A stretch of 64,000 bases of DNA, taken from NCBI GenBank assembly GCA_038064975.1, contig JBBTRX010000002.1:64880-128879 (forward strand). The letters run 5' to 3'. Origin of the DNA: Patescibacteria group bacterium. GTDB lineage: Bacteria > Patescibacteriota > Minisyncoccia > UBA6257 > 1-14-0-10-40-38. Made by a program: the position numbers and the translations under genes. Under the pieces are notes generated by a model. That model was not told the origin of the DNA, searched no databases, and saw only the letters and a list, made by a program, of their open reading frames with translations. This document shows positions 1-64,000 of the stretch, in pieces (positions within the stretch are counted from its first letter, which is position 1; each line of letters starts with the position of its first letter).

Positions 1-105
1 GCAATGGTTAGTATAGCCATCACCCGTGACAGGAGCGCCGCAGTGCTCGCAAATAAAATCCTCTGTAGTGCGCTGAAATCGTTTTGTGTCCATGCCAAAA
101 AGAAA

Positions 106-471
106 TTAATTCTGTTCCTGATGGAGAGACAAAAAGAGCAATGCTCCCGCAAGACCAATATCCCGTACGCCGATGGGAGTGAGCCCTACTTCTATAACAA
201 TACCCGTCATGTGTAAGAAGAGTAAAAAAGCGATAACTCTCGTGGCTATACCAAGTGCTAAAAGTGAACCCAAAATTATTTCTGCCGCACCATTCAGATA
301 AATAAAAGTTACAGGATCAAAACCCACGTCTGTAATCCACGCAGGCACAAATCCCGTCCACGATTCCGGATTTAAAACTTGATTCAAACCAAACCACAGC
401 ATTACAAAACTTATCGTAAGTCGTAACACGAGTGGCGCGAAAGGAGAAAGTTTTGAAAATAGATTTGTCAT
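106..471 (-). CDS. DoxX-family small membrane protein
   Basis: 121 aa with 3-4 predicted TM helices. The layout is DoxX-like. Confidence 0.5.
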   Translation of the reverse strand: MTNLFSKLSPFAPLVLRLTISFVMLWFGLNQVLNPESWTGFVPAWITDVGFDPVTFIYLNGAAEIILGSLLALGIATRVIAFLLFLHMTGIVIEVGLTPIGVRDIGLAGALLFLSLHQEQN

Positions 472-595
472 AATTATTAGTTAGAACTCTTTTCCTAGGT
501 TCAAAATAGGCTACATTCCAGAAAAACTCAAGCTATCGGAAAAGTAGCTATTCATAAAGGATTCATTTACAACACCCTATCATTTCTATAACTAT

Positions 596-1057
596 ATGGG
601 ATTCCCTAGAAAAATTCCTCTCGCACAAAAAGTAAAATGGCAGGCAGACAATGGCGATGGCGTAGCCGGGATATCCTTCTCTAATGAAGGTAATGATACG
701 GAGGACTTTATTCCCTGGGAATTACTTCAGCCAGAGCTAAACCGTGAGTTGCTTACCAAACTCTTTGCAAACCCGCAGGGCTATACATTTGAAGTACACG
801 ATCATCACGGAAAAAAGAATTGGGTTATGATTGTGGTTGATAGTTCAGAAAATGAAATATGCGACGTGTGGTTTGGCGGAGATCCGGACAACGGCTGGGG
901 TTTCGACGGCTTAATCCGCGTAGGAAACGCACTCGCAAAAGAACCACCCCATGTCTGGCAAATCTATCAGCGATATTCCGACGGAACGTATCAGCGTTTG
1001 CCGAGCCGCTATGGATCTCTGGAAAAAGTTCCATCCACGGAAAAGAAAAAGGTATAG
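596..1057 (+). CDS. hypothetical protein
   Basis: 153-aa ORF with no recognisable motif. It is not opposed by a better ORF on the other strand. Confidence 0.4.
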   Translation: MGFPRKIPLAQKVKWQADNGDGVAGISFSNEGNDTEDFIPWELLQPELNRELLTKLFANPQGYTFEVHDHHGKKNWVMIVVDSSENEICDVWFGGDPDNGWGFDGLIRVGNALAKEPPHVWQIYQRYSDGTYQRLPSRYGSLEKVPSTEKKKV

Positions 1058-1111
1058 AAAGCTTTTCATAACCATGAAGGCCAATGCTATAATTCTCAAA
1101 TACTCCCCCAC

Positions 1112-1717
1112 ATGGAATTCAACGAACTCCCCCTTTCCTTGGAATGGCTTAGCCCACTCAGTACTATTTTCACGAGCTATCCGTATGCCTTTCTATTTGT
1201 AGGATTGCTCATCGGAGGAGAGACCATCCTCCTGCCCGCTCTTTATTTAGGGATGACGGGAGTATTTAATACTCTATATGTAGTCCTCGTGATGATTGTC
1301 GCCACTATCATATCTGACATTTTTTGGTATGCACTTGGGCGCGGAGCGGTACCTACGACGCTTAAACATTTCTTCAAAAATAAATTAGCATCACAGGCGG
1401 ATCGCCTTCATGAGGCAATACAAGGAAAAGAACTGTTGATTTTATTTTTTTCTAAATTTGTATACGGAACACGCATTGCAGCACAAGTATTATGCGGCAT
1501 ACGCAAAGTCTCTTTTTGGCGTTACCTCGGTGTAAATATCGCCGGCGTTCTCGCCCTCGCAGCTGCATATGTGCTTATTATCCGTACAGCTTTTATATTT
1601 TCTTATAATGCACAAAGCTTACAGAATAAATTTGCGATAATCGCATCCATTTTGATTCCATCATTGGTAGTCTTACATCTTATATTCAAGAGAATAATCA
1701 AGCGAGAAGAAGTATGA
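1112..1717 (+). CDS. DedA/SNARE-associated family membrane protein
   Basis: 201 aa, multi-TM. The G-rich motif LLIGGETILLPALYLG is typical of DedA. Confidence 0.5.
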   Translation: MEFNELPLSLEWLSPLSTIFTSYPYAFLFVGLLIGGETILLPALYLGMTGVFNTLYVVLVMIVATIISDIFWYALGRGAVPTTLKHFFKNKLASQADRLHEAIQGKELLILFFSKFVYGTRIAAQVLCGIRKVSFWRYLGVNIAGVLALAAAYVLIIRTAFIFSYNAQSLQNKFAIIASILIPSLVVLHLIFKRIIKREEV

Positions 1718-2397
1718 TATCCGCAATTATTCCTGCGTTTAATGAGGAAAGTACAATTGCAGAAGTTGTTACTTCAGTTATTGGGCATCCTGATGTTAAT
1801 GAGGTCATCGTCGTAAACGATGGTTCAACCGATACCACAGAAGCTCGAGCACGTGAAGCAGGAGCAAAAGTGATCACGCTCACAAAAAATAAAGGCAAGG
1901 GAGAGTCTATGGAGGTAGGAGTCCGTAGCGCCAAGAACGATATTATTTTATTTATGGACGCAGACGTAACAGGATTCACTCATGAAAAAATATCAAGAAT
2001 AATAAATCCGGTAATAAACGGCAGGTATAAAATGTTTGTAGGAGTACGGGCACGAAGCATTATATTTTTTAACCGCTATTTTCGTCTTTTCCCAATCCTT
2101 TCCGGTGAGCGAGCGCTCGTAAAATCATTATGGTATGAGGTGCCACTGAATGACAAAAGAGGATTTAAAATAGAGATCGCTCTTAATTATGCTTCTAAAC
2201 AAACTGATCTTGGTATGGGCTTTACTCTTATAGGTGGCATTAAACATCTAATCAAAGAGAAAAAATATAAGTTTTTTGATGGATTCTCAAGAAGAATATA
2301 TATGATTTTCGATGTCCTGAGTATTTCTATAAAGCTTTACGTAATTAAGCCCTTCCTAAAAAAAGTAGATAGAGTATTAAGAACTCTAAATGCATAA
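1714..2397 (+). CDS. family 2 glycosyltransferase (dolichol-phosphate mannosyltransferase-like)
   Basis: The N-terminus SAIIPAFNEE..VIVVNDGSTD...DAD matches the GT2 DXD fold. It overlaps the upstream gene by 4 nt, which suggests an operon. Confidence 0.75.
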   Translation: MISAIIPAFNEESTIAEVVTSVIGHPDVNEVIVVNDGSTDTTEARAREAGAKVITLTKNKGKGESMEVGVRSAKNDIILFMDADVTGFTHEKISRIINPVINGRYKMFVGVRARSIIFFNRYFRLFPILSGERALVKSLWYEVPLNDKRGFKIEIALNYASKQTDLGMGFTLIGGIKHLIKEKKYKFFDGFSRRIYMIFDVLSISIKLYVIKPFLKKVDRVLRTLNA

Positions 2398-2413
2398 TAA
2401 GAAATTTCTAATG

Positions 2414-2484
2414 TGGACCCAGGGAGAATCGGACTCCCGTCTCGTCATTGCGAACGACGCGTCTTGCCACTGGACCATGGGCCC
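2414..2484 (-). tRNA. tRNA-Ala (anticodon CGC)
   Basis: Hand-folded cloverleaf. The acceptor pairs GGGCCCA with TGGGTCC and has the G3:U70 alanine identity pair. The anticodon loop is TTCGCAA and the T-loop is TCCGATT. Confidence 0.8.
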
Positions 2485-2648
2485 ATTGTATGGGGATGCT
2501 ATGGCGAAATATAGTATGGGATAAAAATGTGCGCCTGGACTTTATCCGGCTTTGCCGGAACTGAACCAGGGACCCTTTTAAACTTCACTTATAGTACAAA
2601 ATCTGACGCCAAGAATCCAGTAATTACAAAAATTATTAAAAAAGAAAG

Positions 2649-2690
2649 CTCCGATCCGCGCGAACGCGAACTGGAGCTCTGACTACTCAT
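2649..2690 (-). terminator. rho-independent terminator for the 2683..3042 gene
   Basis: Hairpin AGCTCC...GGAGCT containing an inner CGCG aa CGCG hairpin. It is followed on the minus strand by a T-run (TTTCTTTTTT). Confidence 0.5.
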
Positions 2691-3042
2691 CATTGAGTAG
2701 GTTAGGAATTCTTTTTTGCCTCCGCTTCTTCAGGTACGCCATGCCAGAAACGATAAGGATTGAACCCCAGAACACAGCCAAGACCATGTAATTGTTCCAA
2801 TCCTCAAGATTCCGCTCCCCCTCAATCCCAAGTTTTGAGAACAAAGGATAAGAGAGATACTTCGTCAGAGGTCCAAGAAGAAGTGCTGGTAGGAAAAAGA
2901 CAAATATCACGATGAGGAACAGCACTAGAGTCCCCAGTATGTTTTCCAGACAACCCCCCTTCTCATATGATTCAAATCTTTCTTCCAAGCCCTGCACCCT
3001 TGTTTCAAGGTCATCTTGCTCTGTCATTACATCCTCCTCCAC
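2683..3042 (-). CDS. hypothetical membrane protein
   Basis: 119 aa with an acidic N-terminus followed by two hydrophobic helices. Confidence 0.4.
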   Translation of the reverse strand: MEEDVMTEQDDLETRVQGLEERFESYEKGGCLENILGTLVLFLIVIFVFFLPALLLGPLTKYLSYPLFSKLGIEGERNLEDWNNYMVLAVFWGSILIVSGMAYLKKRRQKRIPNLLNDE

Positions 3043-3124
3043 ATGTTAGGATCGTGATGAGAAGCACGCTTGTTTGAGAACTTTTTTAATAATAGCACAT
3101 CTAATATATTTGTCAAGTTCTAGC

Positions 3125-4594
3125 TTAAAGCCGTTGGAAAAGAGGCTCTCCTTTTTTGATAGTGAGCGGATGCACTTTGGGAGTGCGAAGCTGTGCGATT
3201 GTAAGACCAAATCTACTTACTATATTTTCGGCAGTTTCCGGCAAAAAGATATGTAAGATATTGGCAATATTCAAAATAAGAGAAGCAAGGTCGGCAAGAA
3301 TAATTTTCTGGTCGTCTCCCGATTTCTCCCATGGTTTTGTTTCGTTTACATACTTATCCCCCAGTGCAACGAGCTGCCATACTGCCTCAATCGCGAGATG
3401 GAATGCGTACTTTTCTAATGCCTCGCGAACTGCTTCCTTTACACGCTTCACTTCAGGCTCAAAGACACCAGTCGCAATCGTAATGTCCGTGAGGTGTGCA
3501 GACTCTCCCAGTGTCGTCACGCGTTGTACAAGATTACCCACACCGTTTGCAAGATCAGCGTTATAGATTTCTTTGAATCGTGCCTCGCTCCAATCCCCGT
3601 CTTCATACGCATGGATTCCGCGCAAAAGAAAATATCGCACAGCATCCGTGCCATACTTTTCTGTAAGATCAATTGGGTTTACCGTATTGCCGAGCGACTT
3701 AGAAATTTTCTGTCCCTCGTGCGTAATGAATCCGTGAATAAAAATTTGTTGCGACGGTGGGAGTTTTGCCGAGAGTAACATTGCCTGCCACATTGCGGAT
3801 TGCTGGCGCAGATTATCTTTTCCCGCAACCTGCACTCCGGGCCAGAACTGTTTAAACTTTGAAGTATCATCGGGCCAGCCGAGAGCTGACACGTAATTTA
3901 CAAGCGCATCAAACCACACATACATCACATGATCTTCGTCCCCCGGCACGGGTACGCCCCATGGCATTTTTGATTTCAACCGTGAAACACTGAAATCATC
4001 CAATCCGCGCTCAACGAATTTTTTGATTTCATTCAAGCGAAAATCCGGCACCACAAAATCCGGATGTTTCGCATACAACTCTAACAACGGTTTTTCATAT
4101 TTAGAAAACCGGAAAAAGTAATTCTCTTCTTCAATAAATTCAATATCCTGATTGGGATGGATAGCGCAGCGGTTATTCACGAGCTCAGATTCTGTCTTTT
4201 CCAATTCACACCCCACGCAATATTTAGTGGTATATATTTTTTTATAAATATCTCCGCTCTTCTCACATCGTTTCCAAAATTCTTGCGCGGCAGCAACATG
4301 GTGCGGATCAGTCGTGCGGATAAAATTGGTATAGCTTACGTTAAGCGCGTTCTTGAGCAAATCAAATTTCGCGGCATATTCATTAACATATACCTGCGGA
4401 TCTTTTTTCTCTTCAAGCGCTTTCCGATAGATTTTGAGCCCATGTTCGTCCGTACCGGTATTAAAAAATATTTCCTCGCCCCGAGACTGGTGCAGGCGCG
4501 CGATAACGTCCGCTTGGACAAGCTCAAGAGCGAATCCGATGTGCGGATCCGCATTCACGTACGGAAGTGTAGTTGTAATATAGAACTTCTCCAT
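3125..4594 (-). CDS. metG: methionine--tRNA ligase (MetRS, no C-terminal tRNA-binding domain)
   Basis: Class I HIGH motif (PHIGF), KISKS motif and the MetRS zinc knuckle CVGC..C..H. The N-terminus YITTTLPYVNADPHIGF is typical of MetRS. Confidence 0.9.
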   Translation of the reverse strand: MEKFYITTTLPYVNADPHIGFALELVQADVIARLHQSRGEEIFFNTGTDEHGLKIYRKALEEKKDPQVYVNEYAAKFDLLKNALNVSYTNFIRTTDPHHVAAAQEFWKRCEKSGDIYKKIYTTKYCVGCELEKTESELVNNRCAIHPNQDIEFIEEENYFFRFSKYEKPLLELYAKHPDFVVPDFRLNEIKKFVERGLDDFSVSRLKSKMPWGVPVPGDEDHVMYVWFDALVNYVSALGWPDDTSKFKQFWPGVQVAGKDNLRQQSAMWQAMLLSAKLPPSQQIFIHGFITHEGQKISKSLGNTVNPIDLTEKYGTDAVRYFLLRGIHAYEDGDWSEARFKEIYNADLANGVGNLVQRVTTLGESAHLTDITIATGVFEPEVKRVKEAVREALEKYAFHLAIEAVWQLVALGDKYVNETKPWEKSGDDQKIILADLASLILNIANILHIFLPETAENIVSRFGLTIAQLRTPKVHPLTIKKGEPLFQRL

Positions 4595-4629
4595 AACAAA
4601 CCAATCCTAGCGCGGAACTTCCTCTCGCG

Positions 4630-5244
4630 CTATTTCTTATTATTCCATTTCCGCAGTTTCGGATTTCTATTCACAAACCACTTATCTTTCTCGTCAAACC
4701 ACCATGCATCCGGATGCGTCGTGAGCAGTAACTTTCCAAGCTGTTTTCCCGCGGGAGTTTTAAGCCGTTCATACGCAGTCTTACCCCAAACTTTCGCTTT
4801 CTTATTCCCTTTCACTTCTTCTTCCCGCATCGTCGCGAGCCATTCTAAAGTATCCGCTTCTTTCGCAATTTTTCCTTCCAGCGTTGTTTTCGCTTGCTCC
4901 TCAATGTACGCCTCACGGATTTCGTTTCCAAACGGCAAGCTCTTTGCGATATCTTCCACCGCCTGATTTTCTGCCAAACGTCCGTATTTCTGGTGTACGT
5001 AGTTTAGATCAGATGTTCTTCCCTCTCCTAAGTCATGCATAAGGCAGAGAAAGATAATGCGATGCATATCAGCTTTCGGAACAATTTTAGAAAGAAGATA
5101 ACCGATAAAAACCGTGCGAAGAGTGTGTTCCGCAACCGATTGCTGTCCTGTCCCTAAAAACCATAATCCTGATCGCGGCGTTTTCGCGAGAATGCCGGTT
5201 TCATAAATAAAGTTAGTGATTGATTCTAAATCTTTTTTCTTCAT
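4630..5244 (-). CDS. HD-domain phosphohydrolase (YfbR-like 5'-deoxynucleotidase)
   Basis: H..HD..D metal-binding motifs (LMHDLGEGRTSD). Confidence 0.7.
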   Translation of the reverse strand: MKKKDLESITNFIYETGILAKTPRSGLWFLGTGQQSVAEHTLRTVFIGYLLSKIVPKADMHRIIFLCLMHDLGEGRTSDLNYVHQKYGRLAENQAVEDIAKSLPFGNEIREAYIEEQAKTTLEGKIAKEADTLEWLATMREEEVKGNKKAKVWGKTAYERLKTPAGKQLGKLLLTTHPDAWWFDEKDKWFVNRNPKLRKWNNKK

Positions 5245-5254
5245 TTTTTTATTC

Positions 5255-5380
5255 TGTCGGGGTGCCGGGAGATCTCACGTCGTCCGGCAATGCCGGACTC
5301 CTTGAAACCCAGCGGTTTCAACAACTTCCGCATCGGGAAAACTCCCGATTTTTCCGACCCCTTTCCCGTTCGATTTTCCG
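5255..5380 (-). repeat. tRNA-3'-end-associated structured repeat, copy A (subtype 2), downstream of tRNA-Pro
   Basis: It begins (plus strand) with 19 nt identical to the tRNA-Pro 3' end plus trailer (ttctgtcggggtgccggga). The conserved core runs GATCTCACGTCG...CCGACCCCTTTCCCGTTCGATT, and the far end carries an inverted T-loop copy. It is about 90% identical to copies C and G. Confidence 0.8.
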
Positions 5381-5440
5381 AAAAGGATTTTTATTATCAT
5401 ATCACGCCGCACACTGGATTAATGGCGATTATCTGTTCTG

Positions 5441-5511
5441 TCGGGGTGCCGGGAATCGAACCCGGCCTTTACGCACCCGAAGCGTACGTACTGCCGATAT
5501 ACTACACCCCG
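5441..5511 (-). tRNA. tRNA-Pro (anticodon CGG)
   Basis: Cloverleaf with the C1:G72 and A73 identity elements typical of bacterial tRNA-Pro. Anticodon loop TTCGGGT, T-loop TTCGATT. Confidence 0.85.
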
Positions 5512-5599
5512 CCTTCACTAAAGTTACGGCGGGCAGGCCCGCTTTCGCCTTGGCATCCACTATAGATTACCCTTATAGCTATTGGCTAGTCCCTAGTGA

Positions 5600-7078
5600 T
5601 TACTTAACAAAATATTTCTTCTTGATCTCCTCATCGATGCGATGCTGCGCAGCGGATGCACTTTCTTTTGCCTTTCGTGCAAAATCCTCAAGCTCCTTAT
5701 CGGTCATCTTGCCCAATTCCTGAATTCTCTTTTCCAACACCTTTTTAGTATTGTATTTTGGATCTTCCAAAACTTCTTCCAAAAGCACCGCAAGAATTTT
5801 TCCAATCCGCGGTCCAGGAGACATCTTAAGGACGCGCATCACGTCTTCTCCATTCGCCTTCAACATCTTCGGGCTTACTGGATCTTTCTGTACTTTCTCA
5901 ATCATCGCGCGCAGATAGCGTAATCGATACGGTTGAGCCTTGGGCACACCGGATCCGATGCGATCCGCTTCGCGAAGTTTTAAAAGCGCATCTACATTGT
6001 CTTTACCAACACGCGCAATAAGCCGGCGTACACCCGCAAGAGTTACCGCTTCTGGATCGTATACAAACATATGCTCGCGCACTAAGAGAGCTACAGTCTC
6101 CGTAAGCGTTTTTGAGAAACGGAGGCGATCCATAATAGTTGCCGTCATCCGTTCGCCAACAACTTGATGTCCGTAAAAGGTAGAGTCCGGTCCATCCCCT
6201 TTTTTTGAACGCGGCTTTCCAACGTCATGAAAAAGTGACGCAAGGCGGATATGGAGCGGAAACCGTTCTGCTACCGCGTATTCCAATGATCGAAGATTAT
6301 GTTCAAAGACAGTATAGATATGATGCTTGTTTTGCGTTACGCTGATCCCCTCTTCAATTTCAGGAGCGATATGAATGAGAAGTTTGTGTGCGAGAAGCAT
6401 ACGCACACCCTCTGCAGCACGGTCGGTCAGCATGAGTTTTGTAAACTCATCGCGTATACGTTCCTTGGAAACATATGCCAAAAGCCCGCTCTGTTTTGTA
6501 ATCGCTTGTGCGGTCTTTTCTTCGATCGCAAATCCAAGCTGCGCACTAAACCGAATCGCCCGCAAAAGACGAAGAGCGTCTTCTTCAAATCGCTGCTCAG
6601 CCTTTCCTACGGCGCGAATAATTTTTTTCTTTAAATCTTCCTGTCCGTGATAAGGATCAACAATCAACTCTCTACTTGCATCGGTTATTTTTAATGCCAT
6701 CGCATTCACTGTAAAATCTCTGCGCGAGAGATCTTCTTCTATTGTAGAAGCGAAAGTTACCTCGTCTGGGTGACGCTTGTCACTATATTTCCCTTCAATA
6801 CGAAATGTCGTAACTTCAATTACTTTTAGTTTTGGATCTTCCGAATCCGTTTTTACTCCCACGGTGCCAAATTCATTTTCATATACTGAATCTGAGAATA
6901 ACTTTTGAATTTCTTCTGGCTTTGCATTCGTTGCGACGTCCCAGTCACTCGGACCTTCCGCAGGAGAATTCTCCATCATAATGTCCCGAACGCATCCGCC
7001 CACAAGATACGCATCAAAACCGCCCTCGTTTAAGCGTTCGGCGATCATTTTTACCTCTTTTGGGATGCGGCTTTTCAT
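5600..7078 (-). CDS. cca: CCA-adding tRNA nucleotidyltransferase with HD domain
   Basis: Pol-beta-like nucleotidyltransferase N-terminus (GGCVRD) plus a C-terminal HD domain (HDVGK). Confidence 0.8.
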   Translation of the reverse strand: MKSRIPKEVKMIAERLNEGGFDAYLVGGCVRDIMMENSPAEGPSDWDVATNAKPEEIQKLFSDSVYENEFGTVGVKTDSEDPKLKVIEVTTFRIEGKYSDKRHPDEVTFASTIEEDLSRRDFTVNAMALKITDASRELIVDPYHGQEDLKKKIIRAVGKAEQRFEEDALRLLRAIRFSAQLGFAIEEKTAQAITKQSGLLAYVSKERIRDEFTKLMLTDRAAEGVRMLLAHKLLIHIAPEIEEGISVTQNKHHIYTVFEHNLRSLEYAVAERFPLHIRLASLFHDVGKPRSKKGDGPDSTFYGHQVVGERMTATIMDRLRFSKTLTETVALLVREHMFVYDPEAVTLAGVRRLIARVGKDNVDALLKLREADRIGSGVPKAQPYRLRYLRAMIEKVQKDPVSPKMLKANGEDVMRVLKMSPGPRIGKILAVLLEEVLEDPKYNTKKVLEKRIQELGKMTDKELEDFARKAKESASAAQHRIDEEIKKKYFVK

Positions 7079-7194
7079 ATCTACGATAATACGGGAAAAT
7101 CAGAATTGACTCCAGAGCATAGAAAAAGCGCCCTCACAAAAGGGCGCTTTTTTTAGCCTTATTCCGCCGGCTTGCGAATTTACCTTTTACAAAA

Positions 7195-7674
7195 CTACTG
7201 ATTCTTAATCTCCAATTTTCTTGCTTTTGCCCGATTTCGTTTAGGAAGCTTTATTTTTAAAACTCCGTTTTTGATCGTTGCCTCTGCGCCTTCAGGATCA
7301 ACTTCTTCCGGCAAAGAAACTGAACGAGCGAACTTTCCCCAATAGCATTCATGGTAAACATAATCTTCGTGACGTACGTCATGCTCCCGCTCTCGCTTTC
7401 CTCGGATCGTAATCCCATCCGCAGTAATCACGACATCAATATCTTCAGGATCAACTCCGGCAATCGGCGACTCAACGATAACGTCTCCCCCTTTGTTATA
7501 TACATCAATCGTAAGCTGCCCCTCATCTTCACCGATATGCGGATCAGAAGTCACATCTATTTCCGTTTTTACTTTTGTTGCCGACGCGCGCGTAAGACCA
7601 ATATCAAAAGGCGCCGGAGGTATTTCGGAGCTCGCACGTAATTCTTCTAAAAATTTTCTTGTTTCGTCGCTCAT
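7195..7674 (-). CDS. Hsp20/alpha-crystallin family small heat-shock protein
   Basis: Alpha-crystallin domain with GVLKIKLPK near the C-terminus. Confidence 0.8.
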   Translation of the reverse strand: MSDETRKFLEELRASSEIPPAPFDIGLTRASATKVKTEIDVTSDPHIGEDEGQLTIDVYNKGGDVIVESPIAGVDPEDIDVVITADGITIRGKREREHDVRHEDYVYHECYWGKFARSVSLPEEVDPEGAEATIKNGVLKIKLPKRNRAKARKLEIKNQ

Positions 7675-7680
7675 GTTGTA

Positions 7681-8397
7681 TTACGCGTCTTCTTTTTTTA
7701 ATTTTTCAAAATCATTGAGCAGGAAGAAAGCGAGGATGACCACAAAGAGAATCGCGATACTCGCAGGTCCAGACATAATTATAAGTTTATTAAAGATTGC
7801 ATGCAATACAGTCGCAAGCCCCAGACCGGCAAAAAGAATATGAAATTCACTCTTATGAACGAGTAAAAATTCTCCCTTGCTCCGTATGAACGCGTGTGCC
7901 CAATAATAGCCAACAATGCCGGACGCAAGCGTATGCAAAAGAGTTGCACCGATTGCGCGGAGTGTGATTGCCTCAAATATCGCGATATTAAATACCGTAC
8001 CGTTCGCGACATTGATGACGGATGCTACGTTTTCCACCGCGGCAAAGCCAAGTCCTGCAACAATCATATAAATCATCGCGTCTAACGGCTCATCAAATTC
8101 CCGCCGCTTATGAATAAAAAGCAGAACAGTAAAAAATTTTGTGAGTTCTTCCGTAAACGCGAGAAAAACGAACGCCGTAAAGCTATGCCCGTCTATACCC
8201 GCACTCATAATGGTCCTGCTCAAAAAAAGCTGGATGGGAATTAGCGCGAGCGTCATGAGCCCGCTTACAAGAAACGTAAAGAGAATCAGCCGCTTCGGTT
8301 CCGGATGCTTATAATCTTCCCGCAAATAAAAGAGGAGCCAAACAAAACTTGGGATGAGTCCGAGAAATATCAATGTCGTGTTAACGAGAACCGGCAT
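7681..8397 (-). CDS. PrsW-family intramembrane protease
   Basis: Multi-TM protein with an EExxK motif (TEELTKFF) and an FxxxE..H..N arrangement. Confidence 0.55.
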   Translation of the reverse strand: MPVLVNTTLIFLGLIPSFVWLLFYLREDYKHPEPKRLILFTFLVSGLMTLALIPIQLFLSRTIMSAGIDGHSFTAFVFLAFTEELTKFFTVLLFIHKRREFDEPLDAMIYMIVAGLGFAAVENVASVINVANGTVFNIAIFEAITLRAIGATLLHTLASGIVGYYWAHAFIRSKGEFLLVHKSEFHILFAGLGLATVLHAIFNKLIIMSGPASIAILFVVILAFFLLNDFEKLKKEDA

Positions 8398-8418
8398 GAA
8401 GAGCGTATGCTCTTTATC

Positions 8419-11181
8419 TTACCACGCCTCCACCATTAAAAATGATTTCTGTTTTTCCCCAGCGAAGAGTTTTTGATATACCGCCTCCGTAACAAAAGGC
8501 ATAAAGGGATGGAGAAGTTTTATACATCCCAAGAAAATATCTTTTAGCATAGCAAGCGCCGCAGCTTTTTCCTGACTGTTTCCATTCTGGAGAGCAGGCT
8601 TTACTTGTTCAATAACAATGTCCGCAAACGTGTGCCATATATAGTGATAGCTTTCATTGGCCGCCTCGTGTAGTTCAAATGCCTCAATTTTCTCCGTAAC
8701 GAGTTTCTTAATATCGTTAAATCCGTCGTAATACGCTTGATATTCCTTCGGCATCTTTACTGACCGAGAAAGAGTTGGATCGTCATACATAGAAATAAAA
8801 CGTGCGATATTCCAAATCTTGGTCGCAAAGTTTCGATATCCGCGGATTTTGTCTTCAGAAAGTTTTATATCGTTTCCCGGCGCGGCACCCACAATAAGCG
8901 AAAGACGCGTCGCATCAGCTCCGTATTTATCCGCCATCTCTAATGGATCAATGCCATTTCCAAGTGATTTAGACATCTTTCTTCCCTTTTCATCACGCAC
9001 AAGCCCATGGAGATATACCGTCTTAAAGGGAACATCACCAATAAGAAATCCGGTCATAAGAATCATGCGCGCAATCCAGAAAAATAAAATATCGTATCCT
9101 GTTTCCAAAACACTTGTCGGATGAAATCCTTTTAAGTCTGCCGTTTTTTCGGGCCATCCGAGAGTTGAGAGCGTCCACAGCCCGGAAGAGAACCACGTGT
9201 CCAACGTGTCGGAGTCTTGGAGAAAAAGATGGTTACCGCATTTTTTACATTCCTCTAAAATATCGAATTGAATCGTTTCAGTGTTTTTTAGTGCAGATCC
9301 TGACAACGCCTGTTCTGGTGTCCAATTGTTAATCCTCTTCATAAGCATGCGGATTGTTCCGCCATGTGTCATGATGACAACGTTTTTGTGAGCATGCTTC
9401 TTTTTGTGACGCTCAAATGCCTCCACTACCCGATCTTCGAGTTGTTTATAGCTTTCGTCGTTTTCAATATTTATGTCATATCCAAACCTATCCTGATATT
9501 TCGCGATCATTTCTTCTTTTAGCATTCCCTCATATCCCCCATGATTTCTTTCGCGAAAACCTTTTTCATATATAATTTCTGCTCCGGTTACTTCGTGTAT
9601 TATTTCTGCAGTTTCTTTCGCGCGTTTAAGATCCGAACTTATAATGAGATCAATATTTTGATTTTTCAGCGCATGAGCCATTTCCCGCGCCTGTTCTCTT
9701 CCTTTTTCATTTAAGGAAGTATCCAGCCAGCCCTGTTGTCTTCCTTCTTTATTAAAATCAGTTTCTCCATGCCGAGCAAAAAACCATTTCCCCTTTCTTA
9801 GGGGGTTAATTTTTTCGTCTTTACAGCTAGTGCAGTACCACGCCGGAATCCGATGCCCATACCAAAGTTGGCGCGAGATGCACCAGTCGCGAAGATTTTC
9901 TATCCAATGGAAATAGGTCTTATCAAAATGTTCGGGAATGATTTTAATCTGCCCGCTCTTCACTACCTGAAGCATCATTTCTTTAAGCGTCACCATCTCC
10001 CCTTTCTTAATGCCTTGCAGCTTATCCGTTTTCGCTTCGAATTTTTTATTCACGTCCACAAACCACTGACGCATAATTTGCGGCTCAATAATTCCCCCAC
10101 CCCGTGTTGAAACAGTAACGCGATGCGCGTATTCCTCATCAACTTTCACGAGCAATTTTTTTTCTTTTAATTTCTCAACAATAGCAGGACGGGCTTTCGT
10201 GATATGCATTCCCGCAAATTCCCCGGCAATGGGGAGCAGTTTCCCTTTAAGATCAATAATTTGTTCTTTATCCAGGTTATGTCGTTCCGCGATTTCAAAA
10301 TCCATCGCATCGTGCCAGGGCGTAATCGTCATCACGCCAGTTCCGAATTCCGGATCAGCGGCCTCATCTTTAATAATCGTCGCCGTTATTCTTCCGTTGA
10401 TCCATTCAACTTCAAGTGTTTCGCCGTGTTTATATTTCGCATACCGTTCATCGTTCGGATGCATAACAACGTATTTATCTCCGAATTTCGTCTCCGGCCG
10501 GGCAGTACCGATAACAAAGGGGCCGTACTGTATATAATAGAAGACGCTTTTTTCATCCTTCCATTCCACCTCGTCATCAGAAACCGTGGTTTGCAGTTTC
10601 GGATCCCAATTCACGATTCTATCACCGCGATAGATGAGTCCGGCCTCGTGCATTTCTTTAAACGCAGTTTTGACCGCAAGACTTCGCGATTCATCAAGAG
10701 TAAACGCTTCGCGCGACCAATCTAAAGACGCTCCTAATCGTTTCATCTGATGCACGATAGTGTCATGACTTGCGCTCGCAAATTCTTCCACCTGTTTTAA
10801 AAATGTCTCGCGCCCCAGATCATGACGGGTTTTCTTTTCTTTTTTATAGAGCTCCTTCTCCACTTTTTCCTGCGTTGCAATTGCGGCATGGTCCGTACCA
10901 GGAATCCACAAGGTCTTAGCCCCACTCATACGCCGGTAACGGATAATAATGTCTTCTACCGCAATCATAGCTGCGTGTCCCATATGGAGCGTCCCCGTTA
11001 CGTTCGGCGGAGGAAGCACAATAGAGAAAGCTTCTTTATGCTTCCCCGGAAGTTTGTCCGGATTAAAAAAACCGGATTCTTCCCAGTTCCGATAAATAGC
11101 ATCTTCATGCGCTTTCGGGTCGTATGTTTTCTCGAATTCGGAATTCATATATATACTGCTTACTTTGTGTTCCTTCATCAT
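8419..11181 (-). CDS. valS: valine--tRNA ligase carrying an inserted histidine-phosphatase (PGAM-like) domain
   Basis: PPPNVTGTLHMGHA and KMSKSLGN motifs identify ValRS. About 190 aa are inserted between HRIPAWY and DTLDTWFSSGLW. The insert contains a split zinc knuckle (CTSC...CKKC), an RHGETDF motif and a later THGG motif. Confidence 0.9.
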   Translation of the reverse strand: MMKEHKVSSIYMNSEFEKTYDPKAHEDAIYRNWEESGFFNPDKLPGKHKEAFSIVLPPPNVTGTLHMGHAAMIAVEDIIIRYRRMSGAKTLWIPGTDHAAIATQEKVEKELYKKEKKTRHDLGRETFLKQVEEFASASHDTIVHQMKRLGASLDWSREAFTLDESRSLAVKTAFKEMHEAGLIYRGDRIVNWDPKLQTTVSDDEVEWKDEKSVFYYIQYGPFVIGTARPETKFGDKYVVMHPNDERYAKYKHGETLEVEWINGRITATIIKDEAADPEFGTGVMTITPWHDAMDFEIAERHNLDKEQIIDLKGKLLPIAGEFAGMHITKARPAIVEKLKEKKLLVKVDEEYAHRVTVSTRGGGIIEPQIMRQWFVDVNKKFEAKTDKLQGIKKGEMVTLKEMMLQVVKSGQIKIIPEHFDKTYFHWIENLRDWCISRQLWYGHRIPAWYCTSCKDEKINPLRKGKWFFARHGETDFNKEGRQQGWLDTSLNEKGREQAREMAHALKNQNIDLIISSDLKRAKETAEIIHEVTGAEIIYEKGFRERNHGGYEGMLKEEMIAKYQDRFGYDINIENDESYKQLEDRVVEAFERHKKKHAHKNVVIMTHGGTIRMLMKRINNWTPEQALSGSALKNTETIQFDILEECKKCGNHLFLQDSDTLDTWFSSGLWTLSTLGWPEKTADLKGFHPTSVLETGYDILFFWIARMILMTGFLIGDVPFKTVYLHGLVRDEKGRKMSKSLGNGIDPLEMADKYGADATRLSLIVGAAPGNDIKLSEDKIRGYRNFATKIWNIARFISMYDDPTLSRSVKMPKEYQAYYDGFNDIKKLVTEKIEAFELHEAANESYHYIWHTFADIVIEQVKPALQNGNSQEKAAALAMLKDIFLGCIKLLHPFMPFVTEAVYQKLFAGEKQKSFLMVEAW

Positions 11182-11242
11182 AGCTAAAGAACGGGTGTTT
11201 TGACAAAAAAGGCTCCCGATGGAATCGGGAGCGTTCTCGCGG

Positions 11243-12154
11243 TTACGACGGCGTTCCAGCAGTCGTGAGGTGGCGATCGTAGCCTATGGAGCGGTAGATC
11301 TCATCTGCCTTTTCTTGCATGCCAAGCTCTTGAAGCGCATCTGCTTCTTCGCGTTTCCATCCGCCCTGGCGCGCAACACGCAAGCTCTTCTGAAAGTATT
11401 CATTGGCAACGTTCGGGTCATATTCAGGATTTTCTGGAGTGTTGTACAAGCGTCCGAGCCGTACAAGTTGAGCGGGCAAAGCATATTGATAGTATTGCTC
11501 TGCGCGATCACATGCTTCTCTAAGAAGCTCCCTTGCTACACGCCAACTTTTTTCATCGAGAGCAATCCGCGCAAGATCACCCAGAATAGTTACCTCACGC
11601 TCTTTGAATTGCGCATCTTGCGCAATCTCCATCGCACGACGATATGCGCGCTTCGCCTCAGATAAATTACCTTCAGTGTGAAAGTAATTTCCCAAACTTG
11701 CATAGCAATTCGCAGCAACAATAAGAACTTCGCGAGAATTATCTTCTCTAAGTATTCTCGTTATGACGATAACAGACTCATCAATGAGAATACGTGCTCT
11801 TTCCAAACTTCCTTTCTCCGTATGAAGAAGTAAGTAGCCCCATTTGCGCAGAACATCAGCGAGAACGAGATGCTCTCCTAGTGCTCGCGCCCTTTTCTCT
11901 GCAAGACGAAACATTGTAAACGAGTCAGCTGTCCGACCCATATCTACATAAATATGGGCGAGTAGCAGACACAATTTTGGCGTACATAGCCTGGTCGGAA
12001 CGAAATCAATGTAGAATCCCAAAACTTTGGCGACGATATATCGCACGCCCTTGTTATTACGAAGGTGTTGAATTCTTTCGAACACGTCATCCTCCTTGGT
12101 TGGAAAAGTACTGAAACCGTCGAAAATAATACAACGTTTTTTAAATAAATACAA
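11243..12154 (-). CDS. TPR-repeat protein
   Basis: Repeated TPR-like helical hairpins (ALGNYF..EGNLSEA..Y). Confidence 0.6.
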   Translation of the reverse strand: MYLFKKRCIIFDGFSTFPTKEDDVFERIQHLRNNKGVRYIVAKVLGFYIDFVPTRLCTPKLCLLLAHIYVDMGRTADSFTMFRLAEKRARALGEHLVLADVLRKWGYLLLHTEKGSLERARILIDESVIVITRILREDNSREVLIVAANCYASLGNYFHTEGNLSEAKRAYRRAMEIAQDAQFKEREVTILGDLARIALDEKSWRVARELLREACDRAEQYYQYALPAQLVRLGRLYNTPENPEYDPNVANEYFQKSLRVARQGGWKREEADALQELGMQEKADEIYRSIGYDRHLTTAGTPS

Positions 12155-12166
12155 CCACTAAGAAGA

Positions 12167-13333
12167 TTAGAGACTCAAGCTCGCGTCAGCTTCCAAAGGA
12201 TACGTATTCTTCCGCAAGACCCCCATATATGCAGCAGCCGCAATCATTGCCGCATTATCAGTATTAAATTCAAACTCAGGAGCGAAAAAAGTTTTCTTTT
12301 CACGCAACGCTTCTTCAACTAACCGTTCCCGAAGGGGCTTATTTGCAGCAACGCCTCCGCAGAGAATAATAGATTTTGCATCATATTCTTTTGCAGCTCG
12401 CATAGTTTTACCCACGAGCACATCAATCACCGCCTTTTGAAATGAAGCGGCGACATCAGCAGCTAGGGTATGGGGTATAGATTTTTTATCATCGCCTTCT
12501 CCCAATTCTCCTGTATGCGTAAACCCTCGATCTCGCAGATAGTAGAGGACCGATGTTTTAAGACCGGAAAAACTGAATTCATAATTTTTATCTTGGAGCA
12601 TGGGACGCGGAAATTGAATCGCTGTAGCATTTCCTTTCTCAGCAAGTTTTTGAATCTCCGGCCCGCCAGGGTATGGAAGTTTTAGCATCCGAGCTACTTT
12701 ATCAAACACTTCTCCGGCAGCGTCATCCCGTGTCTCGCCAAGTTTTTCCCAACTCGTAAATGAATCCATCTTAAGAAGAATGGTATGCCCACCGCTTACT
12801 ACGAGTACGACTGCGGGAAACACATTGTTGAGATTTGAGATTTGAGATTTTACAGCTTCTTTTTGAGATTGCAAAAGGAAGCTGTAAAGGTGCCCTTCCA
12901 TATGATTTGCACCAACTACAGGAATGTTTTGTTCAACGCTAAGTTTTTTAGCAAATTCAATCCCCGTCCAAAGCGCGGGCTCAAGCCCTGGACCGACCGT
13001 CACGGCTATTAAATCGAAAGGTGATGGGTTGATGGGTTGATGGGTTGATGGGTTTGATTTTTTAACTGTAGACGGATGTCGTAACTCATTAACTGTAGCT
13101 TTTGCGTGACTGTTTAACTTTTGAAGAATCTCCTCGTAAATAATAGGGAGATTCTTCAGATGCTCTCGTTTCGCAAGATTTGGAACTACACCACCGAATG
13201 GACGGTGGATCTCAATCTGCGAAGAAACAATATTTTGCAGAATAGTAAATTGCGGATTTTCTAAGCTTCCACTCGCTTCAACGTACGCAAAAGCAGTCTC
13301 ATCGCAACTAGTTTCAATAGCAAGAATACGCAT
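12167..13333 (-). CDS. tsaD: tRNA N6-adenosine threonylcarbamoyltransferase TsaD (Kae1/Gcp)
   Basis: MRILAIETSCDETA N-terminus and the ASKH fold pattern. The gene contains an internal low-complexity insertion. Confidence 0.85.
   Translation of the reverse strand: MRILAIETSCDETAFAYVEASGSLENPQFTILQNIVSSQIEIHRPFGGVVPNLAKREHLKNLPIIYEEILQKLNSHAKATVNELRHPSTVKKSNPSTHQPINPSPFDLIAVTVGPGLEPALWTGIEFAKKLSVEQNIPVVGANHMEGHLYSFLLQSQKEAVKSQISNLNNVFPAVVLVVSGGHTILLKMDSFTSWEKLGETRDDAAGEVFDKVARMLKLPYPGGPEIQKLAEKGNATAIQFPRPMLQDKNYEFSFSGLKTSVLYYLRDRGFTHTGELGEGDDKKSIPHTLAADVAASFQKAVIDVLVGKTMRAAKEYDAKSIILCGGVAANKPLRERLVEEALREKKTFFAPEFEFNTDNAAMIAAAAYMGVLRKNTYPLEADASLSL
13019..13052. repeat. tandem octamer repeat (GATGGGTT)x4 inside the tsaD coding sequence
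   Basis: Four direct perfect 8-nt repeats. The period is not a multiple of 3. They encode a Pro/Ser/Thr/Asn-rich insertion in TsaD. Confidence 0.8.
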
Positions 13334-13342
13334 ACCGTTGAT

Positions 13343-13951
13343 TTACCGCATCTTACTGGAAGCCATCACCTGATCTTTACCGCTCTTCTTTGCGTGATAC
13401 ATCGCTTGGTCCGCTCGCTTAACGAGATCAGTAATAGATTCCTTACCATTAAACGATGCGACGCCGACACTCACTGTCACTTTCCAATTTTTATCCTTAG
13501 GAATAACCACGCGACTTTTAATCGCTTTACGAATCTCTTCTGCTTTCTGGATGCTATCTCGTTCTCCCGCTCCTACGAGTGCCGCCACCATCTCTTCACC
13601 ACCGAACCGTGCAACAAAATCAGCATTGCGGATTTTATCGCGAATAATACCTGATACGAATTTTAAAATCTTGTCGCCAATTTCATGGCCAAACGTATCA
13701 TTAATTTTTTTAAAGTTATCAATGTCAAAAAACAAAACCGTAAGCGAATCAATAAAATAATGTTCGCGCTTCGTATTTTCCTTATTCAGAATCCACCTAA
13801 TATCTACAGCGAGCTTTTCCGCGAGCTCCATAAATCCTCGGCGGTTGAGCAATCCTGTGAGCGGATCTTTCGTAACAGCGTTTTCCAATACGCGAATGCG
13901 TACATCACGGTCCCGAATTTCTTTTTTCAGTTTTTTAAGTTCTTCAGTCAT
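13343..13951 (-). CDS. GGDEF-domain diguanylate cyclase (GGEEM variant) with N-terminal coiled coil
   Basis: FFDIDNFKKINDTFGH...RFGGEEM are the core motifs of a GGDEF domain. Confidence 0.75.
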   Translation of the reverse strand: MTEELKKLKKEIRDRDVRIRVLENAVTKDPLTGLLNRRGFMELAEKLAVDIRWILNKENTKREHYFIDSLTVLFFDIDNFKKINDTFGHEIGDKILKFVSGIIRDKIRNADFVARFGGEEMVAALVGAGERDSIQKAEEIRKAIKSRVVIPKDKNWKVTVSVGVASFNGKESITDLVKRADQAMYHAKKSGKDQVMASSKMR

Positions 13952-13976
13952 GATAAATTGTTTTGTTTTAAGAGTG

Positions 13977-14100
13977 TGCTCCCAAGGGGAGTCTCACGTC
14001 GCTTCACTCTTTAAAAACCGTCGGTTTTTAATATTTTCCTCCACGGGAGGAACCCGGCAGCTTTCCTCCCGACCCCTCCTTCGTTCGATTCTCTCTTGGG
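13977..14100 (-). repeat. tRNA-3'-end-associated structured repeat, copy B (subtype 1), downstream of tRNA-Glu
   Basis: It starts with a 14-nt copy of the tRNA-Glu 3' end (tgctcccaagggga). The subtype-1 core contains TTAAAAACCGTCGGTTTTTAA, CCTCCACGGGAGGA and CCTCCCGACCCCTCC. It ends in an inverted T-loop copy. Confidence 0.8.
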
Positions 14101-14170
14101 ATGATTTGCGTTCATATTATTATTCTAAACTGAAAACTCTTCAACTCATCAACGGTTCAACTGTGTTCGG

Positions 14171-14242
14171 TGCTCCCAAGGGGAATCGAACCCCTCTTTC
14201 AAGGATGAAAACCTTGTGTCCTGACCACTAGACGATGGGAGC
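14171..14242 (-). tRNA. tRNA-Glu (anticodon TTC)
   Basis: Sequence resembles E. coli tRNA-Glu (TCGTCTAG..GG.CAGGACAC). Anticodon loop TTTTCAT. Confidence 0.85.
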
Positions 14243-14291
14243 GGTGTGGATAATCCGTGAAGTTCCCATACTATAATATGGTACACTCCAA

Positions 14292-14585
14292 TTGACAAGA
14301 AATATGAGCCAAAAACGCATTTGGGGCATTCTAAGCCTCGTTATCCTTATTGCCGCTATTGCCCTAGCGGTGTATTGGAAGCAAAACCAGCTTATCCGGG
14401 AGAAACGATCAGAGATTAATGAAGAGCAGAAATTGATTGAAAGTTTGAGCAAATCATTAGATGAAAGCTCAATTTCCGGAATTGATATTCCGACCACAAA
14501 TCCGTTAGGAGAAGTTACGTCTGAAACAAATCCATTGGAAAATACCAATCCTTTTGATGAGCAGTATGAAAACCCGTTTCAGTAA
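14292..14585 (+). CDS. small membrane-anchored protein
   Basis: 97 aa with a single N-terminal TM helix. Confidence 0.35.
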   Translation: MTRNMSQKRIWGILSLVILIAAIALAVYWKQNQLIREKRSEINEEQKLIESLSKSLDESSISGIDIPTTNPLGEVTSETNPLENTNPFDEQYENPFQ

Positions 14586-16050
14586 GCTAGTTCTTATTTT
14601 CGGTATTTTGATTTTAAACATAGGTTTCGCATCTGCGGCATCCGCGCAACAAACGCCATCCGTTTCATTCCCCATCGCTGAACTCGGTGATTGTTCTGAT
14701 ACTTCAGAATGCAAAATATATTGCAACGCGGCTGGACATCAATTAGCATGCACCGCTTTTGCCGAACGAAATCATCTAAAGGTAGTATCTCCCGAGCATG
14801 AAGCAAAACTTTATGCCGTCGCCGCTGACGGCGGCCCCAATGGAACGTGCGGGTTTGAAGAAAATCCGATCAAAGCATGTGGGTCATTTTGTGCTTCGGC
14901 AGATAATCTGCCCACATGTGTGGACTATGGCGAAAAGCACGGACTCCTCACAGGGGAACGTTTGAACGAAGCACGCAAAGTACGAGACGCAGTGCGAAGC
15001 GGTATTCCCCTTCCAAAGGGATGCACCGATGCCACGTCTTGCGAAAAATTGTGCAAGCGCCCAGAAAATCTTGAAGTGATGCGCTCATGTTTCTCATTCG
15101 CAGAATCAGCGGGCATATTACCTACAAACATCACGCGAGAAAAGGCGGAAAAAATGTTTGATTTAATCCAGAAAGGATTCGCATTTTTTAAATCCGTAAA
15201 AGATTTTGATCGCTGCGAAGATCCTAAAGACGCAGACACACTTGAACGCTGTATCGCATTTGGAATAGAAAGCGGCGTTATCACTGAAACCCAAGCAGAA
15301 GCAATTAAAAAATCTGGAGGTAAAAGGCCTGGCGCGTGTGCCAATAAACAAGAATGCGAACGCTACTGCAACAGTGCGGAGCATGAGGACGAATGCTATC
15401 GCTTCGCGATAGAACACAACTTACTCTCCCACGAAGACATGCAAAAACTTAATGAAGGAACAACGAGAATTCGCGAAGGATTACAACAAGCTTCTCCCGA
15501 AGCGTCCGCGTGTCTTCGCGCCGCAATCGGCTCTGAAAAATTTGATAATATTGTGGCGGGAATAGAAATTCCTCCACGCGAACTCGTGGAAAAGATGAAG
15601 CTTTGTCTCACAACAGGAACTATAGAAGAATATAAACGGCCGCCGCTTCCTGCGGCAATAGAGAAATGTTTAGAAGAGCGCGGGACGTTGGAACAATTCA
15701 AAACACATATGGGACCGTTTACCGAAACCATGCGCCGCATGATGGAATCATGCTCTACCGTACGGACGCAAACCAACGACACTCCATTCAATGACCAAGG
15801 AATCCGACAACAAACCATACCGCAAGAAAAAGAACTTATAATACCTAAAGAATTCAACGAAGATTCGACGCTCTATGATATTTATGAAGCTGATACTAAC
15901 GAAGAATTATTACAACTTAAATTTAAATGCAGCTCAGTAGGAGGACTTTGGAAAAATGACACCTGTCTCGTGAAAAAAAATCCTCAATCATTACTTCTCC
16001 CCCCTTCCCTACAAGAATTTTTGGGGAATCTGTTCTCCATTCTGAAATAA
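14554..16050 (+). CDS. secreted cysteine-rich repeat protein
   Basis: Signal peptide (FASAASAQQ), then at least four repeats of about 45 aa with spacing C-x5-6-C-x3-C...C-x2-FA (for example CSDTSECKIYCNAAGHQLACTAFAE). Confidence 0.6.
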   Translation: MMSSMKTRFSKLVLIFGILILNIGFASAASAQQTPSVSFPIAELGDCSDTSECKIYCNAAGHQLACTAFAERNHLKVVSPEHEAKLYAVAADGGPNGTCGFEENPIKACGSFCASADNLPTCVDYGEKHGLLTGERLNEARKVRDAVRSGIPLPKGCTDATSCEKLCKRPENLEVMRSCFSFAESAGILPTNITREKAEKMFDLIQKGFAFFKSVKDFDRCEDPKDADTLERCIAFGIESGVITETQAEAIKKSGGKRPGACANKQECERYCNSAEHEDECYRFAIEHNLLSHEDMQKLNEGTTRIREGLQQASPEASACLRAAIGSEKFDNIVAGIEIPPRELVEKMKLCLTTGTIEEYKRPPLPAAIEKCLEERGTLEQFKTHMGPFTETMRRMMESCSTVRTQTNDTPFNDQGIRQQTIPQEKELIIPKEFNEDSTLYDIYEADTNEELLQLKFKCSSVGGLWKNDTCLVKKNPQSLLLPPSLQEFLGNLFSILK

Positions 16051-16112
16051 AGAACTCCCTCAACATTCAAGCTTTTTCTGTATTCTAGGTTCTATTTTCT
16101 AGCTTCTAGATT

Positions 16113-16367
16113 CTAGTTCGTTGCCCACTCCTTCAGGTCGTCATATGAGGTTGATCCGCAAATAAACTTTTTTGTTTCCGTATTGAAAAAGAAGGGTACC
16201 CCTCCACAAAGGCCGATATCATACTCCTCCATTTTCTTCGCGTTCTCCGGATTGTGCCACGTCTCATATTGCCCAACTTCTATGTGAAGCTCGGACTTTA
16301 ACCGATCAACAAGCGGCGCCATAGTCACACAGTGCGGGCATTCACGCCCATAAAATTCTAAAAGCAT
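16113..16367 (-). CDS. thioredoxin/glutaredoxin-like small redox protein (CPHC)
   Basis: 84 aa with a CPHC active-site motif in a thioredoxin-fold context. Confidence 0.65.
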   Translation of the reverse strand: MLLEFYGRECPHCVTMAPLVDRLKSELHIEVGQYETWHNPENAKKMEEYDIGLCGGVPFFFNTETKKFICGSTSYDDLKEWATN

Positions 16368-16410
16368 AGGACTATCATAACTAAAATAGGCGAAAAAACA
16401 TAAGAAAATG

Positions 16411-16482
16411 TGCCCTCGGAGGGAATCGAACCCCCACCTTCTGGTTCGAAGCCAGATATGATATCCATTTCACCACAAGGGC
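16411..16482 (-). tRNA. tRNA-Arg (anticodon TCG)
   Basis: Cloverleaf with acceptor GCCCTTG/CGAGGGC, anticodon stem TCTGG/CCAGA, anticodon loop CTTCGAA and T-loop TTCGATT. Confidence 0.75.
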
Positions 16483-16510
16483 AGCTAACCATTTTTTCGA
16501 AAAAACCACT

Positions 16511-16540
16511 TTTTCACTATACCCCTCATTCTAGCTTCCT
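16511..16540 (-). promoter_or_regulatory. sigma70-like promoter for the tRNA-Arg(TCG) transcript
   Basis: On the minus strand: TTGCAG, a 17-nt spacer, then TATAGT, about 30 nt upstream of the tRNA 5' end. Confidence 0.4.
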
Positions 16541-16586
16541 GCAATGCCAAAAAGCCCTTATTTTAAGCCATTTTTAGCCCTTTTCC

Positions 16587-16615
16587 TTGACAAACGGGTT
16601 CCAATCTGCTAGACT
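16587..16615 (+). promoter_or_regulatory. sigma70-like promoter (TTGACA-17-TAGACT)
   Basis: Consensus -35 with a near-consensus -10, located upstream of the 16735 gene. Confidence 0.5.
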
Positions 16616-16734
16616 GTCTGTACAACTTAATAGTGAAGAAGTCGAAAGTACTATGATCCCGAAGCGGGGTTTTTTATTGGCTAGGGGTAAATGCACCGCA
16701 CACAAGCAGTGCCATACACCATCTAGTTATATCT

Positions 16735-17190
16735 ATGAAATTATCCGCACTCTTTGCACTGATTTCTGCCTTTCAGATAGCCGTTGCCGCAGCTCCTGCA
16801 GTGGGTCCTGTCGCGCAAACATCAGAATCGCTCTTCAACATAACGTCATTCATCGCGCAGTCTCCGTTTGAAGATAATCGACAAACGATGACCGCAACGA
16901 TTACCGCATATTCGTCTACTCCAGACCAAACCGACGATACGCCGTGCATCACGGCGAGCGGATACGATGTATGTGAAAATCCTTATAATAGAAATGTAGT
17001 AGCTGCAAACTTCGTTCCTATCGGAACTAAGATGCAGATTCCGGCATTGTTCGGAGATAAAGTCTTCACGGTAGAAGACAGAATGCATGAACGATTCAAT
17101 GACCGCATTGACGTATGGTTTCCGGATCGGTCTTCCGCAAAGAAATTCGGAAAACAAAGTGAAGTTACCGTCATAGTATTTGAAGGATAA
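16735..17190 (+). CDS. secreted 3D-domain (MltA/RlpA-like barrel) protein
   Basis: Signal peptide followed by TAYSSTPDQTDDTPC...DRIDVWFPD, which matches the 3D-domain signature. Confidence 0.6.
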   Translation: MKLSALFALISAFQIAVAAAPAVGPVAQTSESLFNITSFIAQSPFEDNRQTMTATITAYSSTPDQTDDTPCITASGYDVCENPYNRNVVAANFVPIGTKMQIPALFGDKVFTVEDRMHERFNDRIDVWFPDRSSAKKFGKQSEVTVIVFEG

Positions 17191-17250
17191 ATCATTATCA
17201 AAAACACCTCGCACATGCGAGGTGTTTTTGTGCTGCAACGCAAAAACCAT

Positions 17251-17778
17251 TTACGCGTTGTTATGCAGCGCCTTTAGCTTCTCGAGCCCCCGGTGCGTTT
17301 GCACGGCAAGAGCGTTTCGCGATTGCCCGACAATAAGAGCCATTTCTTTGAGTGATAAGTCTTGTATATACCGCATGCGCATTACTTTCTGATATTTTTC
17401 GGGAAGGCGCTGGATTAAAATAAGTGTTTCTTTTCTGTCTAAGCTACTAAGCAGGCGTTCGGGATTTGGGTTGCTCGGCTCAAATCCTTTTTCCAAGAGA
17501 ACATCCAGCGAGAGTGTTTTGCGCTTCCGATATTCATCCACAATGAGATTATTCAAAATGTGATAGAGAAAGGCTTTCATAGTATTAATCTTCCCTCCTC
17601 GCACCAAATAAGCCCATGTTTTAACAAACGTCGTCTGCACTAAATCCTCCCCCATCGCGTGGTCATGGAGTTTGAAAAATGCATGTGCGTTAAGACCCTT
17701 CTCGTAGTCGTGGTGAGCTACGGTAAGTAGTGCTTGTTGTTTTGTCTTATTTTTACGATCCATATCTTTTAAAACCAA
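17251..17778 (-). CDS. ECF-type RNA polymerase sigma factor
   Basis: Sigma-70 region 2, plus a region 4 helix-turn-helix (LSLKEMALIVGQSRNALAVQTHRG). Confidence 0.75.
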   Translation of the reverse strand: MVLKDMDRKNKTKQQALLTVAHHDYEKGLNAHAFFKLHDHAMGEDLVQTTFVKTWAYLVRGGKINTMKAFLYHILNNLIVDEYRKRKTLSLDVLLEKGFEPSNPNPERLLSSLDRKETLILIQRLPEKYQKVMRMRYIQDLSLKEMALIVGQSRNALAVQTHRGLEKLKALHNNA

Positions 17779-18014
17779 ATTGAAAGCGCCTTCATTACAT
17801 GAGCATTACAGCCACACCGTGACCCCCATAATAACTACAAATAACGGAGACGTGTCCGTTTCCATTCACCTGGGGAGGAGGGGCTTTCTTCACTACATCG
17901 CCATTACGTATAAGAGATACTGAACCCAAGGAGGAGTTGCTCGCGCCCTACTATAACACGCCGAGCGCTATAAACGAGTTGTAATAACTTACGCTCTTGT
18001 AAAGGCTTATAACT

Positions 18015-18572
18015 ATGGACACACCAATCAAAAACGGAGGAACCAATTTTTTTGACCGCTTATGGGAAGAAAGCTGGACCTACATCAAAACAGTGGTAGA
18101 TGTAGTGCGAGAACCGGTTTTAATCCTTAATAAGGATTTGTGTATTATGGCTGCAAATGAACCTTTCTATGAAATGTTCCAAGTGGGACAAAAAGACACC
18201 GAGAAAAAATTAATCTATGAACTCGGAAATGGCCAGTGGGATATTCCTGCCTTGAGAAAACTCCTTGAAGATATTCTTCCAAAAAGCACTTTCTTTAAAG
18301 GGTTTGAAGTGGATCACGAGTTTCCCTTTATTGGACGCAAAATAATAATTTTAAACGCCCGTCAAATCCATAAAGGCGGCTCGAGCGGATCAGTCTTTCC
18401 TCCTATTATATTACTCGCCATGGAAGACGTTACCGAGATGATGAATGTTGCCGAAACGCTCGCAACCCACACAAACCAATTTGAAGCAAAGCTCATGGAC
18501 CGGACAGGGGCCTTAGAGATTCAGATCGGGAAATTAGAGAAAGAAATTATCGCACTTAAAAAGAAAGTTTAG
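18015..18572 (+). CDS. PAS-domain protein with C-terminal coiled coil
   Basis: PAS-like core (VLILNKDLCIMAANEPFYEMFQ) and a heptad-rich tail. Confidence 0.5.
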   Translation: MDTPIKNGGTNFFDRLWEESWTYIKTVVDVVREPVLILNKDLCIMAANEPFYEMFQVGQKDTEKKLIYELGNGQWDIPALRKLLEDILPKSTFFKGFEVDHEFPFIGRKIIILNARQIHKGGSSGSVFPPIILLAMEDVTEMMNVAETLATHTNQFEAKLMDRTGALEIQIGKLEKEIIALKKKV

Positions 18573-18614
18573 GCTCCTTAGAGATATCATGAGTCTTCTT
18601 TTTATTTCCATACC

Positions 18615-19274
18615 CTAGCTTCGCTCCTCCACCTCCACCAGTTCAGTGAATACGACGATTCTCTTGTCGTAGAGTTTTTTGCTTTTAATCCAGTTTCCTC
18701 CGCAGGTAATTAAATTAAGTCGAGCTTTGGTAGAATCACCAGAAAAGATATCACCCGCAGGAGCATTGTAGTCATAGGTTTTTATCTCTACGACCATAAA
18801 TTTAAATATTCTCCCCTCTTTATCTATCACCTCTACCAGATCGTCCGGCTTGAGGTTTTTAAGATTATAAAAAACAGCTTGCGGGACTTTTATACCATCC
18901 AAGTGCCCCGCGATAACCGCGCTTCCCGGTGTCCCTGGGCGGACGCCTCCGTTGTACCACGCAACATCCGTAAAGTTTGAAGGGATACCCATCGTACCGT
19001 TACCGGTTTTAGAAAGCCCTACACTTTGAATTGCGGCATCTACACCGATAATAGGAATGGAAAGCCGTATGGGTTCGGCAGGCTCCTGGAAGGAAAAGCC
19101 AAGGCCACCCGGGAGCGAACCGGTTATTGGCTTTAGTCCTCCTCCCAGAAAATCGTACACCGTCCCGCCGCGCGTTTGGAGAAAAACCGAAAGGCCTGCG
19201 GAAAGCAGGCCCACCCCAAGCGATATGAGAATCACTGTTTTCCAAGAAAATATTTTTTTAGAAGTAGTGTTCAT
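18615..19274 (-). CDS. sortase family transpeptidase
   Basis: N-terminal TM helix, catalytic His region (AGHLDG) and the TLITCGG cysteine motif. Confidence 0.8.
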   Translation of the reverse strand: MNTTSKKIFSWKTVILISLGVGLLSAGLSVFLQTRGGTVYDFLGGGLKPITGSLPGGLGFSFQEPAEPIRLSIPIIGVDAAIQSVGLSKTGNGTMGIPSNFTDVAWYNGGVRPGTPGSAVIAGHLDGIKVPQAVFYNLKNLKPDDLVEVIDKEGRIFKFMVVEIKTYDYNAPAGDIFSGDSTKARLNLITCGGNWIKSKKLYDKRIVVFTELVEVEERS

Positions 19275-19304
19275 ATCGTTTGAGAATTTCGGTAGTTTCT
19301 AGAT

Positions 19305-19907
19305 TTACTGATTGTAGCCACCTCCAGTGTTTGGAAGGCCTGGAGTTCCTGCAGCAGACAAGACGTTTACTGCGCAAGTTGAGCTAAGCTCTCCACTTCG
19401 TACCGTGATCGTTTTAGATCCGAGTGACGCAAAATTCGCGGTAAAGTTTGTGCCATTCGGATTCGTAATTACGAGATCCGGAGATGACCAAACATACGCA
19501 CCATTACCCCCTGTTGCTGAGAACGTAGCAGTCCGTCCCAAGACGACATTCTGCGATGTTGGCAAACACATAAGGTTACCTGTTGAAGTCGCTGTCGTGA
19601 CAGTCACACCACATGTTGCAGTTTGATTGCCGCTCGTTACGACTACTGAATAGGTTCCCGGATTCGGATAGCTCACGCTAAATTGGCTGCCCGTTGGGTT
19701 GGTAACATTTAAGTTCTGTCCGGACCAAACATAGGATCCTGTGCCGCCTGTCGCGGTCAAGGTTGCTGATTGATTGGTCATCACAGAAGATGCTGACATG
19801 TTACATGCGAGTGGAGTTGCCGTTTGCGCGAAAACGAAACTACCAAGACTCATAGCACCAATCGCAAGAATTGCTGCGATCGATAAAAACAAATATTTTT
19901 GATTCAT
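19305..19907 (-). CDS. secreted tandem-domain protein with a C-terminal LPNTG sortase motif
   Basis: Signal peptide (start trimmed to MNQKYLFLS), two roughly 75-aa repeats rich in T/S/G, and a C-terminus of ...GLPNTGGGYNQ followed by a stop. It sits immediately upstream of the sortase gene. Confidence 0.6.
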   Translation of the reverse strand: MNQKYLFLSIAAILAIGAMSLGSFVFAQTATPLACNMSASSVMTNQSATLTATGGTGSYVWSGQNLNVTNPTGSQFSVSYPNPGTYSVVVTSGNQTATCGVTVTTATSTGNLMCLPTSQNVVLGRTATFSATGGNGAYVWSSPDLVITNPNGTNFTANFASLGSKTITVRSGELSSTCAVNVLSAAGTPGLPNTGGGYNQ

Positions 19908-20209
19908 ATGAGTAAATTTGATTGTGTTAATAAACGTTAATGTAATATGGATTTTCCGACCTTTACCACGAAACAATGAAGTCGAAATAGGACTCTCATT
20001 GTTACGGAAGATCATGTGCGCGCCCCTAAGGACTGCCGGACACACAATTCACTTCATTAACTAATAGCACCAGGCATATGAACATGCCGTGAAAAGAATG
20101 CTTCTTTTCGTGGATAAAAAATATACCCATGGCTTTGGGTATATTTTAGTCTCGTGATAATGAGGCGGAGATGAATTAGAACAAATTCTCGCTCCACCTT
20201 CGTATTTTC

Positions 20210-20485
20210 CTATAATGGCTCTACCACATCTAAGTTCTGTTGCTCGTAATCCTTATACGGCTCAATGTCCTGAATTTTCAAGTTAAGCATTTCACGAGCT
20301 CTCATGCGCGAGATATTCAACGATTGCCATTTCGAGAAATAGAGAGAATGAAGGTCTTGCACGTGCCAATACAATTCTCGAGCAAAGCCCTTTCTTAAAT
20401 CTTCATTTGAAATATCTAATACTATTAAAGTATTGGATTGTGAGTTTTGGGTATCCATAACTATTAGCAACACCCGAGAACCCAA
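20210..20485 (-). CDS. hypothetical protein
   Basis: 91-aa ORF downstream of tRNA-Leu with no recognisable motif. Confidence 0.35.
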   Translation of the reverse strand: MGSRVLLIVMDTQNSQSNTLIVLDISNEDLRKGFARELYWHVQDLHSLYFSKWQSLNISRMRAREMLNLKIQDIEPYKDYEQQNLDVVEPL

Positions 20486-20498
20486 AAAAGTTTAATAG

Positions 20499-20583
20499 TG
20501 GTGCCCGGGGTGGGACTCGAACCCACAAGCCTTGCGGCACATCATCTTAAGTGATGCGCGTCTGCCAATTTCGCCACCCGGGC
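20499..20583 (-). tRNA. tRNA-Leu (anticodon TAA), class II with long variable arm, CCA encoded
   Basis: Perfect acceptor GCCCGGG/CCCGGGC, 3-bp D-stem, anticodon loop CTTAAGA, variable stem-loop and a genomically encoded CCA. Confidence 0.85.
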
Positions 20584-20590
20584 ATTGTAT

Positions 20591-21070
20591 TTATTTTTTT
20601 CTTCCGCCTCTTCCCCTGTGACGGGGTGTCAAACTATGACAATTTGGACAAAGAACTCTAAGGTTCTCTAATCGATTATCCGTACGATCCCCATTGATAT
20701 GATCAAGCTCCAAAGGGAGATATCCATCTTGAGTTTTCTCTGCCCAATTGCATTGTTCGCAATATTCTGGCTTCAATTTAACACTAAAAAGACGTTTCTT
20801 CAATTTAAAGCTTTGAAATAAACTATTCTTAACTAAAATCTTTTCTAGAGGAATAATTGGCTTCCCAATTCCACGCAATCCTTTATTCCACGCCTTTCCG
20901 GTAAAATGACTTATATTTAAATTATATTCTTTAATATATCGTTTGATTTGAGCGTAATTTCCTCCCGCATCACGCAAATTTAGCTTAACTAAAATTTGCC
21001 GAAAGCTCTTTGAGCTTTTTACTGCATTCTTTAATTGAATAGCGGTCCAACCTCTTGTTCGTCCCGGCAT
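20591..21070 (-). CDS. HNH endonuclease (homing-endonuclease-like)
   Basis: LELDHINGDRTDNRLENLRVLCPNCH is an HNH motif with a zinc-binding Cys pair. The gene is wedged between tRNA-Cys and tRNA-Leu. Confidence 0.75.
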   Translation of the reverse strand: MPGRTRGWTAIQLKNAVKSSKSFRQILVKLNLRDAGGNYAQIKRYIKEYNLNISHFTGKAWNKGLRGIGKPIIPLEKILVKNSLFQSFKLKKRLFSVKLKPEYCEQCNWAEKTQDGYLPLELDHINGDRTDNRLENLRVLCPNCHSLTPRHRGRGGRKK

Positions 21071-21146
21071 ATTATAAATATATCAAAACGGTAAACGCAT
21101 ATCAATGCGCTATTTTATACGTCTACCATATAAAAGTTATCCACTG

Positions 21147-21218
21147 AGGCACGGGCGGGAATCGAACCCGCGTATAGAGATTTTGCAGATCTCAGCCTTA
21201 CCACTTGGCTACCGTGCC
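21147..21218 (-). tRNA. tRNA-Cys (anticodon GCA)
   Basis: Perfect acceptor GGCACGG/CCGTGCC with U73, anticodon loop CTGCAAA and T-loop TTCGATT. Confidence 0.85.
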
Positions 21219-21326
21219 ATATTAAATTATTTATTTCTATTTAGCGAAATCCACCCTTGCCTGGACCCTGTCCGCCTTCGGCGGAACTTGGCTACCGTGC
21301 CGAAAACACTTACTACTAAGACTCGC

Positions 21327-21695
21327 CTAGGAGGCAGCCTGTTCATTATTATCCTCCTCAAGAAGCGCTTTTTCAACAGCAGCAGAATTTTCATTTCCGC
21401 GATCAAGTTCAAATGCTATCTGTGGCATAGGCCGTATGTTCATATCGCGATATAAAATAAACTGCAACTTTCCCTGCATAGCTTTCAATTTTTTGTATGC
21501 CTCGTGCTCCCGTTCGTTCGGGATTACGCTTACATATACTTTTGCGGTTTCAAATTTCTTACCAACTTCCACACGCGTAATTGTTACGAGAGCTCCATCA
21601 AATTCAACCTCGCGCATAATAATAAGAGACAATCTGCTCGCGATTAAACTTTCCGCGCGCTCTTTTCTGAAGAATTGCATAGCTCTATCGGGCAA
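21327..21695 (-). CDS. rbfA: ribosome-binding factor A
   Basis: KH-like RbfA core (ETAKVYVSV...) immediately downstream of infB. Confidence 0.75.
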   Translation of the reverse strand: MPDRAMQFFRKERAESLIASRLSLIIMREVEFDGALVTITRVEVGKKFETAKVYVSVIPNEREHEAYKKLKAMQGKLQFILYRDMNIRPMPQIAFELDRGNENSAAVEKALLEEDNNEQAAS

Positions 21696-23181
21696 TAAGA
21701 CGATCGCCTACCTTGATTGCAACAGTTGTCTTTACGAGCAAGCCACCCTCACTCCCTTCCGGAATCTCAAGGACATTCGCGCGATCTTTTTGAAGATTGA
21801 TAATTTCCGCAGTTCCCAACTCCGATCCGCGGCGCGTAATCGTAAGCCGGGATGTTTTTTCAATTTTGCCTTTTGCAACCTTTCCTCCGATAATCTGTTC
21901 GCCAGGATTTTTCCCTCCAAACACGCCTAAGATTTCCATATCGCTTTTCACGATATCTTTGTTCAAGTTTTTAATTTCAGCCTCTAACATTTCAATGAGC
22001 GTATATACGACATCGGAATAAAACATGGTGATGTTGTGCGTTTTTGCGAGTCCCTCTGCTGCTTTGTTCGGTTTCACGTGAAATCCTAAGATAAACGCGC
22101 CCGAAGGAATAGCGAGCTTTACGTCGCCGTCTGTAATCGCGCCAACACCTTCATCAATAACATGGAGTGCAACGGTTTTCGGCACCGGAAGAGATTCTAA
22201 AATATGTCGAAGCGATTCGAGCGATCCAGAGACATCACTGCGGAGAATGAGTTTGATAAGTTGTTTACCTCCACCGACATCAGTTCCTGCCTGTTTCATA
22301 CCGAGATTGTGCCGTTCAGAAACCGCACGAGAAACTTCTGTTGTCGTCGCGTCGCCTCCTGAATTAAACGTGTCTCCCACGCCCGGCAAGGATTCAAATC
22401 CAAAAATACGTACAGACATAGATGGCGTAGCCTCCTTCACACGCTCGCCTGCTACATTTTCAATACTCTTCACTTTTCCTGCGACACTTCCCGCACAAAT
22501 GCGGTCGCCCACGCGGAGTGTTCCGTTTTTTATAATAACCGAAGCAATGATGCCGACTTTGCTGTCGCGTTTTGATTCAAGAATAATTCCGTTCCCTGGA
22601 AGATTTGTGTCCACCGAAAGATCAGTCATATCTGCTGCAAGGAGCACCAGATCCAAAAGTTCATTTACGCCTTGGCCAGTCTTCGCTGATATTTCTTGAA
22701 AACTTACGCTGCCACCGTAGCCTTCCAAAAGCACGCCTTCCGTTGTAAGTTCGTTTTTAATGCGCGTCACTTCTTCCGGGGCAGTATCAACTTTATTAAT
22801 CGCGACAACAAACGGAATATTGGTTTCCGTAAGCATTTGAATTACTTCCTTGGTTTGAGGTTGTACGCCGTCATCCGCCGCAACAACAAGAATCGCGATA
22901 TCTGCAACACCCGCACCTCGCTTGCGCATCTTGGCAAACGCTTCGTGCCCCGGCGTATCAACAAATGTCATCTTTCTACCCGATTTTTCGCCACCGGAAA
23001 GATGTTCAATTTCATACGCCCCGATAGACTGTGTGATTCCCCCCGCTTCGCCTCCGGCAACATTCGTTTTGCGGATATAGTCCAACAGAGTTGTTTTGCC
23101 ATGATCAACATGCCCCAGAATAGTAACAATGGGAGGACGGCTTACAACCGGTGATTTTATTGGGGTTTGCTTGGGCGACAT
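21685..23181 (-). CDS. infB: translation initiation factor IF-2 (short N-terminus)
   Basis: G-domain motifs [14 protein letters not shown] and NKVD, followed by the IF-2 domains. Confidence 0.9.
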
Positions 23182-23350
23182 AATGTTTCAAAATACCAGG
23201 AAAACAAGGAAAAGGCAAGGAAATATTGATAAAACAAGCCAATTCTTCTATGCTGTCTTGGCATGGAGGCGTGGCTGCCTGTCCGACAAAGCTTAAGCGA
23301 CGGCGGAAGCGGTGAAACCCAAAGCCACGCTTTCTAAAAAATAATAGTAT

Positions 23351-23437
23351 GGAGGCGTGGCTGAGCGGTCTAAAGCAACACACTGCTAATGTGTTGGCCG
23401 GGAAACCGGCCCGAAGGTTCGAATCCTTCCGCCTCCG
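23351..23437 (+). tRNA. tRNA-Ser (anticodon GCT), class II
   Basis: Acceptor GGAGGCG/CGCCTCC, anticodon loop CTGCTAA and a long variable arm GGCCGGGAAACCGGCCC. Confidence 0.85.
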
Positions 23438-23448
23438 CAGTAGCAAAA

Positions 23449-23482
23449 AATAGCACTCCTTGTGAGTGCCATTTTTGATATA
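23449..23482 (+). terminator. rho-independent terminator after tRNA-Ser
   Basis: Hairpin GCACTCcttgtGAGTGC followed by ATTTTTG. Confidence 0.5.
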
Positions 23483-23599
23483 GTGAAGTGAATGATTCGA
23501 ACCGCGGGCCGCAGACTCCGAAGAGGAGTCGAAGGTTTCGAGATCAGCAGACCGAGAGGCGAATCCAATTCCTTGATCAAAATTTAAAAATCCAATTCT

Positions 23600-23827
23600 A
23601 TGAAAGAAGAAAAACGAACAGAATATATTAAAAAGATTACTTCATTCTTTTTAGACCATAGAAGCGAAGAGATAGGTGTTATCGCCGCTGGAGAGGTATT
23701 GGATTTTTTTGCAGAAGATATAATAGCAAAAGATTTCTACGAACAAGGTATTAGAGATGTAAAGAAATTACTCAAAGAAAAGATGGAAGACTTAGAGATG
23801 GAAATGGATTTAATATCTGAGCAATAA
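23600..23827 (+). CDS. hypothetical small acidic protein
   Basis: 75-aa ORF with RBS-like purines upstream. Confidence 0.4.
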   Translation: MKEEKRTEYIKKITSFFLDHRSEEIGVIAAGEVLDFFAEDIIAKDFYEQGIRDVKKLLKEKMEDLEMEMDLISEQ

Positions 23828-23860
23828 TACAGGAGTAAGAAATAATACCCACAAAGGGTA

Positions 23861-24592
23861 TTATTTCTTCACATCCCCTCCTAAGCCAACAGTGCCGGGA
23901 GCAATACTTTTCATAATACCTTTTTCAGTGCTTTGCAGAGGATTCGCTTTCAAGAGACGCGCATAGTATACAAGATTCCGCGCCATAACACGTGCCATAG
24001 CAGTAGTGGATTTTTGTTTGCGAAAAAATTTGAGCAGTTTTGTTTTGTTTTCCGAATACGGACCAAGGTAGGAAAGCGAACATGCGGGCGGAAGCGTGAG
24101 GCCATTCCACAGCATGAAATCGCACAGATTGCCGATCACGTGCTGCGCTCCGTCTTCAGCGCCAGTAATTACCATGCCTCCAATTTTGTTTGCCAGCTCT
24201 GATTTGCCGGTTTCTAAGAGTTCGTCATTTAACGCATCCATGCGCTCAATACATCGCTGTAACAGCGACGAATGAGTCCCCCACCAAATAGGCGTGGCAA
24301 AAATAATTATATCTGCGGCAAATATTTTAGCGAGAATTTTTGGCCAGTCATCCCCTTTTCCTTCATTACTTTCTACACCTGGCTTGATGCGATAATTAAC
24401 AAGGCGCACTACTTCGCCCTTCACGTTGTAGGGACTCAAATGTTCCAGAAGAATCTCGGAAAGTGCTTGAGTGTGTGAGAACGCTGGAGCAGACTTCAAT
24501 GTGCCGAGCAAAACAAGCGCACGCAGAGTTTTGTTCTGTGGATCTAAAAATTCTTCTGTACTATGAGCCCGAGATTTTTTATTTATTTGCAT
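23861..24592 (-). CDS. flavodoxin-like NAD(P)H-dependent oxidoreductase
   Basis: Flavodoxin-like fold signature (IIIFATPIWWGTHSSLLQRCIERMD). Confidence 0.55.
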   Translation of the reverse strand: MQINKKSRAHSTEEFLDPQNKTLRALVLLGTLKSAPAFSHTQALSEILLEHLSPYNVKGEVVRLVNYRIKPGVESNEGKGDDWPKILAKIFAADIIIFATPIWWGTHSSLLQRCIERMDALNDELLETGKSELANKIGGMVITGAEDGAQHVIGNLCDFMLWNGLTLPPACSLSYLGPYSENKTKLLKFFRKQKSTTAMARVMARNLVYYARLLKANPLQSTEKGIMKSIAPGTVGLGGDVKK

Positions 24593-24708
24593 TCGTTAAT
24601 CTCCTATTAACTACGGATCTCGGTGAAAAGCATATGAAGAATGATGCGTTTTATTCGTATTGTATGATACTCTTTTTCTAGAACCCCTCACTACAAAGGA
24701 AGTGAACC

Positions 24709-25176
24709 ATGAAATTATCCACACTCTGCTTCTGTGTGCGCGACGACCAGGTTCTCCTGGCCATGAAAAAGCGCGGTTTCGGACAAGAAAAATGGAATGG
24801 ATATGGCGGTAAAGTTACCGAGAAAGAAACTCCGCGAACTGCCGCTGTTCGGGAAATCAAAGAAGAGTCTGACTTATCCGTCTCCGAAGAAGCGTTGAAA
24901 CAAGTTGGTTTGATAAATTTCTACTTTGATGGCGATCACGCTTTTGAGTGCCATGTTTTTCTCGTACGAGAGTGGCAGGGAGAACCTCAAGAATCAGATG
25001 AAATGAGGCCGTGCTGGTTTTCAGCCTCACAACTCCCCTTTGAAAAAATGTGGGTGGCTGACGTGTTGTGGCTCCCTCTTGTTCTTGCCGGGAAGAAACT
25101 GAAAGCGGAAGTGAATTTCAACAAAGATGGGAGTGAAGTAAAATCTTTCTCCTACGAAGAAACAGAATTTAATTGA
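24709..25176 (+). CDS. NUDIX hydrolase (MutT-like)
   Basis: Nudix box GGKVTEKETPRTAAVREIKEESDL. Confidence 0.75.
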   Translation: MKLSTLCFCVRDDQVLLAMKKRGFGQEKWNGYGGKVTEKETPRTAAVREIKEESDLSVSEEALKQVGLINFYFDGDHAFECHVFLVREWQGEPQESDEMRPCWFSASQLPFEKMWVADVLWLPLVLAGKKLKAEVNFNKDGSEVKSFSYEETEFN

Positions 25177-25372
25177 ATCGGGTCTCGTGATTACCGTCAC
25201 CGAGGCCCGTTTTTTTATGGCAAGAAATTGGAGTGGATCGCTTACGGAGCGAGTTAGTGAACGACGTTAGAACCTATTATGGCAGTGTTGAAGAAAGATT
25301 TTTGTGCCCAGCTTTATATATAAAAACCGCCGCAAGGCTGATACCTTGGGCGGTCTTGAGCGCTGATCGTTG

Positions 25373-25720
25373 CTATCTCGTTTTAACTTCCCGAAATAAT
25401 TCTCTCTCAAAGCAATGCTTCAGGAGAGCGAGGAGTTTCTCTCGGTAGGGATAACTACCGAGATAGATCTCGGTATTGCATTTGGGGCATTGAATGTCAC
25501 AAACGTCACGTTCTGAAAACAACCAATCACCCCCACCATGTGGTCTTGGACGCATATAGGTTCTTTGGATAAAAATCCACGAAGACACTTTGCTCTTTTT
25601 GCCACACTTCGTGCAGAGGATAAGCGTGTTTCGGATGATATTCCGATGCTCTTCTCTAAGGTTCTTTTGATCCTGTTTGAGTTCATGAAGCTTACGCTCC
25701 ACAGCGACGATCCTTCTCAT
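25373..25720 (-). CDS. hypothetical zinc-ribbon protein
   Basis: Two CxxC pairs (CTKCGKK and CPKCNTE) plus an N-terminal coiled coil. Confidence 0.4.
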   Translation of the reverse strand: MRRIVAVERKLHELKQDQKNLREEHRNIIRNTLILCTKCGKKSKVSSWIFIQRTYMRPRPHGGGDWLFSERDVCDIQCPKCNTEIYLGSYPYREKLLALLKHCFERELFREVKTR

Positions 25721-25910
25721 ATAAACCTCCTTTCAAGGTTCTAAAGAAAACAATACACCATTGCTTTAATAATCACAAAATTGACAATTACTTGTTAAAT
25801 CGCCTTAGGGCTTTTTTAGAATAAAAACGATAATTTTTATAAAATTTGAAATATAATTAACAGGCGAGCCTCGCCCAAAGCTGAACTATTTAAAATTAAT
25901 AAGGAAGCTT

Positions 25911-26032
25911 TGAGCGGGGTAGAGAGTCTCACATCGTCCGGCTCTGCCGGACTCTTTGAAACCCAGCGGTTTCAACAGCTTCCGCATCGGGGAAACTACC
26001 GATTTCCCCGACCCCCTTCCCGTTCGATTCTC
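25911..26032 (-). repeat. tRNA-3'-end-associated structured repeat, copy C (subtype 2), distal tandem copy at tRNA-Gly
   Basis: It starts with tgagcggggtagaga (a tRNA-Gly 3'-end mimic) and its core is about 90% identical to A and G. Confidence 0.8.
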
Positions 26033-26085
26033 TTCTTACTCATTCCAAATAAAATGACTCACTATCACGGTGAGTCATTTTACGT

Positions 26086-26246
26086 TGAGCGGGGTACGAG
26101 AGTCTCACGTCGTCCGGCTCTGCCGAACTCCTTAAAACCCATCGGTTTTAACTCGCTCACTTCGTTCGCTTTTCCGCCTCGGAGAAACTTCCGTTTCCCC
26201 GACCCTGCCTACCGGTAGGCAGGCCCCTTCCTGTTCGATTCTCTCT
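26086..26246 (-). repeat. tRNA-3'-end-associated structured repeat, copy D (divergent subtype 2 with palindromic insert), proximal copy at tRNA-Gly
   Basis: It starts with tgagcggggtacgaga, which is 16/16 identical to the tRNA-Gly 3' end. It shares the core 5' part with subtype 2. It shows the compensatory hairpin change TTGAAACC/GGTTTCAA to TTAAAACC/GGTTTTAA. It carries an extra 20-nt perfect palindrome CCTGCCTACCGGTAGGCAGG. Confidence 0.75.
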
Positions 26247-26300
26247 TTACTCATTCATAACAAAAACAACCCATCGCAAGAATGGACTGTTTTTGTTATG

Positions 26301-26371
26301 AGCGGGGTACGAGAATCGAACTCGCGGCTCGACCTTGGCAAGGTCGCGTATTACCACTATACTAACCCCGC
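26301..26371 (-). tRNA. tRNA-Gly (anticodon GCC)
   Basis: Close match to E. coli tRNA-Gly(GCC) through the anticodon arm (CGACCTTGCCAAGGTCG), with U73. Confidence 0.85.
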
Positions 26372-26587
26372 AAAATTACTTTATTTATTGTGGAGGAAGT
26401 CCTTGTGGACCTTTGACGTAAGGATCTCCCGTAGGACCAATGAAGCCGTTTGTATCGGTTGGTGCCGCAGACTCTTGAGGTCGGAATAACACTACCACTA
26501 GTAGCGCCCCCACGATGACAAGCGCAAGCACAATAACAATTGTCTTCATGTAAGTTATTTAACTATATTTGAGCTTCGAATGCAAAT

Positions 26588-26614
26588 AAAAAACGGACGC
26601 CGGTTAGGGAGTCC
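26588..26614 (-). terminator. rho-independent terminator downstream of the RT gene
   Basis: On the minus strand: hairpin CGGACtccctaaccggcGTCCG followed by TTTTTTATTTGCATT. Confidence 0.55.
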
Positions 26615-26659
26615 GTTGTTGGGAAGGTGGGCTACTCAAAACTGATTCGCCCATTTGTA

Positions 26660-27598
26660 TTAGCGTTGGTATGAGTGGTAGGTGTTGAGCAGTTTCTTTT
26701 CGGTCTGATTCAGTTCCAAGCCATTATCTTTGTAGAATTGGGCGATATAGAGGAAGAGACTCATCATCCCCTGGATTTTTGCCGACGAGACTTCGCCTTT
26801 TCTCATTGCCAGATTGAGAGCTCCCCGCACTCTCCGAAAATATGCGCGAGGGACGAAGATTCTACCATCTTCTGCAATCCCGATACCTGTTACGACAACA
26901 GGTCTTTTTGTAAGATCCACGCAATCAGATTTCCAGTGATTAATTATGAATCCGGCTTGGTCCGCAAGTATTCGTATCTTGCGACGCGTACTCGCCACAA
27001 TGGGATTTGGTGAAGAGAAGGTCAGGTCATCAATATAGCGCGTATACGTAATCCCAAATTCTTCACATAGATCACCAATATCTCCATCCAAGAGCGATCC
27101 CACCGAGAGATTGAAAAGATCTTGTGAGGCAGGACCGCCCGTGACCAATCCATGCTCCTTGTGAAAAAAATATTGAATGAGAAAAGCGACCAGCTCTTCT
27201 CTTTGCGACGCAAGCTTTTCATCAAGCGCAATCAACGTGTCGGCGACATGCGAGGGGAGAACGCTCCGATATGCATGGCGGAAATCAACAAGATAGAAAA
27301 ACCTATTCTCTCGATGTATGAGTGCATTATTGAGAGGAGATGATTTCGGCAATGCAGCAGTTGCATAGCGCAGAAATTGAGACCGTATCTGCTCATTGAC
27401 GTGCATAGGACTGCGCAAATGACCCAAAAATTCTCTTTGCAAATGAAGCATGCTGTTATTGGGCGCAAAAACGATACGACGCTTCGTGTGTCCGCTTAAA
27501 GGATTTTCATCGCGGATAGGAAACATCGTAAAACGAGGAGATTCCCCGTACTCGCGCTCCAATTGAGCCACGAGACTTTTCAGATTTTCAACGAGCAT
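26660..27598 (-). CDS. reverse transcriptase, retron-type (start trimmed to MLVENL; good SD AAGGAGG)
   Basis: RT motif 1/2 (FPIR..RRIVFAPNNSMLHLQ), motif A (LVDFRHAYRSV), motif B (LVTGGPASQDLFNL), motif C (YIDD), and a downstream VVVTGIGI that matches the retron-characteristic VTG motif. At 312 aa it has no maturase or endonuclease domain. Confidence 0.75.
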   Translation of the reverse strand: MLVENLKSLVAQLEREYGESPRFTMFPIRDENPLSGHTKRRIVFAPNNSMLHLQREFLGHLRSPMHVNEQIRSQFLRYATAALPKSSPLNNALIHRENRFFYLVDFRHAYRSVLPSHVADTLIALDEKLASQREELVAFLIQYFFHKEHGLVTGGPASQDLFNLSVGSLLDGDIGDLCEEFGITYTRYIDDLTFSSPNPIVASTRRKIRILADQAGFIINHWKSDCVDLTKRPVVVTGIGIAEDGRIFVPRAYFRRVRGALNLAMRKGEVSSAKIQGMMSLFLYIAQFYKDNGLELNQTEKKLLNTYHSYQR

Positions 27599-27655
27599 GG
27601 AAACCTCCTTGTTTTGTAGTTCTGGGGTTGGGTTTTGACTATAGTTCCTGAACTG

Positions 27656-27690
27656 AAGAAATGCAAATAAAAAAGGACCCCACAGAGATG
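27656..27690 (-). terminator. terminator-like hairpin plus T-tract between the candidate ncRNA and the RT start
   Basis: On the minus strand: GCCCCACAtctcTGTGGGGtcc followed by TTTTTTATTTGCATT. The T-tract is identical to the one after the RT gene. Confidence 0.5.
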
Positions 27691-27704
27691 TGGGGCGATC
27701 AGCG

Positions 27705-27960
27705 GTATCCGAAGGTGAGTTTTGCGACAGAAAAGTGAAATGTGCTGATCTAGTGGCCGGTCGTCCGCACTCCGCCCGCGCGCGCGGCCCGGAAAGGCTG
27801 GTTGTAAGGAAAACCCGTTGCCGGATTCTCATTCCGCTACGTGAGTAGCGAAGGGAACAGGAAAAGAAGTAGAGAGATTAACGAACTCTCCATCCGAGAG
27901 CTTTTGGTCAAGTGCTCCAGACTCGCTTTTCCATCTCCTCACCTTCGGATCGTTCCTGAC
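27705..27960 (-). ncRNA. candidate retron-like structured ncRNA (msr/msd-like) upstream of the RT
   Basis: A 13-bp terminal inverted repeat ATCCGAAGGTGAG/CTCACCTTCGGAT brackets about 215 nt. AGCGAG follows the 5' repeat. The region has GC-rich hairpins (CCGCGCGCGCGG, CGCTACtcacGTAGCG, CTCTCggatgGAGAG) and is driven by its own promoter. The function is unproven. Confidence 0.35.
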
Positions 27961-27998
27961 CTGTGTCAGGAACACTAGGCCGCTAACCCAGTGTGGAT

Positions 27999-28028
27999 AC
28001 TATATCATTTCAATATTTTATGAGTCAA
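27999..28028 (-). promoter_or_regulatory. sigma70-like promoter (TTGACT-18-TATAGT) driving the ncRNA/RT unit
   Basis: On the minus strand: TTGACT cataaaatattgaaatga TATAGT. It lies about 40 nt upstream of the 5' inverted repeat. Confidence 0.45.
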
Positions 28029-28039
28029 TTAGATATATA

Positions 28040-28075
28040 AAAAAGACCCGACGTTCAAAAACGTCGGGATAGTGG
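28040..28075 (-). terminator. rho-independent terminator (minus strand)
   Basis: Hairpin CCCGACGTTtttgAACGTCGGG followed on the minus strand by TCTTTTTTATATA. Confidence 0.5.
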
Positions 28076-28281
28076 CGTACCCGTCATGGTGGGAGAAATC
28101 ACGGAGCTCTACGACGGGAGCGAGCGATGAATTGGCGTCATCGCTGGTTGCAACACCTGCGACCTTGTCGCCTTGCGCTCTCCTCCTCCATACCATGACG
28201 AGTACGTGTGGAGTGTAATCAAATCATCGTCATTCCGCAAGTTATGCGAACTGGTCGATTCCTCTCTCGTAAAACACAAAA

Positions 28282-28319
28282 AAGAAAAACCGCCCATAGA
28301 GGACGGCCTTTTCTTTTTG
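28282..28319 (-). terminator. terminator immediately after tRNA-Arg(GCG)
   Basis: On the minus strand: hairpin CCGTCCtctatGGGCGG followed by TTTTTCTTTTTT. Confidence 0.5.
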
Positions 28320-28391
28320 TGCGCTCGAGAGGAATCGAACCTCTATTACGGGATCCGCAATCCCGTGTCCTATCCGTTGAACGACGAGCGC
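28320..28391 (-). tRNA. tRNA-Arg (anticodon GCG)
   Basis: Perfect acceptor GCGCTCG/CGAGCGC with A73, anticodon stem CGGGA/TCCCG, loop TTGCGGA and T-loop TTCGATT. The GCG anticodon is unusual for bacterial tRNA-Arg, so the call is uncertain. It could be a variant or a pseudogene. Confidence 0.65.
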
Positions 28392-28404
28392 ATACAATGC
28401 TTTT

Positions 28405-28881
28405 TTAAAATCTAAGAATTCTCGCGATGTGGCGGATAAACGAATCTTCGTATTCTATTTCCGGCAAGACGTCTGTAAGGAATGTATGTACAGCTTCTTT
28501 GCGTTGTTCGGCAAGAATGACGATAAGCCACGGCTCAATATGACTCTTGGTTTTGAAGATAAGTTCCGCAAGTTCCGGATCTTCCGGTGCGGGAATAATA
28601 GCAAATCCTTCCAAATTATCATAGGGGTGGAAGTGATGTTCGCCGATAGCGATTCCTTTCTCCGAAAGAGTGAAGTCAATGTCCTTCGGCCTCCGCATAC
28701 CCCAAGCAAGCACGAGTAAGGCGGCAATGGCTATAAAAACCGCGAAAAGAAAATTACGTTGAAATACGGCAACACTCGCAAGAACGATACTAGAACCAAT
28801 GACGATCCAGTACCATCCAAAATTCTTATGATAGTAATGAAATTCCGGAGCAGTCCACTGAATTTCTTTTTTCGTTTCCAT
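28405..28881 (-). CDS. two-TM membrane protein with C-terminal bPH-like domain
   Basis: Two N-terminal TM helices followed by a roughly 90-aa soluble domain. Confidence 0.45.
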   Translation of the reverse strand: METKKEIQWTAPEFHYYHKNFGWYWIVIGSSIVLASVAVFQRNFLFAVFIAIAALLVLAWGMRRPKDIDFTLSEKGIAIGEHHFHPYDNLEGFAIIPAPEDPELAELIFKTKSHIEPWLIVILAEQRKEAVHTFLTDVLPEIEYEDSFIRHIARILRF

Positions 28882-28886
28882 ATTTG

Positions 28887-29708
28887 TTAATCTCTAAATA
28901 ATAAACTCACAAAGAAAAATACTGCCGCGACTGCGATAATAGAAGGCCCGATCTCAAACGCAAAGCGGTTCGCAATGAGCCAACCGACTAATACTGAAAG
29001 AGAAGAGATAAGTGCAGAGGCAAATAAATCTCCTTTAAAACTTTTTGCCACATTTTTTGCCGTTGCGGCCGGAACGATAATAAGAGAGCCCATGAGGAGA
29101 ACACCTAAGAAGTTAAGCCCGAGGAGTACAGTGATCACAAAAAACATGAGGAATAAAAATTCCAAAAACTCTCGCCTGATTCCCGTAACAGCCGCGAGAT
29201 CAGCGGAGAGAAAAGAAATCGCAAACCGTTCTTTAAGCGAAAGAATGAGCCCGATAATGACGAGCCCCGTAACCATTCCCACGATCGCCTCTCCCCAAGT
29301 GAAGAGCGTCTCTCCACCAAAGAGAAGTTCAAGGAGTTCATGGTCAGGAGAAAGGAGCGCTCCCACAGCAAGCGAGGTAGAAAACACAACACCCACGATT
29401 GTTTCCGTCGCTATCTTCGTTTTAAGTTCAAGCCGCCACACTAAAACCGCGCCAAGGAAAAGTGCGATCGCTCCCCCAATGAGCGGATTAATACCGATCA
29501 GCATCGCCGCTCCCAACCCCGGGAGCGCAACGTGAGACATCGCGTCTGCCGCGAGTGTCATCCTGCGCATAAGTGCGAAAGCACCGACAAGTCCCGAAGC
29601 TGCTGCTACCACGAGCATCGCAACGAGCGAAAAAAATTCCAAAGTATTCATATCCTTATTTTTTAGCGTGAATATGTTCAAAAGGAAGCGAGCCGTACAA
29701 CTTATCAA
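28887..29708 (-). CDS. ABC-3 family metal (Zn/Mn) transporter permease
   Basis: Eight-TM ZnuB/MntB-like permease that overlaps the upstream ATPase gene. Confidence 0.75.
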   Translation of the reverse strand: MISCTARFLLNIFTLKNKDMNTLEFFSLVAMLVVAAASGLVGAFALMRRMTLAADAMSHVALPGLGAAMLIGINPLIGGAIALFLGAVLVWRLELKTKIATETIVGVVFSTSLAVGALLSPDHELLELLFGGETLFTWGEAIVGMVTGLVIIGLILSLKERFAISFLSADLAAVTGIRREFLEFLFLMFFVITVLLGLNFLGVLLMGSLIIVPAATAKNVAKSFKGDLFASALISSLSVLVGWLIANRFAFEIGPSIIAVAAVFFFVSLLFRD

Positions 29709-30381
29709 CCACTTCGGGCGTAAGCGTTTCTTTTGGTGGCCCAGCGCAGAAGAGCGAACTACTTACGCAAATAACCGTGTCCGCATAGCGTGTCACTAAA
29801 TTTAAATCGTGTGAAATAAAGAGTATCGTCATGTCACGCTCATTTTGCAATTTATGAAGCGTCTGATAAATATGCTCTTCGCCGGGAGCATCCAAATTTG
29901 CCGTCGGCTCGTCAAAGAGAAGTACATTTGGGTTACCGATCAAGGCAAACGCAATAAGTCCGCGCTGAAGTTCTCCTGCCGAGAGTGAAGAGAGTGGGAG
30001 CTTAAGCTTACCCTCATCAATGTGGAGCATTTGTGCTACATCATTAACAGCAGTATCGGGGAGATTTAACACACGGGATTTTAATTGGAGAAAATCCTGA
30101 AGCGTAAGCGCAAGATGCCGATCCAAATCAACATGCTGGGGAACGTATCCTATTCGAGCATCTTTCGCCCACACGACAGTGCCGCCATGGGGAATGCTCC
30201 CGATGAGCGCACGAAACAGAGTGGTCTTACCCGCTCCGTTTGGACCAATAATCGCGGCGAAGTCCCCCCGTTTCACGGAAAAACTAATATCATGAAGAAT
30301 TACGCGATCCCGAATCGTCACTTCCATCTTAGAAACCGTAAAAAAATTGTCTGGAGAGCTTGTAGTAGATAATTTTGACAT
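29656..30381 (-). CDS. ABC transporter ATP-binding protein (ZnuC/MntA-like)
   Basis: Walker A GPNGAGKTT, signature LSAGELQR and Walker B LLFDEP. Confidence 0.8.
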   Translation of the reverse strand: MSKLSTTSSPDNFFTVSKMEVTIRDRVILHDISFSVKRGDFAAIIGPNGAGKTTLFRALIGSIPHGGTVVWAKDARIGYVPQHVDLDRHLALTLQDFLQLKSRVLNLPDTAVNDVAQMLHIDEGKLKLPLSSLSAGELQRGLIAFALIGNPNVLLFDEPTANLDAPGEEHIYQTLHKLQNERDMTILFISHDLNLVTRYADTVICVSSSLFCAGPPKETLTPEVVDKLYGSLPFEHIHAKK

Positions 30382-30486
30382 TATGAAGGAAAAATAGTCA
30401 CACTATGGGCTAACTAACCGCTTTACCCTATACTAACATATATAGGGAGTTTACTCGGTAACTAATACCCATTTTATTCGTTTCCT

Positions 30487-31053
30487 ATGATAGACGGAGA
30501 AGAAAAACTCATAGCCGCGGCAAAACAAGGCGATTCTGCCTCTTTTTCGAGGCTTTATCACCACTACCTTCCTTCAATTTATCGGTTTATATATATGAAG
30601 GTGAGTAGTAAGCACGAAGCCGAAGACCTAAGTCACGAGGTTTTCCTCTCGGCATGGCAAAATCTTCCACGCTACGAATCGCGGGGATTCCCCTTTTCCA
30701 GCTGGCTCTATAAGCTCGCGCGGAACAGAGTTATTGATTACTACCGCCTCGCCAAACCGAATGTTGACTTGGAACGTGCCGAGTCATTAGTCGCTGAAGG
30801 CATATCTGTAGAGGCAGTGATTGATAATGCTCTGGAGTTTGAAACGGTGCGCAGTGCGCTCCGCACGCTCTCCGAAGACCAACAGGACGTTCTTATTTTA
30901 AAATTTTTGGAAGATTGTTCCCACAGCGAAATCGCCGTGGCACTGGGAAAAACAGAAGGGTCAGTGCGTGTTATCCAGCATCGCGCCCTCCAGCAATTAA
31001 AGAAACTATTATCTACCCATGACGGAAGAGAAACTCATCCATATATTGCGTAG
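30487..31053 (+). CDS. ECF-type RNA polymerase sigma factor
   Basis: Region 2 (FSRLYHHYLPSIYRFIYM) and a region 4 HTH (CSHSEIAVALGKTEGSVRVIQHRA). Confidence 0.75.
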   Translation: MIDGEEKLIAAAKQGDSASFSRLYHHYLPSIYRFIYMKVSSKHEAEDLSHEVFLSAWQNLPRYESRGFPFSSWLYKLARNRVIDYYRLAKPNVDLERAESLVAEGISVEAVIDNALEFETVRSALRTLSEDQQDVLILKFLEDCSHSEIAVALGKTEGSVRVIQHRALQQLKKLLSTHDGRETHPYIA

Positions 31054-31447
31054 CGCGAGCGGCATAGAGCCGAGCGAGGAAACCCGCCACCGATTGCATC
31101 GGCTTATTCTTTCTACCCCGCAAAGGCCGGCGACATTCGCGCTCGCCACAAAAGCAAAATTAGTGGAGTACATGACTCTCGGCTTCGCTCTCGGACTCGC
31201 TTCCCTCTTATTAGTCACCTTTGTTTCCGGGCCGCCGTTGTGGCAGAAGTTTCTCCCTGCATCCAACAGTTCCCAGGCACTCCGCGCAGAAGTTGAAAAT
31301 ATTGATTTCACGATCCAACTCAAAGAAGCAAAATATTATAACGAATCAGCCCAAGAAGTGGCATCTCTCCTCGGTGAGATTGACCATGAGTCCCCTACGA
31401 GCCGTGATTCCGGGGTTGACGAGATGCTTGAAAAGATCATCTTTTAA
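31019..31447 (+). CDS. putative anti-sigma factor (single TM)
   Basis: It overlaps the sigma gene's 3' end and has one central TM helix, as expected in an ECF sigma/anti-sigma operon. Confidence 0.4.
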   Translation: MTEEKLIHILRSASGIEPSEETRHRLHRLILSTPQRPATFALATKAKLVEYMTLGFALGLASLLLVTFVSGPPLWQKFLPASNSSQALRAEVENIDFTIQLKEAKYYNESAQEVASLLGEIDHESPTSRDSGVDEMLEKIIF

Positions 31448-31464
31448 TGCTATAGTTTGACCCT

Positions 31465-32334
31465 ATGAAACTAAGGTATCTAATAGCCATTTGTATCGCA
31501 TTTTCTGGTCTTTACACAGCGACGGCGTTTGCCCAATCGGACGCCATTAAGTCCGCACGGGAGGAGGTTATTACGAGCATTGAGAAGTTAAACGCTCTGG
31601 ATTCCGTAACCTTAAAGCCTGAAGAACGGGCCGAACTTGAGCTTTCTTTAAAACGGGTAGCTTTAGGCAAGATACTTACCCTTTCTACATTAGAAACAAG
31701 CGAATTGCGTGATAAATTTATCGCAATAGAAGTACCGGAAGGTGATTTTTCCGACCTTCAAATACTTATTGCAGACGAGCTCAAAGCATCCATTGCCGTA
31801 TTTGCCGCACAAGAGAAAAAAACGGTTGCCGCAAAGAGCATTACCGAAATCCAAACCATTGCCACAGAAATCAAGACATGGCGGGAAACGAAATACAATC
31901 CTGAAATCAGAAAAACAATTGATTTCATGCTTGTGTTCCAAAATGGAGCGGTACTCAAAACAGCAGAAGATCGCTTGCTCAAAATAGAAGTAAACCTTGA
32001 AAAGACGAACGCAACGAAATCAAAATTTGCCGAGTCGTTATTAGAAGAAGCACGAGAGAAAATCCTTGAAGCAAAAGATCTCCACGATAATGCGTTACAA
32101 CTATTACTCGCGCATCTCCCCAAGAAAGCTGTAACAGCGACCACGATTGAGATTGAAATACCAGTAATCGAAGAGGATGTGTCCACTACGACAGAAGACG
32201 GAACAGTGGTTGAACTCCCTGAACCAGAGATAGAAAAACCGATTCTTACTATCCGAGAACTCGTTGAGTCCTCAATTCGTAACATCAAAGACGCATACAA
32301 AAACTTTATCGCCCTTAGTGAATTCCTAAAGTAA
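31465..32334 (+). CDS. secreted coiled-coil protein
   Basis: Signal peptide followed by extended helical/coiled-coil sequence. Third gene of the sigma operon. Confidence 0.4.
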   Translation: MKLRYLIAICIAFSGLYTATAFAQSDAIKSAREEVITSIEKLNALDSVTLKPEERAELELSLKRVALGKILTLSTLETSELRDKFIAIEVPEGDFSDLQILIADELKASIAVFAAQEKKTVAAKSITEIQTIATEIKTWRETKYNPEIRKTIDFMLVFQNGAVLKTAEDRLLKIEVNLEKTNATKSKFAESLLEEAREKILEAKDLHDNALQLLLAHLPKKAVTATTIEIEIPVIEEDVSTTTEDGTVVELPEPEIEKPILTIRELVESSIRNIKDAYKNFIALSEFLK

Positions 32335-32339
32335 GTAAG

Positions 32340-32378
32340 TAAACAAAAAGCCCGGTGTTGCCGGGCTTTTTGTTTTGC
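32340..32378. terminator. bidirectional rho-independent terminator
   Basis: AAACAAAAAGCCCGGtgttgCCGGGCTTTTTGTTTT sits between convergent genes. Confidence 0.6.
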
Positions 32379-32412
32379 ATGCAATATCAGAATGCAATAT
32401 CAGAGAAGTTCG

Positions 32413-32688
32413 TTACTTTACTGCCTCTTTCAAGAGCTTTCCAGCGCGGAACTTCGGTTTGACGGAAGCTCCGATTTGGATCTTTTCACCAGTCATAGGA
32501 TTCCGACCTTCTCGTGCAGCGCGACGCATTACACGGAACGTGCCAAACCCTGTCATTGCGACTTCTTCGCCGCGTGCCAAAGTCTTCATGATAGTGTCAA
32601 AAACCGCTTCAACTGCCTGTTGTGCCTGCTTTTTTGTCTCAATTCCTGCAGCCTGCATGACTGCTTCTACTAATCCATCTTTTTTCAT
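32413..32688 (-). CDS. hup: DNA-binding protein HU
   Basis: The 91-aa HU/IHF fold, with the conserved arm MTGFGTF...GRNPMTGEKI. Confidence 0.85.
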   Translation of the reverse strand: MKKDGLVEAVMQAAGIETKKQAQQAVEAVFDTIMKTLARGEEVAMTGFGTFRVMRRAAREGRNPMTGEKIQIGASVKPKFRAGKLLKEAVK

Positions 32689-32812
32689 AGCTGTAAAATT
32701 TCGTTATCTCCTCGACCTTTCTCCAAAATGCCTTGTATTTATTATATCAAATCACTCTCCAAGAGCAAGCCGAGGGGCTTACAGCTCCCTCATGGGTGCC
32801 CGCCCTACTTCC

Positions 32813-34342
32813 CTATTTTGCGTATTCTACCGAGCGAAGTTCCCGAATAACGTTTACTTTGATTTCTCCGGGATATTTCATTTCTGACTGGATTTTCGCC
32901 GCTATATTCTTAGCCATTTGAAGGGCCGCGAAGTCATCTACCTTCTCTGGTACAACAAATACGCGGATTTCCCGACCTGCGGAAAGCGCGTACGAATTTT
33001 TAACACCGTCAAAGGTGTTTACAATGCGTTCCAGGTCTTCTAAGCGCTTTAGATAGTTCTCTACCGTATCGCGTCGTGCGCCTGGGCGTGCCGCAGACAA
33101 GGCATCCGCCGCAGTAACAATGAAGGACTCGGGTGTCGCGAACGGATACTCCTCGTGGTGCGATTCCATCGCGTGAATGACCGCTTGGTCAACGCCGTAT
33201 TTTTTGAGTATCTTCCTTCCTAAATCAACATGCGTTCCTTCAACCTCGTGACTGATCGCTTTGCCGATATCGTGAAGAAGCGCGCCTTTCTTAGCCACTT
33301 CAACGTTAGCGCCAAGCTCGCCTGCAATAATTGCGGAAATATATGCCATTTCTACAGAGTGGATCAGTACGTTTTGCCCGTAACTTGTCCGGAAATGGAG
33401 CCGTCCTAAAAGTTGTGTAATCTCTTTCGGAAGATCGTAAATACCAAGCTCATGAGCAGACTCTTCTCCAATTTGGCTCATCCGTTTAGTAAGCTCGGAC
33501 TCCGCTTCTTTTACTTTCTCTTCTATTTTTGCGGGATGGATTCTACCGTCTTTAATGAGTTTTTCCAAAGCCGCTTTAGCGATCTCTCTCCGCAGAGGAT
33601 CAAACGATGAAAGGATGATCGCCTCCGGAGTCTCATCTACGATTACTTCTACGCCAGTTAAACGCTCTAAGGTGCGGATGTTCCTCCCCTCACGGCCAAT
33701 AATCTTGCCTTTCAAATCTTCGTTAGGAAGCGTAAGTACTGAAGTCGTAATATCCGCAACATGAGAGCGAGCATACCGATGAAGCGCAGTCGTGATGACA
33801 TCAACAGCGCGCTTTTCAAGCTCAACCTCACGATCCTTTGCGAGCCGCTGAATCGTGCGAATAAGATCATCCCGATGCGTTTCTTCAGTTTTTTGGAAGA
33901 GTTCCTTCTTTGCCTCTTCTGCGCTAAGTCCTGCTACGCGTGCCAGTTCGTGCACTGTTTTTTCCCGCGTTGCCACAGCTTCATCACGAATCCCAGCAAT
34001 CTTATCTAATTCCGCCTTTAGCGCCTCGTCCCTCTGCCGCGCTTCTTTCCCTTGGCGTTCAATATCCTCTTCTTTCCTAATAAGCCGCTCTTCAGCGCGC
34101 TGGATCTGCTGTAATCTGTTCTTTTCCTGCTCTTTTGCTTCTTCTAAGATAGCGACTGCCTTGTCTTTCGCATCAACAAGGATTGATTTCGCTTCTGTCT
34201 TCGCCTCTTCAGTTTGAAGTTTGACCCGCTCCTCAAGAGAGCTTGCCTTCTGACCTGCGATAAATCTGCGTCCGACATAGCCCACGCCAATTCCCAGCGC
34301 GAGCGTGATGCCCGCGATCAATAATTCTGTCATAGTAGTCAA
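32813..34342 (-). CDS. rny: ribonuclease Y
   Basis: N-terminal TM helix, coiled coil, KH domain and HD domain (HSVEMAYISAII..LLHDIGKA). Confidence 0.85.
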   Translation of the reverse strand: MTTMTELLIAGITLALGIGVGYVGRRFIAGQKASSLEERVKLQTEEAKTEAKSILVDAKDKAVAILEEAKEQEKNRLQQIQRAEERLIRKEEDIERQGKEARQRDEALKAELDKIAGIRDEAVATREKTVHELARVAGLSAEEAKKELFQKTEETHRDDLIRTIQRLAKDREVELEKRAVDVITTALHRYARSHVADITTSVLTLPNEDLKGKIIGREGRNIRTLERLTGVEVIVDETPEAIILSSFDPLRREIAKAALEKLIKDGRIHPAKIEEKVKEAESELTKRMSQIGEESAHELGIYDLPKEITQLLGRLHFRTSYGQNVLIHSVEMAYISAIIAGELGANVEVAKKGALLHDIGKAISHEVEGTHVDLGRKILKKYGVDQAVIHAMESHHEEYPFATPESFIVTAADALSAARPGARRDTVENYLKRLEDLERIVNTFDGVKNSYALSAGREIRVFVVPEKVDDFAALQMAKNIAAKIQSEMKYPGEIKVNVIRELRSVEYAK

Positions 34343-34483
34343 TTCCCAAATTCTTCCAAAAAGAGAGTTCTTCAGGAATTGCGTTGGTTAGTAATTGCAT
34401 TACGATCATATTAATACACTTGTATTGTAGCTCCTCCCTGAAAACCATGTCAAAAGAGACATGCTTCCTCTATAATAAACACC

Positions 34484-36040
34484 ATGAGGCGCAAATTAGT
34501 TCTTGTTATTCTTGACGGATGGGGAATCGGAAACAATGACGGGTCCAATCCCCTCTATGTCTCCCAACCGCCCAATATTATGGCGATAAAAAGGAGCTAT
34601 CTTGCGGGAGCACTCCAATCTTCGGGCATTGCCGTAGGGCTTCCCTGGGAAGAAGAAGGTAACAGCGAAGTCGGACACCTTACGATCGGTGCAGGCAAAG
34701 TCATTTACCAACACTTTCCCCGCATCACAATGAATATCCAGAGCGGAGACTTTTTCAAAAACAAGGCATTTGTGGGAGCATGTGGCCATGTAAAACAGTA
34801 TGGAAGCGCGCTCCATATTGCAGGATCACTTACCCAAGGGAATGTGCACGCTTCTTTAGAGCACGTACGTGCGCTTATCCGCCTTGCGAAAGAGCAAGGT
34901 GTAAGTAAGGTATATTTTCATTTCTTTACCGACGGCAAAGACAGCCCGCCGAAATCCGCACCCGCACTCTTAGGCGAAGTACGAACATATGCCAAAGAAC
35001 AAGGAGTGGGAGAGGTTGCGAGTATTGCCGGAAGATTTTATGCCTTAGACCGAGACGAACACTGGGATAGGACAGAGAAGGCATATCGCGTAATGACGGG
35101 CGAAGGACTAAAGAGCGTAAGTGCCGAGGCACGCATTCAAGAAGCGTACGCCAAAGGATTAGGAGACGAATTTATAGATCCAGCATCGGTTCAAGACCCA
35201 CCGCACACAATTGCAGAAAATGATGCACTTATTTTCTTTGATTTCCGCGAAGATAGTATTCGGCAAATTGCGAGCGCGTTCGGCGTTCAGAATTTTTCAA
35301 AATTTCCCGTGCGCCCGATACCGAATCTGTATCTCGCGACCATGACGCAGTACACCGAAAAGATACAGGCGCATATTGCCTTTCCCGTGGAGTCGGTAGA
35401 AAATCCGTTAGGCAAAGTACTCTCGGACAATGGACTTATCCAACTCCGCATCGCAGAGACGGAAAAATACGCTCACGTTACTTTTTTCTTCAACGCATAC
35501 CGTGAACAGCCGTTTCCGAATGAATATCGCGTCCTCATCCCCTCTCGGAATGTTTCCCGCGCGGATCTCCACCCAGACATGATGGCGAACGAAATCGGAA
35601 CGAGAATTCTTGAGTCCATCGAAGAGGGTGGGTTTGATGTTATCATCGCGAATTTCGCGAACCCTGATGCAACGGCACATACGGGAAATTTTGAAGCAGC
35701 GCTCTCCGCGATCAAAACCGTTGACGAAGAGATTGGACGCATCGCGAAAGCATGTAAAGAACAGAATGCAATTCTCATGGTTACCTCCGATCATGGAAAC
35801 GTTGAACGCATGACAAACCCGCTTACTGGTGCAATAGAAACGAAACATGACGCAAATATTGTGCCTATATATATTGTAGGCAACGGATTTGAGCGGCATA
35901 AGAGCGACATGGAAGCCGCGATGATAGAGAGCGAGGCGGTTGGCATTCTTTCCGATGTTGCACCGACCATATTGGAACTCCTGGAAATCCCTAAGCCCGC
36001 CGAGATGACTGGCGAAAGTCTGCTAAAAGTGCTTCGATAG
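34484..36040 (+). CDS. gpmI: 2,3-bisphosphoglycerate-independent phosphoglycerate mutase
   Basis: LVILDGWGIG N-terminus and the metal-binding motifs of iPGM. Confidence 0.85.
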   Translation: MRRKLVLVILDGWGIGNNDGSNPLYVSQPPNIMAIKRSYLAGALQSSGIAVGLPWEEEGNSEVGHLTIGAGKVIYQHFPRITMNIQSGDFFKNKAFVGACGHVKQYGSALHIAGSLTQGNVHASLEHVRALIRLAKEQGVSKVYFHFFTDGKDSPPKSAPALLGEVRTYAKEQGVGEVASIAGRFYALDRDEHWDRTEKAYRVMTGEGLKSVSAEARIQEAYAKGLGDEFIDPASVQDPPHTIAENDALIFFDFREDSIRQIASAFGVQNFSKFPVRPIPNLYLATMTQYTEKIQAHIAFPVESVENPLGKVLSDNGLIQLRIAETEKYAHVTFFFNAYREQPFPNEYRVLIPSRNVSRADLHPDMMANEIGTRILESIEEGGFDVIIANFANPDATAHTGNFEAALSAIKTVDEEIGRIAKACKEQNAILMVTSDHGNVERMTNPLTGAIETKHDANIVPIYIVGNGFERHKSDMEAAMIESEAVGILSDVAPTILELLEIPKPAEMTGESLLKVLR

Positions 36041-36044
36041 AGAT

Positions 36045-36395
36045 ATGAGACGCATCATCTTTTCATTCTTGGGAAATATTCTTGGACTCACTATCGCAAC
36101 CATGATTGTTACAGGTTTTATGGTGGAGCAAGGAATAGCTAATTTCTTGATCGTAGGAGGGCTTTTAACGCTTCTTAATGCCTTTATACGGCCCATTATC
36201 AAGCTTTTTGTGCTCCCGCTCATCATTCTTACGTTGGGGCTTTTCTCCCTTATTGTGAACGCAGGAATGCTCGCATTTCTTGACTTTCTATCAAAAGAGC
36301 TTACAATAAGTGGACTCATTCCACTCGCCTTTGCAACGCTCATTCTAACGCTCGCGAACCTTATCGCGCACGCCCTAGGAAAACAAAACTCATAA
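36045..36395 (+). CDS. four-TM membrane protein (YvlD/holin-4-like family)
   Basis: 116 aa with four TM helices. Confidence 0.45.
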   Translation: MRRIIFSFLGNILGLTIATMIVTGFMVEQGIANFLIVGGLLTLLNAFIRPIIKLFVLPLIILTLGLFSLIVNAGMLAFLDFLSKELTISGLIPLAFATLILTLANLIAHALGKQNS

Positions 36396-36398
36396 CCT

Positions 36399-36623
36399 AT
36401 GAATTCTATTATCACCATTGCTCAAGTTGTTGTTTCTATTGCACTTATTGTACTTATTCTTCTCCAAGAACGATCTTCTGGTTCCGGAGGGCTTTTTGCC
36501 GGATCAGGTGATGGTGGTTTTTATCACGCACGGCGTGGTTTGGAAAAAATAATGTTCAACACGACAGTTGTACTCGTCGGCCTTTTCGCTTTGCTTTCCA
36601 TTGCAAATCTTTTAATTGTCTAA
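36399..36623 (+). CDS. secG: preprotein translocase subunit SecG
   Basis: 74 aa with two TM helices and a Gly-rich loop (SGSGGLFAGSGDGG). Confidence 0.7.
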   Translation: MNSIITIAQVVVSIALIVLILLQERSSGSGGLFAGSGDGGFYHARRGLEKIMFNTTVVLVGLFALLSIANLLIV

Positions 36624-36655
36624 GACGGGGGCGCGGAGGTACTAGGGTTTAGGGC

Positions 36656-38329
36656 ATGTTTACAGAACTCCATAAAACATTTGATACGTTTACTGAACGG
36701 GAACGCGCTATCTTCAAAGGAGCCGCTCTCGTCTTTTCCGTTTCGCTTATTTTAAATAGCGCAAATATTTTTTATAAATCAACCGAACTCGCTCCTGTAG
36801 AAGGAGGAATTTACACCGAAGGCGTCGTTGGTCAGCCCATTGCATTAAATCCCTTGATCGCGGGGGCAAACGAAGCGGACAAAGATATTACGAAGCTCTT
36901 GTTTAGCGATTTAACCGATCTTATGGAAACGCACACTATAAGCGCGGACAATCGGACATGGACAATAACGCTCAAAGAAAATCTTACATGGAGCGACGGG
37001 AATAAATTAACGAGCGACGATATTATCTTTACACTGGAAACCGTGCAGGATCCTGAAGCTCACTCTCCCCAATTCGCGACATGGCAAGGAGTAAATGCCG
37101 AGCGGCTGAGCGAACGAGAAGTTCGTTTCATATTAAAAACGCCGTACGCATTTTTCCTTGATAATCTTTCTAATTTCCAAATCGCTCCCCAGCATATTTT
37201 TGGATCAATTCCGAGCGCGAATCTCCGCCTCTCCGATTACAATCTTGAACCCGTGGGAAGCGGCCCGTATAAATTTGAGGAATACATTAAGGGCAAAGAC
37301 GGCTTTATTACCGAATACAAGTTCGCAGTAAATCCAAACTACGCTGACCGATCCCCACTCATTAAGGAAATACGAATAAAATTCTTTCCGAGTTATGACG
37401 CGGCGATTCAAGGATTCAATCGCAGAGAGATTGACGGCTTGGGAGGGCTACGGGCACAAGACGTATCTGAAATCAAAGTGGGCTATCAACTGAAAGAACT
37501 TATCGTTCCCCGCTACTACGCCGTGTTCCTGAACCAGAATACGTCGCTCCAACTGCGAGATGATGCAGTGCGTGAAGCTCTTGCGCTTGCGACGAATCGC
37601 GACACAATTGTAAAAGACGTTTTTGAAAAGCGAGCGATTCCGGTATACGGTCCGATTTATCCGGGCATAGAAGGATACGAATCCGATGTTGCGGACGCCT
37701 ATCCATTCTCTTTGGAAAAAGCAGCGGAGTTGCTTGAAAAAGGCGGATGGGTAAAAGGAGCTGAAGGAATTCGGACAAAAATAGTGCAGGGTTCGGAACT
37801 TTCTCTTTCGTTTGAGTTAGTTGTTCCTGATATTGATTTTCTCGTAGAGACAGCAGAGATTCTCAAAAAAGATTGGGCAGAAATCGGCGTCGTCATAACT
37901 CCGATCGTCCTCTCCACACAAGAGATAGCGCAAAACGCAATCCGCACCAGAAATTACCAAATGCTGATTTTCGGTAACATCCTTAAAAATAATCCTGACG
38001 TGTTTTCGTTCTGGCACTCCACGGAACGATTCCGCCCAGGACTCAATTTGTCTCTCTATGAAAATTCAAAGGTTGATAGTATCCTAGAAGCAATCCGAAA
38101 GAACTTTAATCCGGAATCCCGTATTACGGAAGTAAAGAGTCTTCAAACCATGATAACGAATGATATTCCCGCGGTTTTCCTGTTCGCGCCGAACTATCTC
38201 TATGCGGCACCACGGCAGTTAGGAGGATTTTCAGCATCAGCAATACCTACGCCTTCGGATAGATTTGAACATGTAAGCGAGTGGTATTTGAAAACAGCTA
38301 GAGTGTTTAATTTACAGTCTCAAGAATAA
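36656..38329 (+). CDS. ABC transporter substrate-binding protein, family 5 (peptide/nickel)
   Basis: The size and motifs match an SBP_bac_5-like protein, with an N-terminal anchor. Confidence 0.65.
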   Translation: MFTELHKTFDTFTERERAIFKGAALVFSVSLILNSANIFYKSTELAPVEGGIYTEGVVGQPIALNPLIAGANEADKDITKLLFSDLTDLMETHTISADNRTWTITLKENLTWSDGNKLTSDDIIFTLETVQDPEAHSPQFATWQGVNAERLSEREVRFILKTPYAFFLDNLSNFQIAPQHIFGSIPSANLRLSDYNLEPVGSGPYKFEEYIKGKDGFITEYKFAVNPNYADRSPLIKEIRIKFFPSYDAAIQGFNRREIDGLGGLRAQDVSEIKVGYQLKELIVPRYYAVFLNQNTSLQLRDDAVREALALATNRDTIVKDVFEKRAIPVYGPIYPGIEGYESDVADAYPFSLEKAAELLEKGGWVKGAEGIRTKIVQGSELSLSFELVVPDIDFLVETAEILKKDWAEIGVVITPIVLSTQEIAQNAIRTRNYQMLIFGNILKNNPDVFSFWHSTERFRPGLNLSLYENSKVDSILEAIRKNFNPESRITEVKSLQTMITNDIPAVFLFAPNYLYAAPRQLGGFSASAIPTPSDRFEHVSEWYLKTARVFNLQSQE

Positions 38330-38335
38330 AAGAAA

Positions 38336-38421
38336 GGGCGAGTGGCGGAACGGCAGACGCGCTGGCTTCAGGAGCCAGTGGGAGCAATCCCGTGGAGGTT
38401 CGAATCCTCTCTCGCTCACCA
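38336..38421 (+). tRNA. tRNA-Leu (anticodon CAG), class II, CCA encoded
   Basis: 3-bp D-stem, anticodon stem CTGGC/GCCAG, loop TTCAGGA, a long variable arm and a T-loop TTCGAAT. Confidence 0.8.
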
Positions 38422-38535
38422 AGCTAATACTTTCGCGTATTTAATAATCACCGTCGAACGCAGGTATTAACTAACGCACAATACACATCATACAGACAAT
38501 CATTATTCATTAACCATTAATTAAACAGTCAAAAC

Positions 38536-40254
38536 ATGACACAACACAAACGTACGCGTCCCGTACAGAAAAAGGACGAAATTAAAAAGGATGAAAACGC
38601 AGTTCGCTTTATTCCTTTAGGCGGATTGGAAGAAGTTGGCAGAAATTGCTCACTCTTAGAATACAAGGACGAGATTATCGTTATCGACGTCGGTATTCAA
38701 TTTCCCGAAGAAGAAACTCCGGGTATTGATTACATCATTCCAAACATAACTTATTTGGAACCTCGAAAGCAGAATATCAGAGGGATTATCTTCACCCATG
38801 GCCATTACGACCACATCCATGCACTCCCATATTTGCTTGAGAAATTAGGGAATCCAGTCATCTATACAGCTCCATTCACAAAGGCATTAATTGAAAAGCG
38901 CCTCGTAGAATTTCCAAATCTTCCTAAGGCAAAGTTCATCATCATAAAAAACGGTGATCGCTTTAAGATTTCCGAAAATTTTGAAGCAGAATTCTTTGAT
39001 ATCAGTCACACCATCTACGATGCAATGGGAATGATAATTCATAGTCCTGCAGGAAAGCTTGTCCATTTTGGAGACTTTCGTCTTGATATAGATCGCAATG
39101 GAAAGCCAGTTAACTTAGAAACATTTGAGCGCTTGGGAAAAATGGGAGATATTCACACCATTTTCCTTGATAGCACAAACGCAACCAAGCTTGGTCACGC
39201 TATTTCCGAAGAATTGATTACTGAGAATCTTGAGGAATTACTCAAAAAAGCAAAGGGCCGGCTGATTATAGCAACATTCGCTTCCCTCTTAACACGCCTT
39301 AAGGCAATGGTTGCAATCGCAGAAAGAATAGGACGTAAGGTTGCTCTCAATGGACGCTCCATGAAAGACAATTTTGCCATTGCTCAATCTTTGGGATACA
39401 TAAAACCAAATCAGGGAACGATCATCACCGTAGAAGAGGTAAATAAATATCCGGACGAAAAGATTATGATTCTTACGACCGGCGGGCAGGGAGAACCGAA
39501 CGCAGGGCTTATGCGCATGGTAAACGGCGAGCACAGGCACGTAAGCCTTAAGACGAAGGATACCGTCGTCTTCTCTTCCTCCGTCGTTCCGGGTAATGAA
39601 CGGAGCGTACAAGCATTGCAAGACAATATTTCCCGCAAAGTTGATGAACTCTACAACTATTCATTTCTAGACATTCATGCTGGAGGACATTGTCACTCAG
39701 AAGACTTGAAACTCGTTATGAAGTTGGTAAAGCCAAAATACATCATTCCAATTCACGGCTATTACTTCATGCGCAAAAGCGTAATGAAGCTTGCCGAAGA
39801 AATTGGACTTAAACGGGAGCAAGTAGTTGTAATGGACAACGGAGAAGTAGCTCAGATTACGAAAGATAACTTCACAATTACTTCTGAAACTGTGCCGGCA
39901 TCTTACGTTATGGTGGACGGCCTTGGCGTCGGAGACGTTGAAGAAGTAGTGCTCCGCGATCGCAGAATGCTTTCCGCGGAAGGCATGATCGTTATTATCA
40001 TGACGCTGGAGCGCAAAACCGGGCGCATCGTAAAAAATCCGGATATCATTTCACGGGGATTTATTCTCATTAAAGACAATAAGCACCTCTTAGATGAAAT
40101 CCGAAAACGCCTGCGCAATCTTGTAGAGAGAATCCCCCGCCAAGAAGCGGAACCAGATTACGTAAAATCTCTTATTCGCGATCAGATTGGGCAATTTGTA
40201 TACTCAAAGACAAAACGCCGCCCAATGATTCTGCCGGTACTGATTGAAATCTAG
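38536..40254 (+). CDS. rnj: ribonuclease J
   Basis: Metallo-beta-lactamase HxHxDH motif (HGHYDHIHA), a beta-CASP domain and a C-terminal domain. Confidence 0.85.
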   Translation: MTQHKRTRPVQKKDEIKKDENAVRFIPLGGLEEVGRNCSLLEYKDEIIVIDVGIQFPEEETPGIDYIIPNITYLEPRKQNIRGIIFTHGHYDHIHALPYLLEKLGNPVIYTAPFTKALIEKRLVEFPNLPKAKFIIIKNGDRFKISENFEAEFFDISHTIYDAMGMIIHSPAGKLVHFGDFRLDIDRNGKPVNLETFERLGKMGDIHTIFLDSTNATKLGHAISEELITENLEELLKKAKGRLIIATFASLLTRLKAMVAIAERIGRKVALNGRSMKDNFAIAQSLGYIKPNQGTIITVEEVNKYPDEKIMILTTGGQGEPNAGLMRMVNGEHRHVSLKTKDTVVFSSSVVPGNERSVQALQDNISRKVDELYNYSFLDIHAGGHCHSEDLKLVMKLVKPKYIIPIHGYYFMRKSVMKLAEEIGLKREQVVVMDNGEVAQITKDNFTITSETVPASYVMVDGLGVGDVEEVVLRDRRMLSAEGMIVIIMTLERKTGRIVKNPDIISRGFILIKDNKHLLDEIRKRLRNLVERIPRQEAEPDYVKSLIRDQIGQFVYSKTKRRPMILPVLIEI

Positions 40255-40255
40255 A

Positions 40256-40290
40256 AAAAAAACTCCCGAAATTCGGGAGTTTTTTGTTTG
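40256..40290. terminator. bidirectional terminator
   Basis: AAAAAAACTCCCGAAATTCGGGAGTTTTTTGTTT sits between the convergent rnj and ileS genes. Confidence 0.6.
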
Positions 40291-43200
40291 CTATTTTGCT
40301 CGGCGGATACCGACAACGATCGTTTCCTGATCAAGTTTTGTTTCTTGTTTTGCATCAAATGGCCGAGTCTCCATCCATGAGGCAGCGGCAAAATCCATTT
40401 CCTTCGCGCCAACCATACGAAGAAGCGTATCTTTATTCTTTTCAATCTGCTCCTGTAGTAATACAGACGCGGCAATCGTGATCATTACCGTATCTTTAAT
40501 GTCATATCCGGCATCTTGGCGAAGTTTTTGAATCATACGAGAAAGTTCGCGCATGAGCCCCTCGGCGCGCAATTCCGGAGTAATCGTGGCGTCCAATACA
40601 GTGTCCGCCCCTTGATCCTTTGAAAATACAATGTGCTTAACATTCACTTCGTCAGCTAAAATCGCGAGCAAAGCAGAATCTTTCACGGAAAGGATTTTTG
40701 TAACAATAGAGAGAGTGGAGAGCGGCTGGCGGATTTTTATTCCCAACTTTTCCCGTTCTGCGAGTGCAAGGTTCGCAAGGCGGCGCACTTCTTCCATGGC
40801 TTGGATCATTTTTTTATCGCTCACGCTCATAGTAATTTTTGGCCACAGAGCGATATGTACAGAATGCGATCCGGTCTTCTCCTTCTTCGTCGCGACAGCT
40901 TGGTATAGTCCTTCGCTGAAAAACGGAGCGAAAGGCGCCATATATTTTGAGAGCGTTACTAGAACAGTCTGAAGTGTTTTTGGCGAAACATTTTTTCGGC
41001 TCCTGCGAATATACCAGCGAGAAAGATCGTCGAGAAAAGTCTCCAGCGCCTTTGCTGCCGAATATACGTCGTATACATCCAGCTTCTTTGAAACCGTAAG
41101 TCCTACTTCGTTCAGACGGGCAAGAATCCACTGATCAAGTGCGGGAAGCGGATTGTGCTTTTCATGCTCGTACATTTTAGAAAACGCGAATGAGTTGTAC
41201 GTAATCAAGAAAACTTTACGGAACACCGTCTTCAAATCATCTTCGTTAAACCGCTTTGGCTCTCCTGGATCATTTAACGTAAAGAAATACCAGCGCACTG
41301 CATCAACGCCATGCGTCCCAATAAGCTGCCATGGATCAATAACATTGCCTTTGGATTTAGACATCTTCGCCCCATGCTTATCCAAAATATGCCCCAGAGA
41401 GATTACATTCTTGTATGGTTCTTTTTTGCCGAGAAGCGTTGAAACGGCAAGGAGGGTATAGAACCAACCGCGCGTCTGATCAACCGCTTCAGTAATATAA
41501 TCCGCCGGGAACTGTTTTTTACCATCCACCATCCCTTTGTGTTCAAACGGATAATGCCATGACGCAAAAGGCATTGCTCCGGAATCAAACCATACGTCCG
41601 CGACGTCAGGAATGCGTCTCATAGTTTTCCCGCAATCAGGACACTGTAATACTATTTCATCAATAAATGGCCGATGAGGGTCAATGGTCCCCGTCTCGTT
41701 ATAGGGAAGGTTCATAACTGTACGACTGATCCATTTTCCAGGCAGGATATACTCCGCTTCTTTAATCTCTGCCGTAAGGTTCATGCCATCCAAAATTGCA
41801 CTCAAAACCCATAAAGGATCGCCGTGGCTCACAACCGCGATACGCTTGCCAGCGTACTGTGCACGGACATCTTTCATAAAACTCGTAACACGCCGGGCAA
41901 GATCAATGAGCGTTTCCCCTCCTTCGGGCGTTTTCGTGAACCGTTCCTCAAAGCTATTAAAGAATGCATGGTAATCATCTACGGGAGCCCGATTAAAAAC
42001 TCCGACATTAATTTCCCGTATGCGCTCGTCGTACACAATTTCCGCTCCCGTTGCTTCACTTACAATTTCCGCCGTTTCTTTAGCACGAGCGAAAGGCGAT
42101 GAGATAATAAGATCAATCTTTTTCTTTTTTAAATCTGCACCAGCTTTCTTTGCTTGTGTTTTCCCTTTAGCCGTAAGGAGCGAAGGACGCTCGTCATCCC
42201 CTGCCATTTGATTCTTCGTATTATGTTCCGCCTCGCCGTGGCGGATCAAGAAAAATTCCGCTTGAGGAAGCGCATGTTTTTCTAAGTCTTCAAACGATCC
42301 CGCAACAAACGTATGTACACATATCTCGCCCTTCCAAATTGGAAGCGGCGTTCCCCAATACCGGTTGCGGGATATTGCCCAATCTTTCAGTTCCTTTAAC
42401 CACTCACCAAACCTTCCCTCGCGCACATGGCTTGGGATCCAATTCACGCGAGCATTCTCTGCAATAAGCTGACTCTTCAATTCACTCATGCGGATGAACC
42501 ATGAATTCCGTGCGTAATAGATAAGAGCAGTCCCGCATCTCCAGCAATGCGGATACTCGTGGGTATACTGTTCGGTTTTTAAGAGCAGATTTTTTGACTG
42601 CAGATATTCAATAATTGTCGTTTCCGTCAATTTTGCTTTTACAAAACGTCCCGCAAGATCTTTTACTTCGTCAGTGAACTTTCCTTCCTCCGTTACGGTA
42701 TGTTTCTGTGGCAAGCCAATTTTGACGCCAAGTTCATAATCGTCTTCTCCGTACATGACTGCGGTATGCACAACACCCGTGCCATCTTCAGTTGTTACAA
42801 AATCAGCCGCATATACGCGGTGCGATTTCTCACTCCGGAGCGATGGAATATCAAAAAGCGGCTCGTATTCCAATTCTATTAAGTCTTTTCCCTTCACGGT
42901 TACAACAACCTCTCCCAATACCTCTTTAAGTGAGGAGTCGTGAGCAACTACAGCATATTCTCCGTTTTGGGAGCGCACGACATAGGAGATATTTTTCCCT
43001 ACCGCGAGAGCGACGTTGCCCGGCAAAGTCCACGGCGTTGTAGTCCACGAGAGAATATAGGTATTGTCTGTTGTTTTCCAATTCCCTATTTTTTGGCCCG
43101 GCTTTAATTTGAACTTTACATAGACTGACGTATCAGTCACTTCCTTGTATCCTTGGGCAAGCTCGTGAGAAGAGAGCGCGGTTCCGCATCGCGTGCACCA

Positions 43201-43734
43201 CGGAATAATCTTATGCCCTTCGTAGAGTAGTTTTTTCTTCCAGACTTCTTTAAATATCCAAAATAAAGATTCAATATATGATGAATCCGAGGTTACATAC
43301 GCGTTCTCCCTATCCAACCAAAATCCAATGCGTTCGGTAAAGTTTTCCCACTCCGTGCGATATCTCCAAACGGAAGCGCGCGCTTTTTCATTAAACTGCG
43401 CGATGCCATACCGTTCTATATCCTGTTTGTTCCGAAGTCCCAGTTCTTTTTCCACTTCAATTTCAACCGGAAGCCCATGAGTGTCCCATCCTGCTCTCCG
43501 TAAAATAGAATGCCCGCGCATCGTTTTGTAGCGCAAAATAATATCCTTAAACGCACGGACAAGAATATGATGCGTGCCGGGACGGCCATTTGCAGTCGGA
43601 GGGCCTTCAAAAAAACGGAATGGCTTCCCCCGCTTTCGTGCAGCGGTCGTTTTTGGAAAGATTTGATTTTCTTTCCAGAATTTCAGAACTTGCTCCTCAA
43701 GTTCCGGTAAATTGAATTTATCTTTTTCAAGCAT
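40291..43734 (-). CDS. ileS: isoleucine--tRNA ligase carrying an inserted histidine-phosphatase (PGAM-like) domain
   Basis: PTANGRPGTHH and KMSKSKGN motifs identify IleRS. About 230 aa are inserted between WGTPLPIW and DVWFDSG. The insert contains RHGEAEHN, IDLIISSPFARAKETAE, SHGD, and a CPDC zinc knuckle. Confidence 0.9.
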   Translation of the reverse strand: MLEKDKFNLPELEEQVLKFWKENQIFPKTTAARKRGKPFRFFEGPPTANGRPGTHHILVRAFKDIILRYKTMRGHSILRRAGWDTHGLPVEIEVEKELGLRNKQDIERYGIAQFNEKARASVWRYRTEWENFTERIGFWLDRENAYVTSDSSYIESLFWIFKEVWKKKLLYEGHKIIPWCTRCGTALSSHELAQGYKEVTDTSVYVKFKLKPGQKIGNWKTTDNTYILSWTTTPWTLPGNVALAVGKNISYVVRSQNGEYAVVAHDSSLKEVLGEVVVTVKGKDLIELEYEPLFDIPSLRSEKSHRVYAADFVTTEDGTGVVHTAVMYGEDDYELGVKIGLPQKHTVTEEGKFTDEVKDLAGRFVKAKLTETTIIEYLQSKNLLLKTEQYTHEYPHCWRCGTALIYYARNSWFIRMSELKSQLIAENARVNWIPSHVREGRFGEWLKELKDWAISRNRYWGTPLPIWKGEICVHTFVAGSFEDLEKHALPQAEFFLIRHGEAEHNTKNQMAGDDERPSLLTAKGKTQAKKAGADLKKKKIDLIISSPFARAKETAEIVSEATGAEIVYDERIREINVGVFNRAPVDDYHAFFNSFEERFTKTPEGGETLIDLARRVTSFMKDVRAQYAGKRIAVVSHGDPLWVLSAILDGMNLTAEIKEAEYILPGKWISRTVMNLPYNETGTIDPHRPFIDEIVLQCPDCGKTMRRIPDVADVWFDSGAMPFASWHYPFEHKGMVDGKKQFPADYITEAVDQTRGWFYTLLAVSTLLGKKEPYKNVISLGHILDKHGAKMSKSKGNVIDPWQLIGTHGVDAVRWYFFTLNDPGEPKRFNEDDLKTVFRKVFLITYNSFAFSKMYEHEKHNPLPALDQWILARLNEVGLTVSKKLDVYDVYSAAKALETFLDDLSRWYIRRSRKNVSPKTLQTVLVTLSKYMAPFAPFFSEGLYQAVATKKEKTGSHSVHIALWPKITMSVSDKKMIQAMEEVRRLANLALAEREKLGIKIRQPLSTLSIVTKILSVKDSALLAILADEVNVKHIVFSKDQGADTVLDATITPELRAEGLMRELSRMIQKLRQDAGYDIKDTVMITIAASVLLQEQIEKNKDTLLRMVGAKEMDFAAASWMETRPFDAKQETKLDQETIVVGIRRAK

Positions 43735-43747
43735 ACGAGTTTTGGTT

Positions 43748-45460
43748 TTACATTGTTTCTACGGTTTGAATTCCTAAAAGAGTAAGACCAGTATTAAGGG
43801 TTTCTGCAGCGGAAGCAACGAGTGAGATGCGTGAACGTCGCATTTCCTTTTCTGCTTTTAAGACCGGGATATTTTCATAAAATGAATTTACGGTTTTCGC
43901 GAGCTCGTAGAGATATTCCGCAAGGTAATGAGGAAAGAATGTCTCCCGCACCTTATCTAAAACTCCCGGGAACCGCATAACCATAATGGCGAGATTACGC
44001 TCCGCATCGTTTGTGAATACTACTTTACCGCGAGAAAACCTCCCCGCCTTGCGGAGGATGCTTTTGATACGAGCATAGGAATAGAGCAAGTATGGAGCGC
44101 TATTCCCTTCAAACGACAGCATAGCATCCCAGCGGAACGTAATATCACTCTGCCGATTCTGGGAAAGATCGTTATATTTCAATGCTGCAATGCCGACAGC
44201 TTTCGCTATTTTTTCCCGCTTCCGTTTCGTGATATCAGCTCGCTTTTCATCAACAATCTTTTGCGCTCGATCTACCGCCTCGTGAATTACTTCAAGAAGC
44301 GCGACGTGTCTGCCCGCGCGCGTGGAAAGCTTTTTCATATCTTCTGCGAGCACGAGACCAAACTTTACGTGCATGAGTTGCATAGACCCTACAAACCCTA
44401 ACTTCTCTGCAGATCGAAATAATTGTTCAAAGTGCAAGCTTTGCCCGTTATCTACAACATAGAGAACGGTATCCGCTTTGAATTTTTCTCTGCGATATTT
44501 AATCGCGGCAAGATCAGTCGTGGAATATAAAAACGCCTCATCGCTTTTCTGAATAACAAACGAAGGAATCCCCTCGTGCGGGATAATAACCGCTCCTTCG
44601 CTCCGCTCTGCGATTCCCCGATAGAGAGCTTCCTGCACTATTTCAGGAAGCATAGATTTATAAAAACTTTCTCCTAAGTAATAATCAAACGAAACGCCAA
44701 GCAGAGAGTATGCTTTTTTGAATTCAGCAAGACTGATTTTATAAAACAGTTTCCAAATCGCCGTGTTTTCGCGGTCTCCTTCTTGTAGTTTTTTTGTCTC
44801 TCTGCGCGCACTCTCTTCCAATTCAGGATTCTCTTTCATCCTCGCCGTATAATCTACATACAGCACCAGCAAATCTTCTATCTTTATATTTGATTTTTTA
44901 TTTTTGAGATTTGAGATTTCTTTGTATGCCGCGATCAAAACACCGAATTGCTTTCCCCAATCTCCTAAATGGTTATCGCCCACAGTTTTCCATCCTGAAA
45001 AGGCGAACACATTATAAAGCGCAGCTCCGATAATCGTGGAACGCAAATGCGCCACGCTCATCGGCTTTGCGATATTAGGATGCGAATAATCAATAACAAT
45101 CGTCTTTTTCTCATTCTTTGTGGGCTTGCCCGACCCAGCTCGAGAGGCGGGTCTGCCCCATTTCTTTCCTGCGCTAAGCACGCCCTTCATTCCTTCTTCT
45201 AGTGCAGAATCTGAAAGCCAAAAATTAATAAATCCGGGACGAGCAACCTCAACCCGCGAGAGAAGATGCATCCCTTTTTCCCTCGCGTCCTTTGCAATCT
45301 GTTCCGCAATCGTAAGCGGTGCTTCACCGCGCACGCTAGCAAGTTTCATCGCAACGTTTGTAGCATAATGACCAAAATCAGGACGCGCGGATGGCTCCAC
45401 CGAAAAATCAATTGATTCAGGGATTAGTGATTTCAAAAAAAGATTCAACTGTTCTTCCAT
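43748..45460 (-). CDS. argS: arginine--tRNA ligase
   Basis: Class I Rossmann core, and the C-terminal anticodon-binding DALR domain of ArgRS. Confidence 0.85.
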   Translation of the reverse strand: MEEQLNLFLKSLIPESIDFSVEPSARPDFGHYATNVAMKLASVRGEAPLTIAEQIAKDAREKGMHLLSRVEVARPGFINFWLSDSALEEGMKGVLSAGKKWGRPASRAGSGKPTKNEKKTIVIDYSHPNIAKPMSVAHLRSTIIGAALYNVFAFSGWKTVGDNHLGDWGKQFGVLIAAYKEISNLKNKKSNIKIEDLLVLYVDYTARMKENPELEESARRETKKLQEGDRENTAIWKLFYKISLAEFKKAYSLLGVSFDYYLGESFYKSMLPEIVQEALYRGIAERSEGAVIIPHEGIPSFVIQKSDEAFLYSTTDLAAIKYRREKFKADTVLYVVDNGQSLHFEQLFRSAEKLGFVGSMQLMHVKFGLVLAEDMKKLSTRAGRHVALLEVIHEAVDRAQKIVDEKRADITKRKREKIAKAVGIAALKYNDLSQNRQSDITFRWDAMLSFEGNSAPYLLYSYARIKSILRKAGRFSRGKVVFTNDAERNLAIMVMRFPGVLDKVRETFFPHYLAEYLYELAKTVNSFYENIPVLKAEKEMRRSRISLVASAAETLNTGLTLLGIQTVETM

Positions 45461-45472
45461 ATATATGAATGT

Positions 45473-46156
45473 TTATGCCGTCTGCAAAGCTCGATTTTGC
45501 CATGCGCAAAACTGGCATGCGCTTCCGATATCAGGAATATCACGTTCAATTGTTTTCACTGCATCGCGAAATGCTTTCCGTGCGTCATCAGCAGATGTTT
45601 TTACTTCCTTTACTTCAACGGTGAAATTAACTTGCCCGCCCGGCTGAAGCTCTTTGGGAATAAAATAAATAAGATAGGCGTACCCTGGTTGTGGCAGATT
45701 ATTTTCTTCAAGGAGTAAAGAGTAGCAATTCAGCTGATTTTTATAGAATCCTTCCCCTCCCTCCTTAAGCTCAAAGCCTCGCGTTTTATAATCCACCGGA
45801 ATATAGCCGTCTTCGTTTACGATACAGTCATCGAGCGCCCCCACCATAACAGCGTCCAAAGATTTTTCATAAAAGCTAAGTCCGCCCTTCCATCCACGCC
45901 ACCGGTTCAAAATTTCAGAGTCCGCAAAAAGCTTACCTTTAACCTGCCCGTCAATTTCCGGAGGAAGCTTACCGACGGCCCGATAGCGATCAAAATATTT
46001 CTTTATTACGATATCCATGCCGCTCGGGAGCGAAGGAAAAGGCCCGCGAGGGCGTGGACGCTCTGCTCGATATTCCAGCCAAAAGCACCGGGGACAATCC
46101 AGAAATACATTAAGAGAGGATGGAGAAAGTCGCAATTTGCCGCTTGATGTAGTCAT
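45473..46156 (-). CDS. PD-(D/E)XK nuclease with Fe-S cysteines (Cas4/AddB-like)
   Basis: An N-terminal Cys (LDCPRCFWLEY), a D..(D/E)YK core (IPVDYKT) and a C-terminal C..CxxC. There are no cas genes nearby. Confidence 0.55.
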   Translation of the reverse strand: MTTSSGKLRLSPSSLNVFLDCPRCFWLEYRAERPRPRGPFPSLPSGMDIVIKKYFDRYRAVGKLPPEIDGQVKGKLFADSEILNRWRGWKGGLSFYEKSLDAVMVGALDDCIVNEDGYIPVDYKTRGFELKEGGEGFYKNQLNCYSLLLEENNLPQPGYAYLIYFIPKELQPGGQVNFTVEVKEVKTSADDARKAFRDAVKTIERDIPDIGSACQFCAWQNRALQTA

Positions 46157-46207
46157 TTCAGGTAGTGGGAATCCAACTGCTATAACGTGTAGTATATCAT
46201 TTTTACC

Positions 46208-46681
46208 TTGATTTTCGGTATACTTCCAGAGATGAATACCCTATCAGAAAACAAACGAGCCCGCTTTGATTATGAGGTGTTAGATACCTACGAAGCAGGG
46301 ATCGAGCTTAAGGGCTTTGAAGTAAAGTCCGTAAAGAACGGCAGGATGAATCTTGCCGGTACGTTTGTAGTACCTAAAGGGAATGAGCTCTATCTCTTAA
46401 ACGCCGACATTTCACCCTATCAGGCAAACAATACGCCGAAAGACTATGATTCCAAACGTTCCCGTAGAATACTTTTGAAACACGCGGAGATCAAAGAACT
46501 CATCGGGAAAATCACTTCCACAAGCTTGACATTAGTCCCATTAAGAGTGTATAATAAAGGTCGCCTCGTGAAAGTTGAGATTGCGCTCGTAAAACCGAAA
46601 AAGAAGTATGACAAGCGCGAAACTACAAAAAAACGCGAAGCGAAACGGATGATCGGGAGAACATTGAAAAGGGAACAATAA
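46208..46681 (+). CDS. smpB: SsrA-binding protein SmpB
   Basis: RARFDYEVLDTYEAGIELKGFEVKS N-terminus and a basic C-terminal tail. Confidence 0.85.
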   Translation: MIFGILPEMNTLSENKRARFDYEVLDTYEAGIELKGFEVKSVKNGRMNLAGTFVVPKGNELYLLNADISPYQANNTPKDYDSKRSRRILLKHAEIKELIGKITSTSLTLVPLRVYNKGRLVKVEIALVKPKKKYDKRETTKKREAKRMIGRTLKREQ

Positions 46682-46746
46682 ACGATAGATAATGGACGAT
46701 GTATAATTTGTCTCATTATTTATTGTTCATCGTTAATCATTAGTAT

Positions 46747-47088
46747 GGGGATGCCGGGCTTCGATAAGGCATATTCTCTACAGATGGCATGCCGAGCCGC
46801 AATATCTCGTTAACCTGTTGCAAACTATAACTGCAAACCACAAAGTTGCAGCACCAGCATTTGCCTTTGCGTAAGTGCGTGGTGTCCCCTTCCATTAATG
46901 GAAGGGCATCGGTCCTGACGCTTCATAGGGATTAACCGGTGTTATATCTGATGCTCAAGATGCGCGAAGATTAGGATTCGTCGGCACGCATTCGAAAACC
47001 AAATGAATTCTTTGTTTCTTTTGAAACTAAGCATGTAGAAGTTTGTTCTGAACATCCTTAGATGTGGGTTCAACTCCCACCATCTCCA
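46747..47088 (+). ncRNA. ssrA: transfer-messenger RNA (tmRNA, ssrA)
   Basis: 5' GGGGATG pairs with 3' CATCTCC and includes a G3:U pair. There is a tRNA-like T-arm (GTGGGTTCAACTCCCAC). An internal tag ORF, with resume codon GCA, encodes ANHKVAAPAFAFA followed by a stop. The gene lies next to smpB. Confidence 0.8.
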
Positions 47089-47098
47089 CAAATAAAAA

Positions 47099-47130
47099 TA
47101 GCTCGCCGTTATGGCGAGTTGTTTTTATTT
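47099..47130 (+). terminator. rho-independent terminator after tmRNA
   Basis: CTCGCCgttatGGCGAG followed by TTGTTTTTATTT. Confidence 0.6.
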
Positions 47131-47276
47131 CATGGTGGGAGTTGAACTGAAAGGAGGGGTCGGGAGGAGAGGTATTCCTCCCGTGGAGGAAAAAATCCAG
47201 CAACGCTGGATGAGTTAAAAACCGACGGTTTTTAAAAGGAGTGAAACGACGCGTGAAATTCCCACCATCTCCACCA
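47131..47276 (+). repeat. tRNA-3'-end-associated structured repeat, copy E (subtype 1), downstream of tmRNA
   Basis: The 5' end catggtgggagttgaac is the antisense of the tmRNA T-arm. The 3' end ttcccaccatctccacca mimics the tmRNA 3' end. The subtype-1 core motifs are present, with a variable hairpin TCCAGCgttGCTGGA. Confidence 0.8.
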
Positions 47277-47349
47277 TTTTGACACCCGCGCAGAAACTAG
47301 GGTATTTTGTGTTTAGTTCCCTCCCTAGTTCATCGACAAGGAGATAGCC

Positions 47350-47964
47350 ATGACAGAAGTAGTTAAGCTTGAAGGTCGTGTTCGACTGTTGGGATATGGA
47401 CCAGACGAAGTTCGTATCGGTGATCTCTTGGAACAAGAAGTGGATCTCGTTCAAGGTATGGTAAATGGTCATCAGTGGATCACGGTCCAAGATGGACGGA
47501 TACAATCCACGCCAACGAGAGAAGAACTCCCCTGTCCTACGGAAGACGAAAACATGCTTCCGTTTTGGAGGAGACATCAAGAAAGCGACGAGTCTCATCG
47601 CATGGAGCAATTGACGTTCGTAGATGACTTACAAGGAATTTATTCACCATCGTTTTCCATTCAACATTTGTGCGGATATTACTACACGAGAGAGAAATAC
47701 GAACAAGAAGCAGTAAAGCTCGAGAGCTATGGATTCCAATGTCTGCGCTCAAGACGCGACGTAAGCGGGAGATACTGGGAAATCTGGTATCTGCCTAGCC
47801 TCTTCTCTTCAGCTCAAGGCGAGCTGAAAGAAACAATCAAAGGTTTGAAGGAAGAAAAAGCGCAAACGGCGCGTGCAATTCAATTCCTTTGTAGAAACAT
47901 TTCTTTTGGAACGCTTGATGTATCCATCCAGCGAGCAGCAATGACTATGGACGATTACTGGTAA
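47350..47964 (+). CDS. hypothetical protein
   Basis: 204-aa ORF with its own terminator at 47974..48014. No recognisable domain. Confidence 0.4.
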   Translation: MTEVVKLEGRVRLLGYGPDEVRIGDLLEQEVDLVQGMVNGHQWITVQDGRIQSTPTREELPCPTEDENMLPFWRRHQESDESHRMEQLTFVDDLQGIYSPSFSIQHLCGYYYTREKYEQEAVKLESYGFQCLRSRRDVSGRYWEIWYLPSLFSSAQGELKETIKGLKEEKAQTARAIQFLCRNISFGTLDVSIQRAAMTMDDYW

Positions 47965-47973
47965 GCCAAGCAG

Positions 47974-48014
47974 AGACCCCTATTCGTCTTCGGACGAGCA
48001 GGGGTCTTTTTTTC
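47974..48014 (+). terminator. rho-independent terminator
   Basis: AGACCCCtattcgtcttcggacgagcaGGGGTCT followed by TTTTTTT. Confidence 0.6.
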
Positions 48015-48295
48015 ATCTTTTGACACCTCCGTAAAAACCCGATACGTTATGCTTAGTTCTTCGACAGCCCAAACCAAAAGGAAGTCCTATGTCTGCCCTT
48101 ACCGTGATCGAGGTCATACTTTTCCTCTTTGCGATCCCTGGTCCATTTTTGATTGGTTTTAGAATTGGTCATCGTGATCACCTACACGGAACAGCTACGA
48201 GAATTTTTTACGTATCTGCTCTCTTTTTCGTAGCAGCAGCGACACTTCATATCCTGCGGATGTAGTCCCTCAAACCCAACAAAAGGAGAAGACTC

Positions 48296-49048
48296 ATGAA
48301 CAGTTCTACTGTTCTCGCTCTACTTGAACGCTTTGGCGCGATTATTACAAATGACCATATTGTCTATACATCGGGTCGACACGGTGATATGTACATCAAT
48401 AAAGATGCGATCTATCCCCATACCGAAATAGTATTCTCCCTTTGTCGTGAACTTGCCAATCGGTTTCTTGAAGAACCTGCGGATGTCGTCGTTGCTCCTG
48501 CGCAGGGAGGCATCATCCTTTCCCAATGGGTAGCACGTCACTTAAGTGTCATGCTTAAGAGAGATGTGCTCGCCGTTTACGCCGAAAAGTCCGCGGACGG
48601 TACGACGTTCGTTTTGAGACGCGGGTATGATAACCTCGTTGCTGATAAACGAGTTCTGGTTGTGGAAGATATTCTTACAACCGGCGGTTCGGTACGCAAA
48701 GTAGTGGAGCTCGTACGCAAGCATGGTGGCGACGTTTTTGGCGTGGGTGCACTCGTGAATCGTGGAGGAGTTACTACTCGCGATGTAGGCAATGTGCTGG
48801 ATCTCGTTTCACTCCTGAAACTTGATCTTGATACATGGAGCGAAGAGCAATGCCCGCTCTGCCAAAAAGGGACTCCTATTAATACAAATGTAGGCAAGGG
48901 ACTGGAGTTTATGGAACGCAAATACGCTCGTAGTCGCTGGACATGTGACGGATGCGAAACGGAAATGACGCCATCCACATCAGAGAAACGACCCAACAAA
49001 CTTCTTTGTTCGCGTTGTATCGGAGAAGCAGGAGACTCTTTCGGTTAA
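48296..49048 (+). CDS. type I phosphoribosyltransferase (OPRT-like) fused to a C-terminal zinc ribbon
   Basis: PRPP-binding motif VLVVEDILTTGGS, followed by CPLC...CDGC...CSRC. Confidence 0.6.
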   Translation: MNSSTVLALLERFGAIITNDHIVYTSGRHGDMYINKDAIYPHTEIVFSLCRELANRFLEEPADVVVAPAQGGIILSQWVARHLSVMLKRDVLAVYAEKSADGTTFVLRRGYDNLVADKRVLVVEDILTTGGSVRKVVELVRKHGGDVFGVGALVNRGGVTTRDVGNVLDLVSLLKLDLDTWSEEQCPLCQKGTPINTNVGKGLEFMERKYARSRWTCDGCETEMTPSTSEKRPNKLLCSRCIGEAGDSFG

Positions 49049-49061
49049 GCCGTAGCTCCAC

Positions 49062-49101
49062 AAGAACCCTTATCATCCCAAGAGATACGGGTTCTTTTTA
49101 T
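49062..49101 (+). terminator. rho-independent terminator
   Basis: GAACCC...GGGTTC stem followed by TTTTTATTT. Confidence 0.5.
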
Positions 49102-49178
49102 TTGACAGTCCCCTAAATCTTCAAGCATAATCCCCACGTATTCAGTCCCCGTTCATTTACAAGCAAAAGGAGACCATC

Positions 49179-49679
49179 ATGAGCCCGTTTCTGGAAGAAG
49201 AGCATAAAGAACATATCAACTACGCCCCTCACCAATTCACATCTCAAGAGATGCAGGAATTAGAACAAATCATCATTGCGTCGGAAGACGCGACTGATTA
49301 TGCGAAAAGACTTTTTGTCTGGCTTCTCCGTGAGACGAATCATTTCACCCGTCGCGTCGCCGTATCGCTCCGAAACGCAGCCGTGGGCGAACAACTCGTG
49401 AACGAAGTGCGCCAAAGCGCCCGAGCAATCATGGGATGCTACGGCACAACCGATCTTTTTAGAAAAATTGGGATTTATGGAACGCAAATGAATTTCACAC
49501 ACCATCAAGGATGTTTCAATGCAGAAGGGTTTGACATGATGGAAGATGGGCACACTTTCTGGTACACGTTCATCTATCACGATAGCCGTGCAACGGTTCT
49601 CCCCCTTCCGTCACAAGAAGTATTGGAAGCGATCTCACTAGAATCTAAATCCTCCAAAGAGGACGAGGATGAGTCATAG
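49179..49679 (+). CDS. hypothetical protein
   Basis: 166-aa ORF with a TTGACA-18-CATAAT promoter upstream at about 49099..49128. Confidence 0.4.
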   Translation: MSPFLEEEHKEHINYAPHQFTSQEMQELEQIIIASEDATDYAKRLFVWLLRETNHFTRRVAVSLRNAAVGEQLVNEVRQSARAIMGCYGTTDLFRKIGIYGTQMNFTHHQGCFNAEGFDMMEDGHTFWYTFIYHDSRATVLPLPSQEVLEAISLESKSSKEDEDES

Positions 49680-49810
49680 ATCTAAAGCGCACGACCCCCC
49701 GGTACGGCGCCTTTTCTTTTTCCATAATTTTCGCTAGTGTTGTTTTAGTACTCGTCCTCATCACCCAATACCAATCCGGATTTGCCGGACAAGGAGAAAG
49801 GACACGAAAG

Positions 49811-50047
49811 ATGACACCTGAAGAACAGAAAGGGCATCTGTTACGTATTGCAAATTCTTACTGCAAAACAAGACACCCCGACTACTACAAATCTTTGATA
49901 TATAGTGGACCAGGCGAAGGACCGCCATGCTCAGATTGCCGCGCAGAAGTGCGGCGCGATTATGAACTGAAGCAGGCAAAATTTCGGGGAAGAATCCTTT
50001 CCCCCGAGGAGGCAAGGGCGGTACGAAATAGCCATCGACTTCCCTAG
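49811..50047 (+). CDS. hypothetical small protein
   Basis: 78 aa, followed by a terminator at 50077..50117. Confidence 0.35.
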   Translation: MTPEEQKGHLLRIANSYCKTRHPDYYKSLIYSGPGEGPPCSDCRAEVRRDYELKQAKFRGRILSPEEARAVRNSHRLP

Positions 50048-50195
50048 GCCATGAATCTCTTGAGATTTTGCGACCCAGTCCCCGTATTGCTTTCACGAGC
50101 AGAACGGGGCTTTTTTTCGCGACACTTGATACGATTTCTAAAACATGGTAATATAATCCCTTCGTTCCTTTACATAACCGTTCTTTAGGGAGGAG

Positions 50196-50477
50196 ATGCC
50201 TGTGACGCTTACGGAAGAGTGGACCGTAGATCGTGTCTTGGAAGAAACGGGAAGAGACCCTCGCAACAAGGGATATACCGCGGAGATTTGCGGTAATTCT
50301 CGTTGTAACGGAAAGGCAAACGTTTTGAGACGCCTTCCTTCGTGGCAATGTGAGTGTGGAAGATGGAATCTCATTCCCACCGAGCGCGCGAATGTGAATC
50401 TGCATGAAGAACCCACGATCGGCCCCCCCGCTCAACTCATTTATGCCGCCAACATGAGAAGAGCGCGCCATGGCTAG
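50196..50477 (+). CDS. hypothetical small zinc-ribbon protein
   Basis: 93 aa with the spacing C..C...CxC. A TTGATA-17-TAATAT promoter sits upstream at about 50093..50121. Confidence 0.35.
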   Translation: MPVTLTEEWTVDRVLEETGRDPRNKGYTAEICGNSRCNGKANVLRRLPSWQCECGRWNLIPTERANVNLHEEPTIGPPAQLIYAANMRRARHG

Positions 50478-50654
50478 TGCAGAGAAAGAGCCGAACACTC
50501 GACCTTTGGTACGTGACCTCTTGATGCTCTGCAAGATTAAGGAGCATGAAGGTTGTCCGCGAATCATGAGCACCCCTTCGGCAATGATCCGATGTAACTG
50601 CACCTGCCACGAAAAACCCAAGAGAAGAAAGATTTGGGGATAGTGCTAAGACCC

Positions 50655-50690
50655 GAGCCCCTTTGCTTTCGCAAAGGGGCTCTTTTTTTA
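50655..50690 (+). terminator. rho-independent terminator
   Basis: 12-bp stem GAGCCCCTTTGC/GCAAAGGGGCTC followed by TTTTTTT. Confidence 0.65.
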
Positions 50691-50721
50691 CAAGCGATTT
50701 ACATAATCTCAAAAATTCAAT

Positions 50722-51159
50722 ATGTGGGAATTTTATTTTTCATACCCCCTGCCTTATACTAACTCCAGCAGTTTGATTCACTCATACGCCGAACATCTCA
50801 AGGAGACTACAGTGGCGAAGAAAACCCGAACCAAGACTCCCCCGTCCCCCTTCATAAGAGTAGAGCCGCTCAACAAACGAGAGCTTACAGTAATAAAAAA
50901 GAGCCTTATGAAGAAGGATGAGAAAGAAAGCGCTAGAATAAAAAAGGTTGGTGAATGCACGGCCTGCTATGGAGAAGTTGTAAAAGAAACCATCCAAATC
51001 TTCCCACGCACAGACTTCATAGGGCACCAAGCTAGTTATCCCGAAACAACCTACCACTGCAACATGTGTGGTCTCATGTACAAGTACCCACCGAAGAAAG
51101 GCACGATTAGACGGCAAGCCGTACAAAACCCTATTTATAGACACGACATAGAAGATTAA
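50722..51159 (+). CDS. hypothetical protein with Cys cluster
   Basis: 145 aa with CTACYG...CNMCG, followed by a terminator at 51166..51197. Confidence 0.35.
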   Translation: MWEFYFSYPLPYTNSSSLIHSYAEHLKETTVAKKTRTKTPPSPFIRVEPLNKRELTVIKKSLMKKDEKESARIKKVGECTACYGEVVKETIQIFPRTDFIGHQASYPETTYHCNMCGLMYKYPPKKGTIRRQAVQNPIYRHDIED

Positions 51160-51213
51160 GTAGGTCCGCCCCCCCCGCAAAACGGGGGTCTTTTTTATCT
51201 CTTTACAAGTTTC

Positions 51214-51753
51214 ATGAAACCGCATATACTAACCCTACCCTTGAAAAACCAGCCAAAACTTAATCATCAAATCAAAGCATCTGAAGTCCGGGTACTCACC
51301 GATTCGGGAGAAAACTTGGGCGTGATGGAACTTCCGAAAGCTCTCACTATGGCCCGCGAACAGGGCCTTGATCTTATTGAAGTAAGCGACAAAGCGAAGC
51401 CGCCTGTCGTCCGCATCATGAGCTTTGATAAGTACCGCTACCAAGAAGAGAAGAAGCTCAAAAAACAGCGGTCCGGAGAAAAGGTGAAGGAAGTAAAACA
51501 GGTGCAAGTCTCTGTTCGTTCCGCGAAACATGACCTTGGGGTCAAGGCAAAACGGGTAAATGAATTCCTTGAAGCGGGACATCCGGTAGCGCTTGTTATG
51601 ACGCTCCGCGGAAGAGAGAAGGCAAACAAAGATTGGGCGAAGAAAAAACTTGAAGAATTCCTCGAACTTATCACTACCCCTTTCCAACGAATCTCAAATA
51701 TTCATCCCGGCGGAAGAGGTCTTGTAATGCAAATTGTTCCGACCAAAAAATAA
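51214..51753 (+). CDS. infC: translation initiation factor IF-3
   Basis: IF-3 N- and C-domains (VRVLTDSGENLGV..., KQVQVSVRSAKHDL). A TTTACA-17-TATACT promoter sits upstream at 51196..51226. Confidence 0.85.
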   Translation: MKPHILTLPLKNQPKLNHQIKASEVRVLTDSGENLGVMELPKALTMAREQGLDLIEVSDKAKPPVVRIMSFDKYRYQEEKKLKKQRSGEKVKEVKQVQVSVRSAKHDLGVKAKRVNEFLEAGHPVALVMTLRGREKANKDWAKKKLEEFLELITTPFQRISNIHPGGRGLVMQIVPTKK

Positions 51754-51759
51754 GTATAT

Positions 51760-51933
51760 ATGAAACGAAGTATTCAGAGCCGATTTACACTCACCGGTAC
51801 TGGTAAACTCAAACGCCAACCGATGGGCAAAGGCCACAACAAAGCAAAAAAGACGGGAAAACAAAAACACGGAAAGCGCGTTGCCCTTCACGTACACGGA
51901 GCTGACCGCAAAAACATTTTGAAATACTTCTAA
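51760..51933 (+). CDS. rpmI: 50S ribosomal protein L35
   Basis: 57-aa basic protein (MKRSIQSRFTLTGTGKLKRQ...HGKRVALHV) in the canonical infC-rpmI-rplT position. It was absent from the ORF track because it is under 60 aa. Confidence 0.6.
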   Translation: MKRSIQSRFTLTGTGKLKRQPMGKGHNKAKKTGKQKHGKRVALHVHGADRKNILKYF

Positions 51934-51937
51934 ATCT

Positions 51938-52282
51938 ATGACACGAGTAAAACGAGGCGTTACTGCCAATAAACGGAGAAAGAATGTTTTAAAAGCGGCA
52001 AAAGGATTCCGCTGGAGCAGAAAATCCAAAGAGCGCGCAGCTAAAGAAGCTTTGCTTCATTCGCTTACGAATAAATTCCGTGGCAGAAAAGAAAAGAAGC
52101 GCGTGAATCGCGCCCTCTGGCAAGTCAAAATCAATGCAGCTGTCCGACCCGAAGGAATGAAATATTCAACCTTCATCGGAGCACTCAAGAAAAAGAACAT
52201 TATCATTGACCGCAAAGTACTCGCTGATCTCGCGGAACATGAACCGAAAGTATTTAAGAAAATAGTGGAAAGCGTGAAATAA
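51938..52282 (+). CDS. rplT: 50S ribosomal protein L20
   Basis: MTRVKRGVTANKRRKNVLKAAKGFRWSR is the classic L20 N-terminus. Confidence 0.85.
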   Translation: MTRVKRGVTANKRRKNVLKAAKGFRWSRKSKERAAKEALLHSLTNKFRGRKEKKRVNRALWQVKINAAVRPEGMKYSTFIGALKKKNIIIDRKVLADLAEHEPKVFKKIVESVK

Positions 52283-52394
52283 TAAAAAAGTATAAGGTAG
52301 TAGGTATAAGGTATAAAGCAAAAACCGCCTTTCGGCGGTTTTTTAGTGCAATTTTTTACTTAAAAACTGTTCAACTGATTAACTCTTTAACTCA

Positions 52395-52655
52395 TTAACT
52401 GGAAAAAGAAACGCCTTCCTTTTTGAGGATGCGTTTCTTTTTTGCTGTTCCCCACGCGAAACCACCCGGATTTCCATCCGCGCGAATAACGCGATGACAA
52501 GGAACTTTAGGATCCCGATTTTTGTTCAGAATGTTCCCCACCGCTCGGTAGGCTCGGGGATTCCCCGCGATGCGCGCTATTTCTTGGTACGTGCGCGTTT
52601 CGCCTCGGGGGATTCTTTGGACCGCCTGATATACCTTTCTCCTGAAGGAAGTCAT
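52395..52655 (-). CDS. methylated-DNA--protein-cysteine methyltransferase, C-terminal (DNA-binding/active-site) domain only
   Basis: PCHRV active-site motif and the YQEIARIAGNPRAYRAVG helix-turn-helix. Confidence 0.7.
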   Translation of the reverse strand: MTSFRRKVYQAVQRIPRGETRTYQEIARIAGNPRAYRAVGNILNKNRDPKVPCHRVIRADGNPGGFAWGTAKKKRILKKEGVSFSS

Positions 52656-53094
52656 AAGCCCGATCTAATATTTGCAAACTATCTTTGTATCTTGCCAGTA
52701 TTCGTTTCGCTTCCACATAGGTGAACCATCCATATCCCTCGTGCTCATCTGAAACCGCGATTTGCACGATACTAGTTTCCGCAAGGTAGAGAATGACTAC
52801 TTTAAAGATTTTTTCCTTGCCTCGACGATAGGAAAACCGCTCACGCGCTTTGAATCCCCGAACGAAGTGGAGTTCAGAAGCTTTGAGTCCTGTTTCTTCC
52901 TGGACTTCGCGAAGTGCCGTTTGCCAGCTCCGCTCTTCTGATTCCATCTTTCCCTTCGCGAAATTCCAATAGTTTCCGCCGTGATAGAGAATGAGAAATT
53001 TTGGGCCCTCCTTTGTTCTCCGAAAGACGATGATACCGGCGGATATAATCCGCTGCATGGAAAGTAGTTTACCACGCCTAAGGTTTTGGTTCAA
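52507..53094 (-). CDS. NUDIX hydrolase with low-complexity C-terminal tail
   Basis: Nudix box GKMESEERSWQTALREVQEETGL. The last 49 or so codons overlap the MGMT gene in another frame. Confidence 0.6.
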   Translation of the reverse strand: MNQNLRRGKLLSMQRIISAGIIVFRRTKEGPKFLILYHGGNYWNFAKGKMESEERSWQTALREVQEETGLKASELHFVRGFKARERFSYRRGKEKIFKVVILYLAETSIVQIAVSDEHEGYGWFTYVEAKRILARYKDSLQILDRAYDFLQEKGISGGPKNPPRRNAHVPRNSAHRGESPSLPSGGEHSEQKSGS

Positions 53095-54867
53095 TTAAGC
53101 CCGATTTTTCAGTAATTTCAACATTTGATCAACTGGATACGTATTAATAATACCCCCCTTTGTCACCCAACCTCTCCTTGCCTGTGAGATACCAAATTCA
53201 AGTACAGAAAAATGGCTTACGCTATGTGCGTCGGAATCAATAGACATTTTTACACCCGCTTTCACACATTTTCTGATATGATCGTCTTTCAAATCTAACC
53301 GATCAGGAAATGCATCTATCTCTAAAATAGTCCCCGTCTTTTTCGCTACCGCAATAATCTCTTCCATATCTATAGGATACGCCGGTCGCTTCCCTATCCT
53401 ACGCCCCGTCGGATGAAATAAAATATCGGCATGCGGATTATGCATTGCTTTTACTACACGCGCTGTCTGCTCTTCAATCGGAAGATTGAAATAGGAATGC
53501 ACGGAGATACCAACGACATCCAACTTCGCGAGCACGTCGTCCGAAATATCCAGCGATCCGTCTTTTAAAATATCACATTCGGAACCCGCAAGAATTCTGA
53601 ATTTCTTTTTTTCTTTCTGCAAATCCCCGTTAATTTTTCTAATCTCTTCAATTTGCTCTAAAATCTTTTTCTCATCCAATCCCCCCGTCATCGCAAGGCG
53701 TTTGGTATGGTCAGTAATCACGATGTATTCAAGTCCTGCTTTCATTGCGGCATCCGCCATCGCGCGGATAGAATCCGCCCCGTCCGTCCAATTAGTCTGG
53801 GTTTGCAAATCCCCTTTCAAATCGCCGTAATCAATAAGCTTCGGAAGCTTCTTTTCTTCGGCAAGTTCAACTTCACCCGCGTCTTCACGCATTTCCGGAG
53901 GAATGTATTCCAATCCAAGTGCTGAATAAATTTCTTCTTCAGTTTTCCCCGCTACCAACTTCCATTCATTGTCGTTAGTTGTTAGTTTTTTGTTGTTAGT
54001 TTTCTTATAGAGCCCATATTCATTAAGCTTCATACCCTTACTGATGGCGATTTTTCTCAAATGCACATTATGATCTTTTGATCCTGTAAAGTAATTTAAA
54101 GCCGCACCGTAGGACTCCGGTGGCACTACGCGGAGATCAGCATCAATGCCGGCTTTGAGCCGAACCATCGATTTCGTGGGTCCTTTGGCATAGACGCGCG
54201 CCACTTCCGGCATTGCAGTAAACGCATCCATCACGGTCTCTGCGTTCTTCGCGACAACAAGAATATCAATATCTCCTACAGTTTCTTTGCGCCTACGAAT
54301 TGAACCTGCAACCGCGAAATGTTCAACCGCTTTCACTTTACGTAATCGCTCTTCAATGCTTCGCACTTCGGGCACGATATTCCCCAAGAGCATTCTTCCG
54401 CCTGATGCACGCACGAATTCAATCCCTTTCAAAATATTCTCTTCACTCTTTTTTCCAAATCCTTCCAAAACTCCAATCGTTCCGGCTTTTGCAGCTTTTT
54501 CTAAATCATCCAGATTTTTAATCTTGAGCTTCTCGTACAACCGTTTTATTTTTTTCGGGCCCAACCCTTCAACTTTTGTAAGTGTCGCAAGATCAACAGG
54601 CGTTTCGAGTTTTAACTGTTCGTAATACGCGAGCTTTCCAGTTTTTATAAGTTCTTCAACATGATCAGCAATAGATGCCCCAACACCAGGAATGGTTAAA
54701 ATCGCGGCTCGTCCGCCTCTTTTGTAGAGACCAGAAATTTCTTCATCAAGCGCAAGCACGCTTTCGGCTACCTTCTCATATGCGCGTGGCTTAAACGGAA
54801 TATCCTCCATCGCTAAATATTCGGCAATGTTGGTCAATATTTCTGCGATTTCCTTATTGGTAAGCAT
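53095..54867 (-). CDS. polX: DNA polymerase X family protein with PHP domain
   Basis: Pol-beta-like HhH and palm N-terminus, and a C-terminal PHP (His-rich) domain. Confidence 0.8.
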   Translation of the reverse strand: MLTNKEIAEILTNIAEYLAMEDIPFKPRAYEKVAESVLALDEEISGLYKRGGRAAILTIPGVGASIADHVEELIKTGKLAYYEQLKLETPVDLATLTKVEGLGPKKIKRLYEKLKIKNLDDLEKAAKAGTIGVLEGFGKKSEENILKGIEFVRASGGRMLLGNIVPEVRSIEERLRKVKAVEHFAVAGSIRRRKETVGDIDILVVAKNAETVMDAFTAMPEVARVYAKGPTKSMVRLKAGIDADLRVVPPESYGAALNYFTGSKDHNVHLRKIAISKGMKLNEYGLYKKTNNKKLTTNDNEWKLVAGKTEEEIYSALGLEYIPPEMREDAGEVELAEEKKLPKLIDYGDLKGDLQTQTNWTDGADSIRAMADAAMKAGLEYIVITDHTKRLAMTGGLDEKKILEQIEEIRKINGDLQKEKKKFRILAGSECDILKDGSLDISDDVLAKLDVVGISVHSYFNLPIEEQTARVVKAMHNPHADILFHPTGRRIGKRPAYPIDMEEIIAVAKKTGTILEIDAFPDRLDLKDDHIRKCVKAGVKMSIDSDAHSVSHFSVLEFGISQARRGWVTKGGIINTYPVDQMLKLLKNRA

Positions 54868-54872
54868 AGTGC

Positions 54873-55634
54873 CTAGCTATGATGCGCTGTTCTCCGATGC
54901 GGACGCTCGGGCAAAACCCGAACAGGAGATCCCTTTTTTCTAATAAGACTGGGTTGGATAAAAAGAAGAAGAAAAGATCCTAAAACAGCTAGGACTCCTG
55001 CGCAGAAAAATAATGTTTGGAATCCAAATGTTTCGGCAATATATCCTCCCAAGGCAGAAGCGCCCGCTGTCGCAAACCCTACTGAGAACACGCTCTCTAA
55101 GCTCCATTCAAAACTAATGCGCCATTTATCTACGTGCCGCGTAAAAATGCTGTACCACGCGGGAACCGCGATCGCCATAGAGACGCCAAGAAAGGCTTGA
55201 GCCATATAGAGATGCCAAGGCTCCGTAATAAACATATACATAAAAGGAACGAGACCGCTCATGAAGAAACCCAAAAACATGGCCCAAAAATCATCGGTTT
55301 CGCCGTCCGTTTTGTCTAAAAAGCGTGCAATGGGAAGCTGGATGAGAGATTTTATAATCCAATAGACCGAGGTCGCAAAACCGGCAATCTGCACCGATCC
55401 ACCCGCAATCTGGTTAGTAATAAAAATAGCAAAGATCGGAGCAAAGGATCCAAACGCGGAATTCACAAAGAAATCCGTGACTACCATAATTTTGACAACC
55501 CGATTAATAGATAAAAACATAGTTTTCCTTATTATACCCCAGAGCTCGTTAAAAACCCCGTGGTACCCGTGCAAAAATCGATCTCGCCCGTGACGAGAAT
55601 ACGAGTCGGAGGATGAAATGTGCTGGGAGCACAT
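54873..55634 (-). CDS. MFS-like six-TM membrane protein (possibly a half-transporter or truncated)
   Basis: Six TM helices. The true start is probably the internal MFLSINR. Confidence 0.4.
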   Translation of the reverse strand: MCSQHISSSDSYSRHGRDRFLHGYHGVFNELWGIIRKTMFLSINRVVKIMVVTDFFVNSAFGSFAPIFAIFITNQIAGGSVQIAGFATSVYWIIKSLIQLPIARFLDKTDGETDDFWAMFLGFFMSGLVPFMYMFITEPWHLYMAQAFLGVSMAIAVPAWYSIFTRHVDKWRISFEWSLESVFSVGFATAGASALGGYIAETFGFQTLFFCAGVLAVLGSFLLLFIQPSLIRKKGSPVRVLPERPHRRTAHHS

Positions 55635-55693
55635 TGAATCCGAGACGAAGTTTTGAGTAGGACGAGGTTGATTTTGGCATGGGGGAGAGTTAT

Positions 55694-58234
55694 TTATCGA
55701 GCTCCAAGAACAATTTCCCCGTTTTTCATTTCCGCGAGAATAGTTCCTCCCCGTTCTAACGTTCCGCGAAGCATGATGTCTGCAAGCGGACTCCTTAACC
55801 GTTCTGAAATTGCTCTCTTGAGCGGACGCGCCCCAAGAGAAGGGCTGTAACCTAACCGCGCCATTTCTTGAAGCACCTCATCGGTGTAGTGAAAAGTAAT
55901 TTCGTGCTCATCGCGAAGCATGCGGGTGAGTTCTTCTAGTTGAAGCTTCGCGATCGCGAGAACATCCTCACGAGAAAGCGGACGGAACATAATGATGTCG
56001 GAGAACCGATTTAAAAGTTCAACACGGAATAGTGTGGAGAGACGAGTTTTAAGTTCCACAGCAATCTCTGTATATGACGCTTGGTTTTGAATTTTTTCCT
56101 GGATAAAATCTGAATGCGCGTTGGAAGTTGCGATCACAACCGTATCTTCAAAACTCGCCACTCTTCCTGCAGTATCAGTAAGACGCCCGTCATCCAGAAC
56201 TTGGAGAAAGATATTTAAAATATTCGGATGAGCTTTTTCAAATTCGTCTAACAAAATTAAGCTATACGGCTTTTCGCGCACAGCATCTACGAGAGTACCG
56301 GTCGTGACACCCTCTCCGGAACCTATAAATTTCGCCACGCTTTGGAGGGTTTGATATTCCGACATGTCAAAGCGGATCATCTGACGCTCGCTTCCGAACT
56401 GCATTTCCGCGAGTACTTTCGCGAGCTCGGTCTTCCCTACCCCCGTGGGACCGACAAAAAGAAAACTCGCAATTGGACCTCCCCGGCGCGTGAGCCCTGC
56501 CCGATACTCGCGCATAACGCGAGCAAGCGCGTGGACTGCCTCTGTCTGGCCAATAATTTTTAGTTTCATCTCTTCCTCCAAGTGAAGAAGTTTATCGGAT
56601 TCATGGCGCTCCGCCTCATGAATAGGAATATTTGATTTCCGTTCTGCAACAGCAACGACTGATTCTCCGCTTACTATTTTTTCTCCCCGCCCCACGGCAT
56701 ACGCAGCAGCTTCGCTTAAAAGCTCTTCCGCACTGCCAGGAAGCAAACGATTCCGGAAATAGCGCTTTGCAAGCTTCACCGCTTCCTGAATAGCGCGGTA
56801 TCCAACTTTCACGTGCTCGTTGGATTCAATAAGCGGAGCCCGCCATGCAAGGATAATCGCCGCTTCTTCCGGAGTGATTTCCTGGATTCTAATTGTTTCA
56901 AACGACTCGGCAAATTCTGAAACACGCTCAATGTTCACGCGAAACTCCTGCGGAGTCGTAGCCCCAATGACAGAAATAGATTCATCCGCAATAAGAGGGA
57001 GTATAAATTCCGCAACAGAAAGTGAATTTCCCGAGCGCGAGAGTAAATGAATGTCGGGAATATAAAAAACGATATTTCCTGAAGAACGGATCTCCCGCAT
57101 GATGACACGAAGACGTTCTTCCAGTTCGCCAGGACCCGCTCCGGCAAGAAGTCGTGCAAGCGAAAGGCGTACGAGCCGCTTATCCAAAAGCTCACTCGGC
57201 ACACGATCTTCTGTCATGAGGAGCGCTAAATGGTGAGCGATAGCGCTTTTGCCGGAACCAACTTCGCCCACAAGAAGAGCATTCCGCCTTCCCTCTTTCG
57301 TAAGTACATCAATTAATTCTCCCGCTTCCTTATGATGCCCCACGAGAAGCCCGACCGCTCCTGCTCGCGCCCGATCTGTCATATCATCGCTTACGCTATC
57401 CAATATTGGCGTAGGACGCGCCGTCCACGCGCGATTCATTACTTTATGAGAAACTCTCCTCGGCTCGCCTAAGAGCCGGCGGATATGGAAACGATGAGCC
57501 TCGCGTGAGCGCCGTGCCAAAAGCAAACTGTTTTCCAAATCATCACCGTGAATAGTGAAACTGCTTAAAAGTTTTTGTACTCGATTATCCTCGGAAACGG
57601 AAAGGGACGCAAAAATATCTTCGGGCTCCACATAGAGCCGCCGATACGCTATGGCATGCCGCGTCGCCGCAATCATAATGAGTGCAATTTCACGTTCAGC
57701 AGGGACCCACCCCCGCTCAGGAGCTTGCTCAATAAACGTATTTGTTTTTGCAATGAAAGCGGCGAGGTCAATTCCCATACGAAGCAACCCCTGCATAACA
57801 CGTTTGTTTTCAGCAAGTCGTGCCGCGAGAAGGAGTATAAATGATCCAGGGGGAGCCATAGTAGATTGCTCAAGTGCAATTTCCAAAGAACGTAGAGCAT
57901 ACGGTGTGGAATAATCATGAGCATTCATTGACCCCCTCGCGTGAGATCCATGATGCCAAAACTGCCGAAGCGATACATCCCCTTTGCCGATATGGAATAC
58001 GCTATCTAGAATAAATAACACGATGAGCATGCCGAGCGATCGAAGCCACGGTATGTCGGAGAAAGAAAAAATGAGAGCTGCAGATCCGGCAATGCCATAC
58101 GCCGCGTGCCCTAATACGCGAATAAAAAAACGCTCCCCATGCGACATGCGGATTCTCCGCGACTGAAATGATATAGAAAGTGGTTGTTCCATTAGATTCC
58201 AGAAAGGATAATAACAATCGGAATGCCTGCCCAC
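55694..58234 (-). CDS. Clp/Hsp100 AAA+ ATPase (ClpA/ClpC-like) with unusual N-terminal hydrophobic extension
   Basis: A Clp_N repeat. NBD1 Walker A is the atypical GEVGSGKS, and NBD2 Walker A is GPTGVGKT. There is a sensor-2 region. The real start may be internal. Confidence 0.8.
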   Translation of the reverse strand: MGRHSDCYYPFWNLMEQPLSISFQSRRIRMSHGERFFIRVLGHAAYGIAGSAALIFSFSDIPWLRSLGMLIVLFILDSVFHIGKGDVSLRQFWHHGSHARGSMNAHDYSTPYALRSLEIALEQSTMAPPGSFILLLAARLAENKRVMQGLLRMGIDLAAFIAKTNTFIEQAPERGWVPAEREIALIMIAATRHAIAYRRLYVEPEDIFASLSVSEDNRVQKLLSSFTIHGDDLENSLLLARRSREAHRFHIRRLLGEPRRVSHKVMNRAWTARPTPILDSVSDDMTDRARAGAVGLLVGHHKEAGELIDVLTKEGRRNALLVGEVGSGKSAIAHHLALLMTEDRVPSELLDKRLVRLSLARLLAGAGPGELEERLRVIMREIRSSGNIVFYIPDIHLLSRSGNSLSVAEFILPLIADESISVIGATTPQEFRVNIERVSEFAESFETIRIQEITPEEAAIILAWRAPLIESNEHVKVGYRAIQEAVKLAKRYFRNRLLPGSAEELLSEAAAYAVGRGEKIVSGESVVAVAERKSNIPIHEAERHESDKLLHLEEEMKLKIIGQTEAVHALARVMREYRAGLTRRGGPIASFLFVGPTGVGKTELAKVLAEMQFGSERQMIRFDMSEYQTLQSVAKFIGSGEGVTTGTLVDAVREKPYSLILLDEFEKAHPNILNIFLQVLDDGRLTDTAGRVASFEDTVVIATSNAHSDFIQEKIQNQASYTEIAVELKTRLSTLFRVELLNRFSDIIMFRPLSREDVLAIAKLQLEELTRMLRDEHEITFHYTDEVLQEMARLGYSPSLGARPLKRAISERLRSPLADIMLRGTLERGGTILAEMKNGEIVLGAR

Positions 58235-58604
58235 GCGACATATATCATGGCAACGGTAAGTGCTATTCCCGCATAGAGAAGTCCTGCCAAAGCAACGCGG
58301 AAACTTCTAAATACAATGCCCAGTGTGTGGCCGATGGGCGTATGGTCCTGATACAAAGGCTGGAAAAAATTTCGCAACGTTACGCGAAGCGCCAACTTTT
58401 TATCAAGCAAAGTAAGCACCTCAGTTGTATATGTAAGAAGCGCAAAAAAAGAATCGTAATACCAATGCCGCACAAAAGCTTTGATGCGACTTATAACTTG
58501 TTCCCCGATATAGAGAGCGGACTCGTATCCCATATCTCCATTATAGAGTCGTTTTTTAAAGAATGCGAAAAAAATCCCGCACACGACCTGTGATGTGCGG
58601 GTTT

Positions 58605-59252
58605 TCAGTGCACGTGATGGGTATGCCCGTGACTGTCGGAAGACGAATATTTGAGAAGATGTATCGCTCCCCATACCATCCAAAACGCAATAGCAATGGA
58701 AACGACGGGGTCAAAGAGCGTGATACCCGTAATCCAAATCACGGGAGCAGTCACAATAACCACAATGCTCTGCAGAAAATCAAAACGAATATGTTGTCGC
58801 ATGCCTTCGCGAGTTGCATGGGCACTGCTTTGCATAAGAATGCGATGTTGAATCATATTTCCACACGCTCCCACCACGGCAACAGACAACATTATGAAGG
58901 GAGCAACGTGAGGCGTGCCGTGCATTCTATGCACTGCCTCCAGAAAAACAACCACTGCAATAACGAAGAGAAGTGCGCTATGTGCATACACGCCCAGTTT
59001 TCTCATGAATCCTTCCCAATGGGAATGTAGATACACGAGATACGCGATAACAATCGCAACGATGATCGCGATGAAGTCACCAAAAACGTGACCCGCATCC
59101 GATAAAAGAGCCAAGCTTCCCGAAGCAATGCCACCCGCGATTTGAAAGACGAGAATAGCAAGCGTTACCGAGAAGATAATCCAATATCGTTTGAAATCGC
59201 AGAGACAATTCCCTATCTCTATCCTACAAGTTCTGAAATGCCCGCTTCGCAC
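58605..59252 (-). CDS. cation diffusion facilitator family transporter (TM domain only, His-rich tail)
   Basis: CDF TM signature (SLALLSDAGHVFGD, HxxxD) and a C-terminal SHGHTHHVH. There is no cytoplasmic C-terminal domain. Confidence 0.7.
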   Translation of the reverse strand: MRSGHFRTCRIEIGNCLCDFKRYWIIFSVTLAILVFQIAGGIASGSLALLSDAGHVFGDFIAIIVAIVIAYLVYLHSHWEGFMRKLGVYAHSALLFVIAVVVFLEAVHRMHGTPHVAPFIMLSVAVVGACGNMIQHRILMQSSAHATREGMRQHIRFDFLQSIVVIVTAPVIWITGITLFDPVVSIAIAFWMVWGAIHLLKYSSSDSHGHTHHVH

Positions 59253-59416
59253 GGAGCACCCCCTTTCTTTTTGTTTAGAAGACTGTGAAAGAGCATATCT
59301 GAAACCAGAGTCACCCTATGCCAAAATGACTACGACGTCAATCATCGAGGCGATAGAAATTTTTGATATGAAAAATCCACGGCAGAAAAATGAGGATATT
59401 TTTTTATTTTACGGAG

Positions 59417-59552
59417 TGCTCCCGGCAGGAGATCTCACGCGTCGCTTTGCTCATGCTTAAAAACCGTCGGTTTTTAACATTCCGCCTTTCGGCGGATTTT
59501 CCTACACGGGAGGAGTACCTCTCCTCCCGACCCCTCCTCTCAGTTCGATTTC
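59417..59552 (-). repeat. tRNA-3'-end-associated structured repeat, copy F (subtype 1), distal tandem copy at tRNA-Arg(CCG)
   Basis: It starts gtgctcccggcagga, a tRNA-Arg 3'-end mimic. The subtype-1 core is present, with a variable hairpin CCGCCtttcGGCGG. Confidence 0.8.
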
Positions 59553-59603
59553 TAACGGGAGAAAGTATAAAAATAAATAACCCCGATGGGGTCATTTATT
59601 TTT

Positions 59604-59726
59604 GTGCTCCCGGCAGGAGGTCTCACGTCGTCCGGCTCTGCCGGACTCTTTGAAACCCAGCGGTTTCAACAGCTTCCGCCTCGGGGAAACTTCCGTTTCC
59701 CCGACCCCTTTCCCGTTCGACTCCTG
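59604..59726 (-). repeat. tRNA-3'-end-associated structured repeat, copy G (subtype 2), proximal copy at tRNA-Arg(CCG)
   Basis: It starts gtgctcccggcagga. The core is about 90% identical to A and C. It folds into a closing stem GCAGGAG/CTCCTGC with three internal hairpins. Confidence 0.8.
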
Positions 59727-59737
59727 CTACAGGAAAA

Positions 59738-59775
59738 CAAAAAGACAAAAACTGCCTCGCATTCGCGAGGCGCTT
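59738..59775 (-). terminator. terminator after tRNA-Arg(CCG)
   Basis: GCCTCGCattcGCGAGGC is flanked by an A-run and a T-run, forming an extended AT-rich inverted repeat. Confidence 0.55.
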
Positions 59776-59782
59776 TTTGTCT

Positions 59783-59857
59783 TGGTGCTCCCGGCAGGAA
59801 TCGAACCTGCACCACCTCCTTCGGAGGGAGGCGTTGTATCCATTCAACTACGAGAGC
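59783..59857 (-). tRNA. tRNA-Arg (anticodon CCG), CCA encoded
   Basis: Acceptor GCTCTCG/CGGGAGC, anticodon stem CCTCC/GGAGG, loop CTCCGAA and T-loop TTCGATT. Its 5' end overlaps the last 14 nt of the upstream ORF. Confidence 0.85.
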
Positions 59858-61199
59858 GAAGATGAGCAAAAGCGATTCCTATAACTAGCCACAGCATAAG
59901 CTGTCCCTGCCATAAGTCCCATAAGAAATGATCAAAAAAACCAAACACGATAAAGCTGATCAATAACACGCTCACCCAGATATTTTGGAGCGTAACTGCA
60001 CGATACATGACTGCAAAAGTAAGCGCAACAAGAAAGAGTAATAATGATATTCCCCCTAAGACGCCGATCTCAACTGCCGCAAGAAGATAAATATTGTGTA
60101 CCGGCTGCCACTTCCACGATTCACGAACACCGTAATCACCATACAGGCCGCTTCGTACACCAGAAAATATCTGATTTCCTAATCCCACTCCCATAGGATT
60201 TACCTTAATCATCTCACGCGCAATCTGCATATAGCTCACTCGTTCAGAAACCGAGCGCTCCACGGGAGAAACTCCCACGCGTGGAATAATCCAAAAAGAA
60301 AAAATAGAAAAGAGTATCCATGCTGTAACACCAAGCACCACAAAAAATTTCATCGCCTGCTTTCGTAAGACACTATAAAAAAGAGCCGCGAACGGAACGA
60401 TAAGTAAGATCGCGCTAGTTACCCATGCCGAGCGCGAAAAGGTAAGAACAAGCCCCAGCGATAAAACAAAAAACGCGATGGAAAGAATAATAGTCGTGAG
60501 AAACACGGGTCGGTAGCGGCGGAACGCATCTTTCCAATTCCTACGCGTAACATTCAACTTTGGAATACTCACAGAAAACCATAAGTAAATGAGCGCCGCA
60601 AAACTTAAGACCAGAAAAGCGCCGAGAATATTGGGATGCGGGAACGTGCCATACCCACGGAGAACATGTAAACCATCTACAATAATTCTACTTGAGGCAG
60701 GGTCCGTAACTGATATTGGCGATTCGCCAAAGAATGAAAGCCCAAGGGCATGTTGTATTTTGAATTGGAGAAACGCAATCACAGACTCAACGACTCCAAG
60801 TACAACTAAAACCGTAGCTGCAATAGTAAGATGTTGTTTACCGCGAAGAACGGTCCCAACCGCGTATGCAAAGAGAATAAGGAAAATAAGCCGGAGAAAG
60901 CGATACATAGCGAGTGCCGAAATTGGAGCGCTCATAAGTGAGAGCAAAGAACTCCCTACGACAATCGCGAGGAGAACAATAAGTATTCGAGAAATAGAAA
61001 CACCATCTTTTCTATTTATAAATAGAACACTCGCTACAAGCGCAATAACTATAAAATCACTCGCGTATAAAAAAGCGGCTTCGTATTCATGAAAGCCGGT
61101 TGTGAAAAGCCCGAGCAAGATTCGCGTACCGAGAGGGATGCCAAAAATCGCCGCAATAATAATTGGAAATCGCACATGCTCCGCAAACCGCGCCATCAT
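59844..61199 (-). CDS. O-antigen ligase/polymerase family membrane protein (Wzy_C-like)
   Basis: Multi-TM protein, with TFSRSAW and a periplasmic loop characteristic of the O-antigen ligase family. Confidence 0.55.
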   Translation of the reverse strand: MMARFAEHVRFPIIIAAIFGIPLGTRILLGLFTTGFHEYEAAFLYASDFIVIALVASVLFINRKDGVSISRILIVLLAIVVGSSLLSLMSAPISALAMYRFLRLIFLILFAYAVGTVLRGKQHLTIAATVLVVLGVVESVIAFLQFKIQHALGLSFFGESPISVTDPASSRIIVDGLHVLRGYGTFPHPNILGAFLVLSFAALIYLWFSVSIPKLNVTRRNWKDAFRRYRPVFLTTIILSIAFFVLSLGLVLTFSRSAWVTSAILLIVPFAALFYSVLRKQAMKFFVVLGVTAWILFSIFSFWIIPRVGVSPVERSVSERVSYMQIAREMIKVNPMGVGLGNQIFSGVRSGLYGDYGVRESWKWQPVHNIYLLAAVEIGVLGGISLLLFLVALTFAVMYRAVTLQNIWVSVLLISFIVFGFFDHFLWDLWQGQLMLWLVIGIAFAHLRSRS

Positions 61200-62356
61200 A
61201 AGAATTGAATAAGCTGGCCTACGAGCGCTGCGGAGAAAATAAACGCCGCGAATCCAATAGCAAGATTGCTAATATGTTTAGCAAAAATCGGTTCATTACC
61301 CAAGACAGCGTTCGCTCTTTTCCACATAAGGATCACGAGGAGTCCTTCAATGCTTAAAAATATTCCTCCGGAAACCGCAACAAGTCGGACAAATGAAGTG
61401 AGTCCAAAAAGGTAAAAGAGAAGTGGGGCTAAAATAACGAGAAGAAATCTCCCCTCTCGCCGGATATGAAGGTCATAGTGCAAACTGGAAATGATATCTA
61501 TACCCACCGTAATATAGGAACTCCATATACTAAGAAGTCCCAAGATACCTAGAGCAATAAGCACTGCGGGATGGACACTGCCCACAAGACTGCTTACCGC
61601 GTCCTCCGCAACCGTACCCGAAAGAGCGATGATTGCCAAAATGAAAATGGAGTACAAAGTAATCGGCACGATAACGCCATAGGCTAGTATCTTTTTCATC
61701 CATACGCGCCCATTCCCCTGCTTCAATGCTTTAAAATAACCGAGAATTTCAGGAATAGCGGCACGTCCCGAGAGGGAAAATAATATCGCTCCTAAGGGAA
61801 CTAAAATGCCCACCGAAAGCGGATGCGAGAGCGTGAGCTTATCTACCGAAAGTTCTGGCAAACCAATCGCTCCCAGGAAAAGAATAATAGCCGCGATTGC
61901 TACCATGACAAGAAATTCCGAGAGTGCGATACTTTTCACTCGGAAGAAGACGGCCATGGAACCGATCGCCCAAAAGATCATAGCTTTCGCGAGCGGCGGG
62001 CCTGCCGGAAAAATAAGATCAATAAAACTCACAGAGAGCACGAGATAGATCGTAAGCGAAAAAACCATTCCCAAGATACTCGTTGCAACCGCAATATAAG
62101 AGGCGTTCTGCCCGAGATACATCCGCGCGTATCCGATAAACCGATGCTCGCCCTTAGTGCGAACTACGATATCGGCGTAGAGAAAATAAAAAATCGTATA
62201 CGCGAGCCCGGCGAGCGCAAGAAGAAGAAAACCAAGCCCTATGCCAATACTGCTAAAAAAATACGGTAGAGAGAAAAACCCAGCGCCAATAATGGTCGCG
62301 GCCAAGATACCGAGAGGAAGAAGAAAATGAGTATAAAAGATCTTATGCCGATGCAT
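61196..62356 (-). CDS. polysaccharide flippase-like multi-TM protein (MOP/Wzx-like)
   Basis: About 12 TM helices. It overlaps the downstream membrane-protein gene by 4 nt. Confidence 0.45.
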   Translation of the reverse strand: MHRHKIFYTHFLLPLGILAATIIGAGFFSLPYFFSSIGIGLGFLLLALAGLAYTIFYFLYADIVVRTKGEHRFIGYARMYLGQNASYIAVATSILGMVFSLTIYLVLSVSFIDLIFPAGPPLAKAMIFWAIGSMAVFFRVKSIALSEFLVMVAIAAIILFLGAIGLPELSVDKLTLSHPLSVGILVPLGAILFSLSGRAAIPEILGYFKALKQGNGRVWMKKILAYGVIVPITLYSIFILAIIALSGTVAEDAVSSLVGSVHPAVLIALGILGLLSIWSSYITVGIDIISSLHYDLHIRREGRFLLVILAPLLFYLFGLTSFVRLVAVSGGIFLSIEGLLVILMWKRANAVLGNEPIFAKHISNLAIGFAAFIFSAALVGQLIQFL

Positions 62357-62361
62357 ACTGA

Positions 62362-63315
62362 TTACGCTCCACGCTTTTTAGTGTAATGATCAACTCTCTC
62401 TTTTTCCACGACGGCATGGAAGTTTTGCGCGAGCGCTCCGAGATCGGCATGGTTTCTCCCGTAATTTTCTTTTTTCACTCTCTCCATAACTACATGAAGT
62501 TTTTTAACTAACGTTTCCGGATCGCTGTCGTAGACGATATGCCCGGGTCCCCGATGGGAATCTTTCACGATACCCTCAAGCTTATCTGCTATCCCCCCGG
62601 TTCCGGTTAAGACGCCAATAGGGGTTTTATTTTCAAACGCAATCGTAAATTCATTTAATGTCCCTATTCTTCCGCAAAGAATAATAACAGCATCAGCGGC
62701 GCGCGTGAGCAATAAGTTTCTTCCCGTATAATCAAAGCCCGTATAAATAATGATGTCGTGATAATCAACGGGGAGGCGATACGATTTAATATGAGCCATC
62801 TCAGATGCCGCAGGAGAAATGCCGATAACAAGCCCCCCTTCCTTTTTCGCGCCCTTCGCTACCCAATACGGCATGCCGGTTGTCGCTCCCGTTACCGTTA
62901 CGATTCCCATGCGCGCCATAATCTGTCCCAACTGTTCCGCTTTTTGTACCGCATCTATCGCGCAATGTCCGGTTTCTGCTGCACCTGAAATTGCGATCTT
63001 ACATTTCAAGTGATTCAAGTTTGTGAGAACGTCTTCGTGATGATTTGTGCGTGCCATAGATTTATAATACCACTTCATCGCCGCGGGATGGAACACTTGC
63101 ATGGACAGCAAACTTGTCCACGATACGAACGCGGAGTGCTTCCGCCGCTTCTTCCTCTCCTTGGACGATAAAAACTTTTTTAAGCGAACCGCGAACAGGA
63201 TATATCCAGTGCAAAAGTTGGTTTTGGTCCGCGTGAGCAGAATATCCTCCGATCGCTTTAATGTGTGCGCGAACGGGAACCGTCTCTCCATGAATAGTAA
63301 TCGTTGGCACTCCAT
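62362..63315 (-). CDS. LOG/SLOG family Rossmann-fold protein (probable N-terminal ORF over-extension)
   Basis: GATTGMPYW and the PGGxGTxxE-like motif CGRIGTLNEF. Confidence 0.55.
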   Translation of the reverse strand: MECQRLLFMERRFPFAHTLKRSEDILLTRTKTNFCTGYILFAVRLKKFLSSKERKKRRKHSAFVSWTSLLSMQVFHPAAMKWYYKSMARTNHHEDVLTNLNHLKCKIAISGAAETGHCAIDAVQKAEQLGQIMARMGIVTVTGATTGMPYWVAKGAKKEGGLVIGISPAASEMAHIKSYRLPVDYHDIIIYTGFDYTGRNLLLTRAADAVIILCGRIGTLNEFTIAFENKTPIGVLTGTGGIADKLEGIVKDSHRGPGHIVYDSDPETLVKKLHVVMERVKKENYGRNHADLGALAQNFHAVVEKERVDHYTKKRGA

Positions 63316-64000
63316 CTAAAATTTGCCGCCCCAACGAATTACGCGCCTGATAACCAACGATAAGGAGCGTGCTGTTCGGATCCGGAAGATAACGTTTTGC
63401 GTGATGCAAAATCCGCCCGCCATGCATCATACCTGATCCTGCAACGATAACTTTCGCTCCCCGCACTTCATTAATAGATCGTGATTCCGCCGTCGTAATC
63501 GTCTGCCGCAAACTAGAAAAAGAAAAGTCGTGTTCTCCGCGATGCTGTTTTCCCTTAGGATGGTCAAAATAATTGTCGTACTTTTTATATACCGCTGTAA
63601 GTTTGATCGCGAGCGGACTATCCAGGAAAACGGGAATGTGTGGAATTCTGCCGCGCGTTACTAAATCGTCAATTTCAAAAAGAATTTCCTGCGTCCGTTC
63701 CATCGCGAATGCGGGTATCATGAGTGTGCCTCCCCGCTTGATCGTCTCTTCTATTACATCTTCTAAAATTTCTTTGCGCCTTGGCAAATCTTCGTGGATC
63801 CGATCACCATATGCCGATTCAATCACGCAGTAATCTGCTTTTGGCATCAGCTCAGGGCTTCCCAAGAGCGGCATAGGAGCGTTCCCCATATCTCCGGAGA
63901 ATATTATTTTTTTACCTTCCGCCTCCACGAGAAGAAAGCTGGATCCAAGAACGTGCGCGGAATTCATTGCCGTAACCGTAAAAGGTCCGACGTGAACGGA
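63062..64000 (-). CDS. metallo-beta-lactamase/beta-CASP family hydrolase, partial (continues beyond the window end)
   Basis: Beta-CASP-like motifs (GDMGNAPMP, IESAYGDR, HAHADQ). The reading frame stays open to coordinate 64000, so the N-terminus lies outside the window. Confidence 0.55.
   Translation of the reverse strand, partial: SVHVGPFTVTAMNSAHVLGSSFLLVEAEGKKIIFSGDMGNAPMPLLGSPELMPKADYCVIESAYGDRIHEDLPRRKEILEDVIEETIKRGGTLMIPAFAMERTQEILFEIDDLVTRGRIPHIPVFLDSPLAIKLTAVYKKYDNYFDHPKGKQHRGEHDFSFSSLRQTITTAESRSINEVRGAKVIVAGSGMMHGGRILHHAKRYLPDPNSTLLIVGYQARNSLGRQILDGVPTITIHGETVPVRAHIKAIGGYSAHADQNQLLHWIYPVRGSLKKVFIVQGEEEAAEALRVRIVDKFAVHASVPSRGDEVVL

Follow-up and report, generated by a model that had tools for sequence, protein, structure and literature searches.

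Several described systems resemble the elements reported here. Among tRNA-targeting integrative elements, their integrase-less derivatives (CIMEs), and casposons (which use tRNA and EF-2 gene ends), insertion occurs in the 3′ portion of tRNA genes, the gene is restored by a direct repeat that begins in the T-loop region, units accrete in tandem, and protein-gene ends are occasionally used. The present elements share these traits; however, their units are noncoding and measure only 150-250 nt in total, dozens of targets are served by one core family, every element has an inverted copy of its target, the direct repeat ranges from 10 to 113 nt, and no integrase or casposase is linked to them. MITEs, REPINs, and Correia-type repeats are likewise small, multicopy, noncoding, hairpin-forming, and located outside genes, and depend on a trans factor, as the present elements may. 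There, the duplication is a fixed 2-9 bp, whereas here it is long and variable; moreover, the terminal inverted repeat is copied from each target instead of being a family sequence, the conserved part is an internal multihelix fold that tolerates circular permutation, and the elements occupy the ends of conserved genes. Finally, non-LTR retrotransposons and SINEs, which move by target-primed reverse transcription (R2 and tRNA-gene-associated members included), can be nonautonomous and display variable-length target duplications, a specific first cut, a loose second cut, and template jumping. The mechanism proposed below is modelled on these features, although the present elements are bacterial, have no reverse transcriptase (RT) partner that we could find, carry neither poly(A) nor 3′ tail homology, and constantly possess the inverted target copy that is an occasional by-product in those systems.

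In the window, i.e., the whole 64,000-nt stretch of DNA analysed, 11 tRNA genes and 1 tmRNA gene are called by ARAGORN/Rfam. The initial annotation had reported seven repeat copies there and suggested a covariance-model scan. Such a model (R1), seeded with 102 relatives including five of the window copies (E and F being outside the seed) and run with filters off, recovered exactly seven full-length matches (55-74 bits; E-values 1e-12 to 3e-17), each coinciding with a reported site and sharing the strand of the neighbouring tRNA or tmRNA gene, with nothing else in the window above 16 bits (Table 1). The three-part build (inverted T-arm copy, core, and 14-19-nt sense copy) could be read directly at all seven sites; the two subtypes and the common core are visible in a MAFFT alignment (A1) of the window copies, which together with the tmRNA copy upholds the earlier contrast of local termini with common cores. 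Placement 3′ of tRNA or tmRNA genes stands as regards strand and adjacency, but elements C and F are second tandem units, beginning 51-53 nt past the preceding element's tRNA-end copy and not past the tRNA.

Table 1. Element copies and associated features in the window (hairpins are listed after the element that they precede; X2, direct copy of the gene end)
Feature	Position	Strand	Context	Arm	Core	X2	X2 compared with gene end	R1 match	R1 bits
Element A	5252-5384	-	3′ of tRNA-Pro(CGG) 5440-5511; neighbouring gene's ATG 7 nt past X2	5368-5384	5271-5367	5252-5270	19 nt, identical to 5436-5454 (tRNA-Pro end + trailer)	5298-5372	59.7
Element B	13976-14100	-	3′ of tRNA-Glu(TTC) 14169-14242	14083-14100	13991-14082	13976-13990	15 nt, identical to 14170-14184	14007-14087	74.2
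Arm-like site	23490-23545	+	antisense variable-loop/T-arm region of tRNA-Ser(GCT) 23351-23438	23490-23512
Element C	25911-26046	-	second unit of tRNA-Gly array	26022-26046	25926-26021	25911-25925	one-base deletion vs tRNA-Gly	25952-26026	64.2
Hairpin S2	26047-26085		precedes C
Element D	26086-26258	-	first unit after tRNA-Gly(GCC) 26300-26371	26233-26258, with decayed extension	26102-26232; two additional hairpins	26086-26101	16 nt, identical to 26299-26314	26128-26217	55.7
Hairpin S1, terminator-like	26259-26298		precedes D
Retron-type RT	26660-27598		directly upstream of tRNA-Gly, D, and C; PADLOC RT_II-A, 3.8e-25
Arm-only site	28254-28270	-	antisense T-loop/T-stem of tRNA-Arg(GCG) 28319-28391, past terminator hairpin	28254-28270
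Element E	47132-47274	+	3′ of tmRNA 46747-47091	47132-47147	47148-47259	47260-47274	identical to 47075-47089	47145-47239	62.3
Hairpin S, bidirectional terminator-like	47090-47131		precedes E
Element F	59416-59562	-	second unit of tRNA-Arg array	59543-59562	59431-59542 (subtype 1)	59416-59430		59453-59545	61.6
16-bp palindromic hairpin	59569-59603		precedes F
Element G	59604-59733	-	first unit after tRNA-Arg(CCG) 59783-59857	59715-59733	59619-59714 (subtype 2)	59604-59618	identical to 59785-59799	59646-59719	72.8
Hairpin S	59734-59784		precedes G

Read on the gene strand, each window copy opens with the reverse complement of the local T-loop and T-stem 3′ strand, extending over a variable length of the acceptor 3′ strand, and closes with X2, which reproduces 14-19 nt of the local tRNA 3′ end exactly (apart from the single-base deletion in C), from T60 through the discriminator and 1-5 nt beyond. 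Element E, at the tmRNA gene, bears the tmRNA-specific T-loop AGTTGAAC, its arm being the reverse complement of that loop and its stem; the termini are therefore genuinely local. Throughout the family, a helix of host sequence closes the core, with an inverted copy (the arm, 10-30 nt) on the 5′ side and the direct copy X2 (14 to >110 nt) on the 3′ side. The two are copied from the end of the neighbouring gene and share a starting point, J, located in the T-loop (tRNA/tmRNA), in the G1-motif codons (translational GTPases), or in the last codons (some protein genes). As the gene end is present in direct and inverted copy, the gene is left intact. A terminator-like palindrome (S) usually separates the arm from the complete gene, and tandem units occur as repeats of X-S-arm-core; within the window, both core subtypes (G and F) are found at a single tRNA, tRNA-Arg(CCG).

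Immediately 5′ of the sense copy, GTGAGAY or GTGAAAT constitutes a pseudo-T-loop (T54, GA replacing T55 C56, then R57 A58), the R57 of which tracks the host T-loop (A in 6/6 A-hosts, G in 12/13 G-hosts). The host-derived part thus begins at about G53/T54 on both sides, which displaces the junction from the T-loop/T-stem boundary at which it had been placed. The arm often extends in decayed form beyond the T-stem, across acceptor and trailer sequence and into the right half of the terminator-like hairpin ahead of it (as in D, E, and G), and the arms of C and D display the same decay pattern; at window sites, X2 remains identical to the gene end even with a decayed arm.

Between these termini lies a common folded core of ~90-130 nt, comprising a helix (P1), a hairpin (P2, ..AACCG-NN-GGKTT..), and two conserved, purine-rich joining strands, (R)nGGGGYCGG and CCG-NNNN-GGAR, with optional additional hairpins and, usually, a 3′ GCGAC(G). 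P1 and P2 covary strongly: 94% of cells are paired and 225 double-change cells are present versus ~80 in shuffles; 0 of 500 shuffles reached the observed value, and slid controls fell far below it. Two members (L049 and L060) are circularly permuted, such that the host helix is joined at the P1 end instead of the multiloop. The GCGAAGC mini-hairpin is found 43 times in sense orientation and once in antisense (~30× background), and mismatches between arm and gene end are of the G.T type in 27 cases versus the A.C type in 10. From these sequence patterns, the folded strand appears to be the gene-sense strand, acting as RNA or single-stranded DNA.

With one genome taken per species, a pattern scan yielded at least 118 element loci, nearly all in Patescibacteria (CPR); the named loci among the matches listed are all CPR, except for one probable chance match and one labelled Gammaproteobacteria. 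Among the loci listed, ~70% of elements are at tRNA 3′ ends, with at least 28 tRNA anticodons targeted, every one at the T-loop, while the remainder show the same architecture at protein-gene ends. The family is therefore not tRNA-specific, and the proposed anchoring to tRNA and tmRNA genes as such does not hold: the same core and layout occur at protein-gene 3′ ends and, in antisense orientation, at the 5′ ends of translational GTPase genes (L029, L069, and L078), where the two junctions read (L029 and L069) place J within the G1 motif, directly after AH(I/V)D codons. A processed ncRNA with a tRNA-like 3′ tail, another of the earlier suggestions, does not fit these protein-gene hosts, and the elements are not degenerate tRNA pseudogenes. 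One gene end is targeted in three genomes (L012, L040, and L092), and target choice follows sequence similarity. In ~0.7 Mb of flanking sequence, 16 additional copies that lay outside the selection by the search pattern retain the conserved motifs, from which we extrapolate an estimate of tens of copies per genome. Among the loci listed, cores sharing ≥88% identity occupy 11 different targets in one case and 8 in another, across different species; with subtypes shared among species, the likeness among window copies is not evidence of recent transposition. No copies of the family were detected in 2.9 million viral contigs, no Rfam family was matched either at gathering thresholds or at E<=10 (in line with the initial annotation), and we found no paper describing it. 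The seven repeats belong to a genuine and widespread family of small, folded, noncoding modules that apparently has not been described before.

The relation of element to host gene bears the marks of insertion. In 89/121 elements, the host gene end recurs after the core as an exact direct repeat (≥10 nt; observed lengths 10-113 nt), and diverged similarity continues past the exact repeat in 21/77. An orthologous empty site (L122) has the CCA-enzyme gene followed by tRNA-Pro(CGG), which only 4 nt separate from the ATG of the next gene; hairpin, arm, and core are all lacking. It comes from a relative at only 69% protein identity and with a different downstream gene. The five window tRNAs without an element also have no S hairpin. 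Among the loci listed, it is invariably the arm that faces the intact gene (tRNA/tmRNA genes in 58 cases, sense ORF 3′ ends in 13, antisense ORF 5′ ends in 5, and 4 unclear), and some insertions lie within coding sequence, rescued by the duplication. The best reading, which we advance tentatively, is a nonautonomous mobile module with termini copied from its target; the mobile hairpin proposed at the outset is thereby retained, with targets reaching beyond tRNA ends.

Under this reading, only the core would be transmitted, its termini being generated from the target during the insertion event. A strand break at J would leave a 3′ end that primes copying of the folded, single-stranded core. With the core ends held together by the fold, synthesis could then turn back along its starting strand (by fold-back or template switch), yielding the inverted arm. 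A second, loosely positioned break in the other strand would produce the variable direct repeat, and survivors would be those insertions in which the repeat extends past the gene end, leaving a working gene. The fold-back step would require an RT or polymerase, and the core is presumably either catalytic or bound by a CPR-encoded factor that acts in trans. As the finished module would be flanked by conserved gene sequence (the whole gene to the left, X2 to the right), we propose that it spreads from lineage to lineage by homologous recombination into the same gene. The mobile-module reading does not explain S (often a good terminator-like palindrome, absent after X2) or the systematic TC-to-GA change in the X2-side pseudo-T-loop, nor does it account in itself for the identity of X2 to the gene end despite diverged flanks, which we attribute to the recombinational spread. 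The strong conservation of the core across entire CPR classes would be equally compatible with a function in the cell.

The latter possibility, a cis-acting RNA module in the 3′ region of highly expressed genes and not a parasite, seems to us unlikely, albeit worthy of consideration. It could act as a switch, as a signal for processing or insulation, or by mimicking the tRNA acceptor/T-arm minihelix, with the arm alternating between pairing to the gene's own end (X1) and to a decoy copy (X2). Small self-cleaving ribozymes and riboswitch aptamers resemble the elements in their compact core, covarying helices, invariant junction nucleotides, optional hairpins, free-sequence closing helix, and natural circular permutation, all typical of functional RNA folds. 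The identity of X2 to the gene end where the arm has decayed, the covariation of R57 with the arm, the G.U-type mismatches favoured on the sense strand, and the 12-bp acceptor/T-stem helix with free 3′ tail that arm and X2 rebuild in many tRNA cases would also suit such a role. However, no Rfam ribozyme or riboswitch model matches the core, and in copy number and genomic pattern the elements behave as a repeat family: an estimated tens of copies per genome at unrelated genes, patchy among relatives (cf. the L122 empty site), with tandem arrays mixing subtypes at a single tRNA and some copies inside coding sequence. Further, at GTPase 5′ ends the module is antisense to its host, and hence the arm cannot pair with the host mRNA; a terminator-like hairpin also stands ahead of each element, and a search for a sigma-70-like promoter revealed none.

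Miniature integrative elements akin to CIMEs are improbable, more so than a cis-acting RNA. In that scenario, X-S-arm-core would excise as a circle and integrate site-specifically within the gene-end copy through a recombinase acting in trans, bringing a replacement gene end and terminator. A direct repeat from the T-loop to the tRNA 3′ end, as in integrase att sites, is consistent with this, as are the restored gene, the terminator carried by the unit, tandem accretion, and the lack of S at the empty site; in L004, moreover, the element-side gene end departs from the native one outside a 54-nt identical stretch, as a foreign replacement end would. Yet near-identical cores use at least 28 tRNA species and several protein genes, for which a sequence-specific recombinase would need equally many specificities, and each change of target would entail joint exchange of the gene-end copy and the inverted copy. 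The arm and the permuted members are left unexplained, and no integrase is encoded in the window or near elements; across the at least 118 loci listed, the elements have no recurrent transposase, integrase, or RT neighbour.

Alternatively, the core could be the scaffold of a guide RNA, with the host-derived segment directing to the gene end a nuclease or recombinase whose gene lies elsewhere, via either the 3′ X2 (cf. TnpB omega-RNA) or the 5′ arm (cf. IscB/Cas9). A scaffold of ~100 nt followed by a 14-20-nt segment identical to a nearby target has this appearance, the sense and antisense segments loosely recall the two-strand recognition of IS110 bridge RNAs, and stand-alone guide loci are known from OMEGA systems. 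We nevertheless regard this as quite improbable: TnpB, IscB, Cas, and IS110-type genes are neither present in the window nor recurrent in the at least 118 loci listed, Rfam scaffold families are unmatched, and targets adjoin no common motif. The guide would match the intact gene of its own genome and so target itself, the direct copy may exceed 100 nt, and arm and X2 span the same target segment instead of adjacent ones.

The initial annotation had also raised an RT-related element. Like retron ncRNA (msr-msd), the elements are structured noncoding regions closed by terminal inverted repeats, and the retron-clade RT of the window lies directly upstream of one of its arrays (Table 1); the elements might thus be msr/msd-like templates for it, their terminal inverted repeat serving as a1/a2. 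This is the least probable of the readings, to the point of being scarcely credible. The RT (1.2e-25 to NCBIfam retron_St85, below cutoff) had no tblastn match among the at least 118 element loci listed, and its family is rare (~28 members in 5.8 billion proteins) against widespread elements. The RT homologues occur as stand-alone genes, each preceded by a conserved ncRNA of ~350 nt belonging to it, and are adjoined by neither element nor tRNA, whereas the elements are multicopy with host-derived inverted repeats. The absent RT linkage and the RT's own ncRNA refute a retron link as a general explanation; the window RT is a separate system.

Two further window sites carry arm-related sequence and have no R1 match (Table 1). 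Past the arm-only site of tRNA-Arg(GCG) lies ~190 nt of hairpin-rich sequence that is not the family core, and the site may be a remnant or divergent relative. The arm-like site of tRNA-Ser(GCT), from which the family core is absent, also includes a short partial sense copy and is possibly a remnant.

The window holds 11 tRNA genes and one tmRNA gene (ARAGORN and Rfam), and its seven elements follow those for tRNA-Pro (A), tRNA-Glu (B), tRNA-Gly (D and C), tmRNA (E), and tRNA-Arg(CCG) (G and F). Run unfiltered against the whole window, a covariance model of the core built on relatives from other genomes, with window copies E and F outside its seed, returned exactly seven full-length matches, each on the correct strand (55–74 bits, E 1e-12 to 3e-17), the next-best match scoring 15 bits; chance is not a realistic source of the seven copies. 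When read on the strand of the gene, all seven sites display one unit order, i.e., a spacer (S), an arm antisense to the local T-loop and T-stem, a shared core, and a direct copy (X2) that exactly repeats 14–19 nt of the local tRNA 3′ end. With every copy recovered by the model and the layout re-read at each, the three-part architecture described in the initial annotation stands, as do (i) termini that match the local gene, the tmRNA copy having the reverse complement of the odd tmRNA T-loop TTCAACT, and (ii) a common core in two subtypes, both visible in a MAFFT alignment of the window copies. Placement of each copy just downstream of a tRNA or tmRNA gene holds for A, B, D, E, and G but not for C and F, which are second units in tandem arrays (tRNA-S-arm-core-X-S-arm-core-X).

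Downstream of tRNA-Pro, tRNA-Glu, tRNA-Gly, tRNA-Arg(CCG), and tmRNA, S is 40–70 nt long; five of the seven window units have an S that forms a good terminator-like palindrome, bidirectional in kind. In D, E, and G, the arm goes on as a decayed antisense copy of acceptor strand and trailer that reaches the right half of S, such that gene end, S, and arm make up one long imperfect palindrome. The sequence ahead of X2 (GTGAGAY or GTGAAAT) constitutes a pseudo-T-loop, with T54, GA replacing T55 and C56, then R57 and A58; across genomes, its R57 agrees with the host gene in 6/6 A-type and 12/13 G-type hosts, and pairing with the arm yields a helix with a tandem G.A/A.G mismatch.

A degenerate core pattern, scanned over one genome per species for 185,579 species, matched at least 118 loci. 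Among the matches listed, named records belong to Patescibacteria (Saccharibacteria, many Parcubacteria/Paceibacterota, Minisyncoccia, and Moraniibacteriota) with two exceptions, namely a weak and probably chance match in a Burkholderiales MAG and a strong match in a MAG labelled Gammaproteobacteria. The covariance-model search of related genomes proposed in the initial annotation found 16 more copies, unselected by the pattern, in ~0.7 Mb of sequence flanking the listed loci (roughly 20 per Mb); these retain GGGGYCGG, CCG-NNNN-GGAR, and AACCG-NN-GGKTT. From these extra copies, we estimate tens of copies per genome, with seven in the 64 kb of the window alone. The identical pattern gave no match in the 2.9 million viral contigs of IMG/VR, for which reason a phage origin was rejected. 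Short-read assemblies of CPR genomes seem to be broken by the elements. One tandem array (L051:5005 onward) ends at an assembly gap, i.e., a run of N.

Among the matches listed, 61 of 119 pattern-defined elements lie 24–200 nt downstream of a same-strand tRNA gene and have the same arm and X2, with the tRNA hosts covering 28 anticodons. The implication that the elements are tied to tRNA and tmRNA genes did not survive this survey, as the same core and architecture sit at the ends of protein genes elsewhere. Three genomes (L012, L040, and L092) carry an element at the 3′ end of the same protein gene, the host segment at L004 comprises 78 nt at the C-terminal end of an ORF, and at L029, L069, and L078 the element is antisense at the 5′ end of a translational GTPase gene. 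The point at which arm and X2 both begin in the gene (J) falls within the G1 motif, directly after the AH(I/V)D codons, in L029 and L069 (L078 was read for position and orientation only), and the duplicated segment of L069 (~113 nt) also covers the start codon and upstream sequence. Elements with clean repeats among the matches listed (80 in all) are distributed over tRNA/tmRNA 3′ ends (58), sense ORF 3′ ends (13), and antisense ORF 5′ ends (5), with 4 unclear, and the intact gene is on the arm side in every one. The family is not tRNA-specific, the architecture being identical at protein-gene hosts, and its general layout is gene…X1-(S)-arm-core-X2-flank, where X1 is the gene's own end, the arm is an inverted copy of X1, and arm and X2 share the start J. 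Target use tracks sequence similarity (the universal T-loop, the GTPase G1 motif), as is typical of elements homing into conserved sequences. The L069 gene, which is EF-G-like, has elements at both ends (1170-1260 and 3450-3650), the 5′-end element being antisense, with its ~113-nt duplication, and the other being sense, just past the stop codon.

An exact direct repeat of at least 10 nt was found in 89 of 121 elements among the matches listed, typically 10–25 nt and at most ~113 nt long, and its start always coincides with the end point of the arm; diverged similarity runs past the exact repeat in 21/77, sometimes through S. In three recent-looking elements (L069, L023, and L050), there is almost no S, and X1 directly adjoins the arm. 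A Harrisonbacteria MAG (L122), its CCA-enzyme 69% identical, offers an orthologous empty site: there, tRNA-Pro(CGG) comes after the CCA-enzyme gene, then 4 nt and the ATG of the next gene, with no hairpin, arm, or core between the tRNA and that gene. The spacing at element A, where the next ATG comes 7 nt past X2, resembles that of the empty site, and an S-like hairpin, looked for at the five element-free tRNA genes of the window, is present at none. Together, the empty site and hairpin-free tRNA genes indicate that, by comparison with an empty site, the added DNA consists of S, arm, core, and one X copy. The alternative, that S is the native tRNA terminator and that only arm, core, and X2 were inserted, could draw on L045, L095, and L032, where a related hairpin also follows the post-core copy, but is disfavoured by the hairpin-free empty site and element-free tRNA genes, as well as by the tandem arrays. 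At L125:4093-4120, a decayed repeat of the 3′ end of a tRNA-Pro(CGG) gene (ATTCCCAGCAGCCCTACA) directly follows that gene, with no core; this may be the footprint of a lost element or may be due to chance.

RNAalifold analysis of 102 cores yielded two helices, P1 and P2, in which 94% of cells are paired and 225 cells are double changes, vs ~80 in column shuffles (0/500 shuffles reached 225); slid-register controls gave far lower covariation. Several "invariant" columns of the core alignment were imposed by the search pattern, though the pattern-unselected copies show conservation nonetheless. Whole elements fold with arm and X2 as the closing helix around a three- or four-way junction, with fold Z-scores down to -5.8 (just -1.4 and -2.5 for window copies B and E). 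Two members, located after tRNA-Arg (L049) and tRNA-Ser (L060), are circularly permuted, with the P1 3′ strand directly after the arm, and GGGGGUCGG plus the P1 5′ strand ahead of X2. In this strand order, the host helix prolongs P1 rather than closing a multiloop, reducing the minimal conserved unit to P1, P2, and the two purine-rich strands that link them. The permutation points to a defined three-dimensional fold or else to a circular intermediate that opens at varying points; with the conserved junctions, it provides only indirect hints that the core might be a self-cleaving ribozyme.

The folded strand is the sense strand, on the basis of (i) the GCGAAGC mini-hairpin, found 43 times on the gene-sense strand vs once on the opposite strand (about 30 times background), (ii) CGAAG, found in elements 71 times on the sense strand vs 7 on the other, and (iii) arm/X1 mismatches, 27 of which are G.T-type vs 10 A.C-type; G-U and A-C pairs in P1 are too few for a strand call, and motif asymmetry and arm mismatches were used instead. 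C(GAA)G triloops are exceptionally stable in DNA. The evidence leans to single-stranded DNA in the C(GAA)G preference, the preceding terminator, and the absence of a promoter, and to RNA in the GNRA-like loops of P1 and the permutation. No sigma-70-like promoter was found ahead of the elements, which argues weakly against a promoter of their own, as CPR promoters may differ.

When cores from the matches listed are grouped by single linkage at 88% identity or more, near-identical ones are seen at 11 and at 8 different targets, in different species, and tRNA-Arg(CCG) in the window bears two core subtypes (G and F). Subtypes thus combine freely with targets, the termini always fitting the local gene; on the most economical reading, the core is the transmitted unit, with the arm and repeat made from the target. 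Recent transposition as the source of the similarity between the A, C, and G cores was rejected, as the same subtype is found in other species.

Any insertion mechanism would have to yield direct and inverted target copies in one event, without a broken essential-gene intermediate. We infer one in which a strand break at J would prime copying of the folded single-stranded core; the fold would hold the core ends together, and synthesis would return along the priming strand to give the arm. A loosely placed second-strand break would then produce a repeat of variable length, and selection would retain only those events with a repeat reaching past the gene end. Homologous recombination could serve the later spread from lineage to lineage, the conserved gene lying to the left and X2 to the right; such spread would explain why X1/X2 identity often stops at the end of the conserved gene, with S and the distal flank unrelated (L004, window copies). 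We mention the family X DNA polymerase of the window (see table) because this mechanism would need a gap-filling or template-switching polymerase. We tentatively propose that the family could be a new class of CPR mobile element, in which a folded RNA or ssDNA core, possibly catalytic, would write itself into the most conserved gene ends, one step building direct and inverted target copies such that the essential gene is never broken and the duplicated segment serves as a homology arm for horizontal spread. A cellular structured RNA (i.e., a switch, processing signal, or minihelix mimic) would fit the conservation of the elements, but is unlikely in view of their copy number and patchiness, the antisense cases, and the tandem mixed arrays.

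Every known kind of element or RNA tested fails at least one defining feature. At gathering thresholds, Rfam 15 detected only tRNA and tmRNA in the whole window, in keeping with the initial annotation, which had recognised no described RNA family; at E≤10, the best match for elements C, D, F, and G and the permuted L049 was the ylbH leader (14–22 bits vs a cutoff of 50), with the alignment spanning terminator, purine run, and hairpin, and a known RNA family was rejected on these grounds. Elements are called neither by ARAGORN nor by the Rfam tRNA model, which excludes a tRNA pseudogene or tRNA-derived repeat. Derivation from tRNA is confined to the termini, the same core also carries protein-gene termini, and this core is shared with other genomes, contrary to what degenerate pseudogenes would give. 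T-boxes and riboswitches are 5′ leaders, in single copy per operon and with a known aptamer, a description that the elements, having no Rfam match, fail; the genes downstream of the window elements are unrelated (HD hydrolase, GGDEF, CDF transporter), and many copies in other loci have nothing or another tRNA downstream. MITEs and REPINs have family-wide terminal inverted repeats and a short target duplication of fixed length, whereas the terminal repeats of the elements fit the local gene (28 anticodons, tmRNA, protein genes) and their exact repeats range from 10 to 113 nt.

Integrative elements and CIMEs are alike in that direct repeats of the target gene end flank the element and the gene is restored, but they depend on a cognate tyrosine or serine recombinase and a single att specificity, neither of which is seen in the window or the listed loci. 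Integrase-type mini-islands would account for the repeat and S, yet with the number of targets, the arm, and the missing integrase left unaccounted for, we regard them as improbable. IS200/IS605 omega-RNAs and CRISPR guides are linked to TnpB, IscB, or Cas and to a target-adjacent motif; neither was found for the elements of the window and the listed loci, and comparison of the host sequences upstream of J revealed no shared motif. That the elements are guide RNAs is very unlikely, as they would be without any partner gene and would target themselves.

The genes of the window are housekeeping in nature, with no integrase or TnpB/IscB/Cas gene, and ORF clustering across the listed loci uncovered housekeeping neighbours and no recurrent transposase, integrase, or RT; nuclease-like recurrences (small GIY-YIG and YraN, each at 6 of the listed loci) are too few to count. 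The window does encode a stand-alone retron-type RT, and a possible RT-related element had been suggested. A tblastn search with this RT gave no match in the 118 listed element loci. Its homologues (about 28 in 5.8 billion proteins) form a family that looks CPR-restricted, and those examined stand alone, with a conserved ncRNA of their own upstream and no element in the vicinity. Being absent from the listed loci, rare, and supplied with its own ncRNA, the RT was rejected as a partner, and the suggested RT relationship lapses. Retron ncRNAs lie beside and co-occur with their RT, whereas family elements in the listed loci are without one; a retron is rejected as a general explanation, its probability being minimal. 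RT homologue loci have in common the motif TTCGCTAC..ACGTAGCGGA..GAATCC.

Positions and strands of further features of the window
Feature	Position	Strand	Description
Stand-alone retron-type RT	27598-26660	-	~312 aa from likely true start; locus as a whole spans 26385-28040
Sequence upstream of RT	about 28010-27650	-	promoter-like site and ~340-nt RNA ending in terminator
ORF downstream of RT	about 26549-26385	-	54 codons, hydrophobic N-terminus; putative, read by eye
Arm-only site after tRNA-Arg(GCG) and its terminator	28254-28270	-	antisense T-arm copy
Region containing arm-only site	28040-28270	-	arm-only site, then ~190 nt hairpin-rich, then terminator
Arm-like site after tRNA-Ser(GCT) and its terminator	23490-23545	+	antisense variable-loop/T-arm copy, then small hairpin and partial sense copy CGAAGGTTTCGAGATC
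Family X DNA polymerase	53095-54867	-	with PHP domain
Class I aminoacyl-tRNA synthetases (Ile/Val/Leu type)	8419-11181 and 40291-43734	-	both with His_Phos_1 (histidine-phosphatase) domain inserted mid catalytic domain
159-aa ORF between tRNA-Cys and tRNA-Leu(TAA)	20591-21070	-	HNH_3 endonuclease domain

A full-text literature search found no description of the elements; a paper on Patescibacteria tRNA introns covers group I introns at position 35/36 and leaves the elements unmentioned. We regard the family as real, widespread, and new in architecture; it is conserved across Saccharibacteria and many lineages of Parcubacteria, and the RNA-family catalogue has no entry for it. The genomes of CPR/Patescibacteria are tiny and considered to carry few mobile elements, and the RNA biology of these bacteria is poorly understood. 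If mobile, the elements would represent parasitism of essential single-copy genes in which the host is spared via gene-preserving duplication and a target-derived hairpin, and would point to a copying or recombination activity not known so far. Should they instead be cellular, they would form a new structured RNA associated with the genes for tRNAs and translation factors. Either way, they matter in practice, as they break assemblies, give rise to false partial tRNA matches, and mark tRNA 3′ ends in CPR annotation.

Further sites in the window share parts of the element layout. The region after tRNA-Arg(GCG) has no family core detectable by the covariance model and no clear sense copy; it may be a remnant, or may hold a second type of core, unrelated to the first, that occupies sites of this kind. 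The same model found no family core at the tRNA-Ser(GCT) site, and the tRNA-Cys and tRNA-Leu(TAA) genes flanking the HNH_3 ORF have no family element. Outside the window, L052:5520-6230 contains two identical 311-nt units, each combining a duplicate of the tRNA-Lys(CTT) 5′ part, altered in the anticodon stem, with an 84-aa GIY-YIG nuclease ORF. An intact tRNA-Lys comes after both units, with a family element downstream of it; the units are a second kind of tRNA-gene insertion in which the gene is preserved by duplication.

Follow-up and report, generated by a model that had tools for sequence, protein, structure and literature searches.

Aminoacyl-tRNA synthetases are among the most conserved enzymes. 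The valyl-tRNA synthetase (ValRS) of Thermus thermophilus (1GAX/1IVS) combines the HIGH and KMSKS motifs with a CP1 editing domain, an anticodon domain and a C-terminal coiled coil (PF10458), an arm that is typical of bacterial ValRS without being defining. Its two CxxC pairs lie about 17 residues apart. CP3, the zinc knuckle to which they belong, is catalogued as a zinc-finger insertion module of 25-77 amino acids in a table that gives no function (PMC10810186), and the literature searched offers nothing on its function past the label 'zinc finger'.

Small branch-1 phosphatases from the superfamily of histidine phosphatases, such as the metal-independent phosphoserine phosphatase iPSP1/PspA of Hydrogenobacter (4IJ5/4IJ6), Bacillus PhoE (1H2E), Rv2419c GpgP and the alpha-ribazole phosphatase CobC, are compact proteins of about 180 amino acids with the catalytic set RHG...R...E...H. 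They are free-standing, usually dimeric and have defined substrates, and members of the branch have been described as broad phosphatases acting on ATP, DNA ends and 3-PGA (PMC2737285). Two protein families provide partial parallels. NF040702 ('IleRS, N-acetyltransferase domain-containing') is a class Ia synthetase that hosts an unrelated catalytic domain, and NF005567, the bifunctional RNase H/acid phosphatase of the Rv2228c type, has a CobC-like histidine phosphatase fused to an RNA-processing enzyme. In both families the domains are joined end to end, and no insertion within the Rossmann fold is known from them.

The window analysed here, a stretch of 64,000 nucleotides from an uncultured Patescibacteria group bacterium, encodes a ValRS that has the HIGH, KMSKS, CP1 editing and anticodon regions in common with the Thermus enzyme but is without the coiled coil, and whose CxxC pairs are 191 residues apart, separated by a complete enzyme domain. 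This insert is 27-31% identical to the small branch-1 phosphatases and has the same catalytic set and the same compact size; unlike them, it is nested, with its termini clamped by a putative zinc site. As in NF040702, a class Ia synthetase is the host, but the protein falls outside both fusion families (157 bits against a cut-off of 1999 for NF040702, and 84 against 326 for NF005567). In the open literature searched, we found no description of a phosphatase nested in the catalytic core of ValRS or of isoleucyl-tRNA synthetase (IleRS).

The ValRS and its nested domain

The open reading frame (Table 1) is given at its maximal length. A public protein of 909 amino acids (P0001) is 100% identical to the window ValRS, which implies a start at Met12 (nt 11148), likely the true one; residues 1-12 have a pLDDT below 50 in the AF2 model. 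The product exceeds the cut-offs of the ValRS models NF004349 (874.2 bits against 704) and TIGR00422 (819.9 against 612.1) and scores far under those of the IleRS, LeuRS and MetRS models. The whole-protein AF2 model depicts a single well-packed protein (pLDDT 91.2, pTM 0.87), for which Foldseek returns 1GAX as the top match (E 9.6e-57, 34% identity). In an alignment of 81 ValRS homologues, H66, G68, H69, K735, S737 and K738 are invariant, as are the editing-site residues T226, R228, P229, E230, T231, K232, T287, P288, H290 and D294, which lie in the CP1 motifs GTARPETKFGD (225-235) and TPWHDAMD (287-294). The 64-kb window holds no second ValRS. With motifs, editing site and predicted fold all intact, the protein is a genuine ValRS and probably the cell's housekeeping one. 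A Pfam search returns no PF10458 match in it, and the coiled coil is also missing from most close Patescibacteria ValRS (717-760 aa); some insert-bearing ValRS have it and some do not, and insert-less ones without it occur as well.

The original prediction, made from the translation, placed a histidine phosphatase of about 190 amino acids between HRIPAWY (443-449) and DTLDTWFSS (658-666), enclosed by a split zinc knuckle, and each of these elements is borne out. PF00300 matches the segment with 167.4 bits against a gathering threshold of 21.7, covering profile positions 2-181 of 194, and is flanked on both sides by halves of PF00133. The segment from WY to QD measures 208 amino acids, against 20-50 in insert-less relatives, a net insertion of about 185-190. 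C450/C453 are aligned with C417/C420 of 1GAX, and C645/C648 with its C438/C441, and in both halves of the knuckle the cysteines are kept in 104 of the 107 insert-bearing ValRS. The domain sits in CP3, a hairpin at the surface that connects strand beta4 of the Rossmann fold (HRIPAWY) with the DTLDTWFSS helix. Since four cysteines clamp its N- and C-termini together, the domain would leave the synthetase fold undisturbed.

All the motifs quoted as a full signature are present in the translation: RHGETDF (470-476), SSDLKRAKETAE (515-526) and THGG (605-608). N477 is also listed among the catalytic residues. As for conservation of the catalytic His and Arg positions, R470, H471, R520 and H606 occur in 107 of 107 aligned insert-bearing ValRS, and E544 in 105. 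Profile searches with Pfam and NCBIfam assign the insert to the histidine phosphatase superfamily, and the model agrees: pLDDT is 93-98 across the insert in the whole-protein model and 93.2 in a model of the insert alone, which superposes on 4IJ6 with a TM score of 0.92 (rmsd 1.6 A) and on PhoE (1H2E) with 0.88. Judged by profiles and predicted fold, the insert is firmly placed in branch 1. Its scores stay under the curated cut-offs for PspA (NF045917, 103.2 against 350) and CobC (TIGR03162, 111.9 against 162.9), and also below that of the NCBIfam GpmB model, so that no substrate can be transferred from these families.

Table 1. Features of valS and ileS, numbered from the first letter of the window
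Feature	Residues	Nucleotides	Strand	Remarks
valS, valyl-tRNA synthetase ORF	920 (maximal)	8419..11181	-	stop codon 8419-8421
ValRS N-terminal part	1-449	9835..11181	-	Rossmann first half, CP1 editing domain, CP2, WCISRQ..HRIPAWY strand
HMGH motif	66-69	10975-10986	-	
CP3 zinc knuckle, first half (CTSC)	450-453	9823..9834	-	C450/C453
His_Phos_1 domain (PF00300) of ValRS	467-641	9259..9783	-	Pfam E 3.8e-49
Catalytic R470-H471-G472	470-472	9766-9774	-	
Catalytic R520	520	9622-9624	-	
Catalytic E544	544	9550-9552	-	
Catalytic H606	606	9364-9366	-	
CP3 zinc knuckle, second half (CKKC)	645-648	9238..9249	-	C645/C648
ValRS C-terminal part	655-920	8422..9219	-	DTLDTWFSS helix, Rossmann second half, KMSKS, anticodon-binding helical domain (PF08264)
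KMSKS motif	735-739	8965-8979	-	
ileS, archaeal/eukaryote-type isoleucyl-tRNA synthetase	1147 aa	40291..43734	-	PF00133, PF00300, PF08264, DUF5915
His_Phos_1 domain of IleRS	495-654	41773..42252	-	E 5.4e-37

The same domain in IleRS

The original prediction was right in its domain assignment and overlooked a second case in the same window, where ileS, 30 kb from valS, encodes the same domain at the same site. The insert lies between WGTPLPIW and DVADVWFDSG, a position homologous to that in ValRS, and has the RHG, R, E and H residues. IleRS inserts (P0315 from Harrisonbacteria and P0372 from Wolfebacteria GW2011, for example) belong to the same family as those of ValRS and occupy the same beta4/CP3 site. 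In contrast to the patchy ValRS inserts, they are found in every homologue sampled, each of the 120 best IleRS homologues having PF00300, and tandem or triple inserts occur in some. Catalytic residues are kept in 116-123 of the 123 IleRS inserts, and both copies of tandem inserts retain the set. IleRS inserts are the more basic, with a pI of 9.0, against a median pI of 6.6 and a net charge of -2 for the slightly acidic ValRS inserts, where charge is only a weak argument as regards RNA binding. MetRS and ArgRS, also encoded within the window, have no such phosphatase domain according to Pfam.

A common origin of the two kinds of insert is unsupported. They are 34-39% identical, no closer to each other than to free-living phosphatases, and score 95-101 bits between classes against 91-155 to free-standing proteins. 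A domain of 180 amino acids is too short to settle the matter. Taken together, IleRS and ValRS are predicted to hold a second intact catalytic centre inside the Rossmann fold across a large bacterial radiation, an architecture masked by generic annotation such as 'class I tRNA ligase family protein'.

Distribution and exchange of the module

The original prediction implied that the architecture is rare, and this does not hold. Among GTDB species representatives, at least 65 Patescibacteria genomes encode an insert-bearing ValRS, a figure that corresponds to 65 of 67 Patescibacteria loci in the scan of genomes. The insert is also present in some 50 of the best 120 ValRS homologues, and all compared sequences are derived from metagenomes. 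The trait bears on the annotation of hundreds of metagenome-assembled genomes and may serve as a lineage marker for Paceibacteria-type Patescibacteria. Within the neighbour-joining tree of ValRS the insert is patchy, and many orthologues at the same synteny are without it. Insert-bearing genes, the window valS among them, and insert-less genes have the order TsaD-ValRS-PrsW-Hsp20 in common, which makes them orthologues and rules out paralogy. Paralogy on one contig had been suggested by the 32,902-bp longest contig given for both P0030 and P0077, a chance agreement in length between different samples.

Pairwise comparisons point to exchange of the module between ValRS bodies. For instance, the flanks of the valS DNA of loci L027 and L032 are mostly more than 90% identical, with one 90-nt window at 0.82, and identity is 47-69% (about 55%) exactly across the insert. 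Proteins P0049 and L051 have inserts that are 94% identical in bodies that are about 50% identical; among IleRS, inserts that far exceed their bodies in similarity were not seen. Such sequence comparisons indicate that the module is exchanged as a cassette. Single gain followed by vertical descent is ruled out by the patchy tree, the weak correlation of insert and body identity (Pearson 0.39) and the sharp DNA breakpoints. Steady fast evolution of the insert is likewise ruled out, as its dN is bimodal, either equal to that of the body or about 0.35-0.5. For six co-inherited pairs, omega of the insert is 0.03-0.06, equal to that of the body, a value that shows purifying selection on the co-inherited insert to be as strong as on the body.

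Among the 150 best phmmer matches, 20 multi-domain proteins were scanned with Pfam: class Ia synthetases (ValRS or IleRS) account for 18 of them, and another is a choline-kinase-like fusion. In some synthetases the copies number two to four and are spread over several sites that surround the catalytic domain, namely CP2, CP3, after DTWFSS and after KMSKS. At the same sites, other ValRS have ASCH/PUA-like, putatively RNA-binding domains whose Pfam matches are weak (ASCH E 0.01, DUF3850 8e-5), and a firm ASCH assignment was dropped for that reason. Free-standing genes with the arrangement CxxC-phosphatase-CxxC also occur (P0121, P0170, P0177, L061 and L064). One free-standing copy lies 3 bp upstream of an insert-bearing valS in an apparent operon, and one of the two free-standing relatives whose neighbourhood was examined overlaps smpB, a tRNA-related gene.

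Possible roles of the nested phosphatase

The reading that we prefer, and to which we give about even chances, is that the window ValRS is a bifunctional enzyme with an autonomous, active phosphomonoesterase module, the synthetase being its carrier. A compact domain of the PhoE, metal-independent phosphoserine-phosphatase or CobC type, seated at the tip of the CP3 zinc knuckle, would act through a phospho-His471 intermediate with Glu544 as the acid, and would form a second active site independent of any co-adapted interface with the synthetase. Rather than acting as allosteric partners, the class Ia synthetases would then be carriers, essential and highly expressed, that bring the activity to the translation apparatus. 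The ValRS copy may be a secondary, exchangeable copy of a function carried by IleRS in every homologue sampled. Our guess at the substrate, one of low confidence, is a phosphomonoester of small size, for instance phosphoserine, a sugar phosphate or a nucleoside monophosphate; it would be neither that of the glycolytic mutase reaction nor, in our view, a tRNA end. Against tight coupling in cis stand the swaps between bodies about 50% identical, the free-standing genes, the absence from many orthologues and the slight acidity. If the module is autonomous, it would be a natural case of essential enzymes carrying unrelated activities in reduced genomes, and CP3 would be a permissive, recombination-prone docking site useful for engineering synthetase domain insertions. 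The specific and repeated link with two synthetases counts against the carrier reading, since it makes neutral hitch-hiking unlikely and favours a functional link to aminoacylation. The free-standing relative that overlaps smpB counts against it as well.

That functional link is the core of a reading that we consider doubtful but worth serious attention, in which the phosphatase works in cis, coupled to aminoacylation, and clears phosphorylated species at the synthetic site. The original prediction went in this direction, naming tRNA 2',3'-phosphate ends, nucleotides or a regulatory role. Targets could be a 2'- or 3'-phosphate or a toxin-added pyrophosphate on the tRNA CCA end, removed before charging, or a nucleotide product or inhibitor, for example AMP, PPi or pAp, on its way out of the cleft at the ATP/KMSKS side. 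The concentration of the domain in synthetases (18 of the 20 scanned multi-domain proteins) and its presence in all 120 best IleRS homologues fit such a role, as do the multiple copies ringing the catalytic domain, the free-standing copies in an apparent operon with valS and overlapping smpB, and the putative RNA-binding domains, weakly matched by Pfam, at the same ValRS sites. CP3, following beta4, would be expected from class I topology to emerge at the active-site face of the Rossmann fold, and branch-1 enzymes can act on nucleic-acid ends and ATP (PMC2737285). However, the absence of the domain from many orthologous ValRS implies that it is not required for charging tRNA(Val), and cassettes that pass between such divergent bodies speak against co-adaptation in geometry. 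The slight acidity of the ValRS inserts sets them apart from typical RNA-binding surfaces. For the repair of 3' ends the window already has a CCA-adding enzyme that includes an HD phosphohydrolase domain (5600..7078), and its MetRS and ArgRS are without the nested phosphatase. Were coupling real, quality control of tRNA or nucleotides, or resistance to toxins, would be seen to include a new step.

A more specialised proposal, which we hold to be improbable, makes the domain a repair or immunity device in the two branched-chain synthetases, taking off phosphate or pyrophosphate added by toxins to the CCA end of the tRNA or to the synthetase's own KMSKS loop. Cassette exchange, copy expansion and free-standing copies would then reflect ongoing conflict in episymbiotic bacteria. 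If true, it would add self-protecting synthetases as a new class, and the domain would be one whose spread proceeds through nesting in conserved zinc knuckles.

A non-catalytic role is distinctly unlikely. The insert might serve as an appendage with a structural or ligand-sensing task, for example regulating ValRS through a bound phospho-metabolite or helping to hold tRNA where the coiled coil is missing. The lack of a PF10458 arm in the window ValRS is consistent with the latter, and a pTM as high as 0.87 points to an insert held in a fixed orientation. Pseudoenzymes, however, normally lose some catalytic residues, and here the constellation is invariant across 107 ValRS and 123 IleRS inserts apart from the few exceptions given above. 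Insert-bearing ValRS may have the coiled coil or not, it is missing from insert-less ones too, and cassette exchange argues against an allosteric interface.

Slightly less likely still is a guardian protein phosphatase that would remove phosphate placed on the synthetase by HipA/HipT-like toxin kinases, for example from serines of the KMSKS loop, thus giving IleRS and ValRS immunity, with cassette swapping as the trace of an arms race. HipA and HipT target the KMSKS-type loop of class I synthetases, and PGAM5, Sts-1 and SixA are branch-1 protein phosphatases, precedents that speak for this role. Patchiness, allele replacement in near-identical genes and copy-number expansion form a conflict-like signature, and by fold topology CP3, which follows beta4, should lie next to the KMSKS loop, which follows beta5. 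Membership in a defence system is nevertheless rejected, as no PADLOC defence model matches, and the loci examined showed no kinase gene. Small-molecule phosphatases are the closest matches among solved structures, and the IleRS, in none of which the insert is far more similar than the body, look like carriers of a core function rather than a conflict function.

That the insert is the cell's cofactor-dependent phosphoglycerate mutase (dPGM) of glycolysis, fused to ValRS, is very improbable. The Pfam family includes dPGM and there are weak NCBIfam dPGM matches, but the score stays under the cut-off of TIGR01258 (70.1 against 81.7) and far under those of the equivalog dPGM models (NF010713, 70 against 305), the domain is of the short form of about 180 amino acids, in which the insertion and the tail of dPGM are missing, alignments with dPGM structures in the PDB span only about residues 10-108 of the insert, and the window encodes a cofactor-independent mutase (iPGM, 34484..36040).

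An artefact, whether a chimera of the assembly, what is left of an intein or mobile element, or a pseudogene that has been disrupted, is a negligible prospect, suggested only by the metagenomic origin of all data: no intein, Hint or LAGLIDADG family matches the ValRS in Pfam at E <= 0.01, the junctions are a zinc knuckle without splice-junction residues, the insert has the complete fold of a metabolic-type enzyme and is under purifying selection, the AF2 model is of one well-packed protein, in-frame homologues number more than 100 and were obtained in many studies, and the identical ValRS protein occurs on three independently assembled contigs and is therefore not an assembly artefact.

A histidine phosphatase in the CP3 module of ValRS

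The window's valyl-tRNA synthetase (ValRS) exceeds the curated cut-offs of two NCBIfam valine-tRNA ligase equivalogs, NF004349 (874 against 704) and TIGR00422 (820 against 612), and its editing motifs are intact. Pfam finds two halves of PF00133, a class I catalytic domain, on either side of PF00300 (His_Phos_1, residues 467-641 of the maximal ORF, E = 3.8e-49), with the anticodon domain PF08264 also present. The C-terminal coiled-coil tRNA-binding arm, PF10458, is missing here and in most close relatives, and is kept by a subset of 1059-1086 aa. The motifs that the original prediction had read as a PGAM-like phosphatase within ValRS all lie in the ORF where it had placed them, and the Pfam match supports the assignment to histidine phosphatases. 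An identical public protein of 909 aa (P0001), from a Patescibacteria MAG and labelled 'class I tRNA ligase family protein', has its sequence on three contigs that were assembled independently and measure up to 381,697 bp. Given its length, the true start is probably Met12 (nt 11148); residues 1-12 are the sole stretch of the ValRS model with pLDDT below 50. The nested domain is real and in frame, far beyond chance.

Local alignment pairs SRQLWYGHRIPAWYCTSC with residues 403-420 of Thermus thermophilus ValRS (1GAX) and ECKKCGNHLFLQDSDTLDTWFSS with residues 437 onward, which identifies the four Cys around the insert (C450/C453 and C645/C648) as those of the CP3 zinc knuckle (C417, C420, C438 and C441 in Thermus) and bears out the predicted split knuckle. 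The CxxC pairs are 191 residues apart, as against about 17 in Thermus. CP3 is a cysteine-rich zinc finger found in class Ia enzymes; a catalogue gives its length as 25-77 aa and assigns it no function (PMC10810186; see also PMC7191050). In Patescibacteria ValRS that lack the insert, 20-50 residues, with or without cysteines, occupy this position.

An AlphaFold2 model of the whole protein, built with an 81-sequence alignment, has a pLDDT of 91.2 (93-98 in the insert) and a pTM of 0.87. Its best PDB match is 1GAX (E = 9.6e-57), and the top matches are all ordinary ValRS, IleRS or LeuRS, none with a region resembling the insert. Modelled alone (pLDDT 93.2), the insert superposes on 4IJ6, a metal-independent phosphoserine phosphatase from Hydrogenobacter, with a TM-score of 0.92 and an rmsd of 1.6 A. 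Further matches are PhoE, mycobacterial glucosyl-3-phosphoglycerate phosphatase and CobC-type enzymes. The PspA, CobC, GpmB and dPGM models all score the insert under their curated cut-offs. It thus belongs with the small PhoE-like phosphatases, and no substrate can be assigned to it from these matches.

Seven residues, including the catalytic His and Arg whose conservation had been in question, are invariant in 107 non-identical insert-bearing ValRS (R470, H471, R520, H606, S516, T524 and R584); E544 is kept in 105, and N477 and the four Cys in 104 each. Compared at the codon level, pairs of close relatives show a bimodal pattern. In six pairs from one clade, the insert has a dN of 0.06-0.09 and an omega of 0.03-0.06, matching the ValRS body; in other pairs, whose bodies are just as similar (dN 0.01-0.09), the insert dN is 0.34-0.5. 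The insert is thus either passed on with the gene, and then as strongly constrained by purifying selection as the synthetase, or has been replaced by another allele. By sequence criteria, the gene encodes an intact ValRS with an intact phosphatase under selection.

Association with IleRS and other genes of the window

A tblastn search with parts of ValRS returned no second ValRS in the 64-kb window, and located a second class Ia enzyme, IleRS, predicted to be of the archaeal/eukaryote type because of its C-terminal DUF5915. It too contains a His_Phos_1 domain, one that the original prediction had not flagged, between WGTPLPIW and DVADVWFDSG, the homologous CP3 site. PF00300 is found in all 120 of the best IleRS homologues (50-54% identical), among them genomes deposited in 2015 and Harrisonbacteria, whose ValRS lack the domain, and the catalytic residues are kept in 116-123 of 123 IleRS inserts. 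The IleRS inserts are no nearer to those of ValRS than to free-living phosphatases. No His_Phos domain occurs in the window's MetRS or ArgRS.

Searched exhaustively with phmmer against 1.84 billion representatives, the insert proves to be specifically associated with these enzymes: when 20 multi-domain proteins among the best 150 matches were scanned with Pfam, 18 were ValRS or IleRS, the others being a choline-kinase-like fusion and a free-standing protein that has a tandem pair of phosphatase domains. Some ValRS and IleRS (proteins P0164, P0228, P0195, P0173 and P0186) carry two to four phosphatase domains, placed in tandem in CP3, before WCISRQ (CP2 region), after the DxWFxS helix or after KMSKS, with the catalytic residues kept in every copy.

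Translation and RNA genes cluster in the window, where a PolX-like protein is also encoded. Two ORFs of 390-498 aa (14554..16050 and 26660..27832) have no Pfam match.

Features of the window and of related loci (P, database proteins; L, genomic loci of relatives)
Feature	Location	Strand	Remark
Short MetRS	3125..4594	-	489 aa
CCA-adding enzyme with HD phosphohydrolase domain	5600..7078	-	1.3 kb downstream of valS
valS ORF	8419..11181	-	920 aa
RNase Y	32813..34342	-	
Cofactor-independent phosphoglycerate mutase (iPGM)	34484..36040	+	iPGM_N and Metalloenzyme
RNase J	38536..40254	+	
IleRS	40291..43734	-	1147 aa
His_Phos_1 of IleRS	41773..42252	-	aa 495-654, E = 5.4e-37
ArgRS	43748..45460	-	directly upstream of IleRS
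tmRNA	46747..47091	+	
PolX-like protein	53095..54867	-	pol-beta thumb and PHP
Free-standing module P0121	L005 8001-8708		ends 3 bp upstream of insert-bearing valS
Free-standing module	L061 4923-5600		
Free-standing insert relative P0124	L006 6001-6570, L007 3057-3626		Peregrinibacteria
KTYRLRDHGFKIGDKV domain	L019, L042, L055		inside CP3, before phosphatase
KTYRLRDHGFKIGDKV domain	L068, L073		after DTWFSS
KTYRLRDHGFKIGDKV domain	P0093, P0108		CP3, no phosphatase

Distribution and exchange of the insert

Of the 120 best ValRS homologues, about 50 have PF00300 (Colwell-, Kaiser-, Lipton- and Moraniibacteria, Paceibacterota). The rest (Harrison-, Wildermuth-, Yanofsky- and Sungbacteria, among others) lack it, despite bodies 65-74% identical to that of the window ValRS. 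When the insert alignment was run against one genome per GTDB species, it gave 439 relatives; 67 of the best 80 are Patescibacteria loci, and in 65 of these the domain lies nested between ValRS halves. The matches outside Patescibacteria are free-standing. Some NCBI organism labels on the scanned MAGs seem unreliable. The same TsaD-ValRS-PrsW-Hsp20 neighbourhood surrounds the window gene, two insert-bearing relatives (L001 and L005) and an insert-less one (L002-L004), so the two forms are orthologous genes of a single locus rather than paralogues.

By neighbour-joining on the ValRS body, genes with the insert split into at least eight groups, some of them sister to insert-less genes (for instance, P0006 and P0120, at 86% body identity), and insert identity correlates poorly with body identity (Pearson 0.39). 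Two pairs are decisive. Loci L027 and L032 are mostly more than 90% identical in DNA on both sides (one 90-nt window at 0.82), and only 47-69% identical across exactly the insert (L027 1150-1700). Conversely, the inserts of P0049 and L051 are 94% identical, in bodies that share about 50% identity. These patterns identify CP3 as an apparent recombination cassette. The insert is likewise replaced as a cassette in L049, L021 and L045 relative to their close relatives. The alleles of CP3 include a short hairpin, a zinc knuckle on its own, a knuckle with phosphatase and, in some genes, an extra ASCH/PUA-like domain with weak Pfam support. Free-standing genes with both CxxC halves and a '...CG.DLYE' tail (P0121, P0170, P0177, L061 and L064) could be donors or products of the exchange.

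A further nested domain of about 130-150 aa, with the motif KTYRLRDHGFKIGDKV, occurs in Patescibacteria ValRS; its matches are weak (ASCH, E = 0.01; DUF3850, 8e-5) and point to a PUA-like fold that may bind RNA. P0077 has a different insert of 83 aa at the same CP3 site.

Function of the nested phosphatase

The reading we prefer, at roughly even odds, is that the domain would be an autonomous, catalytically active phosphomonoesterase borne on essential class Ia synthetases by reduced genomes, the ValRS copy being secondary and exchangeable. The original prediction had suggested an accessory phosphatase, perhaps of tRNA 2',3'-phosphate ends or nucleotides, or a regulatory role. Action in cis, coupled to aminoacylation, is favoured by the domain's strikingly specific and recurrent link with two sister synthetases, by its presence in each of the IleRS homologues sampled and by the clustering of phosphatase copies around the catalytic domain. 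Of the free-standing copies, one apparently shares an operon with valS and another overlaps smpB. Moreover, both ATP and the ends of nucleic acids can be substrates of branch-1 phosphatases (PMC2737285). Nevertheless, cassettes are swapped between very different bodies, free-standing forms exist, many orthologous ValRS do without the domain and the ValRS inserts are acidic to neutral (pI 6.6), all of which favour autonomy and leave coupling rather unlikely. A tRNA 3'-end repair activity, the CCA-adding enzyme, is already encoded near valS, and the window's tRNA genes of non-class II species are 72-75 nt long, which suggests that CCA may not be encoded in them.

A guardian protein phosphatase and a non-catalytic role are both improbable. 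Excluded or unlikely are a glycolytic mutase, since the window encodes an iPGM and the dPGM models score below their cut-offs, and likewise a pseudoenzyme, an intein or an assembly artefact.

The component families are known, and the architecture has been public since at least 2015 under generic names; full-text literature searches turned up no account of such a phosphatase in either ValRS or IleRS. The main interest is that the trait is widespread in the lineage and present in two synthetases of one genome, and that the insert is an apparently exchangeable cassette. As for the free-standing relatives, P0124 overlaps the start of smpB, which encodes the trans-translation factor, by one base, suggesting that the two are co-transcribed.

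Follow-up and report, generated by a model that had tools for sequence, protein, structure and literature searches.

Tandem repeats beside a tRNA-Gly gene of Patescibacteria belong to a family of short, structured non-coding elements with ends derived from neighboring genes

Introduction

Integrative elements that use the att sites of tyrosine integrases target tRNA and tmRNA genes from the T-loop to the 3′ end, re-complete the gene with a copy borne by the element, and leave the displaced 3′ end behind as a direct repeat; they may also accrete in tandem at one tRNA. Integrase-mediated integration classically leaves a scar of direct repeats of tRNA 3′ ends that start in the T-loop. Integron attC sites and the attP(+) site of CTX-phi are imperfect palindromes of ~60–150 nt in which structure is conserved over sequence and the folded strand recreates a duplex site. 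Retron non-coding RNAs (msr-msd) are structured RNAs enclosed by terminal inverted repeats (a1/a2), while MITEs and the REP-, Correia-, and RUP-type repeats are short, multi-copy, intergenic, hairpin-forming, and non-autonomous sequences that show insertion polymorphism. Single-stranded DNA hairpins of the AAV ITR type are junctions of small hairpins closed by a stem, and H-DNA forms at mirror-repeat purine tracts. CPR/Patescibacteria have genomes of ~1 Mb that are thought to be poor in non-essential DNA.

The repeats described here, two of which follow a tRNA-Gly gene in a 64,000-nt stretch of a Patescibacteria genome (hereafter the window), resemble each of these systems in part. With the tRNA- and tmRNA-targeting elements they share the target, the displaced 3′-end repeat, tandem accretion and, if our model holds, element-borne re-completion of the gene. 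In contrast to such islands, they are only ~130–200 bp long, contain neither integrase nor ORF, possess a core constrained in structure and a further, inverted copy of the gene end (X′), and use many different tRNAs per genome as well as the ends of protein genes. They are also comparable to attC and attP(+) as imperfect palindromes of conserved structure, but their stem reproduces the target gene instead of a fixed core site, their loop is a conserved multi-helix core, and they adjoin tRNA genes rather than cassette arrays. The observed ends, (A/G)ATCGAAC and GTGAGAY or GTTCGAW, are each one position off the attC consensus (e.g., ATCGAAC...GTGAGAY compared to RYYYAAC...GTTRRRY). Like retron RNAs, the elements have terminal inverted repeats around a structured non-coding interior, and a retron-type reverse transcriptase (RT) is encoded in the window; however, the copies are dispersed, lack a long msd hairpin, have no adjacent RT in the 115 public loci listed, and take their terminal repeats from the neighboring gene. 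Whereas MITE-type repeats have conserved terminal repeats and short fixed target duplications, these otherwise similar elements have a conserved covarying interior and target-specific termini of 15 to >100 nt. Their stem-closed hairpin junction, purine mirror repeats, and GCGAAGC-type mini-hairpins may be likened to AAV ITRs and H-DNA, though no Rep/HUH protein or replicon is associated with them.

Materials and Methods

Copies were located with covariance models (R1 in the window). The public scan yielded at least 115 loci, and 112 of the 116 pattern matches listed were true copies as judged by similarity to the family consensus. The structure was specified by hand before covariance-model alignment, with RNAalifold on raw MAFFT alignments giving poor registers. 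The resulting alignment, A3, holds 116 copies from 99 listed public loci and the window.

Results

Two copies follow tRNA-Gly on the minus strand

The tRNA-Gly locus contains the following features:

26300–26371, minus strand: tRNA-Gly(GCC), the resident target gene (ARAGORN; Rfam tRNA model, 65.3 bits)
26299–26320, minus strand: segment X, from the T-loop to the 3′ end of tRNA-Gly
26256–26298, minus strand: hairpin T1 (TAACAAAAAC...GTTTTTGTTA), apex of the quasi-palindrome X-T1-X′, assigned from sequence
26086–26255, minus strand: copy D, whole (R1, 39.8 bits, E = 2e-7)
26233–26255, minus strand: X′ of copy D; GAGAATCGAAC is the reverse complement of tRNA-Gly positions 53–63
26108–26232, minus strand: core of copy D, comprising J1, P2 (26181–26200), P3 (26132–26151), P4 (26113–26127), and a closing CGACG
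26204–26223, no strand: perfect 20-nt palindrome CCTGCCTACCGGTAGGCAGG of copy D, between J1 (GGGG) and GTCGG
26152–26171, minus strand: second insert of copy D, AAGCGAACGAAGTGAGCGAG, 20 nt, in the J2/3 joiner
26086–26107, minus strand: 3′ end of copy D, T-loop-like GTGAGAC followed by the direct repeat DR2, TCTCGTACCCCGCTCA
26045–26085, minus strand: hairpin T2, which separates copies D and C, assigned from sequence
25911–26044, minus strand: copy C, whole (R1, 64.9 bits, E = 2e-13)
26022–26044, 25932–26023, and 25911–25925, minus strand: X′, core, and DR2 of copy C, respectively
25861–25877, minus strand: terminator-like hairpin T3, 3′ of copy C

A first-pass annotation had placed two head-to-tail copies after tRNA-Gly at 25911–26246, each followed by a terminator-like hairpin. 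The tandem copies are indeed present and score well outside what chance would give, with copy D running 9 nt beyond that end coordinate. Since the minus strand carries the gene as well as the two copies 3′ of it, the AT-flanked hairpin precedes each copy in the tRNA sense instead of following it. The strand, the tRNA-derived ends, and the Patescibacteria-wide spread had been missed. Both copies start with GAGAATCGAAC, the reverse complement of the T-loop and T-stem, and end with TCTCGTACCCCGCTCA. The latter string occurs at 26086–26101 in copy D and at 26299–26314 in tRNA-Gly itself, and is identical to the 3′ end of the gene; DR2 of copy C has a 1-nt deletion relative to tRNA-Gly, and the acceptor-end complement in the outer part of the copy D X′ (TGAG...) has decayed. 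The contigs found for this locus were either 100% identical to the window or broke inside copy C, where the Logan contigs L116 and L117 terminate; the window matches a Hain_H51 contig without differences.

Copy D carries two inserts. The perfect palindrome noted in the first pass exists, but it is not part of the element: palindromes of this CCTGCC...GGCAGG type are a separate recurrent mini-insert, independent of the element, with 12 sites in 848 kb of CPR loci compared to 0.27 expected, and they occupy other positions in other copies (L094, L101). The J2/3 insert AAGCGAACGAAGTGAGCGAG resembles P4 sequences of other copies, e.g., L007. There is no ORF within the elements (130–200 nt). A plus-strand ORF (25910–26218) that runs antisense through copies C and D, whose sequence the non-coding model on the opposite strand explains, was judged spurious, and a candidate plus-strand tRNA at the GTTCGATTC motif was rejected by inspection, as the motif lacks a T-stem.

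The copies are members of a large non-coding family

In the window, the covariance model detected exactly seven copies, each 3′ of a tRNA or tmRNA gene and only on the tRNA-sense strand. Of its tRNA and tmRNA genes, 12 in total, five have the element. The other five copies are:

5252–5384, minus strand: copy A, 3′ of tRNA-Pro(CGG) (5440–5511); R1, 68.3 bits; DR2 matches the tRNA-Pro 3′ end
13976–14106, minus strand: copy B, 3′ of tRNA-Glu (14169–14242); R1, 63.8 bits
59604–59733, minus strand: copy E1, 3′ of tRNA-Arg(CCG) (59783–59857); R1, 80.4 bits
59416–59564, minus strand: copy E2, in tandem after E1; R1, 48.9 bits; DR2 matches the tRNA-Arg(CCG) 3′ end
47128–47274, plus strand: copy T, 3′ of tmRNA (46747–47089); R1, 47.6 bits

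The X′ of copy T reproduces the unusual T-loop of tmRNA, AGTTGAAC, and its DR2 is TCCCACCATCTCCAC. Two further tRNA or tmRNA genes of the window are followed by other bodies that start with a reverse-complement copy of the T-arm.

Public Patescibacteria genomes contain more than 110 copies detected by covariance model; among the matches listed, the loci are titled Patescibacteria almost without exception. With Rfam 15 at gathering scores, the only matches in the window were tRNA and tmRNA, and permissive scans (E ≤ 10) of 25850–26400 and of the best-scoring public copy (L090) returned nothing relevant. The element matches none of the Rfam families, which include hammerhead, twister, hatchet, pistol, HDV, retron msr, and tRNA-like RNAs. 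Viral contigs in IMG/VR gave no match, and a phage origin was rejected on this basis. TIGR-Tas arrays were likewise rejected as the identity of the element, as their short dual-spacer units do not fit it. Full-text literature on tRNA-linked or structured repeats in CPR/Patescibacteria yielded no description of the element. The repeats beside tRNA-Gly are thus members of a large family of ~130–200-base non-coding sequences in Patescibacteria, apparently without earlier description.

The core is an intricate fold under selection

The core is a conserved 85–110-nt multi-helix fold in which P2 and P3 are accompanied by P4, which varies, and by joiners of purines mirroring the helices. Across A3, standard pairs occupy 96.4% of core cells and compensatory double changes occur at 12 of 19 pairs (200 cells). 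None of 500 column shuffles reached the observed value in any of five measures, and the covariation score of the real structure (0.268) fell to 0.03–0.08 when the 3′ partner was slid by 1–3 columns.

The two differences first noted between copies C and D fit this pattern. In P3, copy D has TTAAAACC/GGTTTTAA (26132–26151) where copy C has TTGAAACC/GGTTTCAA (25956–25975), a compensatory change, as proposed. The pair concerned, A-U in D and G-C in C, is G-C in 42, A-U in 38, and C-G in 20 copies of the family, and is linked to a third position in J2/3 (A with A-U, G with G-C; 73 of 108 copies; 0/5000 permutations); the change from TTGAAACC to TTAAAACC therefore belongs to a three-way covariation. 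The GGGGAAA(C)/(G)TTTC(C/T)CC hairpin also keeps its stem, which includes one G-T pair in copy D, while its loops differ as described (GGAA in D, TCGGTAG in C). J1 and P2 show triplex-like mirror-repeat covariation over six positions (0/2000 permutations at each of the three variable positions), and one pair between a loop and a junction varies between C-G (52 copies) and U-A (17). The enrichment of substitutions at paired positions across 116 copies upholds the earlier view that the structure is selected and argues that the copies are not decaying junk. An intricately folded core under clear selection is thus supported.

This conservation bears on whether the repeats are inert remnants, i.e., tRNA pseudogene fragments or the att scars of excised prophages or genomic islands. 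Their tRNA 3′-end direct repeats do resemble an integrase scar by analogy. However, the covariation statistics already contradict such an origin: CPR lineages at the phylum level share a conserved core that shows both compensatory and triplet covariation. In addition, a large element lies between the repeats in none of the 57 tRNA-linked copies examined and IMG/VR holds no match. We consider inert remnants highly improbable.

The strand that folds, and whether it acts as RNA, is a separate matter. The tRNA-sense strand gave the more stable fold in all four copies tested, the P1 duplex (X′ paired with X) is more stable on this strand in 80 copies compared to 30, and P2 loops are of the GNRA type in 60 of 116 copies. 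Together with the tertiary pair, the covariation and GNRA-type loops could equally reflect a cellular RNA function. The core would then be a structured host sRNA or cis-acting RNA, transcribed with tRNA genes and freed by tRNA-processing enzymes, its spread among loci being secondary. Covariation at the tertiary level is typical of functional RNAs, the stability bias and loops agree with such a role, and where the true T-loop would lie, at the base of P1, a tandem G-A motif (TCGAAC/GTGAGA) is selected instead. In contrast, G-U pairs in the helices are nearly as rare as A-C mismatches (26 compared to 17 in ~2100 cells), which is unusual for an RNA family. A T-run hairpin also lies directly upstream of most copies and a consistent promoter was looked for but not found. 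Weighing these points together with those from the ends and insertion sites below, we regard a host RNA as a fairly unlikely explanation.

The ends of each copy derive from the neighboring gene

Each copy is organized as X (spanning the tRNA from T-loop to 3′ end), a hairpin, X′ (X in reverse complement), the core, and a second X. X is the end of the neighboring gene, usually tRNA or tmRNA positions ~59–73 plus 1–8 nt of trailer, and X′ corresponds to the T-loop and T-stem of that gene in reverse complement; in several copies, X′ covers the tRNA end plus trailer. Among the matches listed, at least 45 copies follow a tRNA with an exact 3′-end copy of ≥10 nt, representing nearly all isoacceptor types. 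The terminal repeats vary by copy, matching the neighboring tRNA or gene, and conserved terminal inverted repeats of the MITE type are absent. Direct repeats measure ~15–22 nt at tRNAs, 55–70 nt at protein genes, and ~100 nt in L074, i.e., there is no fixed length of target-site duplication.

Of the 53 tRNA-linked public copies listed, 49 fold X-hairpin-X′ into a single long hairpin (median z-score −6.1), and the pairing of X′ with X as P1, reminiscent of a1/a2 inverted repeats, averages −18.8 kcal/mol compared to −13.2 kcal/mol with mismatched flanks (p = 2e-12). Copies, even D and C, have wholly different hairpins between X and X′. This post-tRNA spacer may be either native or element-borne, since both descriptions regenerate the same junction at empty sites. 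DR2 is 0.82–1.00 identical to the tRNA at positions 59–73 and 0.94–1.00 at positions 67–73, whereas the acceptor part of X′ has decayed to background (0.24–0.45, about 0.3, at positions 67–73). Such decay of X′ alongside a DR2 that is ~95% tRNA-identical is not predicted by one-time duplication followed by neutral decay. Given that DR2 continues into genomic trailer rather than CCA, a primer-binding site for mature tRNA was rejected.

For a host RNA, an X′/X stem with a tRNA-identical 3′ strand would offer RNase P, RNase Z, and the CCA-adding enzyme a handle resembling a tRNA, with a downstream tRNA supplying the RNase P cut in some copies. The maintenance of the DR2 acceptor strand at 94–100% identity despite a decayed X′ partner is consistent with this function. 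So are seven copies, among the matches listed, that lack DR2 and end ≤12 nt from where a downstream tRNA begins; the coordinates of model and tRNA directly adjoin in L037. These seven copies do not fit an integration scheme. Against a handle, however, the acceptor half of the proposed minihelix is unpaired in most copies: a continuous 12-bp acceptor and T-stem helix up to the discriminator base does not form, as X′ shows only background identity on the complementary strand there.

The ends could also suggest a self-cleaving or self-ligating ribozyme that cuts X-hairpin-X′-core out of read-through transcripts to give a small RNA circle, comparable to retrozymes and viroid-like RNAs. The fold is compact, its 5′ and 3′ ends lie together, and P1 is formed with flanking sequence. 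L074 has tandem units with a circularly permuted partial second unit, and where X′ spans the tRNA end plus trailer it could splint two RNA ends. Yet known ribozyme families are unmatched even at E ≤ 10, single-copy loci would lack a second cleavage site, and most copies have a decayed outer X′, making a ribozyme very unlikely.

Orthologous sites indicate insertion, and some copies lie at protein-gene ends

We compared 40 orthologous HD-gene loci in relatives. The core was found in none of them, and in four (L122, L143, L148, L150) the gene and tRNA-Pro(CGG), the target of copy A in the window, are only 4–35 nt apart and have no insert between them. A further 172 kb of DNA from relatives also contained no copy. 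The orthologous tRNA-Pro sites without the element indicate that the element is an insertion, and both observations count against a conserved host RNA. The resident gene remains intact, with a direct repeat of the tRNA 3′ end, starting in the T-loop or T-stem, flanking the insert. No element-encoded integrase was found and the neighboring genes are housekeeping genes.

Some copies lie at duplicated ends of protein genes, namely the 5′ ends of EF-G, TypA, and LepA and the 3′ ends of EF-G and SecA. The core points away from the gene interior in every case. At the GTPase 5′ ends, the core is antisense to the gene, a further point against a cis-acting or host RNA, and the repeat stops ~9 nt upstream of the ATG. 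The L102 repeats have three differences, all synonymous, as would be expected had one of the two repeats evolved under coding constraint in a different lineage.

A nearby reverse transcriptase has no homologue in the public loci listed

The locus is 290 nt downstream of a retron-type RT gene:

26660–27598, minus strand: retron-type RT gene, 290 nt upstream of tRNA-Gly (NCBIfam retron St85 RT, E = 1e-25; PADLOC RT_II-A, E = 4e-25)

This gene has its own promoter and leader upstream of tRNA-Gly and is not a downstream cognate RT in one operon. Its proximity raises the possibility that the elements are SINE-like retroelements: an X′-core-X RNA similar to a retron non-coding RNA would be copied in trans by such an RT, and the cDNA would be extended by fold-back, making X′, and integrated at the ends of highly transcribed genes. 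The targets are abundant RNAs (tRNAs, tmRNA, and the EF-G and SecA mRNAs), and the repeat end ~9 nt upstream of GTPase start codons could be the run-off at a transcript 5′ end. Homologues of the RT in CPR are flanked by gene-end direct repeats of 55 nt (rplT 3′ end, L159) and 62 nt (L161); in L163, the RT lies between rplB and rpsS. However, tblastn with the window RT detected no homologue within ~4 kb of copies in the 115 public loci listed, and the RT family is rare, with 25 homologues among 5.8 billion proteins (E ≤ 1e-10), in contrast to the very common core. Moreover, the genomic trailer in place of CCA in DR2 argues that mature tRNA was not the template, and sense RNAs alone cannot yield both orientation classes. 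We therefore hold retrotransposition of this kind to be unlikely.

Discussion

We favor, with moderate confidence, the interpretation that the family comprises non-autonomous, non-coding integrative elements of ~130–200 bp whose folded single strand, RNA or ssDNA, matters. Each element would carry its own copy of the target gene's end and enter by recombination in the conserved part of the gene, i.e., the T-loop and T-stem of a tRNA or a coding motif of a protein gene. The gene would be re-completed on entry and the displaced end left behind as DR2, as with tRNA-targeting genomic islands, though on a miniature scale and with no gene for an integrase. The folded X′-core-X strand, which may be the part under selection, would present a stem identical to the duplex target, comparable to CTX-phi attP(+) and integron attC. 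A hypothetical circular or dumbbell intermediate of ~200 nt, X-hairpin-X′-core, would account for the tandem arrays and for the partial second unit in L074.

A stronger form of this model, which we offer only tentatively, is that the elements constitute a new class of mobile element: a protein-less integrative mini-circle or dumbbell of ~200 nt. Its folded strand, either RNA or ssDNA and containing two mirror-repeat triplexes, would imitate the duplex terminus of an essential gene and steer the element into that site. It would bring a replacement gene end, so that the host gene is never broken, and would either rely solely on host enzymes or be itself catalytic or guide-like.

The family provides a clean, testable system in which non-coding sequence targets many essential genes without harm, and its highly structured motif, with unusually clear triplet covariation, joins the orphan nucleic-acid folds of bacteria. 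For CPR metagenome-assembled genomes, there are also practical consequences: the repeats break assemblies, as in Logan contigs L116 and L117, and the extra tRNA 3′-end fragments could confuse annotation of tRNAs, att sites, and genomic islands. If it is true that the folded strand guides or catalyzes integration, these elements would represent a new mechanism of mobility.

Tandem copies at tRNA-Gly begin and end with parts of the tRNA gene

The first-pass annotation had drawn attention to two tandem copies, C and D, following tRNA-Gly. The locus is organized as follows:

26300-26371, minus: tRNA-Gly(GCC)
26256-26298, minus: hairpin T1, directly after tRNA-Gly
26255-26086, minus: copy D, after T1
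26085-26045, minus: hairpin T2, between copies D and C
26044-25911, minus: copy C, after T2
25877-25861, minus: terminator-like hairpin, after copy C

Both the reported change of TTAAAACC/GGTTTTAA versus TTGAAACC/GGTTTCAA and the GGGGAAA(C) hairpin with differing loops between copies are present. Unnoticed in that annotation, copy D terminates in TCTCGTACCCCGCTCA, as does tRNA-Gly itself, and copy C in the same sequence minus one base; both copies start with GAGAATCGAAC, which is tRNA-Gly positions 53-63 in reverse complement.

Repeat finding and the family covariance model R1 identified exactly seven copies in the window, each on the strand of the tRNA or tmRNA gene directly upstream. Besides C and D, these R1 matches are:

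5252-5384: copy A, after tRNA-Pro
13976-14106: copy after tRNA-Glu
59604-59733 and 59416-59564: two copies after tRNA-Arg(CCG)
47128-47274: copy after tmRNA

In all seven, the 3' end repeats the 3' strands of the neighbor's T-stem and acceptor, its discriminator base, and the base after that; the 5' end matches the same neighbor's T-loop and T-stem in reverse complement. Even the atypical T-loop of tmRNA is copied (TTCAACT in the gene, AGTTGAAC in the copy). Most tRNA genes of the window (e.g., 26300-26371, 5440-5511, 14169-14242) lack an encoded CCA, their discriminator base being followed by just C or CA; directly upstream of tRNA-Pro is a gene for a CCA-adding enzyme (5600-7078).

Across 50 tRNA-linked copies, identity of the downstream direct repeat (DR2) to the resident tRNA is 82-100% over positions 59-73, ~75% at position 74, and at background beyond; the T-loop part of DR2 is mostly altered from TTC to TGA. 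Complementarity of the inverted copy X' is 85-96% over the T-loop, ~50% at positions 63-66, and at background over the acceptor; in several copies (L014, L025, L041, L067, L088, L114), X' still extends to the tRNA end and trailer. In 49 of 53 copies, the tRNA T-loop, spacer, and X' form a single long quasi-palindrome with the spacer hairpin at its center (median z-score -6.1). Together with the flank profiles, this defines the unit as X-hairpin-X'-core-X, where X runs from the T-loop to the tRNA 3' end. At the tandem Gly and Arg loci the repeated unit is hairpin-X'-core-X, and at the SecA 3' end (L074) the second unit stops after 16 nt of core, giving 1.6 units in circularly permuted order.

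The core is under structural selection

The annotation had also proposed that the secondary structure is selected, and this proved correct. We aligned 116 copies, drawn from 99 public loci and the window, to the model (alignment A3). Standard pairs occupy 96.4% of cells and compensatory double changes occur at 12 of 19 pairs (200 cells); none of 500 column shuffles reached these values, and the covariation score is 0.268 for the real structure versus 0.03-0.08 in slid controls. This contradicts the view that the copies are inert scars, which we consider extremely unlikely.

Mutual information revealed further, higher-order constraints outside the helices. The purine strand 5' of helix P2 (in joiner J1) mirrors the P2 5' strand about GTC (e.g., AAAGGG-GTC-GGGAAA, GGAGGG-GTC-GGGAGG, AAGGGG-GTC-GGGGAA); at each of the three variable positions, the two strands agree in 83-94% of copies versus 59-69% when permuted (0/2000 permutations at each). 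A purine in joiner J2/3 follows the third P3 pair, A with A-U and G with G-C (0/5000 permutations). This is the pair whose change had first been seen, with G and G-C in copy C and A and A-U in copy D. A tertiary pair links the middle base of GG[Y]GG to the last P3 loop base (C-G, n = 52; U-A, n = 17). The mirror repeats imply short intramolecular triplexes, which would be purine-purine-pyrimidine on the sense strand and pyrimidine-purine-pyrimidine on the antisense strand.

The perfect 20-nt palindrome reported in copy D is indeed there (26204-26223), at a helix boundary. In 848 kb of CPR (Patescibacteria) loci there are 12 sites with palindromes of the CCTGCCTRCCGGYAGGCAGG type, versus 0.27 expected (~45-fold over chance). 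They form a family, CCTGCC(TR)CCGG(YA)GGCAGG, of 16-20 nt, found in unrelated CPR genomes and often inside other repeats (L031:2450, L034:5438, L059:2893 and 3178, L088:2571, L094:4479, L101:4202, L113:1559). Since their position varies among copies (J2/3 in L094, within DR2 in L101) and their number exceeds chance, they are independent recurrent mini-inserts rather than a feature of the element.

Sequence features lean slightly toward an RNA

R1 matches only the tRNA-sense strand, which gave the more stable fold in 4/4 copies tested and the more stable P1 (X'/X) duplex in 80 copies versus 30. P2 loops of the GNRA type occur on this strand, along with GCGAAGC-type mini-hairpins and, at the P1 base, a tandem G-A motif (TCGAAC/GTGAGA). 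Less RNA-like are the barely commoner G-U pairs (26, versus 17 A-C mismatches, in ~2100 paired cells) and the T-run hairpin directly upstream of most copies, with no consistent promoter seen. Purine-motif triplexes, too, are classically a DNA feature. Overall, the balance between RNA and folded single-stranded DNA tilts slightly to RNA. That the element acts as a ribozyme or circular RNA seems very unlikely.

Empty sites show an insertion, and copies also lie at protein-gene ends

The HD-domain gene beside copy A has orthologs at 40 loci (46-79% amino-acid identity), none of which contains the core. In L122, L143, L148, and L150, tRNA-Pro(CGG) lies 4-35 nt from this gene with nothing between, and the window's junction after DR2 (CCCGACAGAATAAAAAAATG) is similar to the one native to L143 (CCCGACAGATTTAAAAAGATG). 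The repeat makes either the left or the right X compatible with these data as the original. The element is shown to be a non-coding insertion under structural constraint. It duplicates its target gene's end, leaves the gene itself intact, is patchily distributed among relatives, and occurs in tandem.

Copies also lie at duplicated 5' ends of protein genes, namely EF-G (L035, L066), TypA (L005), and LepA (L043), where the break point falls in the P-loop codons AHID|(A/H)GK, and at duplicated 3' ends of EF-G (L102), SecA (L074), and another gene (L092). The layout is invariant (gene interior, gene end, spacer, X', core, gene-end copy), so the core is antisense to the gene at 5' ends, which points to a DNA-level geometry. 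The 60-nt repeats of L102 show three differences only, all synonymous (GGC AAG CGA versus GGG AAA CGG); this pattern indicates that one repeat evolved as coding sequence elsewhere, which would be expected of an element-borne gene end from another lineage.

Another reading is that the element is a host structured RNA freed by tRNA processing. The RNA-type motifs and the seven copies that adjoin the 5' end of a following tRNA favor such a role, but the empty orthologous sites, upstream terminators, and antisense placement at GTPase genes oppose it, and we judge it unlikely.

Unrelated bodies follow the same scheme, in which a reverse-complement T-arm precedes the body and a direct 3'-end copy closes it; one of them comes after tRNA-Ser in the window. 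Two window segments outside the family start with a reverse-complement T-arm:

23484-23575, plus: shorter body (GCGGGCCGCAGACTCCGAAGAGGAGTC...), after tRNA-Ser(GCT) 23351-23438
28040-28277, minus: structured-looking non-coding segment of ~240 nt, after tRNA-Arg(GCG) 28319-28391

The first is flanked by the reverse-complement tRNA-Ser T-arm and a degenerate direct T-loop/T-stem copy, with a core unrelated to the family; similar GGGCGCG... bodies follow tRNAs in L031, L058, L006, L094, L020, and L008. The second starts with the reverse-complement tRNA-Arg T-arm (CGAGAGAGGAATCGACC), has a strong terminator at its end, lies just upstream of the retron promoter, and matched neither R1 nor any Rfam family.

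A retron-type reverse transcriptase lies beside the tandem copies

A reverse transcriptase (RT) gene lies between tRNA-Arg(GCG) and tRNA-Gly:

about 28028-27998: sigma-70-like promoter TTGACT-18-TATAGT, upstream of RT
27600-28030, minus: RT leader of ~370 nt, probably the msr/msd region
26660-27598, minus: retron-type RT (NCBIfam retron St85 RT, E = 1e-25; PADLOC RT_II-A, E = 4e-25)
26395-26550: small membrane-peptide ORF, following RT

The listed ORF (26660-27832) is over-extended by 78 codons, with the true start at about 27598. By eye, the protein contains YIDD, NAxxH-like, and VTG motifs, which we take to be typical of retron RTs. Homologs occur within core operons of other CPR genomes, after rplT and between rplB and rpsS (L159:2533-4070, L161:2589-4017, L163:1817-4100). 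In L159 and L161, direct repeats of the neighboring gene end, 55-62 nt long and with mostly synonymous differences, lie on both sides of the RT homolog, the same gene-end duplication signature as that of the small elements. Beside the repeat in L159 there is also a displaced 3'-end fragment of a beta-CASP gene. Duplicated flanking structure bounds another insertion, at L163:1826-2531, where a terminator hairpin (AAAATCGCCYYGGATGAAAATCCGGGGCGRTTT) recurs as 38-nt direct and inverted repeats around an opposite-strand ORF of 191 aa.

The RT in the window and its repeat-flanked relatives in L159 and L161 would suit a SINE-like element mobilized by such an enzyme. However, no RT was found near the copies at the 115 listed public loci and the window's RT family is rare, making this explanation quite improbable.

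A possible mechanism of mobility

The chances are about even that the element behaves as a miniature integrative element and brings a copy of the target gene's end with it; there is a smaller but real chance that it moves by a new mechanism. Recombination may take place within the most conserved part of the target, namely the P-loop codons or, in tRNAs, the T-loop and T-stem. As CTX-phi attP(+) and integron attC suggest by analogy, selection may act on the folded X'-core-X strand as the functional part, its stem being identical to the duplex target. A ~200-nt circle or dumbbell (X-hairpin-X'-core) would explain the arrays and L074. X' could have originated by fold-back template switching; the compact core would bring its two ends close to each other, such that a polymerase finishing the core could copy the adjacent flank.

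The family is widespread in Patescibacteria

An exact-pattern scan of species-representative genomes gave matches at a minimum of 115 public loci. By similarity to the family consensus, 112 of 116 pattern matches among those listed are true copies, fitting the estimate of ~8 chance hits. Titles of the listed loci are almost all Patescibacteria, including Saccharibacteria, Parcubacteria/Paceibacteria, Moran-, Uhr-, Berkel-, Lipton-, Colwell-, and Jorgensenbacteria, among others. There was no match among IMG/VR viral contigs or, even at E <= 10, to any Rfam 15 family, and a full-text literature search found no description. The family is widespread, Patescibacteria-specific, and, as far as Rfam 15 and the searched literature go, undescribed, with an unusual target-mimicking architecture; in kind it falls with small, non-autonomous repeats of the integrative type and with orphan structured motifs.

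Two Logan contigs (L116, L117), assembled independently from short reads of the same organism, break within copy C (position 1 = GGTTTCAAAGAG...), implying that these repeats fragment CPR assemblies. About 14 copies are nested within repeat-rich regions of Paceibacteria genomes (nested cores in L010, L012, L017, L032, L047, L051, L054, L059, L064, L070, L103, L111, and L113), and in several Paceibacteria, other short hairpin repeats such as GTCCTCCCTTGGGGGAGGTG...CACCG, AAATTCCCCTCTTGAGGGGTG, and GTAGGGGCGACCTTCTAGTCGCCTGT cluster densely around nested cores. This suggests that CPR genomes host a wider ecosystem of miniature structured repeats.
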